Below are positions 1-34,296 of a stretch of 34,296 nt of DNA, one piece after another. This DNA is from Reclinomonas americana ATCC 50394 (Eukaryota). The position numbers were made by a program, and so were the translations under genes. Location of the stretch: assembly GCA_048213135.1 (NCBI GenBank), contig PS015370.1:16686-50981 (forward strand), read 5' to 3'. Positions within the stretch are counted from its first letter, which is position 1. Every line of letters begins with the position of its first letter. The notes beneath the pieces were generated by a model. That model ran no database searches, was not told the origin of the DNA, and worked only from the letters and a program-made list of their open reading frames with translations.

Positions 1-106
1 TTGTTGTTGTGCTGCCTGTTGACATGGGCGTCAGTGGCGGCGACTCTGCACCGAGGTCCATGGAGGCCGAGGAGAAGAGGCGTTGGGGGGCGAGCGGAGT
101 CGACAT
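1..106 (-). CDS. Possible 5' coding fragment of a gene running off the left edge (MSTPLAPQRLFSSASMDLGAESPPLTPMSTGSTTT...)
   Basis: ATG at 106 on the minus strand with an open frame to the window edge. S/P/T-rich sequence with no recognisable domain. Confidence 0.35.
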   Translation of the reverse strand, partial: MSTPLAPQRLFSSASMDLGAESPPLTPMSTGSTTT

Positions 107-1372
107 GATTGCGCGCGGCCCGCTCGCAACACCTGGTTGAGTGAGTGAACTTTCACCCGTTTTGAGAGAGAGAGAAGTCATCGTGTCGCAGAGGCCGGTG
201 TCGATAGGAGCACGGGGCTTGATAGCCGACCTTCTGCTCTACGCGTACGGCATGCACGGAGGCACACAAACATGCACCGCAGCGGAGATATGAGACTGAT
301 CTTGGCGTTGACATGCATGCGCAGATGCAGGATCCATCGTGAACGCTTTTACGCATAGCAGGCACACAGCTGATCCTCTGCCTTGCGATATGGCACTAAG
401 ATGGCGCCGTTGTCTGCATTACAGCAGCTCCTCTGTGCTCCGCGACAAATTTCGCGAGGTGGCGAGTAATCGGCGTTTCGTTTTTCTCCACGTGCAGAGC
501 AGCCTCTTCAGCGCCGTTTGGCCATATGGTGTAGAGCATGCACCCTGTTAAGACGAGCCGAGCTGCTGCGTCAGAGTCGGCAGCGTCACTGAGGAGGCGT
601 CGAATTACATGTGTCGATCGGCGAATTACGCAACGGCCTTAAGCGCTAGCTTGTCACCGCACTGTTTCCTTGTGAACTGCACAGCTGTGTGGTGCGCCAT
701 GTGAACGCAGTCACCAGTGAGGCGTACTGACCTGCAGGGAACCAACACGCGGAGCAACTCTGTAGCTGGCCATGGGCTGGAACGGCCACGGCCAATATTT
801 ATATTCCAGATCATGATCGCCCTCGAAGAACCGCTGGCAAACGTATTATGCCTTGCAGCAACGTCCCGTTGGCGTATACACGGCACGTTAGAGAAGGTAC
901 CTTCCATGTACCTTGCTGGAGGATAATCGACGAATGCATCGACTTTGAGCTGAATATTCGCTTGGCCAGTTTCACCCACGAAACACTGCAACCCAACGAC
1001 TGCTGCGCCGCTTGCACTGCCCATAGACTCTGCACACGGCATGCCACACATCTCCCCTCCACCTTCTCTCGCAGAGACTTGCATGAATCATGCAAGCGTG
1101 CATGTCGCGAGTGCAAGCACACAACCGTTACGGAAATCGTTCGCGGCAATTCAATCATCAGTCGAGAAGTCGCACGTTGAGCGCACGCTCTTTCGCTCAC
1201 TTTCTCTCTTTGCTTTCTCCACCCTCTGCCTCGGTGCCTCATCCTCGCGTGCGTGCAACACAGACCACGTGTCTGCGTGTGACCGCGAGCGCCGTGAGCG
1301 CACATCTTCCTTCTCCTCCTTTCTTGTCTCTCTCTCTCTCCTTGCTTTCAAGCGCGTGCGTGAGTGCACTGA

Positions 1373-4300
1373 ATGATCGCCTCACGCGCACATGGTGGCG
1401 TCCAGCACCTTCTCTATGGTACGCGCACTCCACCTTCTCTCTTTCCTGTGTCGTTCACCATGCACTCACGATGACCATCTTCTTGGGTCATCACTGCAGC
1501 ACTCGTTGTTGTGTGTGTACTTGTCGTGGTACCACACCTGGCCGTCGCCGCCGACACCACACCACTGAGTAGTGTGACGATTACGGGCTCGATCGTGCTG
1601 GCCTCTGCTGACTCGCTAACATTCTCGCTGCGGCCTTCACGATCGTACGCGCCTGCAGACGGCGCCAGCCCAATGATCGAGGTACGCAGACTCTCTGTTC
1701 CTCTCTCTCTCTCTCGTGCATAGTCTCACACTGTGCTCTCCTCTCTGCACGCGCGCAGGTCCTTCCCGACAACGACAACGCCCTTGCCATGCTTCCCCTG
1801 AACCCCGAGCTGTGCCCTTGGTCGGGCGCCTACACCCTCGTCGGTAACTCCACCGACACCACGCCAACGGCAACAGCCGACTACGGCTTTGTGGTGTGCA
1901 CGTTTGGTGAGCAATGCCACACTGTTTCTTGCACCCCTTTCCACTCGTCCTCACCGAGTCTCTCTCCCCCCTTCCAGCTCGACCACTGCAAAGCACCGGG
2001 CTACCGTACACGCGCTTCCGTGCACGAGTTTCCACGGTGGCAGGCAGCGGTCCGCAGTCGCCTGCCATGAACTCGAGTTGCGACCGTTCCCGTTGAGTGC
2101 CTTCTCGCAGCTCTGAGTCACTCATGACCCTGCTTGCAGACGTTTTGTTGCTCGACACCTCGGTGTCGGCTGCCGTTCTGTCGCTGGCCGACAGCGTGCT
2201 CACCGTGTGGTTCAAGGCCAGTGATGCGGCGGACAGCAGCTTCGGCCTGTCGCCGCGCTATGAGGTGCACTGGCCGCCAAATAATGCGAGAGAAAAGTCA
2301 TTTTTACCCACAACACTCACCTCTTGTTTCCCCACCGTTACAGATCATGGCCATGTCTGATCTGGCCACCCCTCTACAACCCGTTGTGGGCACCGACTGC
2401 GTGTGGAGCACGAATAACACCGACCCGGTGACTTGCATGTTTGCACTTACTGACAATTACAACGCCACCAGCATGTTTGCTGCTCGAGTCGCCACAAATC
2501 AAGTGGCCGGCATGCCGAGCGCCACTTTTGCGCCAGGTTTCGTATCTCTTGCTTCATTTCCTTCAGCATTCCTTTCTTTCTTCCTCATTTTGGCGCGCAG
2601 TGCAAGTGTTGAATGTCGGTGGATTCGACAGCGTGCGCGTCGTCTCTGGCTGGGTGAACGCCATCACCGTGGTGGGTACCGGCTTCTCTGGTGGCGATCA
2701 GTTCCGCGTCATCTCCACTGCCTCGTCGTGCAGTGACGTCGCCGTCACCAACGCTGCGGCCGTGGTATACTTGCAACGCTCGTGGTCTGGCCACTCGATG
2801 CACGTGCTATCGCTCGTGGTCGCTGGCGAAGGAGAGTATCAAGTGCGTCAGGGTATTCTTGCGCTTTCTATGTTGTGCACCGACGCTCATCTCCTCTGTG
2901 CATGCACGCGATCAGCTATGCATGAAGTTCGCGCAAGGCACCGTGTTTAGCGCCATTCCGTCACCACTGTCCACATTCATGGCTGTGGCTCGTTGCGTTT
3001 TCGATTCATTTCTCTGCCCCTGTCCTCTTTGTTTACCATCTCTCTCTCTCCACACACACAGCCGCGGCCTACAACTCCACTCTTGTTGGTTTCACTGGCA
3101 GTCCGGCAGTTGATCCGCAACTCGTTGATGCCGCCATTGCTGGCAAGGGTGTGTGCATTTCTCGCGTTCACACCACCACTTTTGCTTCATCACTTATGTT
3201 GCTGCGTGCCTGTTCCTCACAGGACTCACCATCGACGATGAGATCGCCGTGTCGCGCAGCCCCACTTGCGCATCGAAAGAGATCACCGGCTTCACCATTG
3301 TCGGCGCCGAGCTCATTTCCCCGGAGCTACGCACCTTCCACATTGGCGCCAGTGTCGGCGGAACGTACTATCTGTGCATTCGTTTCCGTGGGTCGGCTGC
3401 GTTGACCCCAGTGGGAACTGCACCGTTCTTGGTCACCGGTGCGACAATCCCGCAATGAGTTAGAGGAGCACCTTGCATGCGGAAACTCACTCCACACCTT
3501 CTCTCTCTCTGTTCGCGTCTCCTTGCACTCCCGCAGGTATCGTCGCCAACATTGCACCGGCTGTTCTGCTGACGGACCGTGCCTCCAATCTCACCATTAT
3601 CGGCTCCGCGCTCACCTCCGACGACAAATTCTTCTTTGTCCGCAGCAACTGCGCGGCCGCCGATCCAGCCACCAACTCCTCCGGCGTGGAGGTGCAGGTG
3701 TTGCCGGGAAGAAATTCCACAGTTACTCAGCTGCAATCCACTGCACGTGGGCTCGGCGACTTTAGGCTCTGTGCTCTGTATGCCAACAGCACGCAACCGG
3801 TGGACACGGGCTTGTCGATCACTGCACATGGTTTGTTCGAATTGCTCTCTCGACATTGCTTTCCTTTACTTCCGCGTACTCACCTGCCCCCGTCCGTGGC
3901 ACTACAGCCGAATTGAACGGCATTGCACCCTCCATTACCGTGGTCTCCATGGCTGTCACTGTGTCGGTGAATGGTATTGGCCTGCGGCCGCAGTTCGGCT
4001 ACAAGTTCGTGTCGGTGTCGGAGAACGACGGTTGCGGTTTCCCGAACAGCGATGCCGATGCCGCCGCCCCGATTCACTCCGTAGCGACGGCCTCCGATGG
4101 ATCTGCTGCCACTCTTGAGCTCAGCACACCTGCCGTGGCCAGTACACTCTCGCTCTGCATGCGCGAATCCGTCGACGCGCCGTACGGGCGAACACTACTC
4201 TCGCTGACCGTGCGCAGTTGAGTCTTTTCGATCCGTCGCCCTCATGTTTAGCACAACTAACGTGTCCCGCCCGAACGCCACAGCTGTTGCGGTTGCGGAG

Positions 4301-7300
4301 AGTGTGTTGCCGTCCTTTGTGCGCGCCGGCGCCGGACTGATCAGCACCATCACACTGGTTGGCAACAATTTTGAGGAGTCGACGGCCATTCGTCTGGTAG
4401 CATTCGATCAGAGTGCCTCGTGCAACATGAACGGGGAGCCGAGCAATTCGCCTGCCGTTCTCTCGCTCACCACAGCGCGACCGACCTCCACTCACTTCCT
4501 CGTCACTGTCACTGTCGACTCACCGGGCAACTTTGTGGTGAGGCGCTGAGGGCGAACGAATTTTTGCTTTTTTGCACCCGACTTCTGATCCCCTCTCTCT
4601 TCACCACGCAGCTGTGCATCAAGCCAAGCGACATTCTACCGTACGAACAAGTCGGTGGTGTCATCAAGAGCATTCCCCGTTGCGTCTCAGTGTTCCTCCT
4701 TCAGTTTCTCTCCTCATCCTCATCTCACCTTTCTTCGCAGCGCAAGCCACATCTTCGTCGTTGCAGGAAATGCAGGCAACGCAGGCGAACTCGCAGCCGC
4801 AGGTGTTCCCGCTGACCGTCTATGGCAATGCACTGGATCCGACCGACAGGCTGATGGCTTCGGCGTTTGGAAGCGGCTGCGCTGAACTGCCGGCCAATGT
4901 GGTGAACTTGGCCACGCCGTTTGCCACCGCCAACAGCACCATGTACTCCACCACTATCTCGGCCACGGTCGGCGGCTATTATGAGCTGTGCGTCAGCTTC
5001 CAGAACCGCACGCCAAAGACTCGTGTGCTGTCAAGTGGACTTGTTGTGCGCGGTGCGTCGTCGAGAGCCAGACGGTCTCCAATCCTTCATTATCAGCCAC
5101 TCACCTCTTGTCGCACGCGCAAACTAGGTCTCGTGGAGTCGGTGTCGCCCCTGTCGGTGCCGGCCGACAAGCCGTCCATCGTCACAGTCCGTGGGTTTGC
5201 CTTTGCCGCGAACGACACTTTCATTGCGATTCCGGCGACGGCCTCGTGCACCTCCCCTCCACCAACGGCCACCACCACGCTGATTCGAGATGCAAGCCAG
5301 TCGACACCCACAACTGTGGTGCTGACACTAACGCCGGTGCTCGGTGGCACTGTCGATGTTCGACTCTGTGTGCGATACTCTGGCGTTTTGGCACCGGTCG
5401 CGGCGACGACATCCATTATCTCCGTTGTCCGTTGCGTTTCTTCATCCACTGATTGTTCACTAGCGCACTGCTCATTTTTGCTGACTTCATGTTGTACAGC
5501 GCGCCTCGACAGTGTGTCACCACTTCGCATGCTGCGCAGCAGTCGCACCACCATTACCGTCCGCGGCGTCGGTCTGCGATCGACTCTGCAGCTGCGAGCG
5601 GTGATGGCCGACACACCAACCGGCTGTGGCAACTCGACCAGTCTGATCGACTCGGTGGCGGCGTTCTCGTTGACCACTGTGGATCTGTCGGGTGAGACAG
5701 CGTCGTTTATCATGGAGCCACTGCGCTCTGGTTCGCTTCTGCTGTGCACGCGAACCAACCAGTCGGCGACATTCACGGCGCTGCAGCCCGGCACTGGCAT
5801 GACCATTCTTGGTTGGTGTAGACGTTGGGAGGGGCTGTGCGTGTGTGTTTCTGTGATTCGTTGACTGATGAGCTTGCAGATTTGGTGACCTCCATGAGCC
5901 CGCTGGCCCTGCGTGCCGGTACCGATCTGGTGAATCGTGTGACTCTCGCCGGCAACATGTTCCGTCCGGACGATATTGTGGCGGTGGGCGATCCCAGCTT
6001 GCCGTGCTCCGCCGTCAGCGCAATCGCTCTCTCCATGCTGGTGTCGAGTCCTTTCAACGGGAACAACACGCTTGCCACGGCGACACCGCCACCGTTGCAG
6101 CCCATTGCACCATCACGGCAGTCGAGCGCGGCAGTGACGTTTGTCAATGTCACATCCACTACCGACACGATGCACACTGTCGACGTTGTCGTGCGCTTGC
6201 CTGGCACTTACACGGTCTGGCCTCAATCAGTCTCGTTGTGGAGATTTGCCTGCATGGTCCTCACTGAACATCACGATGCAGCTGTGCGTCAAATCCGCTC
6301 TGCTGAACACCTTTATCGTGCCAAGCAGCAATACCACTCTGGTGGCGCTCCTGCGTTGCGTCACTCTGCATCTCACTTCCCCCGTAAAATGTCATGCTCA
6401 CTGCGCATCGCATGCACAGCCTCTGCCTCCACAACCGTCACAGAACACATCATTCCCGTCAGCTTGCCGTCGCCTTCCCCGCCATCCATCGTGCCGCTCA
6501 CCCTGCAAGGCGTCATGTTCACGCCTGCAGACACATTCAGTTTCGTGGACGCCTCGACTGTTGGCGGTTGTGCTCTGCCGGGCAACTCGACTGCACGTGT
6601 GGTAGACGCCACGTTCAAGTCCAACACCACGTTTGTGCTCTCTGTGGCCGCCACTGGCGGCGGACACGTGCAGTTGTGTGTGCGCTTTGCGTTGCGCGTG
6701 CAGCCTGAACCGGTCGCCGAGGGCGAATTCATTTGTCGAGGTGCGTGTGATTCGTGATCTGCACCATTGCTGGATTCTCCTTCTCACTTGCTCTCTGCAG
6801 GCGCGTTGCGCTCCATCTCTCCCACGAGCGCGGTTGCCACGACAGTGGCACTGCCGGTCACATTCTCGGGATACGGCTTCACATCGGCCGATATTGTGAT
6901 CCTCATTCGCCTGGCGACCCCGTCCGCTGCCGTCTCCTGTGGCACACTGGCCACAGCAACAACACCGACCACCGACATGTTCGTGGCCTCGAGTGTGGTG
7001 GCCGACACCGCCGGCTTGGTGGCCGTGGTCACGTTTGGCCAGCTATCGGTGCCCGGTGGATGGTTTGGAGTATGCATTGGTGCGGCCGGTAGCAGCATGT
7101 TTGCCGCGCAACCGCAAGTGGTGTTCCAAGTCAAGCGTGCGTACCTCGATGTTTTTGGTGAGCTTCCACTTGTTCCTCTATTCACTCACCACCTCTTGCA
7201 TGGCGTCTCTTGGCAGCATCGTACACGTCGGTGCTTCCGCTGCAATTCGACACCATGTCGCCCGCACCCTTTGTCATCACTGGCGTGGGCCTGTACAAGG

Positions 7301-10300
7301 GAACGAGTCTGCGCTTTGTGCACGACGCTGGAGCCGGTAGCTGCGGTGGCACTGCGGTGGTAGACGCAACATTGCCGACGATCAGCGGCATCACAATGCA
7401 GCCCGACGGCACTGCGCTCTCCGGCACTTTTTCGGCCATCAAGAGCGGCAGCTACCGCTTGTGCGCACTCGCCGACATTTCGTTCGAGTGGGTAGCGATG
7501 CCCAGCACGGTGTCTGTGGTGGCCGATTCCATTGTGCCCACAAACGTTACCGTCACTGGCATTGTCGTGGACGGCTTTGTCATCTCGTGGGACTCGCGAG
7601 TGTCCAACAGCACCAAGAGCACGATTGATCGCTTCTCGGTCGTTTTCTCCACCCCCGGCTCCACTGCGGCCACCGAGCTCACCGCCGCGTTTGACGTGAC
7701 ATCGGTTCGCCAGTCGGTACGTTGCCCGACGTGCGACGACAGTCCCACGCATGCATCTCATTACTTAATTTGATGTTCTTCCCCTGTGGCAGCTGCGTGT
7801 CACCGGACTGGCCTCCGAGACGTTTGTGTCGTCGCTGCGTGTGTACCCGTGGATCAAGAGCACCGGAAAGCGCTACAGCGATTACGGGGAACCGTCACCC
7901 AACTCGTTGACCACGCTCACCACTGGCACGTTCAAAATATGATTGTCGGGTGATTGCAAGTGGCTCTGCTTATGACTAAAGTCTCTGTTGTCGCGCAGCT
8001 CCGACTGCGGCACCCGCCGATGTGAAACTGTCTGGCATGACCTCGGAGCCACGCAGCTTATTGCTGCAGTGGAGCGCTGTCACCATTGTCGGCTTGACGA
8101 CCAAGTTCAACTATGTGGCGCAGTATCAGCGTGTTGGAGGCTCCGCGTGGCTCCCCCAGAATCCGGTACCCATTGGTCAACTGAGCACGAAATTCATGGG
8201 ATTGTTGGCCGGTACGGGCATGTGAAGTGGTGCAGACAAAAGGGGTAGATGATTCATTCAATCTCTGCATTCGCTGCAGGTGTGTCGTATCGCGCGCGCG
8301 TCAAGGCCGTGTCCAATGGAGGCGACGGTCCGTGGTCATCGTTGGCCACTGCATCCACAGCCACGGATGGTAATTTGCGAAGTCTTCTCTCGCCTTCCGT
8401 CTAGTCGTCTCTGACACCAATGCCCTTTGCACAATGCAGGCTCACCTCTGCCTCCGACGAATGTGACTGTCAGCACAAGCCCAGTGCGTGTGGCCTGGCA
8501 ACAACCGACAGCACTCTCCACCATCACCGTCGACTCGTTCCTCATCGTCTTCTCTTACTCGGGGTGAGTTGTGCAAGAGTCGAAAGTCACAAACCCTGCG
8601 CACTTGCATCTCATTCATCAGTGCAGTGGTGCCGAGACGCGTGTGACAGTACCCGACGCTGCGGCGCGGTTCTTCTTGCCGACCGTGGACAAGCTGCCGG
8701 TCGGCATCGATATTGCGTGTCGCATGCAAGCCATTGCCGGCAACAGCCAGAGTCCGTACTCGGATGCTGCTGTCTTCCAGCTGGCAGCCGCCAGCACGGC
8801 TTCGGGACCCTCACTGTTCCTCACCTTCCCCGATCCGTCCAACCCCACGGGCTTGTACGATGGCTCACCGGTTGGTGGCCAATTGATGCTCACCGACCAG
8901 TCGGTGGCCGGCGGCACGGCCAACATTAACCTGTTGGCGGCCGGCGATGCACTGCAGTTGCGCACAGTAACTTCTTGTGAATTACTGGGGGAAACGAAAA
9001 AAACACTCACCTCTGAGCTTGCGGCAGATTCGACACTGGCGGCGTGGCGCTGGTGCAGCTGTCAGTGACGACATCTGCAACGGTGAGTTTGAGGGAGTAC
9101 ACAACGTCCCTCCGTCGTGCTCGTCTAACGCCCACATTCCAATGCTCAGGCGGGCTCCACTGGCACTCTTGTTCGCTCTTTCGACTTGAGTGCTCGCGCC
9201 GTGTCCATCTCCAAGATGACGACCTCGTCCATTGCGACACGTGACACTGCTCCCGCTGCTGGTGCACCAAGTGGCAGCAACGCGTGGCGTCAACCGCTGA
9301 CGCTGACCGCCACCATTTCGCCACCGGTGCGTTTATACTGCGGTGTATGCGCTGAGGGCCACCGAACTCATGCATGGTTGCGCGTGCGCAGAGTGAGACT
9401 GCAGCTCTCATGGTGTCGACCTCGTCCGGTGGATGGGTGGGTGCCGACGGTCCCTTGTGCTCCAATTTCCCAGATGCCCCCAGACCCTCGTACGACAAGG
9501 CGTCCGGTGTTCTGCAGGTGCCGATTTGCGGTGCCGGCTCGTTTGGTCTCATGCGCAATGTTGGCGTCGTCACTCGTGCGTTACTCGATTCCCGTGCTTG
9601 CTGTCGAACGCCGCCACTCACATAATGGGCCTCCATATCACACAGCTCCACCCTCCAACTCGGGCGACTCGGGGAGCGGCACCAACGGCAACGGTTCCTC
9701 CGGTAGCGGAACCACGCAGTCACTGGCCAAACCCTGGTACCGCAGCGCCGGTGCCATTGCCGGTATCAGCGCCGGTGCGGCGGCAGCCTTTGCTCTCATC
9801 ATCCTTCTCATTGTGGTGATTGTGAGAAGACGCCGTGCCAAGCGCCTGGAGAGCAACAAAGTTGCGCGCGCTCGCACACGTGTGTATACGCACTTTAGCG
9901 ACCAGCAGTCTCACTCTTCTTCCCGCGTGTGTTCGCACAGGCTGGACTCACGATCACTGCGGCGGACGACCCCAACGGTGCCAACAAGTGGCCGATTCGT
10001 GACGAGAGGCGACACTCGGCGATCGGCTTGCTGGATCCGACAAGCCTCCACAGTCCCATGGCTGGCGCACAGCCGCCGGCGTCGCCAAGCGCATTCAAGC
10101 ACCTCAGTACGCCCAAGTTGGTGGCGGGGGCAGCCGGCAGCGATTTGGCCACGGAGAGTGGCTCCGAGTCGACAAAGCGCGCCACCATGATGCAGACGCT
10201 GAGCGACATGTCGACGACACATCCGTCGAGTGCCGGCAGCTTCGGTTCCATGTCACGCGACATCAACTCGGAGTTCGCCCGGACGCCAGGCAGTCAGCCA

Positions 10301-10843
10301 CCTCACGACCACGCGCCGCATCACATCGGAACGACGTTTGTCACTTTCGACTTTGATGGCATGACTGCGGACGACTTGCCGAGTGAGTACCTGGAGACGC
10401 TGGCCGACTCGCCAGTCGGCGACGGTCACGGCGGCGACGGATCGAGTGCACCGGCTATGCTAACACCACAGCCAGCCACTCCCTCCGGCACCTTCATGCG
10501 ACCAATGGCCCTCTCGCCACGCACCATGGCCGACGACGGGTGGACCGTGGTGCGCGAGGACCGCAACCTCTCGCCGGCCTCGGCCGCCGCCTTGGCACGT
10601 CGTCAACATCACCACGGTTCGTCGGGAAGCATCAGCCCCGCCGAGAGCGAAGACGTCGCCACGGCGTCGTGGGCTCACGTGGCGCCACCAGCCACGGAAT
10701 CAATTTTGGATGTCACTCGCACGCGACGAGCAGTGGCGGCCACCACCGGCGGCCTGCCCAGCGGACGCAACAGCGCGCGTCCCTTCCAGACCGGCACCTC
10801 TCCACCCAAGAGTCGCGTACCGGTCTTCCTCAAGCCGCAGTGA
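1373..10843 (+). CDS. Large type-I cell-surface protein: signal peptide, tandem ~100-aa Cys-containing Ig/IPT-TIG-like repeats, about 3 fibronectin type III domains, one TM helix and an S/T/P-rich cytoplasmic tail (~32 exons, ~2,300-2,400 aa)
   Basis: Splicing 1419-1499 joins MIASRAHGGVQHLLY to ALVVVCVLVVVPHLAVAAD, a signal peptide. About 31 short introns keep the frame to TGA at 10841-10843. Repeats follow 'V.P...T(I/V).G..F...D...C...G.Y.LC' (e.g. GGTYYLC, GGYYELC, GSYRLC). FN3 signatures at ~7530-8780 (PTNVTV..FVISW; PADVKL..LLLQW..GLLAGVSYRARVKA). TM AGAIAGISAGAAAAFALIILLIVVIV followed by RRRRAKR at ~9746-9845. Confidence 0.85.
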
Positions 10844-10967
10844 GCAACAGCGAAAACGAAAACAAGAAGAGCATGTGTGCAGCGACGCCACCAGCAGCTG
10901 CAGTATTAGTTTGTGTGTGTATACGATGATGCATATTGGCACTCTAAAGCAAAACAAGCGGGGAGGG

Positions 10968-11584
10968 TCACTTGGTCTCCTCCTGGAGGGTGGGAGCAGG
11001 AAGTGAGGTCATGGTCAGCGATGTTGTGCTGCATGAGTCGCACCTCTACATCCCAGCCGTCGTCTCTCAGCTCCTGAATGAGTTCCGCGGCGCGCTGTTT
11101 GGGCAGGTGAGAAGGGAGGGTGAAGGGGAAGGGAGAAGAGGGGAAGGGAGGGGAATGGGAAAGGGAAGGGAGGGGAAGGGGAAAGGGAAGGAGAAGAGGA
11201 AAGGGAAGGAGAAGAAGAAAAGGAAGGCAGGCAAGGGAAGGTAAGAGACGAGAGAGTTCTGCAGACAGAGACAGGCACAGAGGGAGAGAAGGGAGAGTGA
11301 CGCAACGTCATCGGCAGGTGATGAGTGTGATTCTGCAGGCTCCGCATCTCCATAACGCGACCGATAGGCAAAGAAGAGTGCAGTGAGGGAGCCCACCAGG
11401 AGGAGCACAGCACGTGCGCCACGCTGTACGTGAGAGACAGAGACGCACACACAAATGCAGAGGGTGAGACAAGGCGACAAGAGGCAATGCATTCTGGATG
11501 TGCATGTGCAAAGACCTTGGTGACTTGGCGCACAATACCCATCGCCTCCTCAAAGTTCTTGTCGGGTATGGGTGCACTGCTCAT
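10968..11584 (-). CDS. ~83 aa four-exon single-pass membrane microprotein of unknown function
   Basis: Three phase-0 GT-AG introns join MSSAPIPDKNFEEAMGIVRQVTK | RGARAVLLLVGSLTALFFAYRSRYGDAEPAESHSSPADD | RAAELIQELRDDGWDVE | EETK-stop. One hydrophobic segment (AVLLLVGSLTALFFAY). Confidence 0.6.
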
Positions 11585-11750
11585 CTCCCCTGACGCCACA
11601 ACTGAAGACACAAGCACACGAGAGACACAAAGAGACAGGACTTTTTTTACTAATCGGAGCCTCGTCGTCACCTGGCACCACTCTCCAACCGCGACGATAC
11701 AAAGCCTGCACAACCACAAGCAACATGTCAGTCAGCTACTTTCCCCTGCT

Positions 11751-13011
11751 CTATTTGCTCATGTGCTTGTGGAGCGCACCTGTGAGCTCGGCCACTTGTC
11801 GACGTTCCTCTTCTATCTTGACGCGCAGCTTGGCCTGTCGTCGCTCCTCCCGTGCCTTTTTGCGTGCCCGCTCCTCTCGTTCTCGACTGCGTGAGGTGCG
11901 GCAGTGAGCAACGAAGGCGAGGGCATAAATGGAACTGCGAGCGCAGACGACGCAACAGCTGCGCGATAACGACACGAGCTTGTTTCAGCTTTTTCGCGGC
12001 GGGCTTGATCTGCTCCGGTTGTGCCATGTACTGAATGCGCTCGGCGCCCTCGGCAAGCACACGATCGACCTCGTCGAGACGCGCCTCGTGCTCGTCGACA
12101 CGCGCGCCCACCAATTGTCGCAGCGTGACGCCCGACGCGGAGGCAGCCAGTGCCGCCCGCAGTGCCGCCAACGCAATAAGCATGGGATGGAAGAGGAACT
12201 GAGCGTCGGTGGCCAGCGACGTGCGCACTGCGGTCTTGGCACGCTCCCAGGTGCTGGCCGATACGCGCTGCGCCACATCCTTGCACCGAATCCCATCCAG
12301 GAAGCGATACGGATGATGAAAGTGCAAGTGGAAGAGCGTGCCGGCGGCCACAGTCAGCTCCATGGCCAGCACATCATCCATGGAGATACGCTCGTCGGAG
12401 ATCTCCGACATGCGCTGCACCAGATCGCGCACCGTGACCGCATACAGCTCCTCGGCCTTGCAGGCCAGATACAGACAGGCGACAGTGACTAGCACGGGGT
12501 CGTGCTCGGCCACCGAGTTGCGAATGTAGAATCGCTTGAAGAGAGACATGGCTGAGGCCTCGACGACCAGTGGCAGGTGCAAGCGCACGGCCAAGTCGGG
12601 CATCTTGGCCAGGAAGTGATGCTGCAGCACCAGCTCTTCGTCCACAGTCAACCAGTTGCGCTGGAGGGTGGTTAGCGCGCTCTTGCGCTTCTTCTCGCCA
12701 CCAGAGGACTGTGGGAGGGGAGGAGAGGAGGAGAAGAGTGAGGACAAGTCAAATGCCAGTGTGCGTGATCATCATCTCCTGTCACACACCTCCGCTGCGG
12801 CCGCTGCCTCCTCATCCTCCGCCCGCGCCAGCTCCACCAGGCGCGTCTTGACGGCCTCCAGTGCCTCCTCTCGCCACAGCCTCAACGCGTCCACGTCACT
12901 CACCATCCAGTGACGCGCCTGACTGCTGTCGTCGAAGAAGGCATCACCTCCTCCTCCTTGTCCTCCTCCTCCTCCAGATGCCACACCACTGCTGCTGCCG
13001 CCTTCACTCAT
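11751..13011 (-). CDS. CCNH: Cyclin H-like cyclin (CAK/TFIIH CDK7 partner), 3 exons
   Basis: N-terminal FDDSSQARHW resembles the cyclin H 'SSQxRxW' motif. Cyclin box LTVDEE...ASAMSLFKRFYIRNSVAEHDPVLVTVACLYLACKAEE, then FHLHFHHPYRFLDG and TDAQFLFHPMLIALAAL. Intron 11956-11887 joins a charged C-terminus ending HKHMSK-stop. Confidence 0.85.
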
Positions 13012-13694
13012 GTACGTTGGTGACGGGGGGTGATGGCTTGATTTCGCGCCAAAAATGCGGTTGCTGTAAAGTTTACATATCCGTTGACGGCTGGTTTCTC
13101 TTGATCGCGCGCTGTGCCTATTTGCAACTTTCTGCAATGAGGGCATGCACCGCATTGTTGACTGCAAAGAGCACGTGCAAGAAGCAGTTGCGATCCTTGG
13201 CGCGTTGAATTCGAATTCGAAGGCAGTTCGTGCACGCGAGGGGGATCTGCAGATAAGAAGCCACTGGGACGCATATGCAAAGATGCATAGTAAGGCCAGC
13301 CTCATGGTGGCAAGCTTGTGGTGGCTGCGCCGATGCAAATGCATCGATCGCGAATTGCAAAGCACGGAGTGAGCGAGGGATTCTCGAATTCTGCATGCTG
13401 CTACGTAACCAGAGGTGGTACTATGTACTTCACAGTTGACCCGCATCGCATGCACAGGATCTGCAACTGCAAGCTTCTGCGCTTTCACGATCACTCGCAG
13501 CGCGCGCGATCGCGAATTCGAATTCGATATCCCAGTCCTGCATTCGATACGCCCAGCTCCCTCTCCGCACACGGTGCTGCTCACACAAGCTTCCGAGACA
13601 CACACAATTCTCTGCAAAGGGAAAGAAACGGTGTCGCCGCAAATTCGCGCCAATTTTCGTCTCCTCAATCACTTTGTTGCGCGTGAGAGAGCGA
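13012..13694. promoter_or_regulatory. Divergent (bidirectional) promoter region between cyclin H and BBS4 with E2F-like elements
   Basis: Head-to-head ATGs at 13011 (-) and 13695 (+). TTTCGCGCCAAA at 13042-13053 and ATTCGCGCCAAT at 13643-13654, each 30-40 nt from an ATG. Confidence 0.5.
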
Positions 13695-13976
13695 ATGGAC
13701 GACGACTTTGGAGGAGGCGTGAGTGGTGTGAGTGGCGCAGGCGGTGCGCATGGCGGTGCCAATGTCTCTGCGAGTGTGGCTGCGAGTCTGTCGGGACAAG
13801 GCGATGCGCGCAACTGGCTCATTCATCTGTTGTACACGCGAGGAGAGCATGATGAGTGCTTGAGACTCATCGAGGAGCAGGTGTGTGTGTAAGAGAGAGA
13901 AAAAGAGAAAAAGAGAGGCGAAGAGAGGCAACGAGAGAGAGATCGATAACAACGCATTGATCAACTGCCTTCTCAT

Positions 13977-14016
<40 letters not shown>

Positions 14017-16548
14017 AAGTCTCTCGTTGTCTCCCTTGCTCTCGTGCTTCATCCCTTCTCGATAGACAAGTCTCTCTCTCTCACACTCTCTCTCCCTCTT
14101 CTCCTCACTCTTCTCTGACTGTCTCTCTCTCTCGCTCACACACGCTGACCCCCCTCTCAGCTGCAAGAGACAAAAGGCATGTGCGAGTATGCTCTGTATG
14201 TCAAAGGTCTGTGCCTATGTTCCTCCCTTCCCTCACTGGTCAGCTGTGTGTAACCTTCATTCTCTCCACCACTCGTCAGCTCTGATCAGCAGGCAGCGTG
14301 GCTCGATTCAAGAGTCTCTGGAGCTTTTCCGCTCCGCCACCATTCTCAACCCGCACAATGTCAGCAACTTGAAACAAGTCGCTCGATCACTGTTGCGCGC
14401 TCTGCTTTGGTTCATGTGCTTTGCTGGCAAGTGGCTTACGTGCGTGTGTGTGTGTGTGCGCAGTCATCTGCTGGGCAGGCACAAGAACGCGATTGATGTG
14501 TACGACGAGGCGCAACGCTTGGTCGAGGAGGATTGGGTGAGTTGTCCAGGAAGAGGGAGAAAGAGAGAGCCATGCGTCTCTGCTTCCTGACCCCCTTCCC
14601 TTCTCCCAGGAAATCTGGCACAACAAGGGCGTGTGCCACATGTACTTGAAGAACTTTGACCAGGCCATCGACGCCTTCCAGTGCGCCAACGCCATTGCGC
14701 GACACGATGCCACCTTTATGCAGCTGGCCAAGGTCTACACAATGCAAGACGACATTCCGGCGGCCATTGAGACGCTGGAGGAGGCACTCGAGTTCTCGCC
14801 CGAGAACCCCGAGATTCTCACCACGCTCGGCATTCTGCACTTGCAAGTTGGCGAGAATCAAAAGGCGTTTGACAACCTAGGCGCGGCTCTCACGCAGGAT
14901 CCGAAGAACCCCAAGGTACACGAGACTCTCTCATTTTCAATATGACCGCTGCTCACCGCGCTCTGCCAGACCATTCTCGCCGCCGGCTCGATCATCCAAG
15001 ACCACAACGAAATGGATGTGGCGCTGAGCAAGTACCGTGTGGCCGCCAAGGAGACACCAAACTCGGCGCAGCTGTGGAACAACATTGGCATGTGCTTCTT
15101 TGGCAAGCAGAATTATGTAGCAGTTGAGGCGATGGGAGGGAAGGGGATGGGAGAAAGATGGGCTGGCGCTCACTGCAGTGTTGGTATCGCAGGCTATTTC
15201 ATGTCTGAAGAGGGCGCTGTATCTGGCGCCGTTCGAGTGGATCATTGCGTACAATCTCGGGTTGGTGCACTTGAATACGGGCCAGTTGCGTTGCTGGGTT
15301 TTTGTGATGCAGTCATTTGCGTGTATTGTTGTTTTGTGCTTTGTCATGCTTGTGGAGCGGTCTCTCTCTCTCTCTCTCTCTCCTCNNNNNNNNNNNNNNN
15401 NNNNNNNNNNNNNNNNNNNNNNNNNNNNNNNNNNNNNNNNNNNNNNNNNNNNNNNNNNNNNNNNNNNNNNNNNNNNNNNNNNNNNNNNNNNNNNNNNNNN
15501 NNNNNNNNNNNNNNNNNNNNNNNNNNNNNNNNNNNNNNNNNNNNNNNNNNNNNNNNNNNNNNNNNNNNNNNNNNNNNNNNNNNNNNNNNNNNNNNNNNNN
15601 NNNNNNNNNNNNNNNNNNNNNNNNNNNNNNNNNNNNNNNNNNNNNNNNNNNNNNNNNNNNNNNNNNNNNNNNNNNNNNNNNNNNNNNNNNNNNNNNNNNN
15701 NNNNNNNNNNNNNNNNNNNNNNNNNNNNNNNNNNNNNNNNNNNNNNNNNNNNNNNNNNNNNNNNNNNNNNNNNNNNNNNNNCTCTCTCTCTCTCTCTCTC
15801 TCCTCCCCATCTCGTGACGCAGTGTGTTGTTCTTGTGCTCTGTCGCTGTTGTGGTGCAGTTTCTCTCTTTCTTTTCTCCCGTCGTGTGACTCTGTGTGTT
15901 GTTCTTGTGCTCTGTGGTTGTTGTGACCAGTCGCTTGGGTGTCCGTCTTGTGACCCAGTGTGTTGTTTTTATACTTTGTGGTTCTTCATTTGCTTTCTAC
16001 TCTATGGTTTTTGTGACTTGTTTTGTGTACACTCCTCCCCCATTTATGTATCCGTCTCCATCCTGCTTGCCTTTTCTCCTCTTCTCCCTTTCCATTTGCT
16101 TCCTCTCGCATTCCCCTCCCCTCTCCCTCTCCCTCACCCTTCCCTCACCCTCCCCAGATTCGCCTCGGCCTTCCACTACTTCTCCGCCTCCATCAACCTG
16201 AAGCGCGACTTTGCCAGCGCCTACATGTACCTGGCCATCACTCTGTCGCGGCTGGACGACTTTGAGAATGCCTGCCACGCCTACGAGAAGGCGATTGAGA
16301 TGGAGAGGTGTGCTGCAATCTCCGTTTCCGACCACGCTGCCATGGTCTCACTCTTCCCCCCTATTGGTAGCGACCATTTGTTTGAGCTCAACTACGCCGT
16401 CACGTTGTACAACCACGGCGACTCGAGGAATGCACGCAAGCACTTCCAGCAGTTCCAGCGCCTGTTCGAGGACCTGGATGAGGCAGCCAAGCAGGAGGAT
16501 CCCGACGTGCTCACCATCTCCAAGCGTCTCAGCGATTTGTTGAAGTGA
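13695..16548 (+). CDS. BBS4: Bardet-Biedl syndrome 4 protein (BBSome TPR subunit), 9 exons, with the assembly gap inside intron 7
   Basis: Spliced peptide has BBS4-like segments [108 protein letters not shown] and [13 protein letters not shown]. All 8 introns are GT-AG and keep the frame. Confidence 0.95.
13981..14012 (+). repeat. (CT)n microsatellite in BBS4 intron 1
   Basis: Direct tctc... run within an AG/CT-rich expanded intron (13881-14160). Confidence 0.9.
15386..15781. other. Assembly gap (N run) flanked on both sides by (CT)n, inside a BBS4 intron
   Basis: 396 N. CT repeats at 15361-15385 and 15782-15802. Confidence 0.98.
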
Positions 16549-16928
16549 GGTCGCCGCGTGTGTGTGTGTGCGCGCGCGCGTTTCAGATTGAAATTATGGT
16601 GGTGTATACGCGATATCCGGCTGCATGTACAAGTGCAGACAACAGCGGTGTTCACGTCCAGGCTTTGGTGTCGTATTGGCCACGAATGACAGGATCAATC
16701 ATTGCAAAAAATGCGTCACCGTCGCTCTTTTCACGTATGTTTTTCACCACCGTCACTCTCGTTCTCAAGCACCACGTAGTCTCATTGCGCAAGTCGCGAT
16801 CGCCCGGCCACGTGCCTCGTAGTTGTGTTGTCAGGCCTTCTTGTCAGCCGGAAATGCACAGTCAACCTGTCATCCTCGCACCGATCTTTTTTCCACGCCG
16901 TTTTTCTTGTCTTGTGTGAGAGAGAAGC

Positions 16929-19630
16929 ATGTCATCCAACAAGAAGGGTGTACCCAAGGCTGCTGCCGCAGCCAATGCTGTCGGTGTGTCCCTCTCAGCG
17001 ACCTCTTCACACCCCATTCTCTCTCTCTCCCTCACACATTCTCCTCCTCTCAGAAACCGAGAACACTCGCCGTCTGGAGCAAGCACGAGCCGCCTTCCAA
17101 CACGCACAGGCGGCAGTGAGCCAGGCCCAGCTGGGCGACGCACAAGTGATCCTCAGTCAGTGCGTGGACGAGTTCACAGCGCTGCTTGGACGCCAACACG
17201 GCGACACCATGCAAGCCATGTACACGTTGTCGATGGTGCTCACCAACGTCGGCCGCATGGACGAAGCGCTGGCACTCCTCCAGGAGCTCGTCGAACTCGC
17301 CGAGCGCATGTTTGGCTCGGAGCACGTGAACGTCTCCGCTGCGAAGCTGGAGTACGAGAAGGTGGGCCGCGCCATGGCGCAGCGCGAGGCCGAATCGCTG
17401 CGCGCACAGGTCGCACAGATGCGGGAGGAGCTCCGACTCAAGGAGCTGTTGCTGGACGGCTCAGAGCGCATTCCCGACCCGTTGGCAGTCCCGCTTGGTG
17501 CGTTTCCACGAGTTTTGTCGTGTTTCTCATTTTGTCCTGTCATCCACCTCACACTCACTGTTCGGTGGTGCCAACCTGCAGTGGACACGGATGAGCTGCG
17601 TGAACATCGCCGGATCATCTCGCAGAGTGTGCACGAGCTGCTGCCGTCGACGATTCTGGCCGAGCGCGGCGATCCGGATGCCGGATCGCAACTCGAGCAA
17701 TCGGCCGTGTTTGCCGACATTCCCGACGCAGTCCGCGTCGCCAGCCGCGGCCTGAGCGAGTTCCGCGATCCGTCGGGCACGCCTCCGCCCGCTCCCGACG
17801 CTCCCTACCACAAGGTAGTGCGCGCTCATGCCAACACACTGATTCGCATCGTGGAGGACCTGCCGAGCGATGCGCAGGATCGTGTGCGACAGATTGGCAT
17901 GCAGACGCCGGTCACGCAGCATGCCGTCAGCGCTGTGGTCAGCCTCCGGGATCAGGTCAGCAAGGTGTTCAAGGAGGTTGCTGATGCAGCGCAGGTCGTG
18001 TATGGTGTGTCGGTGACGGAGGAGGCGGCCGCTGTGGCGCGTCGTGAGGCCGAGGACGGCAATGATCGCGACACTCACGATCGCGACCTGCGCCAAGTCA
18101 AGGCCATTAGCCGTGCAAGCGATCGCCTCGACAGCTCGGTGCACGCCTGCAATCAGACGCAGTCGCTGGTGGACGAGAGAAGACGCGGACAGAGCGAGAC
18201 GGAGCGCGAACTGCTCTGGAACGACCTTTCTGTCAAGTGCGACGAAACGCTGGCCAAGCTGCGCGGCATGATTGACGAGATGCCGCGCAAGCTGGCTCGT
18301 GCGCAGCAGGAGACCAACTACACCAAGCAGGGCATTCTGCATGAGCGTCAAGAGCTTCTCAACCGCCTGCGCGTCAACGTGGTGCGCCTCGATGAGTGCG
18401 AGCGCGTGGAGCGACGGCTTGCCCGCGAGCGTCAGCAGCTGGACGAGATTCTTGCGCGACTGATCAGGCGCGCCGACGCGGTGGAGATGGTGCAGACTGA
18501 AGTGGTGCGATGGGCGCCGGCGCATCTGCGCAAGATGCGAGAGGCGGCGGCGAAGGAGCTTCGGGCGTGGCAGAACAGTGCCCGCGAGGCTGAGAGCTTT
18601 GCCACCCGACGGGAATTCGGTCTGCAGCGCGGCAGGGAGGAGCTGGAGCTGCAAGTCAAGCGATATGTGCGGTTCACGGAGGTTGCCGACCGCACTGCCG
18701 CCGACAACAACAAGTGGCGTGTGTTGAGGTTGCCCAGCAAAGTGGACCAGCAGCGCGAGGAGGAGGAGCGCAGTCAGGCGTTCGCCGCGGCCGCCGAGGC
18801 CAGCAAGCTGCTCGAGCTGTGCACACGATTCTCGCTCAAGTGGGAGGACTGCTCGGAGGCCGACGCTCGCCTGCACTACCGCCGTGTGATGCTGGACGCT
18901 GCGGTCGACGCCTGCAAGGGGCACCCGCCACCGGCCGTTCTCGCGGATTGTTGCGTCCCCACCCCCATTAATATTCATCGTGCAAGAAGCACCGACACTG
19001 ACCTGCTGTCACACATACACAGTGGGGCTGTCTGATCTGCAAGACGACGTGGCGCTGTCGATCCAGTCGCTGGACTCGCTCCGACTGCACGCGTCGCCGC
19101 AGCCGATGAACGTTCGACCCAACGCCGCACAGGCACGCTTCCAGTTGCACGAGACCCTCAATTCCGTCCTGGGCAAGGAGCATGCGCCGGTGACGGTGCG
19201 CTTCTCGCCACAGCAGAACACACTGACTCTGGAGTTTGAGGTGCCGGTGCTGTCGACCAGCGCCCGCGATTCGCCCACCTCCATGGAGGCCCGAGCTGCG
19301 GCGACCACGGCGCGTGCAGTCAAGGCCGTGCAGCGCGGACTGCGCGCCGAGCTTGCCGATCGCCTGCCCCCGGTGGAGCCCGTCATTGAGCGACGCGACC
19401 ACGCCATTGTGGCCATCATCGCCGAACTCGGCTCGGCGGACGCACTGGTGGCGCTGGCGCTCCGCCGCGACCACTTGTCGCAGGCCATTAGCCAGGCACA
19501 GCGACGATTCGCCGACGAGGATATCAGCAGCTTGCTGACCAAGACCTCGGCCACGGCTGCCGCAGGAGCAGCCGACGACTGGGCCGCGAGCAGCCACTCC
19601 ACTGTCGTGTCGTCCGTGGGCCGACTCTGA
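16929..19630 (+). CDS. Uncharacterised protein with N-terminal TPR-like helices (kinesin-light-chain/TPR_12 style) and long coiled coils, 4 exons
   Basis: ATG at 16929 (MSSNKKGVPK). Introns at ~16983-17053, ~17498-17581 and 18950-19022 keep the frame. 'LLGRQHGDTMQAMYTLSMVLTNVGRMDEALALLQELVELAERMFGSEHVNV' is TPR_10/12-like. E/R/Q/L-rich heptads follow downstream. Confidence 0.75.
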
Positions 19631-19843
19631 GGATGACGATGTAAAAACGGAGTGAATGCACGCTGCGATAACTCTCTTTTAAAACGTTGTACCTCCTCCT
19701 TCATAATCATCAGCCCGCAAGATCACGAAGTTTCGTCGGTGCCGCGGAAGGACAAGATTGATTCCCGCCTCGAGATATTCCGAACACATCAGCGAAGAGG
19801 AGAAGAGAGAGCGTGACAGCTTCTCCTTTGTGTTGCCGCCAAC

Positions 19844-20809
19844 ATGAAGTTCGGTGTGCAGCTGAGCCTGCACTCGCTGACGAAATGGCGCAACAACTAT
19901 GTGCGATACAAGCGACTGAAGGACAAGATCCACGCGGTGGTCGCAGCTCACATTGCCACCGGGTCTGACTCTCTCTTTGTCTCCCCTTCCCTCACACACA
20001 CACACAACGCTCACTTTGCGCTCATCAGTGTGGCCATTGACTTGCTGCCTGAGGAAAAGTCGTTTGAGGAGAGCCTGCACTCGGATCTTCGGTTCGCATC
20101 ACACTTGTCTGTGTGCGCTCTCTCTGTCGTGCTCACACTGTGCACGTAGGGCGGTGAACAACTTTGTGGCGCTGCAAAAGGCGGCACTGGAGAGCGATCT
20201 GTTTGCGTTTGAGCAACGTTTGCGCGTGTCGTTGGCGAATGGATCGTCGGATCGCCATCGACGCCCCGAAGACGAGGAAGAAGAGGAGCGTGAGATTACA
20301 CTGGAGGAGGTGTCGCGACTGCGTGCGCTGTGTGTGGACTTTGTGCAGCTGCGACACTTTGTGCAGCTCAACGCCGAAGGCTTTCGAAAGGTGCTGAAGA
20401 AGCATCGGAAGCACACGCAGTATGCGCTCGATCCGCGACTCGATCCCGCCACGGCCTATCGACAGCCGTTTGCCGATCCCGAGTCTCTGGCGTGGTTTGG
20501 TTCGCTCACTTGCTGTGCACTGTCATACCCTCCCCTCCCCTAGAAAACCTACCTCGTGGCTGATCCCTCGGTTCGCAGCTCGTCGACTGCAGCACATTCG
20601 CTCGCTCTTCCAGCAACGTGTCAGCGACGCTGTGAGCGAGACCGAGCTGTTCAAGCAACTGATGGAGATCACGTTGGAGGTGCCGCCGGTGGTGCGTCGG
20701 CAGCGATCGATCTGGCGTCGATACTCGTTTCGCGGCTCGTTGGTCCCGCTGGCGCTGTGCCTGTATCAAAAGGTGAGCATTACGGGAGAGCTCAACTCGC
20801 ACTGTCTCT

Positions 20810-20855
<46 letters not shown>

Positions 20856-23800
20856 CAGTTCACGGAGACATTCGTCAAGGCAATCACACTGGCGACGGTG
20901 GTCTCCTTTGCCTGGAAGACGGAGACTCAGGGCAACGCGGAGGCACTGCTGATGCCGCCGGGCGGCATCTCGCGATTCGCCTTTATCGGCTGCCTGTTTG
21001 GCCTGGTGTCGTTGTTCCGCGCCGCTGCACTGGTGTTTGCGGCGTACTTTGCTCACGATGCGCGACTCGTCGGTTGGATCTGGGGCACGGTGCGGGCGCT
21101 CAGCTTGTGGGCTCTCGCACAACTGTCGGTGTGTGCACTCTGTGTCTCGGTGGCTGTGTGTCTGCACCCCCTCGTTGAGTTGTGCGCCCGCGCAGCAATC
21201 TCCTTGGCTGTGGAAATTGGTCTTCCTCCTGCTCCTCCTCGAACCCTTTGCCGGTGTGATGACCTGCGCGGCCGCGTCGCGCTTGTTGTGGGGCTCACGT
21301 CGCTTGTGGAAAGGTGTATTCTCCCCGCTCCGCTGTCATTTCTTTGTTCCCCTGTCTCCCTCTCACGCGTTTCATGCAGCCGACGTGAGCCGACTGTACG
21401 AGCGCATGGCCATGATTGATGCCAACGGCGCCACCGGCAACGGCAAGAGCGATGAGACACCCATTTCGCGTGGCACCTACAGCCTGTTGTCGTTCGCCAT
21501 GTCGGTGTTGGGCGTGCTTGGCGCCTTTGTGATTGCGCGCTACGGTTTCGGCATGTACGCGTGCTTGCTGGTGGCGGCGGCGTTGGCGTTTGTGGAGGTG
21601 CCGCTGTTCTCGCTCTCGTCGCGCCCCAGCCGGGATCTGCGCTCGCCCGACCCGATTGTCACCTACCACATGTCGCCGGCGTCGCTTCTCTCGCAACACC
21701 ACACGATGCGATGGACGATGATTGTGCTGCTGGCCTCGTCGCCGGCGTACCAGGCCTCACCAACCGCCGTCCTACTGGTGTGTGCCGGCCTCTCGCTGGC
21801 CGTGCGAATCGGCGAGTTCGTCGGCAAACTCTTGTCGTATTCCACGGGCGCACGGTTCGGCACATGCGCGTGGTGTCCGCCTCCTCTTTTTCGCTTGGAC
21901 TCACGACGGTGCCTCTCACAGCTTCTCACTGAGTCGCGTGTCGCTGTATGCCACCTCGAGCTTTGCGCTCTTCGCCTTGCTGCCGTTTGTCTCCGAGTAC
22001 GCCGACATGATGCGTGCTCCATGGTGGATGCTACAATTCCAGTTGCGCCTTCCCGTTGCCGACGTCCATGTCGTCCACTCTCGCTCTCTCTCATCGTGGC
22101 TGTGTGCGCAGACTGCCGGCGCCACTGTTTGGCGATGTACGACTCCTTCTCAGCTTTGTTATTCTGCTGACATTTAGCGTGTTCAACTACCTCGCCCGCA
22201 CCACCTCGGCAGCGCTGCGGCACAGCGCCGAGTCTCACGCCCCGTCCACACTCGGTGGCCCATTGGATACGCGGCTGTGGCTGTTCAAAGTCGTCAAGAG
22301 CTTCTTCTCAGTGCTCGCCGGCGTGTTTGTGGAGGTGACACACTCGCTCACTTTTGCTTGTCGATCACTCACACACTCACTAACCTTGCGTGCTCGACAG
22401 AGACCATTCACCAACGTTCTCAATCTGTCGTTCATGTCGCTGGCGCTTGGTATCGTCACGTCGGTGCTCGGTGTGGTCGAGGCGTGGTCTGCACCGAAAA
22501 TCACCAACGCCTCGGCCGACGCGGAGATGGCAGAGCTGGGTTTCGAACGGCGCGGTCGTTTCATTGTGGTCGAGGGGCTTGATGGTGCGTTTTTTCCCTC
22601 TTCATATACCCCCAACTGTGTGTGGATGAATTCCTCACCACTGCACACTGATGCGAGCAGGATCGGGCAAGTCGACGCAGTTGGCCATGCTGGAGACCAA
22701 ACTGCGACTGGCGGGTTTCGATGTGGTGACCACCGGGTGGAACTCGTCGTCGATGATGGCCGAGTCCATCAAGGCTTCGAAGCGTCTGCGTCACATGCGG
22801 CGTCGCACGTTTGCGCTCAGTCAGGCCACCGACTTGTCGGAGCAGTTGTACGACGTGGTGCTGCCGGCGCTGAGGTTCGTTCCCCTGCTGCTGCTGCTGC
22901 ATGCTGTTGCACGGACCACTTTGTGTGTACTCACGCGTGGCTGCTTGCAGTGCTGGCAAGATTGTTCTCTCCGACCGCTACTTTTACACGAGCCTGGCGC
23001 GCGACACCGTGCGCGGCAGCGACCGCGTGTGGCTGGAGAATTTGTACGCCAACATGATTCAGCCGGATCTCGTCATGTACTTCCGCATCCCGGTGGAGAC
23101 CGCCATCTCTCGCGTGGTCAAGCGGCGCATGGCCAGCAGTGCGCACGCGGTCGGCGAGTCCGACGACGACGAGGACGACTTGTCGGACGACGACCTGCGG
23201 GGATCACTGACCGACAGCCTACCGGTCGAATATCTCGAGTCGCGTCCACGCTCGCGACAGCCCCCGTTTGTCAGCAAGGTTCTCCCCTCTCCCCTCTCCA
23301 CGGCCACCAGCGCAGTCGCACCGTCTCCCTCTCGCCGCTCACTGCCACCGACGGGCGTGGTGGAGGACGGCGAGGGCGAAGATGTCGATGTGCGGCGCCG
23401 CTCGCACTCATCGGCACTGGGTGTGGTCACCAGCAGTGGCAGCGACAGCCACAGCAGCAGTGGACTCGGCCATGGTCTGGCGCACGCGGCTGACGACAAG
23501 GACGACGGCGAGCCGCAGTTGTCGTTCTACGAGGCTGGTCTCGATCTCCATCTCGAGGATGATCCGCTAAAGGTACGAGGAACCACAGCTCTGTGTGCGC
23601 GGCGTTGCGCTCACTGTGTGTGGTGTTGCGCGCACAGAATTTTATCTCGTTCCAGACGCTGGTGTCGGACCAGTATGACATTCTGGCTGATGGTGCGTGT
23701 GTTTGTATTGCTGTGCTTGTTGTGCTGACGCATTGCCACCAACCATTGTTCTTCTCTGCACCGTTTTGCAGCGTACGATTTCAAAGTGTTTGACGCCACG

Positions 23801-24961
23801 CAGGCCATGGAGTTGCAGCACGAGATCGTGATGCATCATGTCAACAGGATCCTCGTGCATGGTCCGCCCGTGCGCACCAACGTGCGAAACGCCTTCGACA
23901 AGAACCCCGAAGACGATCCGCCGAAGATGCGCTCGAACTATCTGCGCGGGCACGCCTGGAGCGGTCTTCATTTCTACTTTCGCAACATGCACCAGGTGAG
24001 CGCTGCGAGCGTGAGTGACTGTTCTTCCCGAGCCGTCCATCTAAGCCACGCCAACAGACCATGCTGGAGCGCACGGAGGAACTGATGGATCTCGGCCCGA
24101 TGCCTCGCGTGTTCTTGCACGGAAATCCACACATTGACAACTTTGCCAAGGTTATTTCTCGAGGTCGATACTGTTCCGCAGGGAATGCCCTAACCCCGCT
24201 CACGTGTGCAGGGCGTGGCCGGCTCTGCATTGTTGGACTTTGATCGCTCCAAGTTCGGTCCATACGCCTGGGATCTGCTGCGCCTGATGGTGTCGCTCTC
24301 CATCCGCTCGAAGAGCGCTTCAACGCACCTGTTGCACTGGTCGCTCGTGCGTGCCGTGCAGGAGGGCTACTTTTGGGGCTTCCTACATCCCGATATGCCT
24401 CTCCGCGACATGCAAAAGTTGTCGGTTTGTGTGCTGCACGATCGCCTCTTTGCCGCGTTTCTCCATGCTAATTTCGCGCATAGGTGGCTCGCCCGTTGCC
24501 CGAGGAGGAGACGACGAATGCGTACCTTGCCGCCAATCGTGGCTGGGCCATGGAGATGCGTGAGAATCAGCTGCCGGTGGACGACGAGAATGTGCAGACC
24601 CTGGTGCGCTTGTACGCCGAGTCGCGTGGCGAACCGAGACTGCTTTCCGAGTTTCGTCATCTGTTGCTCCTCTCCTCCAACCAGCGAGCTCAACGTCGGG
24701 TTGCACGAAACACCCCTTCTCATACGCAGCTACCGCATCGAAGAAGCCGGTCGTGGTTTCGGGTCCATGGCCGTTCGCGATCGATACTTGGTGGTGTTGG
24801 CGCCCACCGCCGCCGCCGCTTCCTCGGATCGCCTGTTCCTCGACATCAAGGAGACTCGACGCGACCCCGACACGCGCTACTTTACCAATCCGTTCGACCA
24901 CAATGGCAAGCGAATGATCGCAGCTGGCAAGCTGTACGCTCCGAGCTGGGTTGAACGGGAG

Positions 24962-25035
<74 letters not shown>

Positions 25036-25450
25036 ATGAGGTGCAATTCGTGTATTCACGACTCATCGTGCAGGGGTTTGCCACGCTGGGCGGTGTCGAG
25101 TATCACATTCGACAGATACCGCCACAGACAATCAAGCTGAAAGGACTGTTGAACCTGGCCGACGCGCGTGACTTTGCGTACACGGCGTCCACTCAGCTCG
25201 GTCGAGGTCATCGCCTCTCGCTGCAGCCAGCCTGGTCGCCGCGTGATTTGCTGGCCCACCTGGAAGAGTTGCGACAGTGTTGCTCTTCTTGTCCTCAGGT
25301 GCGCTTGCACCCTCAACCGATCTCTCTCCGTGCAGCAATCTGCCGACCATCATCGATGTGGCTAATCAGTTGCGACAAGAAATCACTGGAGCGTACTGGC
25401 GCTACCGCGCGAAGTGCGACGTTGCCGAACGTAACTTTAACAACAAATAA
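19844..25450 (+). CDS. Multidomain protein: SPX - multi-pass membrane domain - thymidylate-kinase-fold P-loop kinase - DUF2252-like protein-kinase-like domain (~20 exons, ~1,400 aa)
   Basis: SPX: MKFG..W...YVRYKRLK, DLRAVNNFV, LRHFVQLNAEGFRKVLKKHRK. Many hydrophobic helices at ~20720-22490. TMK fold: GRFIVVEGLDGSGKSTQ (split by intron 22585-22660), IVLSDRYFYTSLARD, QPDLVMYFRIPVE, FYEAGLDL. DUF2252-like: LRGHAWSGLHFYF, HGNPHIDNFAK, DFD.SKFGPYAWDLLRLMVSL, GFGSMAVRDRYLV, FLDIKE. 19 GT-AG introns give a stop-free frame to TAA at 25448-25450. Confidence 0.8.
20814..20852 (+). repeat. (CT)n microsatellite forming an intron polypyrimidine tract
   Basis: Direct CT run just before the 3' splice AG at 20857-20858. 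Confidence 0.9.
24966..25035 (+). repeat. Compound (GT)n(GA)n microsatellite in an intron of the SPX fusion gene
   Basis: About 25 GT units followed by about 10 GA units directly after donor GTGAGT at 24962. Confidence 0.92.
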
Positions 25451-25501
25451 TCGACACCCAATCCCATTAGTGTATAGAACAACCAACCTCGCATGTTTAT
25501 A

Positions 25502-28500
25502 TTACTCATTTGCATTGTCGTTCTCCGTGAGACCCAGCGATTTGAAGCATTGCATCACGTGCCGCACGCGGAGCAAATTCTCACGGCAGCGTCCCAGCCG
25601 GTCGTTGAATTGCTGATGCACGATGCGCTCCAGCTCATCGCGATCGGCGGCCGCGAGGTCCTTGACGCGCACATAGCCGGCATTGTGGAACCACGAGAGG
25701 AGGCGGAGTACGTAATCGTCACTGTTTCGCCGCCCGACCAGTGGAGTGTCGATCAAGAGCGACGACTTCCACAGGCGCACGCTGGCGACCACCGTCGGTT
25801 TTACCACCGGGTACCACCGACGGCGTCGAATGCACACGGCCGCCGGTAGAGCCTCTGGCCTCCTGGTCGGCAAGTACTGCTCCTGTCGCCCGGTGACAGT
25901 GATAGACTGCAGTGCCGGTGCGCACGCGACCAGTCCGCTCAACGCGTCGTCCACGTGGTGCACATCTGTGGTGGATCAAGAACCATATGAGCAACAGTAT
26001 CCATGCGCGCTCTCTCTCTCTCTCTGCTGTGGCAAACACAAACCAATGAAAACAATGCTCGTCAACAGCGGCAGGGTGCACACAGTTGGATCCAGCAAGC
26101 GCAATTCCATGGCATCCACCCGACGCAATGTCAGTTGACGCAGCGACGGCGCGCATGCAGCAATGGCCGACCGCAACGAGTGCGAATGACAGAGCTCCAC
26201 TGGAGAGCAACTGAACGTTAGAATAACAGTAACCAAGAGTGACGGCCGTGTCAGTGACACCTCACCTTCTGAAATCACCAAGTCTTCCACCGCCTGGCAC
26301 CGCTCAATGTGCACACCACCAATTGTGGCTCCGAGGAGAAGACAGTGAGCCACGGCCACTGACGGGTTCGCGGCACTCGGCAAAAGCGGGAGAGCGCGAC
26401 GAGGATCGACGCTGGCCGCACCGCAGCGGAGCGACATGAAGTGGAGCAGCGCCTCCCGGGCGCGCCGGCAACCCGCTCGCGTGTACAGACGTGCAGCAGG
26501 AGCAGGAACGGCAAAGTGATGGATACGATGCCGCGGTCTGGCTGGCAGGGGCAGAACATGGAGACCGTCGACGTCCTCATCAAACTCGGCGACCCAGTCC
26601 ACCGCAATGGCCGGTCCCACCTCGCCGGCATCGACTGGCAGCTGCAACAGGTCGACCACCAGTGGCGCCGGCCTTGGCTGGCGTCGATTACGCTCACGAA
26701 CCTCTTCTTCATCGGCATCGTCTTCCGCTGCCCTTGGTGCGCCATCCAGTAGGGCGGACAACTGGCTCGGAATGGTGTCACCTGCGGCGAATAAGACGAG
26801 TCAAACAAGTGCACAGCGCATCGCACTCACGCACTCACGCAACATTGTGCATCAATGCTACGCAGTGCAGCCAGCATCGCGTCAGGTAGGTACGTTCTGC
26901 AATACCCGAGCAGCACATCCAGAATGTCGTGCGATTCTCCCAGCACTGCAATGATGGTGGTCAGCAGATGATCACCAAGTTGCACTTCCTCTTTCCCCTC
27001 TCTCTGTCACTCACCAGGCTTGTCGAGATATCCCGGCAGCTGCACAAGCACACACGACGGATCGCCATTCATGCACGAAATCTTATACGAGTAACCCGGC
27101 AGCTGCTGATCGTCGTCATCTGCTGGTCCGAGCTCAAGCGCAATGCAGCACACTTGGCGGACCAGGCAATCGGCCAAGGCGCGGTACTTGTTGTGTGCCT
27201 CGTTGAGAGCATCGTCAAGCTGCAGAAGCACGAGGGGAGTGAGTGAGAGGCATGCAAGAGCAAGAGTTGAGGAGGAACATGGCAAACCAGCTTCAGCAAG
27301 GCGCGCACATGCCGGTACGTCAAAAACGCATGATGGACAATGCGCTGCAGTTGATTCGCCAGCACCGACGCCGCTCTGCTCTTCCCACTCGCCGTATGCT
27401 CCACCAGTTCTCCCACCACAACACGCGTTGCATGCACCCACTGTTCGCGGAACATGCGCAGGTCGATCATGAAGTTGCAGTCACCGCCGGCGATCCGCAT
27501 GACTGTTTCCTCCACTTGTTGTGCTGCGCGCACCATCATGATTCAACACTCCCGGCAACCAGTTGTGCGAGAGACAGACAGCTGCAAGAGGCGCGCACCA
27601 TGCTCCGCGGTCTTGCTGTAGAACGTCTCGAGTGCACTGACCACGGCAGGCGCAAACAGCACAATGCTGACGGCTTCGGTGAGATCTGCAGGTACACACG
27701 CGTGAGATGAAGGGTCAGGAGGGGGCGGGGGAGAGAGAAAGATGAACGCAACCTGGCGCAGCCCATATGTCGGTCTTGATGGTCAGTGTGCTGCCCTCCA
27801 GCTGTATCACCCACAGAGTTAGTCCACGTACGCAGAAAGAGGAAGGAGAGAGATAAAATCGCGGTACCTTGCAGGCACTGGCCAGCGGATGTTCATACGA
27901 GTGCTCGAGATGAATCTCCGAGACAGCTCGCAGTGTGCGCAAAATGTGGCGAGCAAGCAGGGCACGTAGCGAACGCTGCGCGCAACGAAATCAGGAGGAG
28001 ACAGAGAGTGTCCGGCACTGCACACGCAACTGTCAACTTCATAAACTTCTTGTCGTACCGCGAGGTGATGGCAAACTGCGTGCCGTACCACGACCGCAAG
28101 CTCGCTACCACATCCTCCACGGGCGACACATGCCGAGTAAACAAGTCGCACAACGCCATAGGCCGTGTGGGGTCGTCCGGCAACATATCGTCGAGAGCCT
28201 GTGTCACCGACGGCCAGTGCACAGTCATGCGCCAGCGATCTGTAATATCGTCCAGCATGGGTAGCAGATCAAAGTTGACCGGATTGATGGGCAGCTCCCG
28301 CATGCATCGCGGACTGATAAAGTGGTACTGAAGTTGTCGACGCAATTGCTGCAGTACATCATCGCCGCCACCACAATCATCAGCAACAAAAGCGTGCAAC
28401 CAAACAACACACAGATAACTCGCTTACCTGGGGAATGATACGCGACTGCAGCGCCAGTGCCGCAGCCTTGTCGTTCATCTCTTGCAAGCGTTGACGCAAC

Positions 28501-31500
28501 ACCGGCGGCGGCAGCATCTGACTTCGTGTCCAGCAATAACCGTACTCGTCGTCAACGAGGAACACAAAGTAGATGCGATCGCGTGTCAACTTGTTCTTGG
28601 ATACGACGAACGGATCCTCCTGCGGGTCGCACGCTTGCAACACCAATTCAACCGAGTCCACACCAAACACCTCTTGACGTGCGGCCTCAATCTCGCGCGT
28701 GAACGGACCCTGCTGCAGCGACAGCAGTGGCTCGTAGACGCTGCGACACATGATCATGAGCTCGGCGGCGTCGTCCTAGAGGAGGAAATGAGCACGAAGT
28801 TGCGCGTCACTCTCGGAGGCGACAGACGCAAGCAGTAGTACCTCGTACAATTGCATCCGGCCGCGTGAGGATCTGCAGTGACGATGAATCGACTTCCAGT
28901 CGATGGTGATGGTCAGGCGGAAGAGCGACTTGTCGAGTTCGCGATCCGGCCAGTGACGAAGCGGGCGGAGATTGGCGAGTTTGTGCTCCTCGACACGACG
29001 CCATGCCTCTTCCAGTTGCTCCTCCACGTTGGGTATGAGCAACTGCTGTGTTGGCATACGTGGTTCCGCGTCAACGACACCTACACGCAGGCGGACTGCA
29101 CCACCAAAATCGGCCACCGTGCAGGCCACTTGCTCTGCAAATTGCACACAAGAGGGTGATTTCCAAGCTTCCGTTTCAACAGGGACACAAGTGCAAGTGC
29201 ACCTGGAACGGTTGTGAACGAGACAGAAACGGTACCGCCAAAGCGCGGATAGCCCCGTTGCAGCAGCTGTGCCACATGTCCGAGACACTGTCGACAAGCA
29301 GCTTGGTAAGTTCAAGCAGCGAGAACAATTGCGGTGACACCAAATGCCTCTGCAGACCGTCGCCGTTGGCAGTGCACTGATGAAAATGCATTGAGACATG
29401 GCATCCCCGCGACACGCGGCTGCGAGCGTCGCCCAGTCGACTTGCACCACCAATCCCGGGCACACACGGGCCAGCGCCGGCACAGCTTCCGCATTGAATT
29501 CGTCAATATAGTCCTCCACTCTGCGGTGCATCCAGTCAAAGTCGCCAGCGGCCGCGGCTTGCAGCCGAGCCAAGTGCCGCAGATCGAGCCACGACAAGGT
29601 GCTGCGCGTCTCCGAAGTGGGAACCACCGAGACCGTCGTCTCAAATGCAGGCACAAGCGCCAGCCGCCGATCGGCCGCTGCAGTCGGCAGTTCTACGTCG
29701 GGATGCCACTGCTGCTCGGCTGTTTCGAGTTGCGCTCCCGGAAGATCTGTACCCATGCTGTGAGAGTCAACCCCCTCCTCTGCAGCGGTGCCACGAAGAC
29801 AGACGCAACTGTGGTACCACAGCCGAACACGTGGATTGTGCTCCAACCAATGCCGCTCGTCGCCAGCGGGCAGCAGGTATGGCGGCAACACCGCCGCCAG
29901 CGCCGCTGCCGTACTCACATGACCAACGGCGAGAGCCTCTGCAATCGGGTTGCATTCACCGGGACCCAGCACAGGGCTCAACAGCTCGCTCAGTTCGGCC
30001 AGTGTCATGTGTGCGGTGGCGCGCTCCAGCGCTGCGCAGTTGGTGCTTCTCGGTCAGTCCATGCAAACACACTCTGAAAATCGATCACGAGGAGACGCAC
30101 CCACGGCCACCAAGTCAGTCAGTCCGTGTCGAGCAACAAAGGAGAGCACTGCCGGCCCCACACCGGCTCCAACATCCACCATGCGATACAGCGCGACCTC
30201 AAATCCCCTTACCAGATGCTGCTGCATCGACAACTCGAGTGCGCCCTGCACGACCTCTGCGTGCTGCTCCAGTGGTTCCGGCAGCACCTGCAGCAGCCGC
30301 ACCAGGCTGGCCTCACAATCGCCTCGCAAATTCGCTAATTCGCGAAGCACTTGCGCCGGTGGAATGCCCGCTTGCAGCACATGCTCGACTGCACCAAGCG
30401 ACGAGATTGAGCAACAATCGTCTCTTAACGTGACAGCGACAAAAACGCAACTGGCGGAGGGGCGAGAGAGGAGGACATGCCATGTATCCCATCGCGTGTG
30501 CTTGCAGGTTTGCGGTACTACAGTGGCCTCCGCGGCGGCGGCCGCCGGCGTTTGCAAGAGGTCGCGGAAAAGACCGCGCGCACCCAGCTGTTCCGTCATG
30601 CCCACGAATTCGTCTGCAACTGCAGCATCATCGACGCCAATTCCACGCAGTGTGCGCAACACGTGTGTGTGACCGCACACACGCGCCATGACCGCGCAGG
30701 CCATCTGTCCGTCGGCCCCCGGTGTGCTCCACTGGTGGAGATGAGAGATATGAGAGAGACTCTTCTTTTCTATAAAGCTACACTCAAGAACACTCACCGA
30801 TAACGGCGTCCACACTTCCACTCCGTGTTCTTTATGGACCTGCGAAATGACCGCAGCGAAACCACGCTCGGCGCAAATCTCCTGCACGCTCTGCTGCGGT
30901 CCGTCCACCTCCTGTGCGTTTGTTGCACATCATGTCAGTGGTGAGAAGTCCCCACATTGATTGGGCTCTCAGAAACACGTACTCGTTGCAGCAGCAGGTC
31001 GGGTGAGTAGTGCTGATCGCTGAGATAGGAGAGCAATGTGGCCTCACTGGCATGCCGAGCCAACGTCAGGACAGCCGGTCGCCGCGGCAATACGCCATAC
31101 TGATCACGGAACAAGTGTGCCAAATTGAGAGCGCCGCGTGCCAACGCCACATCGGTCCACGACACCGTGCCATCCTCCGTAAGTGGACTCTGCATGTAGA
31201 CGAGAGGATTGTCGCACTGCGCCACAATGCGAGCCACAATATGACTTGCTCCACAACGCATGGCGAGGCCAAGCTCGCTGCCCACGAGAATCTGCACGAA
31301 TGAATGAGAACTTGGAAATATGTCGCGATGTGTCGCCTCCGCACGCAATTCAAACCTTGCGGACGCAGCGCGGCCACGTGTCCGCCACAGGCTGGATGGG
31401 AGCGTGGCCGAACTCGGGCACAACACCTCGATCGAGCAACATGGCCGCGAGCGCCGGTCGCTTGTACCACAGGCACAGTGCCAGAGGCGAGCGCACAGGA

Positions 31501-34296
31501 GTGGCGTAGTCCGGCCCCATCCACGACTGCCACAGTCGAGAGTCGCGCTGATCAGTGGCCGGCACACCAAACTGGAAGTGCACAGGAGTCAGTGCAACAG
31601 CGAGTGAGTGGTGAAGGAGCATTGTAAAACGGCTCACCAAATCGATGAATTTGGCCAGCAATTCCTCCTGTCCGGCTTCGATGAGTGCTCGTGGCAGTGT
31701 CCACGCCGACAACAGTTGCATGCGCACGCCGACTGACAGGCGACGCAGCGGCTGACTGCCAATTGCCGGCAGCGGTGGCTCACGAGGTGGTCTCTTCTCC
31801 AGCACCAGGCGGACTGCGTCCCACTGCTGGCAATAGGCCGCCAACATTAGCGCCGTCCAGCCGTCACCCAGAATGTCGCTGCAGTGCGCGCGCGGTTAGT
31901 GGACGACAAAGAAAGTGTCTATTCGGGGCACACGCGCCGCACCGATTGGGATCGACATTCTCGCAGTCCAGCAGCTGCGTCACGAGTGGTACGATTCCCG
32001 GACCGCGATCGGCCACTTGAACCCAGCCGAATGGCGAAAAGAAATGCGCATCGCCTCGCGGCCGTACCACAATACTCAGTACGAGGGCGTCGTACGACAA
32101 CGTGAGCGAACCACAGGTGCCCGTGGCCACCACGTCCGGTCGCGCACCAGCGCGCAGCAAGGCACTAACCAGAGCCGAATTGCCCTGCGGAGCACGGAAA
32201 GAGAGGGATGGACAAGAAAAATCAACAACACTGCCAACAAAAGGAAGATAGCTGCACTTCGCTAGACATACCATACAACAGGCGGCCATCAGTGGCGTCA
32301 TCTACACCGCCAGTGTCAGCAACGCTTCACGAGGGATGTGACGACAGCAAGCGAATAACGTACTTGGAGCGACACCACTCGCATGTGTACGTTGCCTACG
32401 CGGAGAGGCGGCAGCAGCGCGCCAGGTACCTGCCACGTGTGATCGAGAGCCGGTGACTGCGACGGGTACCGTTCAAGCAGTGCGTACACGACAGGCAAGC
32501 GGTCCATGAGAATGCACTCAGCCTGGCGTGCGGTCAGCAGAGTGAGTGAAGAACGTGGAGGTGGATCACACATGTACCAGCGTGCTGGAATCGGGGGAGC
32601 CTTCGACGACCACACTGTCTGGGAATGCCTGCGTCACACACCCACTGTCAAACAGCAGCATTGACGCAGACAGAGGTGATGCACAGTGGACTTGACCTCC
32701 AAGCATGCCTGCAACGACGACAAGCTGCACGTCGCCGCATGCGCCAGCACACTTCGCAAAGGTGACCGTGCTTGTGATGTGATGCCAGACAAGGCCGGAG
32801 GTCGTGCAAACAACGGTTGCTGTTCTCCCTCACGCCACGAGAGAAACTCGCGTCTGTTGGTGTTTTGTGGGGGACTTTTAGCAGGGACTGGTAGCACATG
32901 AAAGAAGAGGTGTAACGAACCCGTATCCCTCCATGACCGAGTCGGCCACGTCTTTCGGCATCACCAAGGCACGCAAATTGCCGAGTGCAAGACTGTCTCG
33001 TCCCATTGTGCCACTACTCTCAAAGTGCACCCGCCGAACGCCAGCTCGGAAGCACGAAACCACCGTGACAGCGTTGCATTCGTTCAATGCGTACTTGGCC
33101 GGCACTTGAATCACCGGTGGCTCGGCAGTCACCGCTCGAACTCTCTCCAGCAGGCTGAGCGACTACAAGTCGGCGGCGTGAGTCGAACACTGGGGTTGCC
33201 ACGCCGAGGGCACACCACTAGCAACTCAACTGTCGTTGTCCAACCACGGCCGACCGTGATGCCGAGCAGCTCCGTCAGTAGCTCCAAGTCCAGCTGCGGA
33301 AGACGCTGCGTGAACGTGTCGACCTCATCCTGAGCGATGCTGGAGATCAGTGCTCTCATCGTCTTGCGCTCTTCGTAGGTCGCTGGCGTGCCAACGCGTC
33401 GAAGCAAGACTGCTATGCTTTGGCGGCAATCGTGCGCCAGAGTAGAAAAAGAGCCAGTCTCATCCACAGACAAGTCGACCAGGGATGTCGGTTGTCGCTG
33501 TACGGCGAGTACCAAGTGGTAAGCAGCAGGCGATTGTTTCAGATTTCGGGACACAGGGGAGGACTCCTTGTCGTACCGAGGCCACCCAATGAATNNNNNN
33601 NNNNNNNNNNNNNNTGTGTGCACGATGAGTCAGTGAGAAACAATGGAGGTAGAAGACGAAGAGGCAGCGATGACACACCAAGCTCCAGGTTGCCGATCCG
33701 GCAAAAGAAGGTGAATGGCGAACTCTGCACGGGTGAATCAAGGATGATGATAATCGAGATGGTGGTGCGCATCGCAGAGGACCATGCGTTACAACACCTC
33801 AAAGTAGGCAACCTGTCGTGTGTACTGCGCAACAATGGCCAAGTGACGCTGTGTCGTCGGATCGACAACCGCTGTGCTGCACGACCACACAGGAGCCACG
33901 TTTCTGCCAGACACTGTGGGTTGGAGACGGGAGAGCACAAACTATGCATGGCTGCGCACGAAACGATCGACCGCAGAGCCACCAGACGATTTCCGTGTGT
34001 CCACGACTGAGAGCATTGTTGAGGAGAGCGGGCTTGCACTGCTCGTACCAAATGCTGCTGCCCAAGACTTCCGCCTGCGTCGATATTGGAGAGTGAGCGG
34101 GATACAGCAATGAGAGGCAGACAGAAAAAGAACACGCTTGCTCTTACTCGCACGCAACAATGTCACTGGAGTCGCGAAGCGAAGCGTCGAATTCGAACTG
34201 GCGATTCCGCAGAGTGCGATCGCTGACGAACTGGGCGGCCACACCCTGCACGCCACGGCTCCGTTGGTGACTGTTCGCAGTACCGATGACGGGAAA
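25502..34296 (-). CDS. Very large multi-exon protein with ankyrin-like repeats in the N-terminal part and an unrecognised C-terminal region. The 5' end lies beyond the window. It may be more than one gene.
   Basis: ANK-like segments: NNALSRGHTEIVWWL, TPLMAAC..GNSALVSALLRAGARPD, DGWTALMLAAYCQQWDAVRLVLE, SPLALCLWYKRPALAAMLLDRG. Long protein-like minus-strand exons (e.g. 28840-29150, 28428-28760, 28030-28380) are separated by short GT-AG introns. Terminal stop at 25502. Not every junction was resolved. Confidence 0.6.
33595..33614. other. Small assembly gap
   Basis: 20 N. Confidence 0.95.

Follow-up and report, generated by a model that had tools for sequence, protein, structure and literature searches.

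Gene content and introns of the window

The window, a stretch of 34,296 nucleotides of contig PS015370.1 from Reclinomonas americana ATCC 50394, carries seven or so intron-rich genes whose introns are short, at about 70 nt. Those on the forward strand include BBS4, a coiled-coil gene, and gene 1, which encodes a 2349-aa repeat protein in a spliced frame that stays open to a stop at 10843; a cyclin-like gene, a large gene designated g4, and an ankyrin-like gene at the window end lie on the reverse strand. A curated table of 80 introns from this single 34-kb window, compiled with the hypothesis under study known, contains 79 GT donors and 1 GC donor, and all 80 introns end in AG behind CT-rich tails. 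In 68/80, and in both of the donor classes described below, a branch-site-like yTnAy pattern precedes the AG by 8 to 45 nt, and the U12-type donor ([AG]TATCC) and branch-site (TCCTT[AG]A[CT]) motifs each occur in 0/80. By these features, the introns of the window are U2-type GT–AG introns, and their 5′ splice sites fall into two groups. Ordinary sites read G/GT[GAT][CA]GT (slash, exon–intron boundary); the other group, here called class 2, begins with GTTGCG (18 donors) or GTTGAG (2 donors). Median intron length is 69.5 in class 2 and in the others alike.

The original prediction for this DNA had named 17 such hexamers as frame-supported donors, found only after exon ends other than G and making up about a quarter of the introns. 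All 17 lie where it placed them, each preceded by A, C, or T, and class 2 starts 20 of the 80 introns in the curated table (Table 1), in agreement with the proportion given. As donors they fared unequally: four are anchored by homologous proteins in alignments limited to GT..AG introns, eight lie in gene 1, and those at 18950 and 22042 are needed for the frame, the latter without a homologue anchor because the alignment of that region is noisy. At 11956, a competing in-frame donor (GTTCCA) stands 21 nt downstream and would shorten the intron to 49 nt, and 34158 has moderate support. The hexamer at 11306 (gac/GTTGCGT, 11300..11306, reverse strand) was used by no predictor run and is not supported as a donor, because there is no settled gene model there. 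Further GTTGCG donors beyond these 17 appear in g4 at 28030, 30451, and 29809 (−1 A) and at 27752 (−1 G), the last being the sole GT that preserves the frame across the next two exons.

Table 1. Donors of class 2 (GTTG[CA]G) and of the related GTTTCG shift type. Positions cover the seven intron letters; "donor-blind" refers to a gene predictor for which GT is the sole donor signal; "LC" gives the distance after the LC motif.
Exon/donor	Position	Strand	Gene	Intron	Support
cga/GTTGCGA	2077..2083	+	gene 1	phase 1, 63 nt	frame open only with intron; donor-blind pick
cag/GTTTCGT	2537..2543	+	gene 1		shift type, −1 G; frame requires; donor-blind pick
ctc/GTTGCGT	2992..2998	+	gene 1, domain end	phase 1	LC +23 aa, as sister exons; donor-blind pick
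gca/GTTGAGT	4217..4223	+	gene 1, domain end	phase 1	LC +19 aa; its CAG misread as acceptor by predictors
ccc/GTTGCGT	4679..4685	+	gene 1, domain end	phase 1	LC +20 aa; donor-blind pick
tcc/GTTGCGT	5431..5437	+	gene 1, domain end	phase 1	LC +20 aa; donor-blind pick
tgc/GTTGCGT	6355..6361	+	gene 1, domain end	phase 1	LC +22 aa; donor-blind pick
gca/GTTGCGC	8957..8963	+	gene 1	phase 2, 71 nt	frame requires; donor-blind pick
aaa/GTTGCGC	9861..9867	+	gene 1	phase 0, 80 nt	frame runs to stop 10843; donor-blind pick
act/GTTGCGC	14392..14398	+	BBS4	intron 3, 72 nt	14/14 orthologue alignments; 13/14 with GC donors allowed
gca/GTTGAGG	15123..15129	+	BBS4	intron 6, 70 nt	14/14 orthologue alignments, also with GC donors allowed
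cca/GTTGCGT	15285..15291	+	BBS4	intron 7	14/14 orthologue alignments, also with GC donors allowed
att/GTTGCGT	18950..18956	+	coiled-coil gene	73 nt	open 825-aa spliced CDS; frame requires; donor-blind pick
cca/GTTGCGC	22042..22048	+	fused SPX/dTMP-kinase/DUF2252-like	70 nt	open 1415-aa spliced CDS; frame requires; donor-blind pick
cga/GTTTCGT	24651..24657	+			shift type, counterpart of G/GTTCGT; 14/14 homologue alignments; 13/13 with GC donors allowed
aga/GTTGCGA	25268..25274	+	SPX/dTMP-kinase/DUF2252-like	68 nt	13/14 homologue alignments; 13/13 with GC donors allowed
gct/GTTGCGT	11950..11956	−	cyclin-like	70 nt	donor-blind pick
cag/GTTGCGT	27746..27752	−	g4	67 nt, textbook intron	new; −1 G; donor-blind pick
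aca/GTTGCGT	28024..28030	−	g4		new; frame chain by eye; donor-blind pick
aca/GTTGCGT	29803..29809	−	g4	63 nt	possible; predicted; inside 425-aa open frame; uncertain
cca/GTTGCGT	30445..30451	−	g4	63 nt	possible; predicted; frame open if retained; uncertain
att/GTTGCGT	34152..34158	−	ankyrin-like	84 nt	frame and ankyrin-like downstream reading by eye; moderate

The eight class-2 donors of gene 1 are backed by its open spliced frame, and five of them also by its repeated domain–exon structure. The domain boundary, which falls in phase 1 and 19 to 27 aa past an LC motif, is served by 5 class-2 and 6 ordinary donors; the exons are tandem duplicates, so that the eight cases may not be independent. 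A second class-2 donor lies in phase at 2092, near the donor at 2077.

Junction evidence and base preferences

In BBS4, an aligner restricted to GT..AG introns recovers an identical set of 8 introns with 14/14 orthologues, three of which start with GTTG[CA]G; the original prediction had regarded these junctions (14392, 15123, and 15285) as anchored by protein conservation, and the alignments place them identically. BBS4 intron 7 is 873 nt long in the record, which includes a 396-N gap. That aligner finds GTTG[CA]G at the start of 0/62 introns in 22 BBS4 loci of other protists. Such class-2 sites could in principle be artifacts of the gene models, with the true junctions elsewhere, either at a GC three bases downstream (GTT/GCG) or at nearby in-frame GTs: a GC stands in phase at +3 of each GTTGCG, in-frame alternatives exist for several sites, 12/20 class-2 donors are backed by frame logic only, and retention of the 63-nt candidates at 30451 and 29809 would leave the frame open. 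However, when GC donors are allowed, alignments still take the GT at 14392, 15123, 15285, and 25268, as well as at the GTTTCG site 24651; the homologue alignments are free of gaps at these GTTG[CA]G junctions, and the control loci yielded none. We consider an artifact very improbable, and on this evidence of alignment and frame take the class-2 sites to be genuine junctions, with the base statistics given below.

Two subsets provide unbiased checks on the curated table, one donor-blind and one homologue-anchored. The donor-blind predictor places GTTG[CA]G at 16/90 predicted introns, and unsupervised two-class clustering of predicted donors recovers CCA/GTTGCGTCT (weight 0.29) beside G/GTGCGT. 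Among the 18 homologue-anchored introns, all 5 shift-type donors follow a base other than G and all 13 others follow G (Fisher, about 1e-4). A predictor run with a single donor matrix replaced most class-2 donors by others, and predictors twice read the CAG within CA/GTTG as an acceptor; gene predictors of this single-matrix type mis-model genes with class-2 introns.

Over the whole window, GTTG[CA]G is not enriched (75 sites vs. 60.7 +/- 8.7 in shuffles), whereas at donors it is strongly so, with 20/79 GT donors against 43/2169 sense-strand GTs (binomial, 8e-17). In the 80-intron table, G precedes 1/20 class-2 donors and 56/60 other donors (Fisher, 1.4e-13), an association with the −1 base that bears out the original prediction as a strong tendency; as an absolute rule, "only after non-G" is contradicted by 27752 (G/GTTGCGT). 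By its definition, class 2 has G at +6 throughout and at +5 nowhere. Used and unused GTTG[CA]G sites do not differ significantly in −1 G (1/20 vs. 10/55, p 0.27); used sites instead show an excess of −1 A, of −2 C, and of +7 T, with CA before the hexamer in 8/20 vs. 5/55 (p 0.004) and T at +7 in 13/20 vs. 11/55 (p 0.0005). On the sense strand inside modeled exons, at least 7 GTTG[CA]G sites preceded by A, C, or T appear unused. The mark of a used site is thus CA before and T at +7, giving CA/GTTGCGT, which is the ordinary CAG/GTGCGT with T in place of the +1 G. Other ordinary variants have shifted counterparts as well (GTGAGT and GTTGAGT; GTTCGT and GTTTCGT). The −2 position is C in 12/20 class-2 donors, while the matching −3 position of ordinary donors shows no such preference (C in 15/60); the shifted sites are therefore no plain copy of the ordinary profile.

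Proposed pairing with U1 snRNA

From these junctions and their base preferences, we infer how U1 snRNA might meet the class-2 sites. With the +1 G replaced by T, the first usable GT lies one base upstream, and U1 would pair one base out of step. The U1 base that ordinarily faces the final exon base would then face intron G+1. Beyond a mismatch at U+2, intron bases +3 to +7 would take the partners usual for +2 to +6, and exon A−1 and C−2 would lengthen the helix. Cleavage would nevertheless fall at the GU, set by later spliceosomal steps. Protein alignments point to cleavage at the GU at five shift-type donors (14392, 15123, 15285, 25268, and 24651). The base statistics fit this +1 register, which the original prediction had proposed for the lineage with variant U1/U6 snRNAs as the alternative; its premise of an exclusively non-G exon end was overstated. 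That class-2 donors are read by U1 pairing shifted by one base seems moderately probable.

A bulged base could also account for a class that differs from the ordinary consensus by a single added T. In such a duplex, U1 would pair normally at −1, +1, and +2, one U of +2/+3 would bulge, and +4 to +7 would occupy the places normal for +3 to +6; registers of this kind are established in human sites, as described in PMC4856993 and PMC9311317. The two shift-type donors that follow G (27752 and 2537) fit this arrangement, and the former folds as a bulge with the best-fitting hypothetical U1 end. But a bulge retains the −1 pair, so that −1 G should stay as favored as in ordinary donors, and at class 2 it is −1 A with −2 C that is enriched instead. 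The CA/GTTGCGT pattern, together with the homologue-anchored A/GTTTCGT that mirrors G/GTTCGT, favors the shifted register, and we regard a bulge as unlikely.

Duplex folding with a human-type U1 5′ end chooses the +1 register for 15/20 class-2 sites, and the best-fitting hypothetical end does so for 17/20. With the human-type end, the mean duplex energy is −1.5 kcal/mol for class 2 vs. −6.2 for the others, which implies that either U1 differs in this organism or pairing does not select the class-2 sites. The former might take the form of an additional variant U1 snRNA, or of one U1 that has diverged, with a 5′ end directly complementary to GUUGCGU. Beyond the nearly unpaired class-2 duplexes, C occupies the +4-equivalent position in 18/20 class-2 donors, a mismatch to human-type U1, and when U1 positions 5 and 6 are varied through 16 hypothetical combinations, the G-C form is best for all donors. 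Against such a U1 serving class 2 we count that GC-rich genomes can favor +4 C without a change in U1; a U1 gene is also absent from the 34-kb window in an Rfam search. This explanation appears unlikely.

Selection without U1 pairing, whether by proteins or by U6/U5 alone, or another intron type (U12-type, or an "introner" family sharing its 5′ end) would likewise suit the weak predicted pairing with a standard U1 end. The absence of U12-like motifs, the equal lengths, and the AG ends with CT-rich tails all speak against a separate type, and class-2 pairs are no more alike past +8 than other introns (mean local score 13.44 vs. 13.46; shuffled, 12.33). Further, G at +6 and T at +7 are exactly what pairing with U1 in a shifted register predicts. 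We judge these alternatives improbable.

Extrapolated beyond the window, the shifted register may be a routine, genome-wide mode of reading 5′ splice sites in this lineage, used by about one in four introns, and the U1 5′ end may either have diverged, with G at position 5 and C at position 6 to match GUGCGU, or come in two forms; we offer this only tentatively. A genome-wide class 2, if it holds, would be an unusual way to recognize introns, with the usual start signal read at an offset of one base. If about a quarter of introns are spliced accurately with G neither at the exon end nor at +5, then the bond to be cleaved is chosen independently of U1 pairing as a routine matter and not as a rare exception. 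Such a lineage would offer a natural system for the hand-over of the 5′ splice site from U1 to U6/U5, expose how the work is divided, with U1 finding the site and U6/U5 fixing the cut, and test if a U1 5′ end that is nearly universal is open to change.

Comparison with known 5′ splice sites

A literature search found no paper on a donor class resembling CA/GTTGCGT. In human, where the shifted register is established, the original prediction calls such sites rare. Atypical human 5′ splice sites read by U1 pairing shifted by +1 (Roca and Krainer 2009, as described in Tan et al. 2016, PMC4856993) resemble class 2, by that description, in that a single extra base separates GU from the normal +3..+6 motif; in lacking both −1 G and +5 G in cleavage coordinates; and in being cut at the GU and not where U1 pairing would place the cut. 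The published model oligonucleotide, ACA/GUCAAGUAUA, also has an exon ending in CA. Compared with the human sites described there, class 2 differs in its share of introns (20/80), its near-fixed sequence, and its GCG core in place of AAG, and in that its dependence on U1 is a proposal. The bulge registers of human 5′ splice site/U1 pairing (Roca et al. 2012; PMC4856993, PMC9311317), as these sources present them, share with class 2 the one extra nucleotide relative to consensus at +2/+3 but keep −1 paired, where class 2 loses its G.

Under the compensation rule of 2004, as summarized in PMC8283771, donors with G at neither −1 nor +5 are almost never expected, unless the register is shifted. 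Ordinary donors in the window follow this rule, with the three non-G examples having perfect GTGCGT or GTACGT, whereas class-2 donors lack G at both positions. In the tunicate Fritillaria borealis, by the account in PMC13326754, GT itself has been lost from most introns, and the authors consider that U1 might pair there in a shifted register. Both cases would represent a lineage-level change in the appearance of the 5′ splice site; unlike in the tunicate, GT–AG is retained here, and the flanking register alone differs.

Gene content and donor usage in the window

The window (34,296 bases, about 59% G+C, with N runs at 15386-15781 and 33595-33614) holds eukaryotic genes with many introns, which are short, CT-rich and end in CAG. 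The protein collection does not contain the proteins encoded here; its best match to the BBS4 was 71% identical, and prasinophyte green algae were among the top BBS4 clusters. One 33-base segment of the window was looked up in the collections genome_contigs and viral_contigs and matched neither exactly. Scanning metagenomes with one BBS4 exon returned 51 loci, all at no more than 71% identity, and therefore no further DNA of this lineage among them. Several of these loci (L002, L003, L005, L013 and others, from GC-rich marine protists) use GTGCGY as donor, in many cases where the exon ends in a base other than G (caa/GTGCGCT, act/GTGCGTC; the slash marks the exon/intron border), and have no GTTGMG donors. 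Homologues of the cyclin-like gene were about 33% identical, with alignments stopping short of the 11956 junction; Pfam searches with ten single exons gave weak TIG, DUF2252, and thymidylate kinase matches and nothing more. The fused gene (19844-25450, +) is a single open spliced frame with an SPX-like N-terminus, membrane segments, dTMP kinase, and a DUF2252-like domain; homologues elsewhere measure 1178 to 1276 aa, and the source name of one cluster is dTMP kinase.

Features of the window, with position and strand where assigned
Feature	Position	Strand
Gene 1: 2349-aa surface protein, IPT/TIG-like and FN3-like repeats	~1.4-10.8 kb (1392-10846)	+
Class 2 donors at gene 1 domain boundary (n=5)	2992, 4217, 4679, 5431, 6355	+
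Ordinary donors at the same homologous gene 1 boundary (n=6)	3439, 3831, 5053, 5812, 6741, 7158	+
Cyclin-like gene		-
BBS4	13.7-16.5 kb	+
Coiled-coil protein gene		
1415-aa fusion: SPX-like, membrane, dTMP kinase, DUF2252-like parts	19.8-25.4 kb	+
Large ankyrin-containing gene		-
Further ankyrin-like gene		-

The original prediction listed 17 donors beginning GTTGCG or GTTGAG (GTTGMG, here class 2), always after a non-G exon end. All 17 hexamers were found in place, each preceded by A, C, or T. Across the whole window GTTGMG is not enriched: it occurs 75 times, shuffled versions give 60.7 ± 8.7, and 8 of 100 of them have at least 75. Any signal must therefore lie in donor use. Our curated table covers 80 introns of this one window, and was compiled with the hypothesis known and with in-frame alternatives chosen by us outside the homologue-anchored introns; 20 of the 80 are class 2 (18 GTTGCG and 2 GTTGAG), in keeping with the predicted share of about a quarter. 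These represent 20 of 79 GT donors, as compared with 43 of 2169 sense-strand GT dinucleotides (binomial 8e-17).

Not every predicted donor fared equally well. The one at 11306 is unsupported: it was chosen in no predictor run and falls within a tentatively modeled 421-nt stretch (11095-11515, -) toward the 3′ end of the cyclin-like gene; the stretch includes what may be an exon encoding a membrane-like segment, as well as an extended CT-rich tract. Donor 11956 competes with another in-frame donor 21 nt farther downstream, and support for 34158 is moderate only. Class 2 donors beyond the predicted set are 28030 and possibly 30451 and 29809. These lie, together with 27752, in a large minus-strand gene; a search with one of its exons found no homologues, so all four donors are placed by frame logic only. 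Donor 27752 (cag/GTTGCGT) opens a textbook intron, and no other GT preserves the frame across the two exons that follow. The segments 30389-30451 and 29747-29809 (-) are intron-like, 63 nt long, start GTTGCGT, and keep the frame when retained; each may be an intron that is retained or used alternatively, or simply part of the coding sequence. In gene 1, cga/GTTGCGA and ccc/GTTGAGT at 2077 and 2092 (+) are 15 nt apart and in phase, a possible tandem pair of alternative donors.

Thirty introns of gene 1 were curated by eye, and its frame at 1759-10843 (2349 aa) is open using 29 of them. Most of its IPT/TIG-like repeats are a single exon each, ending in a phase-1 intron 19-27 aa past an LC motif; class 2 and ordinary donors both occur at this boundary, and three further class 2 donors (2077, 8957, 9861) are required by the frame. 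Because the exons are tandem duplicates, the eight gene 1 class 2 donors may not be independent events. Three repeats carry an extra phase-0 intron just upstream of the LC motif (donors 2843, 4538, 6215). Gene 1 also contains a 73-nt GC-AG intron (7926-7998, +; actg/GCACGTTC), a reading needed because no in-phase GT exists there; it is the sole way to retain both the FN3-like exon and the frame.

A blind gene predictor, in which a donor was defined only as GT (or GC) and the remaining terms covered acceptors, length, and coding potential, reproduced 29 of 37 curated introns exactly; of the 90 introns it called, 16 begin with GTTGMG. When predicted donors were clustered into two classes, with no donor model at the start, CCA/GTTGCGTCT (weight 0.29) separated from G/GTGCGT (0.71). 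Earlier predictors with a single donor matrix or none picked wrong in-frame alternatives; the two-class predictor created or preferred class 2 donors in an already open frame (29809), and its counts are therefore not used as evidence. The CAG within CA/GTTG mimics an acceptor, and predictors twice closed a false intron there (4142-4217, +; 30521-30451, -).

Homologue-anchored junctions

Junctions were anchored using a protein-to-genome spliced aligner of our own, which knows GT..AG and BLOSUM62 and nothing else. All 14 BBS4 orthologues returned the identical eight introns, three of which are class 2 (14392 after T, 15123 and 15285 after A) while the other five follow G; the three class 2 donors are where the original prediction placed them. 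Alignments by tblastn run across them without gaps (RSL/HLLG, NYVA/AISCL, NTGQ/FASAF). BBS4 intron 7 contains the 396-N gap (15386-15781, +), so its recorded length may not be the true one. With exon 24731-24961 as query, homologues of up to 1276 aa were obtained, and 14 were aligned to 19.7-25.6 kb. Donor 25268 (aga/GTTGCGA) was found by 13 of the 14, the remaining alignment having ended at 25232, and 24651 (cga/GTTTCGT) by all 14; the same alignments gave eight ordinary donors, every one after G. Within the fused gene, homologue alignment was unreliable over the N-terminal half, so 22042 is not anchored. Every GTTGCG is accompanied by an in-phase GTT/GCG donor, a candidate ruled out at the anchored junctions by realignment with GC donors allowed, which left the outcome unchanged (14392 in 13/14; 15123 and 15285 in 14/14; 25268 and 24651 in 13/13).

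Taking class 2 and GTTTCGT donors together as shift type, all five such donors among the 18 anchored introns follow non-G, as compared with G before all 13 others (Fisher ~1e-4, our own arithmetic). The same aligner found 62 introns and no GTTGMG donors in 22 BBS4 loci of other protists, some of them near-duplicates. An artefact of gene modeling could in principle generate such a class; the anchored junctions and these control loci lead us to set it aside.

The exon-end base and neighboring positions

In the 80-intron table, G occupies −1, the last exon base, in 1 of 20 class 2 introns and 56 of 60 others (Fisher 1.4e-13). The difference appears both in gene 1 and BBS4 (0/11 vs. 25/27) and in all other genes (1/9 vs. 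31/33); for shift-type donors, including 27752 and 2537 (cag/GTTTCGT), the counts are 2/22 and 55/58. The predicted dependence on −1 is therefore strong. Its stricter form, that class 2 occurs only after non-G, does not hold: 27752 follows G, and G is not rarer at used than at unused GTTGMG sites (1/20 vs. 10/55, p 0.27), with only 4 of 43 sense-strand sites following G at all. Class 2 tolerates G at −1, and just lacks the strong requirement of ordinary donors. Used sites do differ from unused ones in A at −1 (11/20 vs. 13/55, p 0.014), C at −2 (12/20 vs. 16/55, p 0.029), CA at the exon end (8 of 20 vs. 5 of 55, p 0.004), and T at +7 (13/20 vs. 11/55, p 0.0005).

Two further explanations are set aside. 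U12-type introns would carry a U12-like donor or branch site, seen in 0 of 80; a repeated intron family is at odds with class 2 introns resembling one another no more than other introns do. Median length is 69.5 nt, class 2 and others alike.

Proposed pairing with U1 and comparison with known donors

These sequences suggest that class 2 is most likely read in a +1 register, with U1 snRNA pairing shifted one base from the cleavage register. CA/GTTGCGT corresponds to an ordinary CAG/GTGCGT with its +1 G changed to T; U1 bound as on the ordinary site would meet a single mismatch, and the sole GU would then lie one base upstream. Looping out the extra U as a bulge is less favored: class 2 has lost G at −1 and gained A there along with C at −2, both at positions with which a shifted U1 would pair, and ordinary variants recur in shifted form (GTGAGT as GTTGAGT, GTTCGT as GTTTCGT).

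In duplexes with a human-type U1 5′ end, class 2 is almost unpaired (mean −1.5 kcal/mol vs. −6.2 for others), and 15 of 20 sites still select the +1 register. At the position where human-type U1 would mismatch C, 18 of 20 class 2 sites carry C and none carries T, as compared with T in 17 of 60 ordinary donors. When positions 5 and 6 of U1 were varied in 16 hypothetical 5′ ends, G-C gave the best predicted fit (means −8.5 and −7.3); 17 of 20 class 2 sites would pair with it in the +1 register, and 27752 as a bulge. The model thus predicts a diverged U1, or a second one. Rfam at gathering thresholds gave zero matches over the whole window, placing no U1 or U6 gene within it.

The shifted register has been demonstrated for rare human sites, with the model oligonucleotide ACA/GUCAAGUAUA (PMC4856993; review PMC9311317), and the proposed class 2 arrangement, with GU one base upstream of the U1-pairing position, would be the same. 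Where human sites lack +5 G, the exon nearly always still ends in G (Burge and Karlin, summarized in PMC8283771); class 2, in contrast, lacks both, which the shifted register would explain. In the literature searched, largely outside subscription journals and supplements, neither a GTTGCG donor class nor lineage-wide use of the shifted register on this scale was described. The closest lineage-level case, Fritillaria, differs in that, as described in PMC13326754, GT itself is lost.

Follow-up and report, generated by a model that had tools for sequence, protein, structure and literature searches.

A predicted four-domain SPX protein with a PPK3-like kinase domain in Reclinomonas americana

A single gene, confirmed here as a prediction from the DNA, appears to encode a membrane protein of about 1377 aa in Reclinomonas americana ATCC 50394, composed of an SPX domain, a transporter-like domain, a PPK3-type kinase and a DUF2252-like domain. 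The gene lies in a stretch of 34,296 nucleotides, which we call the window. Considering the whole of the evidence, we propose that the product may be an SPX-gated, membrane-bound polyphosphate/nucleotide phosphotransferase, a reading to which we give a probability of about one half.

Gene structure

The first-pass annotation had described one spliced frame linking four modules, and this frame was rebuilt independently. A dynamic-programming splice search gave a stop-free frame from ATG to TAA with 19 GT-AG introns, and four junctions were then corrected against relatives. The final predicted model has 20 exons and introns of 58-127 nt, and runs from the ATG at 19844 to the TAA at 25448-25450.

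19844..25450, forward strand: whole coding region (splice search, homology-corrected model, GC3 periodicity, collinear HMM tiling)
19844-19962, 20029-20091, 20150-20499, 20579-20772, 20859-21068, forward strand: exons 1-5 (homology-corrected splice model)
21196-21313, 21380-21833, 21922-22041, 22154-22334, 22401-22584, forward strand: exons 6-10 (same model)
22661-22874, 22951-23572, 23638-23692, 23772-23995, 24058-24150, forward strand: exons 11-15 (same model)
24212-24424, 24484-24662, 24730-24961, 25074-25267, 25336-25450, forward strand: exons 16-20 (same model)
22401..22584, forward strand: exon 10, one open frame running from the final membrane helix into the kinase P-loop (sequence, model, hmmsearch)
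23772..23995, forward strand: exon 14, one open frame in which the PPK3-like domain ends and the DUF2252-like domain starts (hmmsearch)

The spliced coding sequence has strong coding periodicity (GC3 0.757 vs GC2 0.437), and its wrong frames contain 30 and 23 stops. HMMs built from relatives tile the ORF pieces of the window in strict order, and Pfam models for SPX, Thymidylate_kin and DUF2252 all match unspliced ORF pieces, as the first annotation had anticipated. The spliced protein aligns with the four-domain relative P0106 in three collinear HSPs and with P0003 in one HSP over exons 12-20 (model residues 929-1363, 6.5e-120). Two module junctions are free of splicing, each lying inside one exon; at the second, hmmsearch placed positions 207-234 of the thymidylate kinase (TMK) profile and positions 4-39 of the DUF2252 profile in the same ORF (23729-24082, exon 14).

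The junctions of exons 4-8 were placed by frame and composition only, and profile and sequence comparison with relatives found no homology support for these exons; exons 5-9, also lacking such support, have GC3 values of 0.74-0.84. This gap would suit a model in which two or three adjacent genes were wrongly merged, namely an SPX-only or SPX-membrane gene followed by a TMK-DUF2252 gene starting from an in-frame ATG before the P-loop. Read-through of intron 3 does reach a stop after 14 codons, which would give a short SPX protein, an in-frame Met is found about 10 codons before the P-loop, and a relative in Ancoracysta exists without the membrane part. However, within exon 10 the membrane helix and the P-loop share one open frame, as do the TMK and DUF2252-like domains within exon 14, no in-frame stop separates the modules, GC3 is uniform over all exons, and the modules occur in single ORFs of P0106 (1297 aa), P0026 (1234 aa) and P0042 (1231 aa), so that we regard merging as very improbable.

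SPX domain and membrane region

19844..20646, forward strand: SPX domain, aa 1 to about 200, exons 1-4 (Pfam, PDB, blastp, jackhmmer)
20859..22511, forward strand: multi-pass membrane region, aa 243-640, exons 5-10 (hydropathy)

SPX domains sense phosphate status through inositol pyrophosphates in other SPX proteins. The predicted protein starts with MKFG, and the lysine-rich SPX helix GFRKVLKKHRKH is encoded at 20379-20414. On unspliced ORFs the Pfam SPX model matches an N-terminal piece at 6.3e-6 (26.9 bits, slightly below the cut-off of 27.8) and a C-terminal piece at 9.8e-4. Exon 3, including the K..KK..K helix, matches SPX crystal structures (5ijp at 6.2e-6, and also VTC4 and XPR1), blastp aligns the region with residues 1-136 of P0106 (3e-11), and a jackhmmer search started from the Ancoracysta SPX domain recovered the window SPX.

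The membrane region has about 10-11 hydrophobic helices by hydropathy and occupies the place of MFS_1 in relatives, where the membrane part is an MFS transporter. Over its last ~100 aa it can be aligned with the C-terminal end of the P0106 MFS (within the HSP 538-816/553-837, 5e-48), and no significant match was found between the window region and Pfam MFS_1 or the relatives' MFS. For exon 7, MFS-clan families were the only ones among the named ESM Atlas clusters listed (score 0.91), which we take as a lead only. The MFS of the relatives is nearest to H+ antiporter and Tap efflux models (drug/H+ antiporter families), not to known phosphate carriers.

The kinase domain groups with PPK3

22539..23887, forward strand: thymidylate-kinase-fold domain of PPK3 (cPPK3-like) type, aa 650-1000, exons 10-14 (PDB, tree, motifs, HMM tiling)
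23141..23518, forward strand: acidic, Ser-rich, low-complexity lid insert of ~125 aa, exon 12 (alignment; blastp HSP gap 794-929)

A polyphosphate role had been suggested earlier from the fold shared with PPK2. Our comparisons go beyond this fold and place the domain, as far as its sequence indicates, with PPK3. Intron 10 interrupts the P-loop GLDG|SGKST (22570-22584 and 22663-22677), DRY is encoded at 22973-22981, and the lid insert stands where relatives have 0-40 aa. In the PDB, the 5h70 chain is matched by exon 12 at 5.7e-12 and by exon 11 at 1.2e-5, and the only entries matched by these two exons at E<=0.01 are 2plr, 4nzy, 4rzx and 5h70; at this threshold no canonical thymidylate kinase was found among the PDB matches of the window exons. 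This chain, STK_15430 of S. tokodaii, is named a cPPK3 homologue in PMC12995831 (JBC, 2026), PPK3 being a recently discovered archaeal polyphosphate kinase. The Ancoracysta relative scores 125 bits on the 5h70 chain vs 63.5 for the best canonical thymidylate kinase, and a Nitrososphaerales gene belonging to a tandem pair matches it at 4.5e-64. The fusion domains form one clade (SH-aLRT 89) in a tree built from 121 domains; it is nested in a larger clade (93) that also includes the tandem pairs. Of the 50 single thymidylate kinases, 47 fall outside this larger clade. With this affinity, and with PPK1 found downstream in bacterial relatives, the polyphosphate link is firmer than first claimed.

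Pfam itself names the domain Thymidylate_kin (9.7e-4 and 8.5e-7, the latter with 29.3 bits against a cut-off of 27, on unspliced ORF pieces), and this match would also be expected if the protein served nucleotide salvage by metabolic trapping, in which the transporter would import a nucleoside or nucleotide for successive phosphorylation, first trapped and then processed by a DUF2252-like kinase and a genuine dTMP kinase domain, with SPX controlling the spending of phosphate. The relatives P0003 (97.8) and P0018 (104.2) exceed the cut-off (83.25) of NCBIfam TIGR00041, an equivalog model for dTMP kinase, the Elusimicrobiota relatives are labelled 'dTMP kinase' by NCBI and JGI, and the DUF2252-like model shows a weak structural resemblance to small-molecule kinases (Z<=5.8). 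Against salvage, the window exons match in the PDB only the cPPK3-homologue chain at E<=0.01, the tree groups the window domain with PPK3-like pairs, dTMP-binding residues are not conserved in PPK3 proteins (PMC12995831), and the neighbours and fusion partners of the relatives are polyphosphate/pyrophosphate enzymes, not salvage enzymes. We therefore find salvage quite improbable.

In the alignment the window domain retains Lys in the P-loop, Arg in DRY and the arginines of the lid. It has K/R at one of the seven columns that are basic only in catalytic-type pair genes, and Gln replaces the Arg of 'ADR', a state shared with regulatory-type genes; of 12 columns separating the two pair genes, six agree with the catalytic type, two with the other type and four with neither. 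With a single exception, PPK3 operons encode both the catalytic and the regulatory subunit (PMC12995831), and neither a second TMK-like copy nor a regulatory PPK3 partner was found within the 34-kb window.

The DUF2252-like domain

23894..25411, forward strand: DUF2252-like, circularly permuted kinase-like domain, aa 1003-1365, exons 14-20 (Pfam, exhaustive phmmer, family columns, motif survey)

DUF2252 (PF10009) is a kinase-like family with N and C lobes swapped, according to PMC9758233 and bioRxiv 10.64898/2026.09.18.752743. The window domain shares the conserved core and matches the Pfam model over its cut-off (2e-6, 27.5 bits, cut-off 22.3; unspliced ORF piece), but belongs to a small subfamily (88 matches at E<=1e-3 among 1.84 billion representatives in an exhaustive phmmer search) in which HG[NS]PHxDN takes the place of the catalytic loop with Asp. 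Its catalytic-loop motif HGNPHIDN is at 24118-24141 and its DFD at 24236-24244. Where this kinase fold has the catalytic Asp the window has Asn; the motif could be located in 67 family proteins, of which 57 have N directly behind HG, 10 have S and none has D. All 17 invariant family columns are kept, which indicates that the domain is probably under selection, as are 17 of the 21 near-invariant ones. It had been proposed that the protein carries two different phosphotransfer domains: both kinase-like domains are present, but phosphotransfer itself is uncertain given the Asp to Asn change in one and the single basic column in the other.

The subfamily is also linked to transporters. Several of its proteins are fusions with MFS, and a TauE/SafE permease lies directly downstream on the same strand at 32 of 37 testable metagenome loci.

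These data would also fit a regulated anion transporter that is not an enzyme, in which two degenerate kinase-like sensors of nucleotide or polyphosphate, together with SPX, set the transport rate without phosphotransfer. The catalytic Asp is absent in 67/67 of the subfamily proteins with the motif, the permease coupling is nearly constant, MFS-DUF2252 proteins without a TMK domain exist (P0004, P0005, P0010, L132, L133 and L135), and the window TMK-like domain lacks six of the seven catalytic-type basic columns and the 'ADR' Arg. On the other hand, the TMK-like domain retains the key residues listed above, and the DUF2252-like domain keeps its Gly-rich loop, DIKE Lys, DFD, catalytic-loop Asn and His and every invariant column, which would be unusual in a dead domain. 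We consider a pure transporter rather unlikely.

Relatives and comparison with known systems

SPX-headed forms are rare, with four database proteins besides the window gene, and the order of the domains is conserved in relatives. In P0106, from a contig of 3965 nt, one ORF of 1297 aa contains all four Pfam domains (SPX 1-41, MFS_1 249-605, Thymidylate_kin 681-816, DUF2252 from 955), and it is collinear with the window gene; an Ancoracysta twista transcriptome ORF with SPX-TMK-DUF2252 is collinear with it as well. The architecture had been thought to be unknown among SPX proteins. In the part of the literature available no description of SPX-membrane-TMK-DUF2252, nor of SPX with thymidylate kinase or PPK3, was found, but the architecture is not unique, given the four SPX-bearing relatives in public sets.

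The core MFS-TMK-DUF2252 without SPX occurs in dozens of Elusimicrobiota proteins (L001-L007, P0003 and others). These form the sister clade to the window in the tree and have the same core order, with identities to the window of 53% (kinase domain) and 47% (DUF2252-like domain). Unlike the window gene, they lack introns, begin with an Ala/Pro-rich stretch resembling a signal peptide where the window protein has SPX, and seem to share an operon with another MFS gene and PPK1. In six of seven loci PPK1 is found downstream of both the fusion gene and this second MFS gene, the seventh locus ending too early to show it. PPK1 also adjoins a tandem pair in L031. Ppx/GppA, an inorganic pyrophosphatase domain and NUDIX each occur as fusion partners of related TMK-like domains.

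PPK3 (Saci_2019 catalytic and Saci_2020 regulatory in S. acidocaldarius, STK_15430, PDB 5h70, in S. tokodaii) has a thymidylate-kinase fold and, according to the abstract of PMC12995831, is distributed in Crenarchaeota and a few bacteria; a term search of the main text of that paper found no MFS, SPX, Elusimicrob or 'fused'. The window domain has the P-loop GxDGSGKS and DRY, shares WNSS, TF.L..ATD, DRY.YT..ARD.VRG, YEAG.D and NF..FQ with the 5h70 chain, falls in the same tree clade, and has relatives near polyphosphate genes. It differs in being a single TMK-like domain with no regulatory subunit, placed in a membrane protein behind SPX, in a eukaryotic, intron-rich gene with a 125-aa lid insert, and in keeping just one of seven catalytic-type basic columns.

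Vtc4 of the VTC complex has SPX, a triphosphate-tunnel polyP polymerase and three membrane helices. The window protein likewise has an SPX sensor, with homologous helices, heading a membrane protein with a candidate polyphosphate-forming domain, but its catalytic fold is a P-loop kinase instead of a tunnel-fold polymerase, and its ~10-12 transporter-type helices contrast with the channel of three helices per subunit. No VTC similarity outside SPX was found in any search made, and a VTC-like coupling of synthesis to transport, as suggested earlier, is hypothetical. SPX-MFS phosphate transporters form the plant PHT5/VPT1 class. They resemble the relative P0106, where SPX precedes an MFS-type membrane domain (Pfam); they differ in that the window has two kinase-like domains behind its transporter-like domain, which is not recognisable as MFS, and in that the relatives' MFS is antiporter/efflux-like.

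Proposed function

For an SPX-gated phosphotransferase, SPX would read phosphate status via inositol pyrophosphates and gate the membrane-bound enzyme, the PPK3-like domain would move phosphate between ATP/ADP and polyphosphate, and the transporter domain would carry an anion (phosphate, polyphosphate or another) across the membrane of an organelle or the plasma membrane. The DUF2252-like domain, with nucleotide- and metal-binding residues kept and the catalytic Asp absent, may be a partner or regulator of transporter and kinase, and possibly stands in for the missing regulatory PPK3 subunit. Counted against this reading are the single TMK-like domain where PPK3 operons nearly always have two subunits, the 1/7 basic columns, the 'ADR' Gln and the 6/2/4 split, HGNPHIDN without the catalytic Asp, the lack of significant MFS similarity in the window membrane region, the antiporter-like MFS of relatives, and the TIGR00041 scores of relatives over cut-off. 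If it holds, the fusion of an SPX sensor with a PPK3-like kinase may be a new eukaryotic way to make or use polyphosphate.

Structure of the gene

The window has a base composition of about 59% G+C and short introns, and it is eukaryotic DNA. The first-pass annotation had described one stop-free spliced frame with 19 canonical introns at 19844-25450, and both ends were recovered here on the plus strand: the A of an ATG lies at 19844, MKFG being read from there, and a TAA occupies 25448-25450, its final base at 25450. Splicing was rebuilt independently of the earlier model by dynamic programming over all GT..AG introns of 40-140 nt, using as score the codon usage learned on the adjacent long open reading frame, and the best path again contained 19 introns and ended at the stop at 25450. 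In a crude first splice model introns could reach 400 nt; it passed over real exons and was dropped. Comparison with relatives then shifted four junctions (exon 11/12, the end of exon 13, the end of exon 14 and exon 18/19), and the alignment to P0003, an Elusimicrobiota-type relative, rose from 384 to 393 bits. The final gene model comprises 20 exons and 1377 codons, with introns of 58-127 nt, all GT-AG.

The coding region has a GC3 of 0.757 against a GC2 of 0.437, and GC3 per exon stays between 0.62 and 0.85 throughout, including exons 5-9, which homology does not support. In the spliced coding sequence, the two wrong frames contain 30 and 23 stops.

Of the four modules, Pfam recognized SPX, Thymidylate_kin (in two pieces) and DUF2252 already on raw stop-to-stop pieces, and hydropathy recovered the helices of the membrane region. 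Profiles built from relatives matched the pieces in strict order, both for the kinase (profile positions 16-88, 85-160, 164-187 and 207-234) and for the DUF2252-like domain (4-39, 39-74, 73-143, 147-199, 191-274 and 273-338). Two module junctions need no splice: exon 10 is a single open frame that joins the last membrane helix to the P-loop, and the open frame at 23729-24082 (exon 14) carries the last part of the kinase profile together with the first part of the DUF2252-like one. For the junction between SPX and the membrane region, introns 3 and 4 are needed. That the modules may be translated as one protein is best supported, among the evidence available, by the sequences of SPX-bearing relatives.

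Two introns contain perfect microsatellites: (TC)20 at 20813-20852 within intron 4, and (GT)27 at 24962-25016 within intron 18, where the repeat starts at the donor site. Upstream, 214 nt separate the ATG from the end of the preceding open reading frame at 19630. Other annotated features of the window are:

11728-12768, minus strand: cyclin-like gene (Cyclin_N)
25502-26800, minus strand: opposite-strand open frames, starting about 50 nt past the stop of the gene

The position of the latter frames indicates genes arranged tail to tail with very short spacing. The cyclin-like gene is adjoined by an imperfect tandem array (GGGAAG / 18 nt) at 11114-11227. An apparent low-GC, skewed block at 15001-16000 is due to a run of N (an assembly gap) at 15386-15782, which has (CT)n on both sides and lies inside or beside a TPR-repeat gene.

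Relatives of the protein and their distribution

An exhaustive phmmer search with the two largest DUF2252-like exons, taken as one frame, against 1.84 billion representatives returned 88 proteins at E<=1e-3, nine of them with 1030-1276 aa. All eight long proteins tested with Pfam carried Thymidylate_kin followed by DUF2252, with MFS_1 in front in six, and most long relatives begin with a signal-peptide-like stretch rich in Ala and Pro. A further ten proteins were divided equally between those with both kinase-like domains and those with DUF2252 and no thymidylate-kinase domain, three of the latter five being MFS-DUF2252 fusions. With one genome per prokaryote species, full-length matches were found in seven loci, five of Elusimicrobiota/Elusimicrobia and two titled "bacterium". 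Such fusion proteins are labelled "dTMP kinase" by NCBI and JGI, and dozens of these public annotations in Elusimicrobiota are probably wrong. With exon 12 as query, a word-based search of longer proteins gave no match, which is explained by the identity of only about 55% to the closest relative.

SPX-headed forms are few: jackhmmer seeded with the SPX domain of P0018, from Ancoracysta twista, recovered five of the 169 collected sequences, and the SPX-headed set consists of P0018, P0026, P0042, P0106 and the window model. P0018, taken from a transcriptome assembly in EukProt, is an SPX-TMK-DUF2252 protein lacking the membrane part. P0106 is a single open reading frame of 1297 aa on a contig of 3965 nt, in which Pfam identifies SPX, MFS_1, Thymidylate_kin and DUF2252; the window protein matches it in three collinear pieces, namely SPX (3e-11), the last helices with the kinase (5e-48) and the DUF2252-like domain (3e-95). 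When the SPX-MFS half of this protein was the query, a word-based search found nothing beyond P0106 itself. It had been proposed that no SPX protein with this architecture was known. In the literature we indeed found no description of the four modules together, in a search that covered only a minority of subscription journals; in protein sets, however, SPX-bearing relatives exist, and P0106 has all four domains.

As judged from these sequences, the gene belongs to a transporter/PPK3-like/DUF2252-like fusion family common to eukaryotes and Elusimicrobiota, as one of its SPX-headed forms. The window contributes the SPX-headed, intron-rich eukaryotic form, for which a putative function is discussed below.

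One further sequence, P0162 (1350 aa), is attributed to Rotaria sordida by NCBI/UniRef; its TMK domain, at 451-601, is 45% identical to that of Ancoracysta, and it has a weak DUF2252 match. This rotifer-attributed protein could represent horizontal acquisition or contamination.

The SPX domain

Pfam matched SPX (PF03105) at its N-terminal end (6.3e-6, profile 1-38) with 26.9 bits against a cut-off of 27.8, a score just below threshold because introns split the domain, and at its C-terminal end (9.8e-4, profile 305-331). The protein has the MKFG start and matches at both ends of the profile, and exon 3 matches SPX structures in the PDB. SPX domains bind inositol pyrophosphates at a basic surface to which helix 2 contributes Tyr/Lys and helix 4 a cluster of lysines. 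The window SPX contains YVRYKRLKDKI and GFRKVLKKHRKH, the latter aligning to the helix of VTC4/5ijp, and these residues may form such a surface. Similarity to Vtc4 structures is limited to the SPX part, and the catalytic triphosphate-tunnel (VTC/CYTH) domain gave no Pfam match on any window piece at E<=1.

The thymidylate-kinase-fold domain

Searched against all PDB sequences, exon 12 had one distinct match at E<=0.01, the chain 2plr/4nzy/4rzx/5h70 (5.7e-12), and the same chain was the sole match of exon 11 (1.2e-5); no canonical thymidylate kinase in the PDB was matched by the window exons at E<=0.01. The Ancoracysta relative likewise scores 125 bits on the 5h70 chain against 63.5 bits on the best canonical thymidylate kinase. 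Pfam PF02223 matches the window exon pieces, while the TIGR00041 cut-off is exceeded by P0003 and P0018 and not by P0026, another SPX-headed relative.

The identity of this chain is informative. According to the accessible part of a recent report, Sulfolobus acidocaldarius has a heteromeric polyphosphate kinase, PPK3, whose catalytic (cPPK3) and regulatory (rPPK3) subunits are encoded by a tandem pair of "thymidylate kinase" genes, and S. tokodaii STK_15430 (PDB 5h70) is a homologue of the catalytic subunit (PMC12995831). Descriptions of the PPK3 family date only from 2024-2026, and its reported members come from archaea and a few bacteria. After the fusions themselves, the next-best prokaryote matches to the fusion kinase domain were tandem TMK-like pairs in Nitrososphaerales, Thermoplasmata, Halobacteria, Chloroflexota and others, and for the first gene of a Nitrososphaerales pair the match to the 5h70 chain reaches 4.5e-64. 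A maximum-likelihood tree was computed from 121 domains and 217 columns (quick search, SH-aLRT only, no bootstraps). In it the fusion kinase domains form one clade with a support of 89, inside which the eukaryote forms group with P0104 (76) and the 18 bacterial forms group together (84). This clade is nested in another shared with the tandem-pair genes (SH-aLRT 93), and 47 of the 50 single thymidylate kinases fall outside. The PDB match and the tree therefore place the domain in the PPK3 clade, apart from canonical dTMP kinases. The window domain keeps the P-loop Lys (GLDGSGKST) and the DRX-motif Arg (SDRYFYT), and the family motifs common to it and the 5h70 chain are present.

Two observations were counted against reading the domain as a polyphosphate kinase. 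In every predicted PPK3 operon except one, a catalytic subunit is reported to be encoded together with a regulatory one (PMC12995831); in the gene we found a single TMK-like domain, and the 34-kb window has no further copy, hence no adjacent rPPK3 partner. Catalytic-type positions were compared as well: at the 12 columns separating the genes of the tandem pairs, the window has the catalytic type at six, the other type at two and neither at four, and at the seven columns that are basic in catalytic-type pair genes only, which were used as a guide to a positively charged polyphosphate cleft, it has K/R at one, the Arg of "ADR" being Gln. Bacterial fusions are of the catalytic type at 9/12 separating columns and have a K/R majority at 4/7 basic ones.

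In seven aligned tandem pairs (within loci L008-L032, e.g. L014 5968-7397) the second gene has a GSGR P-loop, with Lys changed to Arg, and keeps DRY, unlike the Sulfolobus regulatory subunit, for which loss of the DRX Arg is stated in the part of the report available (PMC12995831).

The membrane region

Hydropathy predicts about 10-11 membrane helices at aa 243-640, compared with the 12 helices of an MFS transporter in a 6+6 arrangement. MFS_1 (PF07690) had no Pfam match on window pieces at E<=1, and comparisons with the MFS of relatives by tblastn, unfiltered hmmsearch and hhalign were non-significant except for the last helices beside the P-loop, which align to the MFS of P0106. ESM features of the region point to MFS-clan clusters. 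A possible assignment to MFS is suggested by position, by the last-helix alignment and by the ESM feature match. Among the relatives, the nearest models of the MFS part are H+ antiporter and efflux proteins; these antiporter- or efflux-like models, together with the lack of a demonstrable MFS match in the window region, were also counted against the polyphosphate-kinase reading.

The DUF2252-like domain

With exon 16 alone the domain reaches 27.5 bits for DUF2252 (PF10009) against a cut-off of 22.3, and it keeps 17/17 invariant and 17/21 near-invariant columns of the family. The accessible parts of two sources describe DUF2252 as a protein-kinase-like family in which the N and C lobes are swapped (PMC9758233; bioRxiv 10.64898/2026.09.18.752743).

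The loop of the subfamily reads HG[NS]PHxDN, followed by DFDR[SA], and the window motif is HGNPHIDN. The position after HG is presumably the place of the catalytic Asp of this fold (HxD/GD...N loop). When the motif was surveyed with a pattern allowing any residue there, it was located in 67 of 105 proteins, with N at this position in 57, S in ten and D in none. At the position at which we would expect it, the window domain does not have the catalytic Asp of an active protein-kinase-like phosphotransferase; a conserved Asp lies four residues beyond. Canonical kinase loops would have Asp there; a search of four genomes for canonical DUF2252 loops to compare returned solely fusion genes. Conservation extends to the Gly-rich loop, DIKE (its Lys), DFD, and the loop Asn and His. 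From the conserved columns and motifs the domain is therefore under selection; by sequence its nucleotide and metal site is intact, and its catalytic base is unusual or absent.

A confident structure model of a standalone DUF2252-like protein (pLDDT 93) gave no Foldseek match at E<=1e-3, and VIA-align reached a best Z of 5.8, mixing APH/choline-kinase-type small-molecule kinases with unrelated folds; a fold search with no clear solved relative is expected, because the DUF2252 fold is lobe-swapped.

The domain recurs beside transporters. Fusions to MFS occur both in proteins that have the kinase domain and in proteins that lack it, and among metagenome loci a standalone DUF2252-like gene is followed by a TauE/SafE-type permease on the same strand in 32 of the 37 loci with at least 500 nt downstream, at a gap of at most 32 nt in 30 loci and below 200 nt in 32 (L084-L143, e.g. 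L134 3875-5724), so that the two genes look like a conserved two-gene unit. MFS-DUF2252 fusions without a kinase domain occur in P0004, P0005 and P0010 and at loci L132, L133 and L135; such fusions suggest that the TMK-like domain was inserted into a transporter/DUF2252 pair that existed before it. GHMP kinase and phosphoribosyltransferase neighbours were set aside, being confined to one close lineage and to at most 16 of 54 standalone DUF2252-like loci. In the accessible part of a Burkholderia proteomics study a DUF2252 protein is depleted under phosphate limitation (PMC13700237); it may belong to another subfamily, and this result was not used as evidence.

Polyphosphate genes near the relatives

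In six of the seven Elusimicrobiota loci (L001, L003-L007; e.g. L007 5476-13122) a second MFS gene and, after it, PPK1 lie downstream of the MFS-TMK-DUF2252 gene on its own strand; the seventh locus stops inside the second MFS gene. Since these genomes are close kin (PPK1 identity 75-86%), the six PPK1 loci amount to little more than one observation. Upstream of the fusion gene there is RecQ on the minus strand and then, in three of the five loci with upstream sequence, an MGDG-synthase-type glycosyltransferase. PPK1 also lies directly upstream of a tandem pair in an unrelated bacterium (L031), and it adjoins a standalone DUF2252-like gene in 2/60 metagenome loci. PPK3-like TMK domains also occur in fusion with Ppx/GppA exopolyphosphatase in P0163, with the inorganic pyrophosphatase domain PF18823 in P0161 and with NUDIX in P0165.

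A possible SPX-controlled polyphosphate system

The first-pass annotation had suggested a functional analogue of the VTC complex and had noted that PPK2 polyphosphate kinases share the thymidylate-kinase fold. This proposal is borne out in part and made sharper: the kinase part is strengthened, a PPK3-type assignment being closer than a shared PPK2 fold, and a role of the DUF2252-like domain as a second phosphotransfer domain is uncertain. We consider it possible, with a probability of roughly 30%, that the gene encodes a second eukaryotic polyphosphate machine, independent of VTC and gated by SPX, in which a PPK3-type kinase is joined to a transporter and an Asp-less DUF2252-like domain replaces rPPK3. 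In such a protein the PPK3-type kinase, common with Elusimicrobiota, would have been welded to the transporter, the Asp-less kinase-like domain would stand in for the regulatory PPK3 subunit, and polyphosphate synthesis or use would be coupled to membrane transport under the control of inositol pyrophosphates.

To our knowledge, VTC alone is well understood among SPX-controlled polyphosphate enzymes, and the making and use of polyphosphate are largely open in eukaryotes beyond fungi, plants and trypanosomatids. The gene would bring together on one polypeptide a sensor of phosphate status (SPX), a PPK3-family domain, a transporter and an atypical kinase-like domain. If the proposal is true, eukaryotes have PPK3-type polyphosphate kinases, a rotifer (P0162) possibly among them, and where VTC is missing from a lineage, this class would be a candidate for its polyphosphate metabolism. 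Should the protein be active, it would extend PPK3 to eukaryotes, provide a direct link from inositol-pyrophosphate signalling to a P-loop polyphosphate kinase, and give one DUF2252 subfamily its first functional context, that of phosphate and anion transport.

Follow-up and report, generated by a model that had tools for sequence, protein, structure and literature searches.

A P-loop kinase domain encoded at positions 22549–23850 of a 34,296-nucleotide stretch of Reclinomonas americana ATCC 50394 DNA (the window, meaning the whole stretch) belongs to the PPK3 polyphosphate kinase family and keeps residues of its catalytic type. It is split by introns and lies in a protein made, from the N to the C terminus, of an SPX domain, a polytopic membrane region, this PPK3-type domain of thymidylate kinase (TMK) fold and a DUF2252 domain. 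We infer, with a probability of roughly 60%, that it is a catalytic-type (cPPK3-like) enzyme that transfers the terminal phosphate between ATP/ADP and inorganic polyphosphate (polyP) and does not act on dTMP. Since this TMK-like domain falls into the PPK3 family and not among the true thymidylate kinases, the gene is a candidate for a new kind of eukaryotic polyP enzyme controlled by a phosphate sensor. PPK3 was described in 2024–2026 as an archaeal and bacterial family, and SPX domains sense inositol pyrophosphates in the phosphate homeostasis of eukaryotes. To our knowledge, polyP occurs in all eukaryotes, and the only well-established eukaryotic polyP synthases are the VTC complex and the bacterial-type PPK1 of Dictyostelium. 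Our search of the literature found no paper joining SPX with the PPK3 family.

Organization of the gene

The whole gene (19844..25450, + strand, as are all features below) comprises 19 exons and 18 introns and encodes 1422 aa. The model was predicted from reading frames and splice sites; its introns are GT..AG in 18/18 cases, and the junctions of exons 5/6 and 18/19 are uncertain. The orthologue P0002, an intron-free protein of 1401 aa with matches to PF03105, PF02223 and PF10009, is collinear with the model (phmmer, 1023 bits, four collinear blocks). A predicted SPX domain (PF03105) is encoded by exons 1–4 at 19844..20772 (19844–19962, 20029–20091, 20150–20499 and 20579–20772). Scored singly, exons 1 and 3 gave partial matches of 26.7 bits (profile 1–32) and 21.4 bits (profile 305–331), each below the cut-off of 27.8 bits; P0002 gave 26.3, P0015 41.6 and P0021 61.8 bits. 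In these three relatives, as in the window protein, SPX is on one polypeptide with the kinase. Exons 5–9 then encode the polytopic membrane region (residues ~243–700, 20859..22548), in which a hydropathy scan gave 12 peaks, some of them overlapping. The corresponding region of P0002 matched no Pfam family.

The kinase domain is complete, its dTMP-kinase fold being encoded over five exons. Strand 1 and the first half of the P-loop (RGRFIVVEGLDG) occupy the 3' end of exon 9 (22549..22584). Intron 9 (22585..22660, 76 nt, GTGCGT..CAG, phase 1) then cuts a P-loop glycine codon, giving GLDG/SGKST where the P-loop of P0002 is an uninterrupted GLDGSGKST. Exon 10 (22661..22874) carries the P-loop SGKST with Lys717, WNSS (22738–22749), a basic loop and F.L..ATD; the peptides TTGWNSSSMM, IKASK and RRTFALSQATDLSEQLYDVVLPAL all lie within it. 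Exon 11 (22951..23572), which contains SAGKIVLSDRYFYTSLARDTVRG.DRVWLENLY and FYEAGLDL..DDPLK, encodes the DRY motif (22973–22981), the lid arginines, a lid insertion and YEAG.D (Tyr978 at 23528). The helix NF..FQ, which aligns to the c-type-conserved F997/Q998, comes from exon 12 (23638..23692), and exon 13 (23772..23995) completes the kinase domain with a final strand and helix (to ~23850) before it enters the DUF2252 region. The initial annotation, which had quoted these peptides and had proposed that an intron splits the P-loop, was accurate on both counts: the peptides are on the + strand in the region given once the GT-AG introns are removed, and intron 9 is the splitting intron. The lid insertion (23132..23512, residues ~846–972) is an acidic, Ser- and Pro-rich segment of ~125 aa. 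It is also found, poorly conserved, in P0001 and P0002, and the alignment showed it to be missing from prokaryotic c-type proteins.

DUF2252 (protein-kinase-like, with permuted lobes) is encoded by exons 14–19 (24058..25450), up to the stop codon at 25448–25450. With PF10009 (cut-off 22.3), exon 15 alone scored 20.8 bits and P0002 scored 45.2.

The 18 introns of the gene model and the in-frame fusion of SPX leave next to no probability that bacterial contamination or misassembly put a prokaryotic gene into a eukaryotic scaffold, even though the family is otherwise prokaryotic and an assembly gap lies at 15386–15781. The same stretch holds eukaryotic neighbours, including cyclin and TPR proteins, and orthologues that bear SPX were seen in further records, including one with the label Ancoracysta twista. 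P0001, an orthologous exon 11, ends at the same two boundaries as exon 11 of the window.

Relationship of the kinase domain to PPK3 and to dTMP kinases

The best solved relative of the domain, by a wide margin, is S. tokodaii ST1543 (PDB 2plr/5h70). Exon 11 matched 2plr with an E-value of 5.7e-12 (49 bits; canonical TMKs, at most 17.7 bits). Exon 10 gave two matches in the PDB at E up to 10, of which 2plr was the sole TMK entry (E 1.2e-5, 28.6 bits, with WNSS and ATD aligned), and it was 43–44% identical to the prokaryotic PPK3-type proteins P0003–P0013. Searched against the whole library, exon 11 found 585 relatives at E≤1e-3; its search against longer proteins gave no match, and among proteins of similar length P0001 was the sole match. 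With a profile of prokaryotic c-type proteins the spliced domain scored 180.5 + 45.6 bits (226), the match breaking in two around the lid insertion, and five canonical Tmks scored 37–59 bits. A Foldseek search with a structure model of the relative P0026, of which residues 239–331 are of low confidence, returned only TMK chains; the top eight were ST1543 chains (E ~1e-15, 35–38% identity), and canonical TMKs ranked lower (E ~1e-10). In two maximum-likelihood trees the window domain grouped with the PPK3 type and the canonical Tmks stood across a long branch (SH-aLRT 94 and 100); both were quick trees with SH-aLRT support only, drawn from sequences other than eukaryotic DTYMK.

According to PMC12995831 (JBC, 2026), ST1543 (5h70) is the homologue of Saci_2019 of S. 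acidocaldarius, a cPPK3, as the catalytic subunit of family-3 polyphosphate kinase in archaea is called. As described there, Saci_2019 synthesizes polyP from ATP and lacks dTMP-kinase activity, the PPK3 heteromer favours polyP-dependent ADP phosphorylation ~50-fold, and full activity requires the regulatory r subunit. The same paper states that PPK3 proteins do not conserve the residues that bind dTMP, and that canonical dTMP kinases form a clade separate from it in the published tree. The window domain resembles cPPK3 (Saci_2019; STK_15430/ST1543, PDB 2plr, 4nzy, 4rzx and 5h70) in its dTMP-kinase fold, in a P-loop GxDGSGKS with Lys, in having WNSS where dTMP kinases carry REP for dTMP binding, and in the equal spacing of ATD, DRY and YEAG.D. 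It differs in being one domain of a eukaryotic membrane protein of 1422 aa that also carries SPX and DUF2252, in its lid insertion and spliceosomal introns, and in the replacement of several basic positions described below.

Some profile matches would suit a genuine dTMP kinase, or another NMP kinase, of the CDC8/DTYMK kind. PF02223, which also matches canonical dTMP kinases, matched exons 10 and 11 and gave 88.6 bits with P0002; TIGR00041, the dTMP-kinase equivalog (cut-off 83.25), gave 18.5 and 31.3 bits with single window exons and 95.9 with P0002, thus above the cut-off. TIGR00041 does not separate the PPK3 type from canonical dTMP kinases: five prokaryotic PPK3-type proteins scored 81.7–117.5 bits, 4/5 of them above 83.25. 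In the PDB, P0002 reached 118 bits with 2plr, the cPPK3 homologue, compared with 39 for human TMPK, 25 for the yeast and 43 for the Plasmodium enzyme, canonical TMKs giving ~50 at most. Prokaryotes with the PPK3 type keep a separate canonical Tmk encoded elsewhere (5/5 genomes checked). The PDB scores and the separate Tmk genes, together with the absence of the nucleotide-monophosphate motif (see below) and the lack of dTMP-kinase activity reported in PMC12995831 for a characterised family member, make a dTMP kinase a very improbable identity. The PDB scores and the published tree (PMC12995831) also bear out the earlier view that the domain is not CDC8/DTYMK-like, and the label "dTMP kinase" given by annotation pipelines is probably wrong for it.

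Diagnostic residues

The dTMP-binding motif is named REP in bacteria and FP in human. The five canonical Tmks in our alignment have mostly R-E-P at this place (P in 5/5), whereas the window has G-W-N and the catalytic PPK3 type E-W-N; the missing REP/FP motif, already remarked on in the initial annotation, is thus a real feature of the domain. The catalytic-type residues are kept: P-loop Lys717, WNS, Asp793-Arg794-Tyr795 (DRY), and lid Arg839 and Arg844. The window domain matched 11/17 c-specific columns, the P-loop Lys included, and 2 r-type columns; at the P-loop Lys position, 94% of r-type proteins have Arg. Eleven basic positions are c-conserved, defined by a Lys/Arg share of 85% or more among 31 c-type sequences. 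Seven of these are kept in the window, and the other four are replaced (Arg775 by Gln, Arg814 by Glu, Lys976 by Ser and Arg1031 by Met); some of the replaced positions may belong to the polyP cleft.

These replacements, the large lid insertion and the search result that neither the gene nor the 34-kb window holds an r-type domain or second TMK-like sequence weigh against a cPPK3-like enzyme and would suit a P-loop domain that binds or hydrolyses ATP as a regulatory module of a transporter, without phosphotransfer to polyP or nucleotides. We consider this improbable: all four SPX-type sequences retain the phosphate-clamping arginines, namely the DRY Arg and both lid Arg, and this would be unexpected for a mere nucleotide sensor. 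The MFS-type relatives presented below keep the DRY Arg and the first lid Arg and do not keep the second.

For a cPPK3-like enzyme, the conserved residues allow a mechanism to be proposed. The kinase domain would bind ATP or ADP at its intact P-loop (Lys717), the phosphates of donor and acceptor would be clamped by Asp793-Arg794 of DRY and by lid Arg839 and Arg844, and polyP would be held with the help of the basic loop that follows WNSS. From the fusion alone we infer SPX control of the kinase: the SPX domain would couple its activity to the phosphate status of the cell, and the membrane region would site the reaction at the membrane.

Genomic neighbourhood of the prokaryotic homologues

In the initial annotation, the domain had been assigned to a prokaryotic TMK-like subfamily with paired genes near polyP functions. 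This subfamily is the published PPK3 family. Adjacent TMK-like c/r gene pairs were present in 76/80 prokaryotic loci. The polyP neighbourhood was likewise recovered, with PPX in 48/80, CHAD in 25/80, SixA-like proteins in 28/80 and PhoU in 8/80 loci. These counts were obtained with home-made profiles seeded on Pfam-checked ORFs (the first 150 of 396, covering 15 loci plus a portion of a 16th) and are lower bounds, since contig ends truncate many of the loci; NUDIX and PstS were left uncounted, their home-made profiles being too weak with a single seed each. Some relatives (P0016, P0027, P0038 and P0048) are fused to Ppx-GppA domain III.

DUF2252, which had been named among the expected neighbours, is an unusual one, being near the pairs in 0/80 genome loci and 2/80 metagenome loci. 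In both metagenome loci the gene immediately behind the c/r pair encodes a canonical, unfused DUF2252, and in one of them (L167) PPX and CHAD are next door. This arrangement links DUF2252 itself to polyP loci.

The closest relatives are transporter fusions

In both trees the nearest relatives of the window domain were not operonic pairs but fusions consisting of a signal peptide, an MFS transporter part, a PPK3-like TMK domain and DUF2252 (P0018, P0024, P0025, P0029, P0049 and P0157; 1030–1276 aa). Their kinase and DUF2252 halves are collinear with those of the window protein (~150 + 370–400 bits, the latter value for DUF2252 of P0018, P0024 and P0025). Unlike the window protein, they begin with a Sec-type signal peptide, followed by a Pro/Ala-rich linker, where it has SPX, they are without the long lid insertion, and their membrane part matches PF07690 (P0018, P0024, P0049, P0157 and others), which the window's membrane region does not. 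Comparison of this region with the MFS part of the relatives by hhalign gave a probability of 0.7% and therefore no support for homology; with phmmer, P0024 and P0157 matched locally over a stretch that reaches ~100–125 residues upstream of the kinase domain. A scan of metagenomes for DNA encoding the fusion gave only c/r pairs and the two unfused DUF2252 loci, and a plasmid search only TMK-length matches (10 records). In the phylum of G002, 0/300 genomes had the fusion, the matches being of c/r type only (50/300, or 51/301 with the unpublished G157). Clusters of Actinomycetota combining MFS and TMK were seen as leads in the ESM Atlas (scores 0.80–0.88).

As these nearest relatives are MFS-TMK-DUF2252 fusions, the acquired unit was probably kinase plus DUF2252; the module probably arrived en bloc and then gained SPX in eukaryotes. 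The initial annotation had proposed horizontal acquisition of the kinase; such a transfer is plausible.

Both trees put the branch of the fused proteins outside the clade of operonic c/r pairs, which leaves room for a different substrate. The TMK-like domain and DUF2252 might then form a small-molecule kinase tandem with no role in polyP, acting on a solute of the membrane region; for example, an APH-like DUF2252 might phosphorylate a hydroxyl and the NMP-kinase-like domain add a second phosphate. The MFS partner (PF07690) of the nearest relatives and the loss of 4/11 conserved basic positions fit such a tandem, as does the placing of DUF2252 beside APH in a protein-kinase-like clan in PMC9758233, together with weak APH matches of window exons, P0002 and the relatives. 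We nevertheless judge the tandem unlikely, given the 11/17 c-specific columns of the catalytic PPK3 signature, the two metagenome loci with DUF2252 directly behind a c/r pair (in L167 beside PPX and CHAD), and the occurrence of SPX domains in known phosphate and polyP proteins. A catalytic-type PPK3 domain remains our preferred reading.

A putative SPX-controlled polyP enzyme

The presence of a PPK3-type domain and SPX on one polypeptide makes the protein a testable candidate link between inositol-pyrophosphate sensing and polyP/ATP. If the cPPK3-like reading is true, the PPK3 family extends to eukaryotes. The fusion also points to DUF2252, a widespread and uncharacterised kinase-like family, as polyP-related. 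More speculatively, and with considerable doubt on our part, an SPX-gated, membrane-embedded PPK3 could be a second, VTC-independent type of eukaryotic polyP enzyme, making polyP or regenerating ATP at an organelle or plasma membrane. DUF2252 would replace the r subunit, and the module would come from a bacterial transporter fusion to which the sensor was added in eukaryotes.

Known systems share parts of this outline. In Vtc4, SPX, a TTM polyP polymerase and a membrane domain bring sensor and polyP-forming domain into one assembly, and the VTC complex resembles the window protein in combining sensor, catalytic and membrane parts; its triphosphate-tunnel fold is, however, unrelated to the P-loop kinase of the window protein, which is not a VTC member. 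PPK2 enzymes are also P-loop kinases that use polyP and are analogous in reaction type, but PPK2 models gave only trace matches (E ~0.01–0.09), in prokaryotic PPK3-type relatives. The plant PHT5/VPT1 class, which PMC12388464 presents as SPX-MFS vacuolar phosphate transporters, likewise begins with SPX and continues into a polytopic membrane region; this class is without kinase domains, whereas the window protein has a membrane region without MFS match and two kinase-type domains.

Gene model and surroundings

We modelled a gene of 19 exons encoding 1422 aa (window positions 19844-25450, + strand), guided by the reading frames and by splice sites of the GT-AG kind. The model is collinear with P0002, an orthologue of 1401 aa from an intron-free 4452-nt record, which matched the whole model with 1023 bits in four collinear blocks and with 79% identity across exon 10. 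Pfam searches with single exons and with P0002 gave the domain order SPX (PF03105), hydrophobic region, Thymidylate_kin (PF02223) and DUF2252 (PF10009); the long hydrophobic region matched no family in these searches. The kinase-fold domain is encoded by five exons of the + strand, namely the end of exon 9 (from 22549), exon 10 (22661-22874), exon 11 (22951-23572), exon 12 (23638-23692) and the start of exon 13 (23772 to about 23850). All the peptides that the initial annotation had quoted for this domain are found in the model, and the intron said to split the P-loop is intron 9 (22585-22660), which cuts between GLDG and SGKST. The boundaries of exon 11 are common to the window gene and to P0001, an orthologous exon-11 protein from a separate record. 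Two junctions, both outside the kinase domain, are ambiguous: that of exons 5/6 (21316-21379; donor GTATTC versus an alternative acceptor at 21389) and that of exons 18/19 (25268-25335; donor at 25268 or 25277). Intron 17 (24962-25073) is mostly a (GT)n(GA)n microsatellite, and a (CT)n run covers much of intron 4 (20773-20858).

The surrounding genes have a eukaryotic look. They include a cyclin gene (11728-12768, - strand; Cyclin_N 44.5 bits, Cyclin_C_2), a large TPR protein (16780-19035, + strand) and exons of a further TPR protein (14900-16500, + strand), which may resemble BBS4, a cilium-related protein. An assembly gap of N at 15386-15781, with (CT)n runs on both sides, makes G+C seem low at 15001-16000 when composition is profiled.

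The kinase domain belongs to the PPK3 family

The closest relative in the Protein Data Bank, by a wide margin, was the S. tokodaii protein ST1543 (2plr, 4nzy, 4rzx and 5h70). Exon 10 matched it with 28.6 bits, the WNSS and ATD motifs lying within the alignment, and exon 11 with 49 bits, whereas no canonical thymidylate kinase exceeded 17.7 bits with the latter. P0002 scored 118 bits against ST1543, about 50 against bacterial TMKs, and 43, 39 and 25 against the Plasmodium, human and yeast enzymes, respectively, so that the domain is indeed unlike eukaryotic dTMP kinases. For P0026, a relative with kinase and DUF2252 and not the window's own protein, an AlphaFold model from a 12-row alignment (mean pLDDT 72.8) was confident in the kinase domain; in Foldseek against the PDB the chains of ST1543 took the first eight places (E about 1e-15, identities of 35-38%), and canonical TMKs ranked after them (E about 1e-10).

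According to a recent report (Höfmann et al., J Biol Chem 2026; PMC12995831), the heteromeric polyphosphate kinase PPK3 of S. acidocaldarius is encoded by two genes annotated as thymidylate kinases and adjoining ppx. Saci_2019 (cPPK3), the catalytic subunit, makes polyP from ATP and is devoid of dTMP-kinase activity, Saci_2020 (rPPK3) is the regulatory subunit, and the enzyme shows an approximately 50-fold preference for polyP-dependent ADP phosphorylation. The same report gives 5h70 as the cPPK3 homologue, places PPK3 in a clade separate from canonical dTMP kinases, eukaryotic ones included, and lists PPX, CHAD, SixA, NUDIX and Pst genes in PPK3 operons. The prokaryotic TMK-like subfamily that the initial annotation had proposed is therefore real and corresponds to PPK3; what the annotation had observed on the domain was confirmed, and its interpretation was supported and sharpened to this family.

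The domain is of the catalytic type

We aligned 31 first-gene (c, catalytic-type) and 31 second-gene (r, regulatory-type) subunits from prokaryotic pairs together with the fused proteins and five canonical Tmks, and retained 17 c-specific columns, in which a residue is at least 85% conserved in c but occurs in no more than 20% of r. In the window protein, 11 of the 17 columns show the c state and 2 show the consensus of r; in canonical Tmks there are 1-3 matches. It keeps the P-loop Lys, where 94% of r-type sequences have Arg, and the WNS, where r mostly have L/T/R and canonical Tmks R-E-P; the DRY arginine and both lid arginines are also present. As evidence to the contrary, four of the 11 c-conserved Lys/Arg positions are replaced (Gln775, Glu814, Ser976 and Met1031), and some of these may belong to the polyP cleft. 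The c-type profile matched the spliced domain with 180.5 and 45.6 bits (canonical Tmks, 37-59 bits). Between the two parts of this match lies a Ser-rich, acidic stretch of about 125 residues, inserted in the lid (about 23132-23512), that is absent from the prokaryotic proteins. Altogether, these data show that the domain is a catalytic-type member of the PPK3 family in a eukaryotic SPX membrane protein.

No r-type sequence was found in the gene or elsewhere in the 34-kb window, and DUF2252 may act in place of such a subunit. PPK3-type enzymes interconvert ATP/ADP and polyP (PMC12995831). The window protein would likewise do so, at a membrane, and the SPX domain would control this polyP-linked activity.

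The r-type ORFs of the 31 bacterial and archaeal loci merit a remark. According to PMC12995831, rPPK3s have another residue in place of the DRX arginine; since this arginine is kept here in 100% and the P-loop Lys is changed to Arg in 94%, the inactivating change may differ between lineages, judging from these sequences.

Prokaryotic relatives lie in pairs, many of them at polyphosphate loci

With residues 1-65 of exon 11 as query, HMMER found 585 proteins in the whole library at E<=1e-3. We then scanned one genome for each prokaryotic species with an alignment built from 16 single-domain relatives. This revealed at least 502 stretches coding for a relative, and we retained 80 loci, drawn from many bacterial phyla, Nitrososphaeria and other archaea. 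Paired TMK-like ORFs on the same strand occur in 76 of the 80, the second ORF lying directly after the first (74 loci) or about 2.5 kb upstream (2 loci); in the remaining four the contig ends at or near the match. A separate canonical Tmk, scoring much higher, was present in all five genomes checked. Pfam was applied to 150 neighbour ORFs, covering 15 loci fully and a 16th in part, and identified Ppx-GppA in six loci, CHAD in four, and a PhoU-Pst cluster with a SixA-type phosphatase in one. With profiles built from the Pfam-checked ORFs, matches were found across the 80 loci for PPX (48), SixA-like (28), CHAD (25) and PhoU (8), in agreement with the earlier proposal of paired genes near Ppx/GppA and CHAD. 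DUF2252 matched in none of these 80 genome loci. Among 80 metagenome loci, two (L167:4531-9766 and L106:8551-9870) have a full-length canonical DUF2252 gene (395 bits) directly after the c/r pair; in L167, where the flank was checked, PPX and CHAD flank the pair on the opposite side. A link of DUF2252 with polyP loci exists outside the fusions too.

The published abstract (PMC12995831) places PPK3 in 'few bacteria'; with at least 502 stretches, c/r pairs look far commoner. In one bacterial phylum, 51 of 301 genomes, including one unpublished genome (G157), had PPK3-type matches.

Fused relatives and origin of the gene

Architectures were assigned by Pfam on the long matches among the 585 proteins. 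P0015 (labelled Ancoracysta twista in EukProt) combines SPX, TMK and DUF2252, and P0021 SPX and TMK. Six proteins of 1030-1276 aa (P0018, P0024, P0025, P0029, P0049 and P0157) combine MFS_1, TMK and DUF2252, matching the window protein with about 150 bits in the kinase half and 370-400 bits in the DUF2252 half. At their N terminus these MFS-type fusions have a Sec-like signal peptide and a Pro/Ala-rich linker, and they lack SPX; judging from their protein features they are presumably bacterial. Homology of the window protein's membrane region to MFS was unsupported (hhalign probability 0.7%).

In a literature search that had most subscription journals outside its range, SPX combined with DUF2252 or with a thymidylate kinase was not found, and the DUF2252 papers that it covered did not treat the SPX-TMK-DUF2252 architecture. 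Among the matches listed for PPK3 and polyphosphate, only the J Biol Chem paper and its preprint concern this family. The main text of PMC12995831 mentions neither SPX nor a DUF, and its passages on eukaryotes assign their dTMPKs solely to the canonical clade, naming none in PPK3.

Maximum-likelihood trees of 106 and 51 rows were computed in quick mode with SH-aLRT support; their root is unreliable, given the long branches of the outgroup. The four SPX-type sequences cluster together (89 and 93), closest to the MFS-type fusions, and in the 106-row tree a single starred group (96) contains all 14 fused proteins. The c and r subunits from operons make up a starred group of their own (97 and 95), and canonical Tmks are set apart by the longest inner branch (94 and 100). 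On the simplest reading, bacteria and an ancestor of these eukaryotes exchanged a kinase-DUF2252 module, in either direction and perhaps together with the membrane part; SPX would have taken the place of the signal peptide after the transfer, and introns would have been added later. The proposed horizontal acquisition is plausible, with the refinement that what was acquired was probably a PPK3-family kinase together with DUF2252.

Other fusions were also seen. P0014 (source label Alicyclobacillaceae) has two TMK-like domains in tandem, and P0016, P0027, P0048 and P0038 join a TMK-like pair to the HD-like domain III of Ppx/GppA, without the Ppx-GppA catalytic domain. Among P0036, P0044, P0081, P0138, P0126, P0127, P0161 and P0144, a PPK3-like domain is joined to inorganic pyrophosphatase (PF18823) or NUDIX; the PF18823 fusion occurs once within a 2575-aa protein carrying an ART-PolyVal domain, and two of the set are interrupted by inteins.
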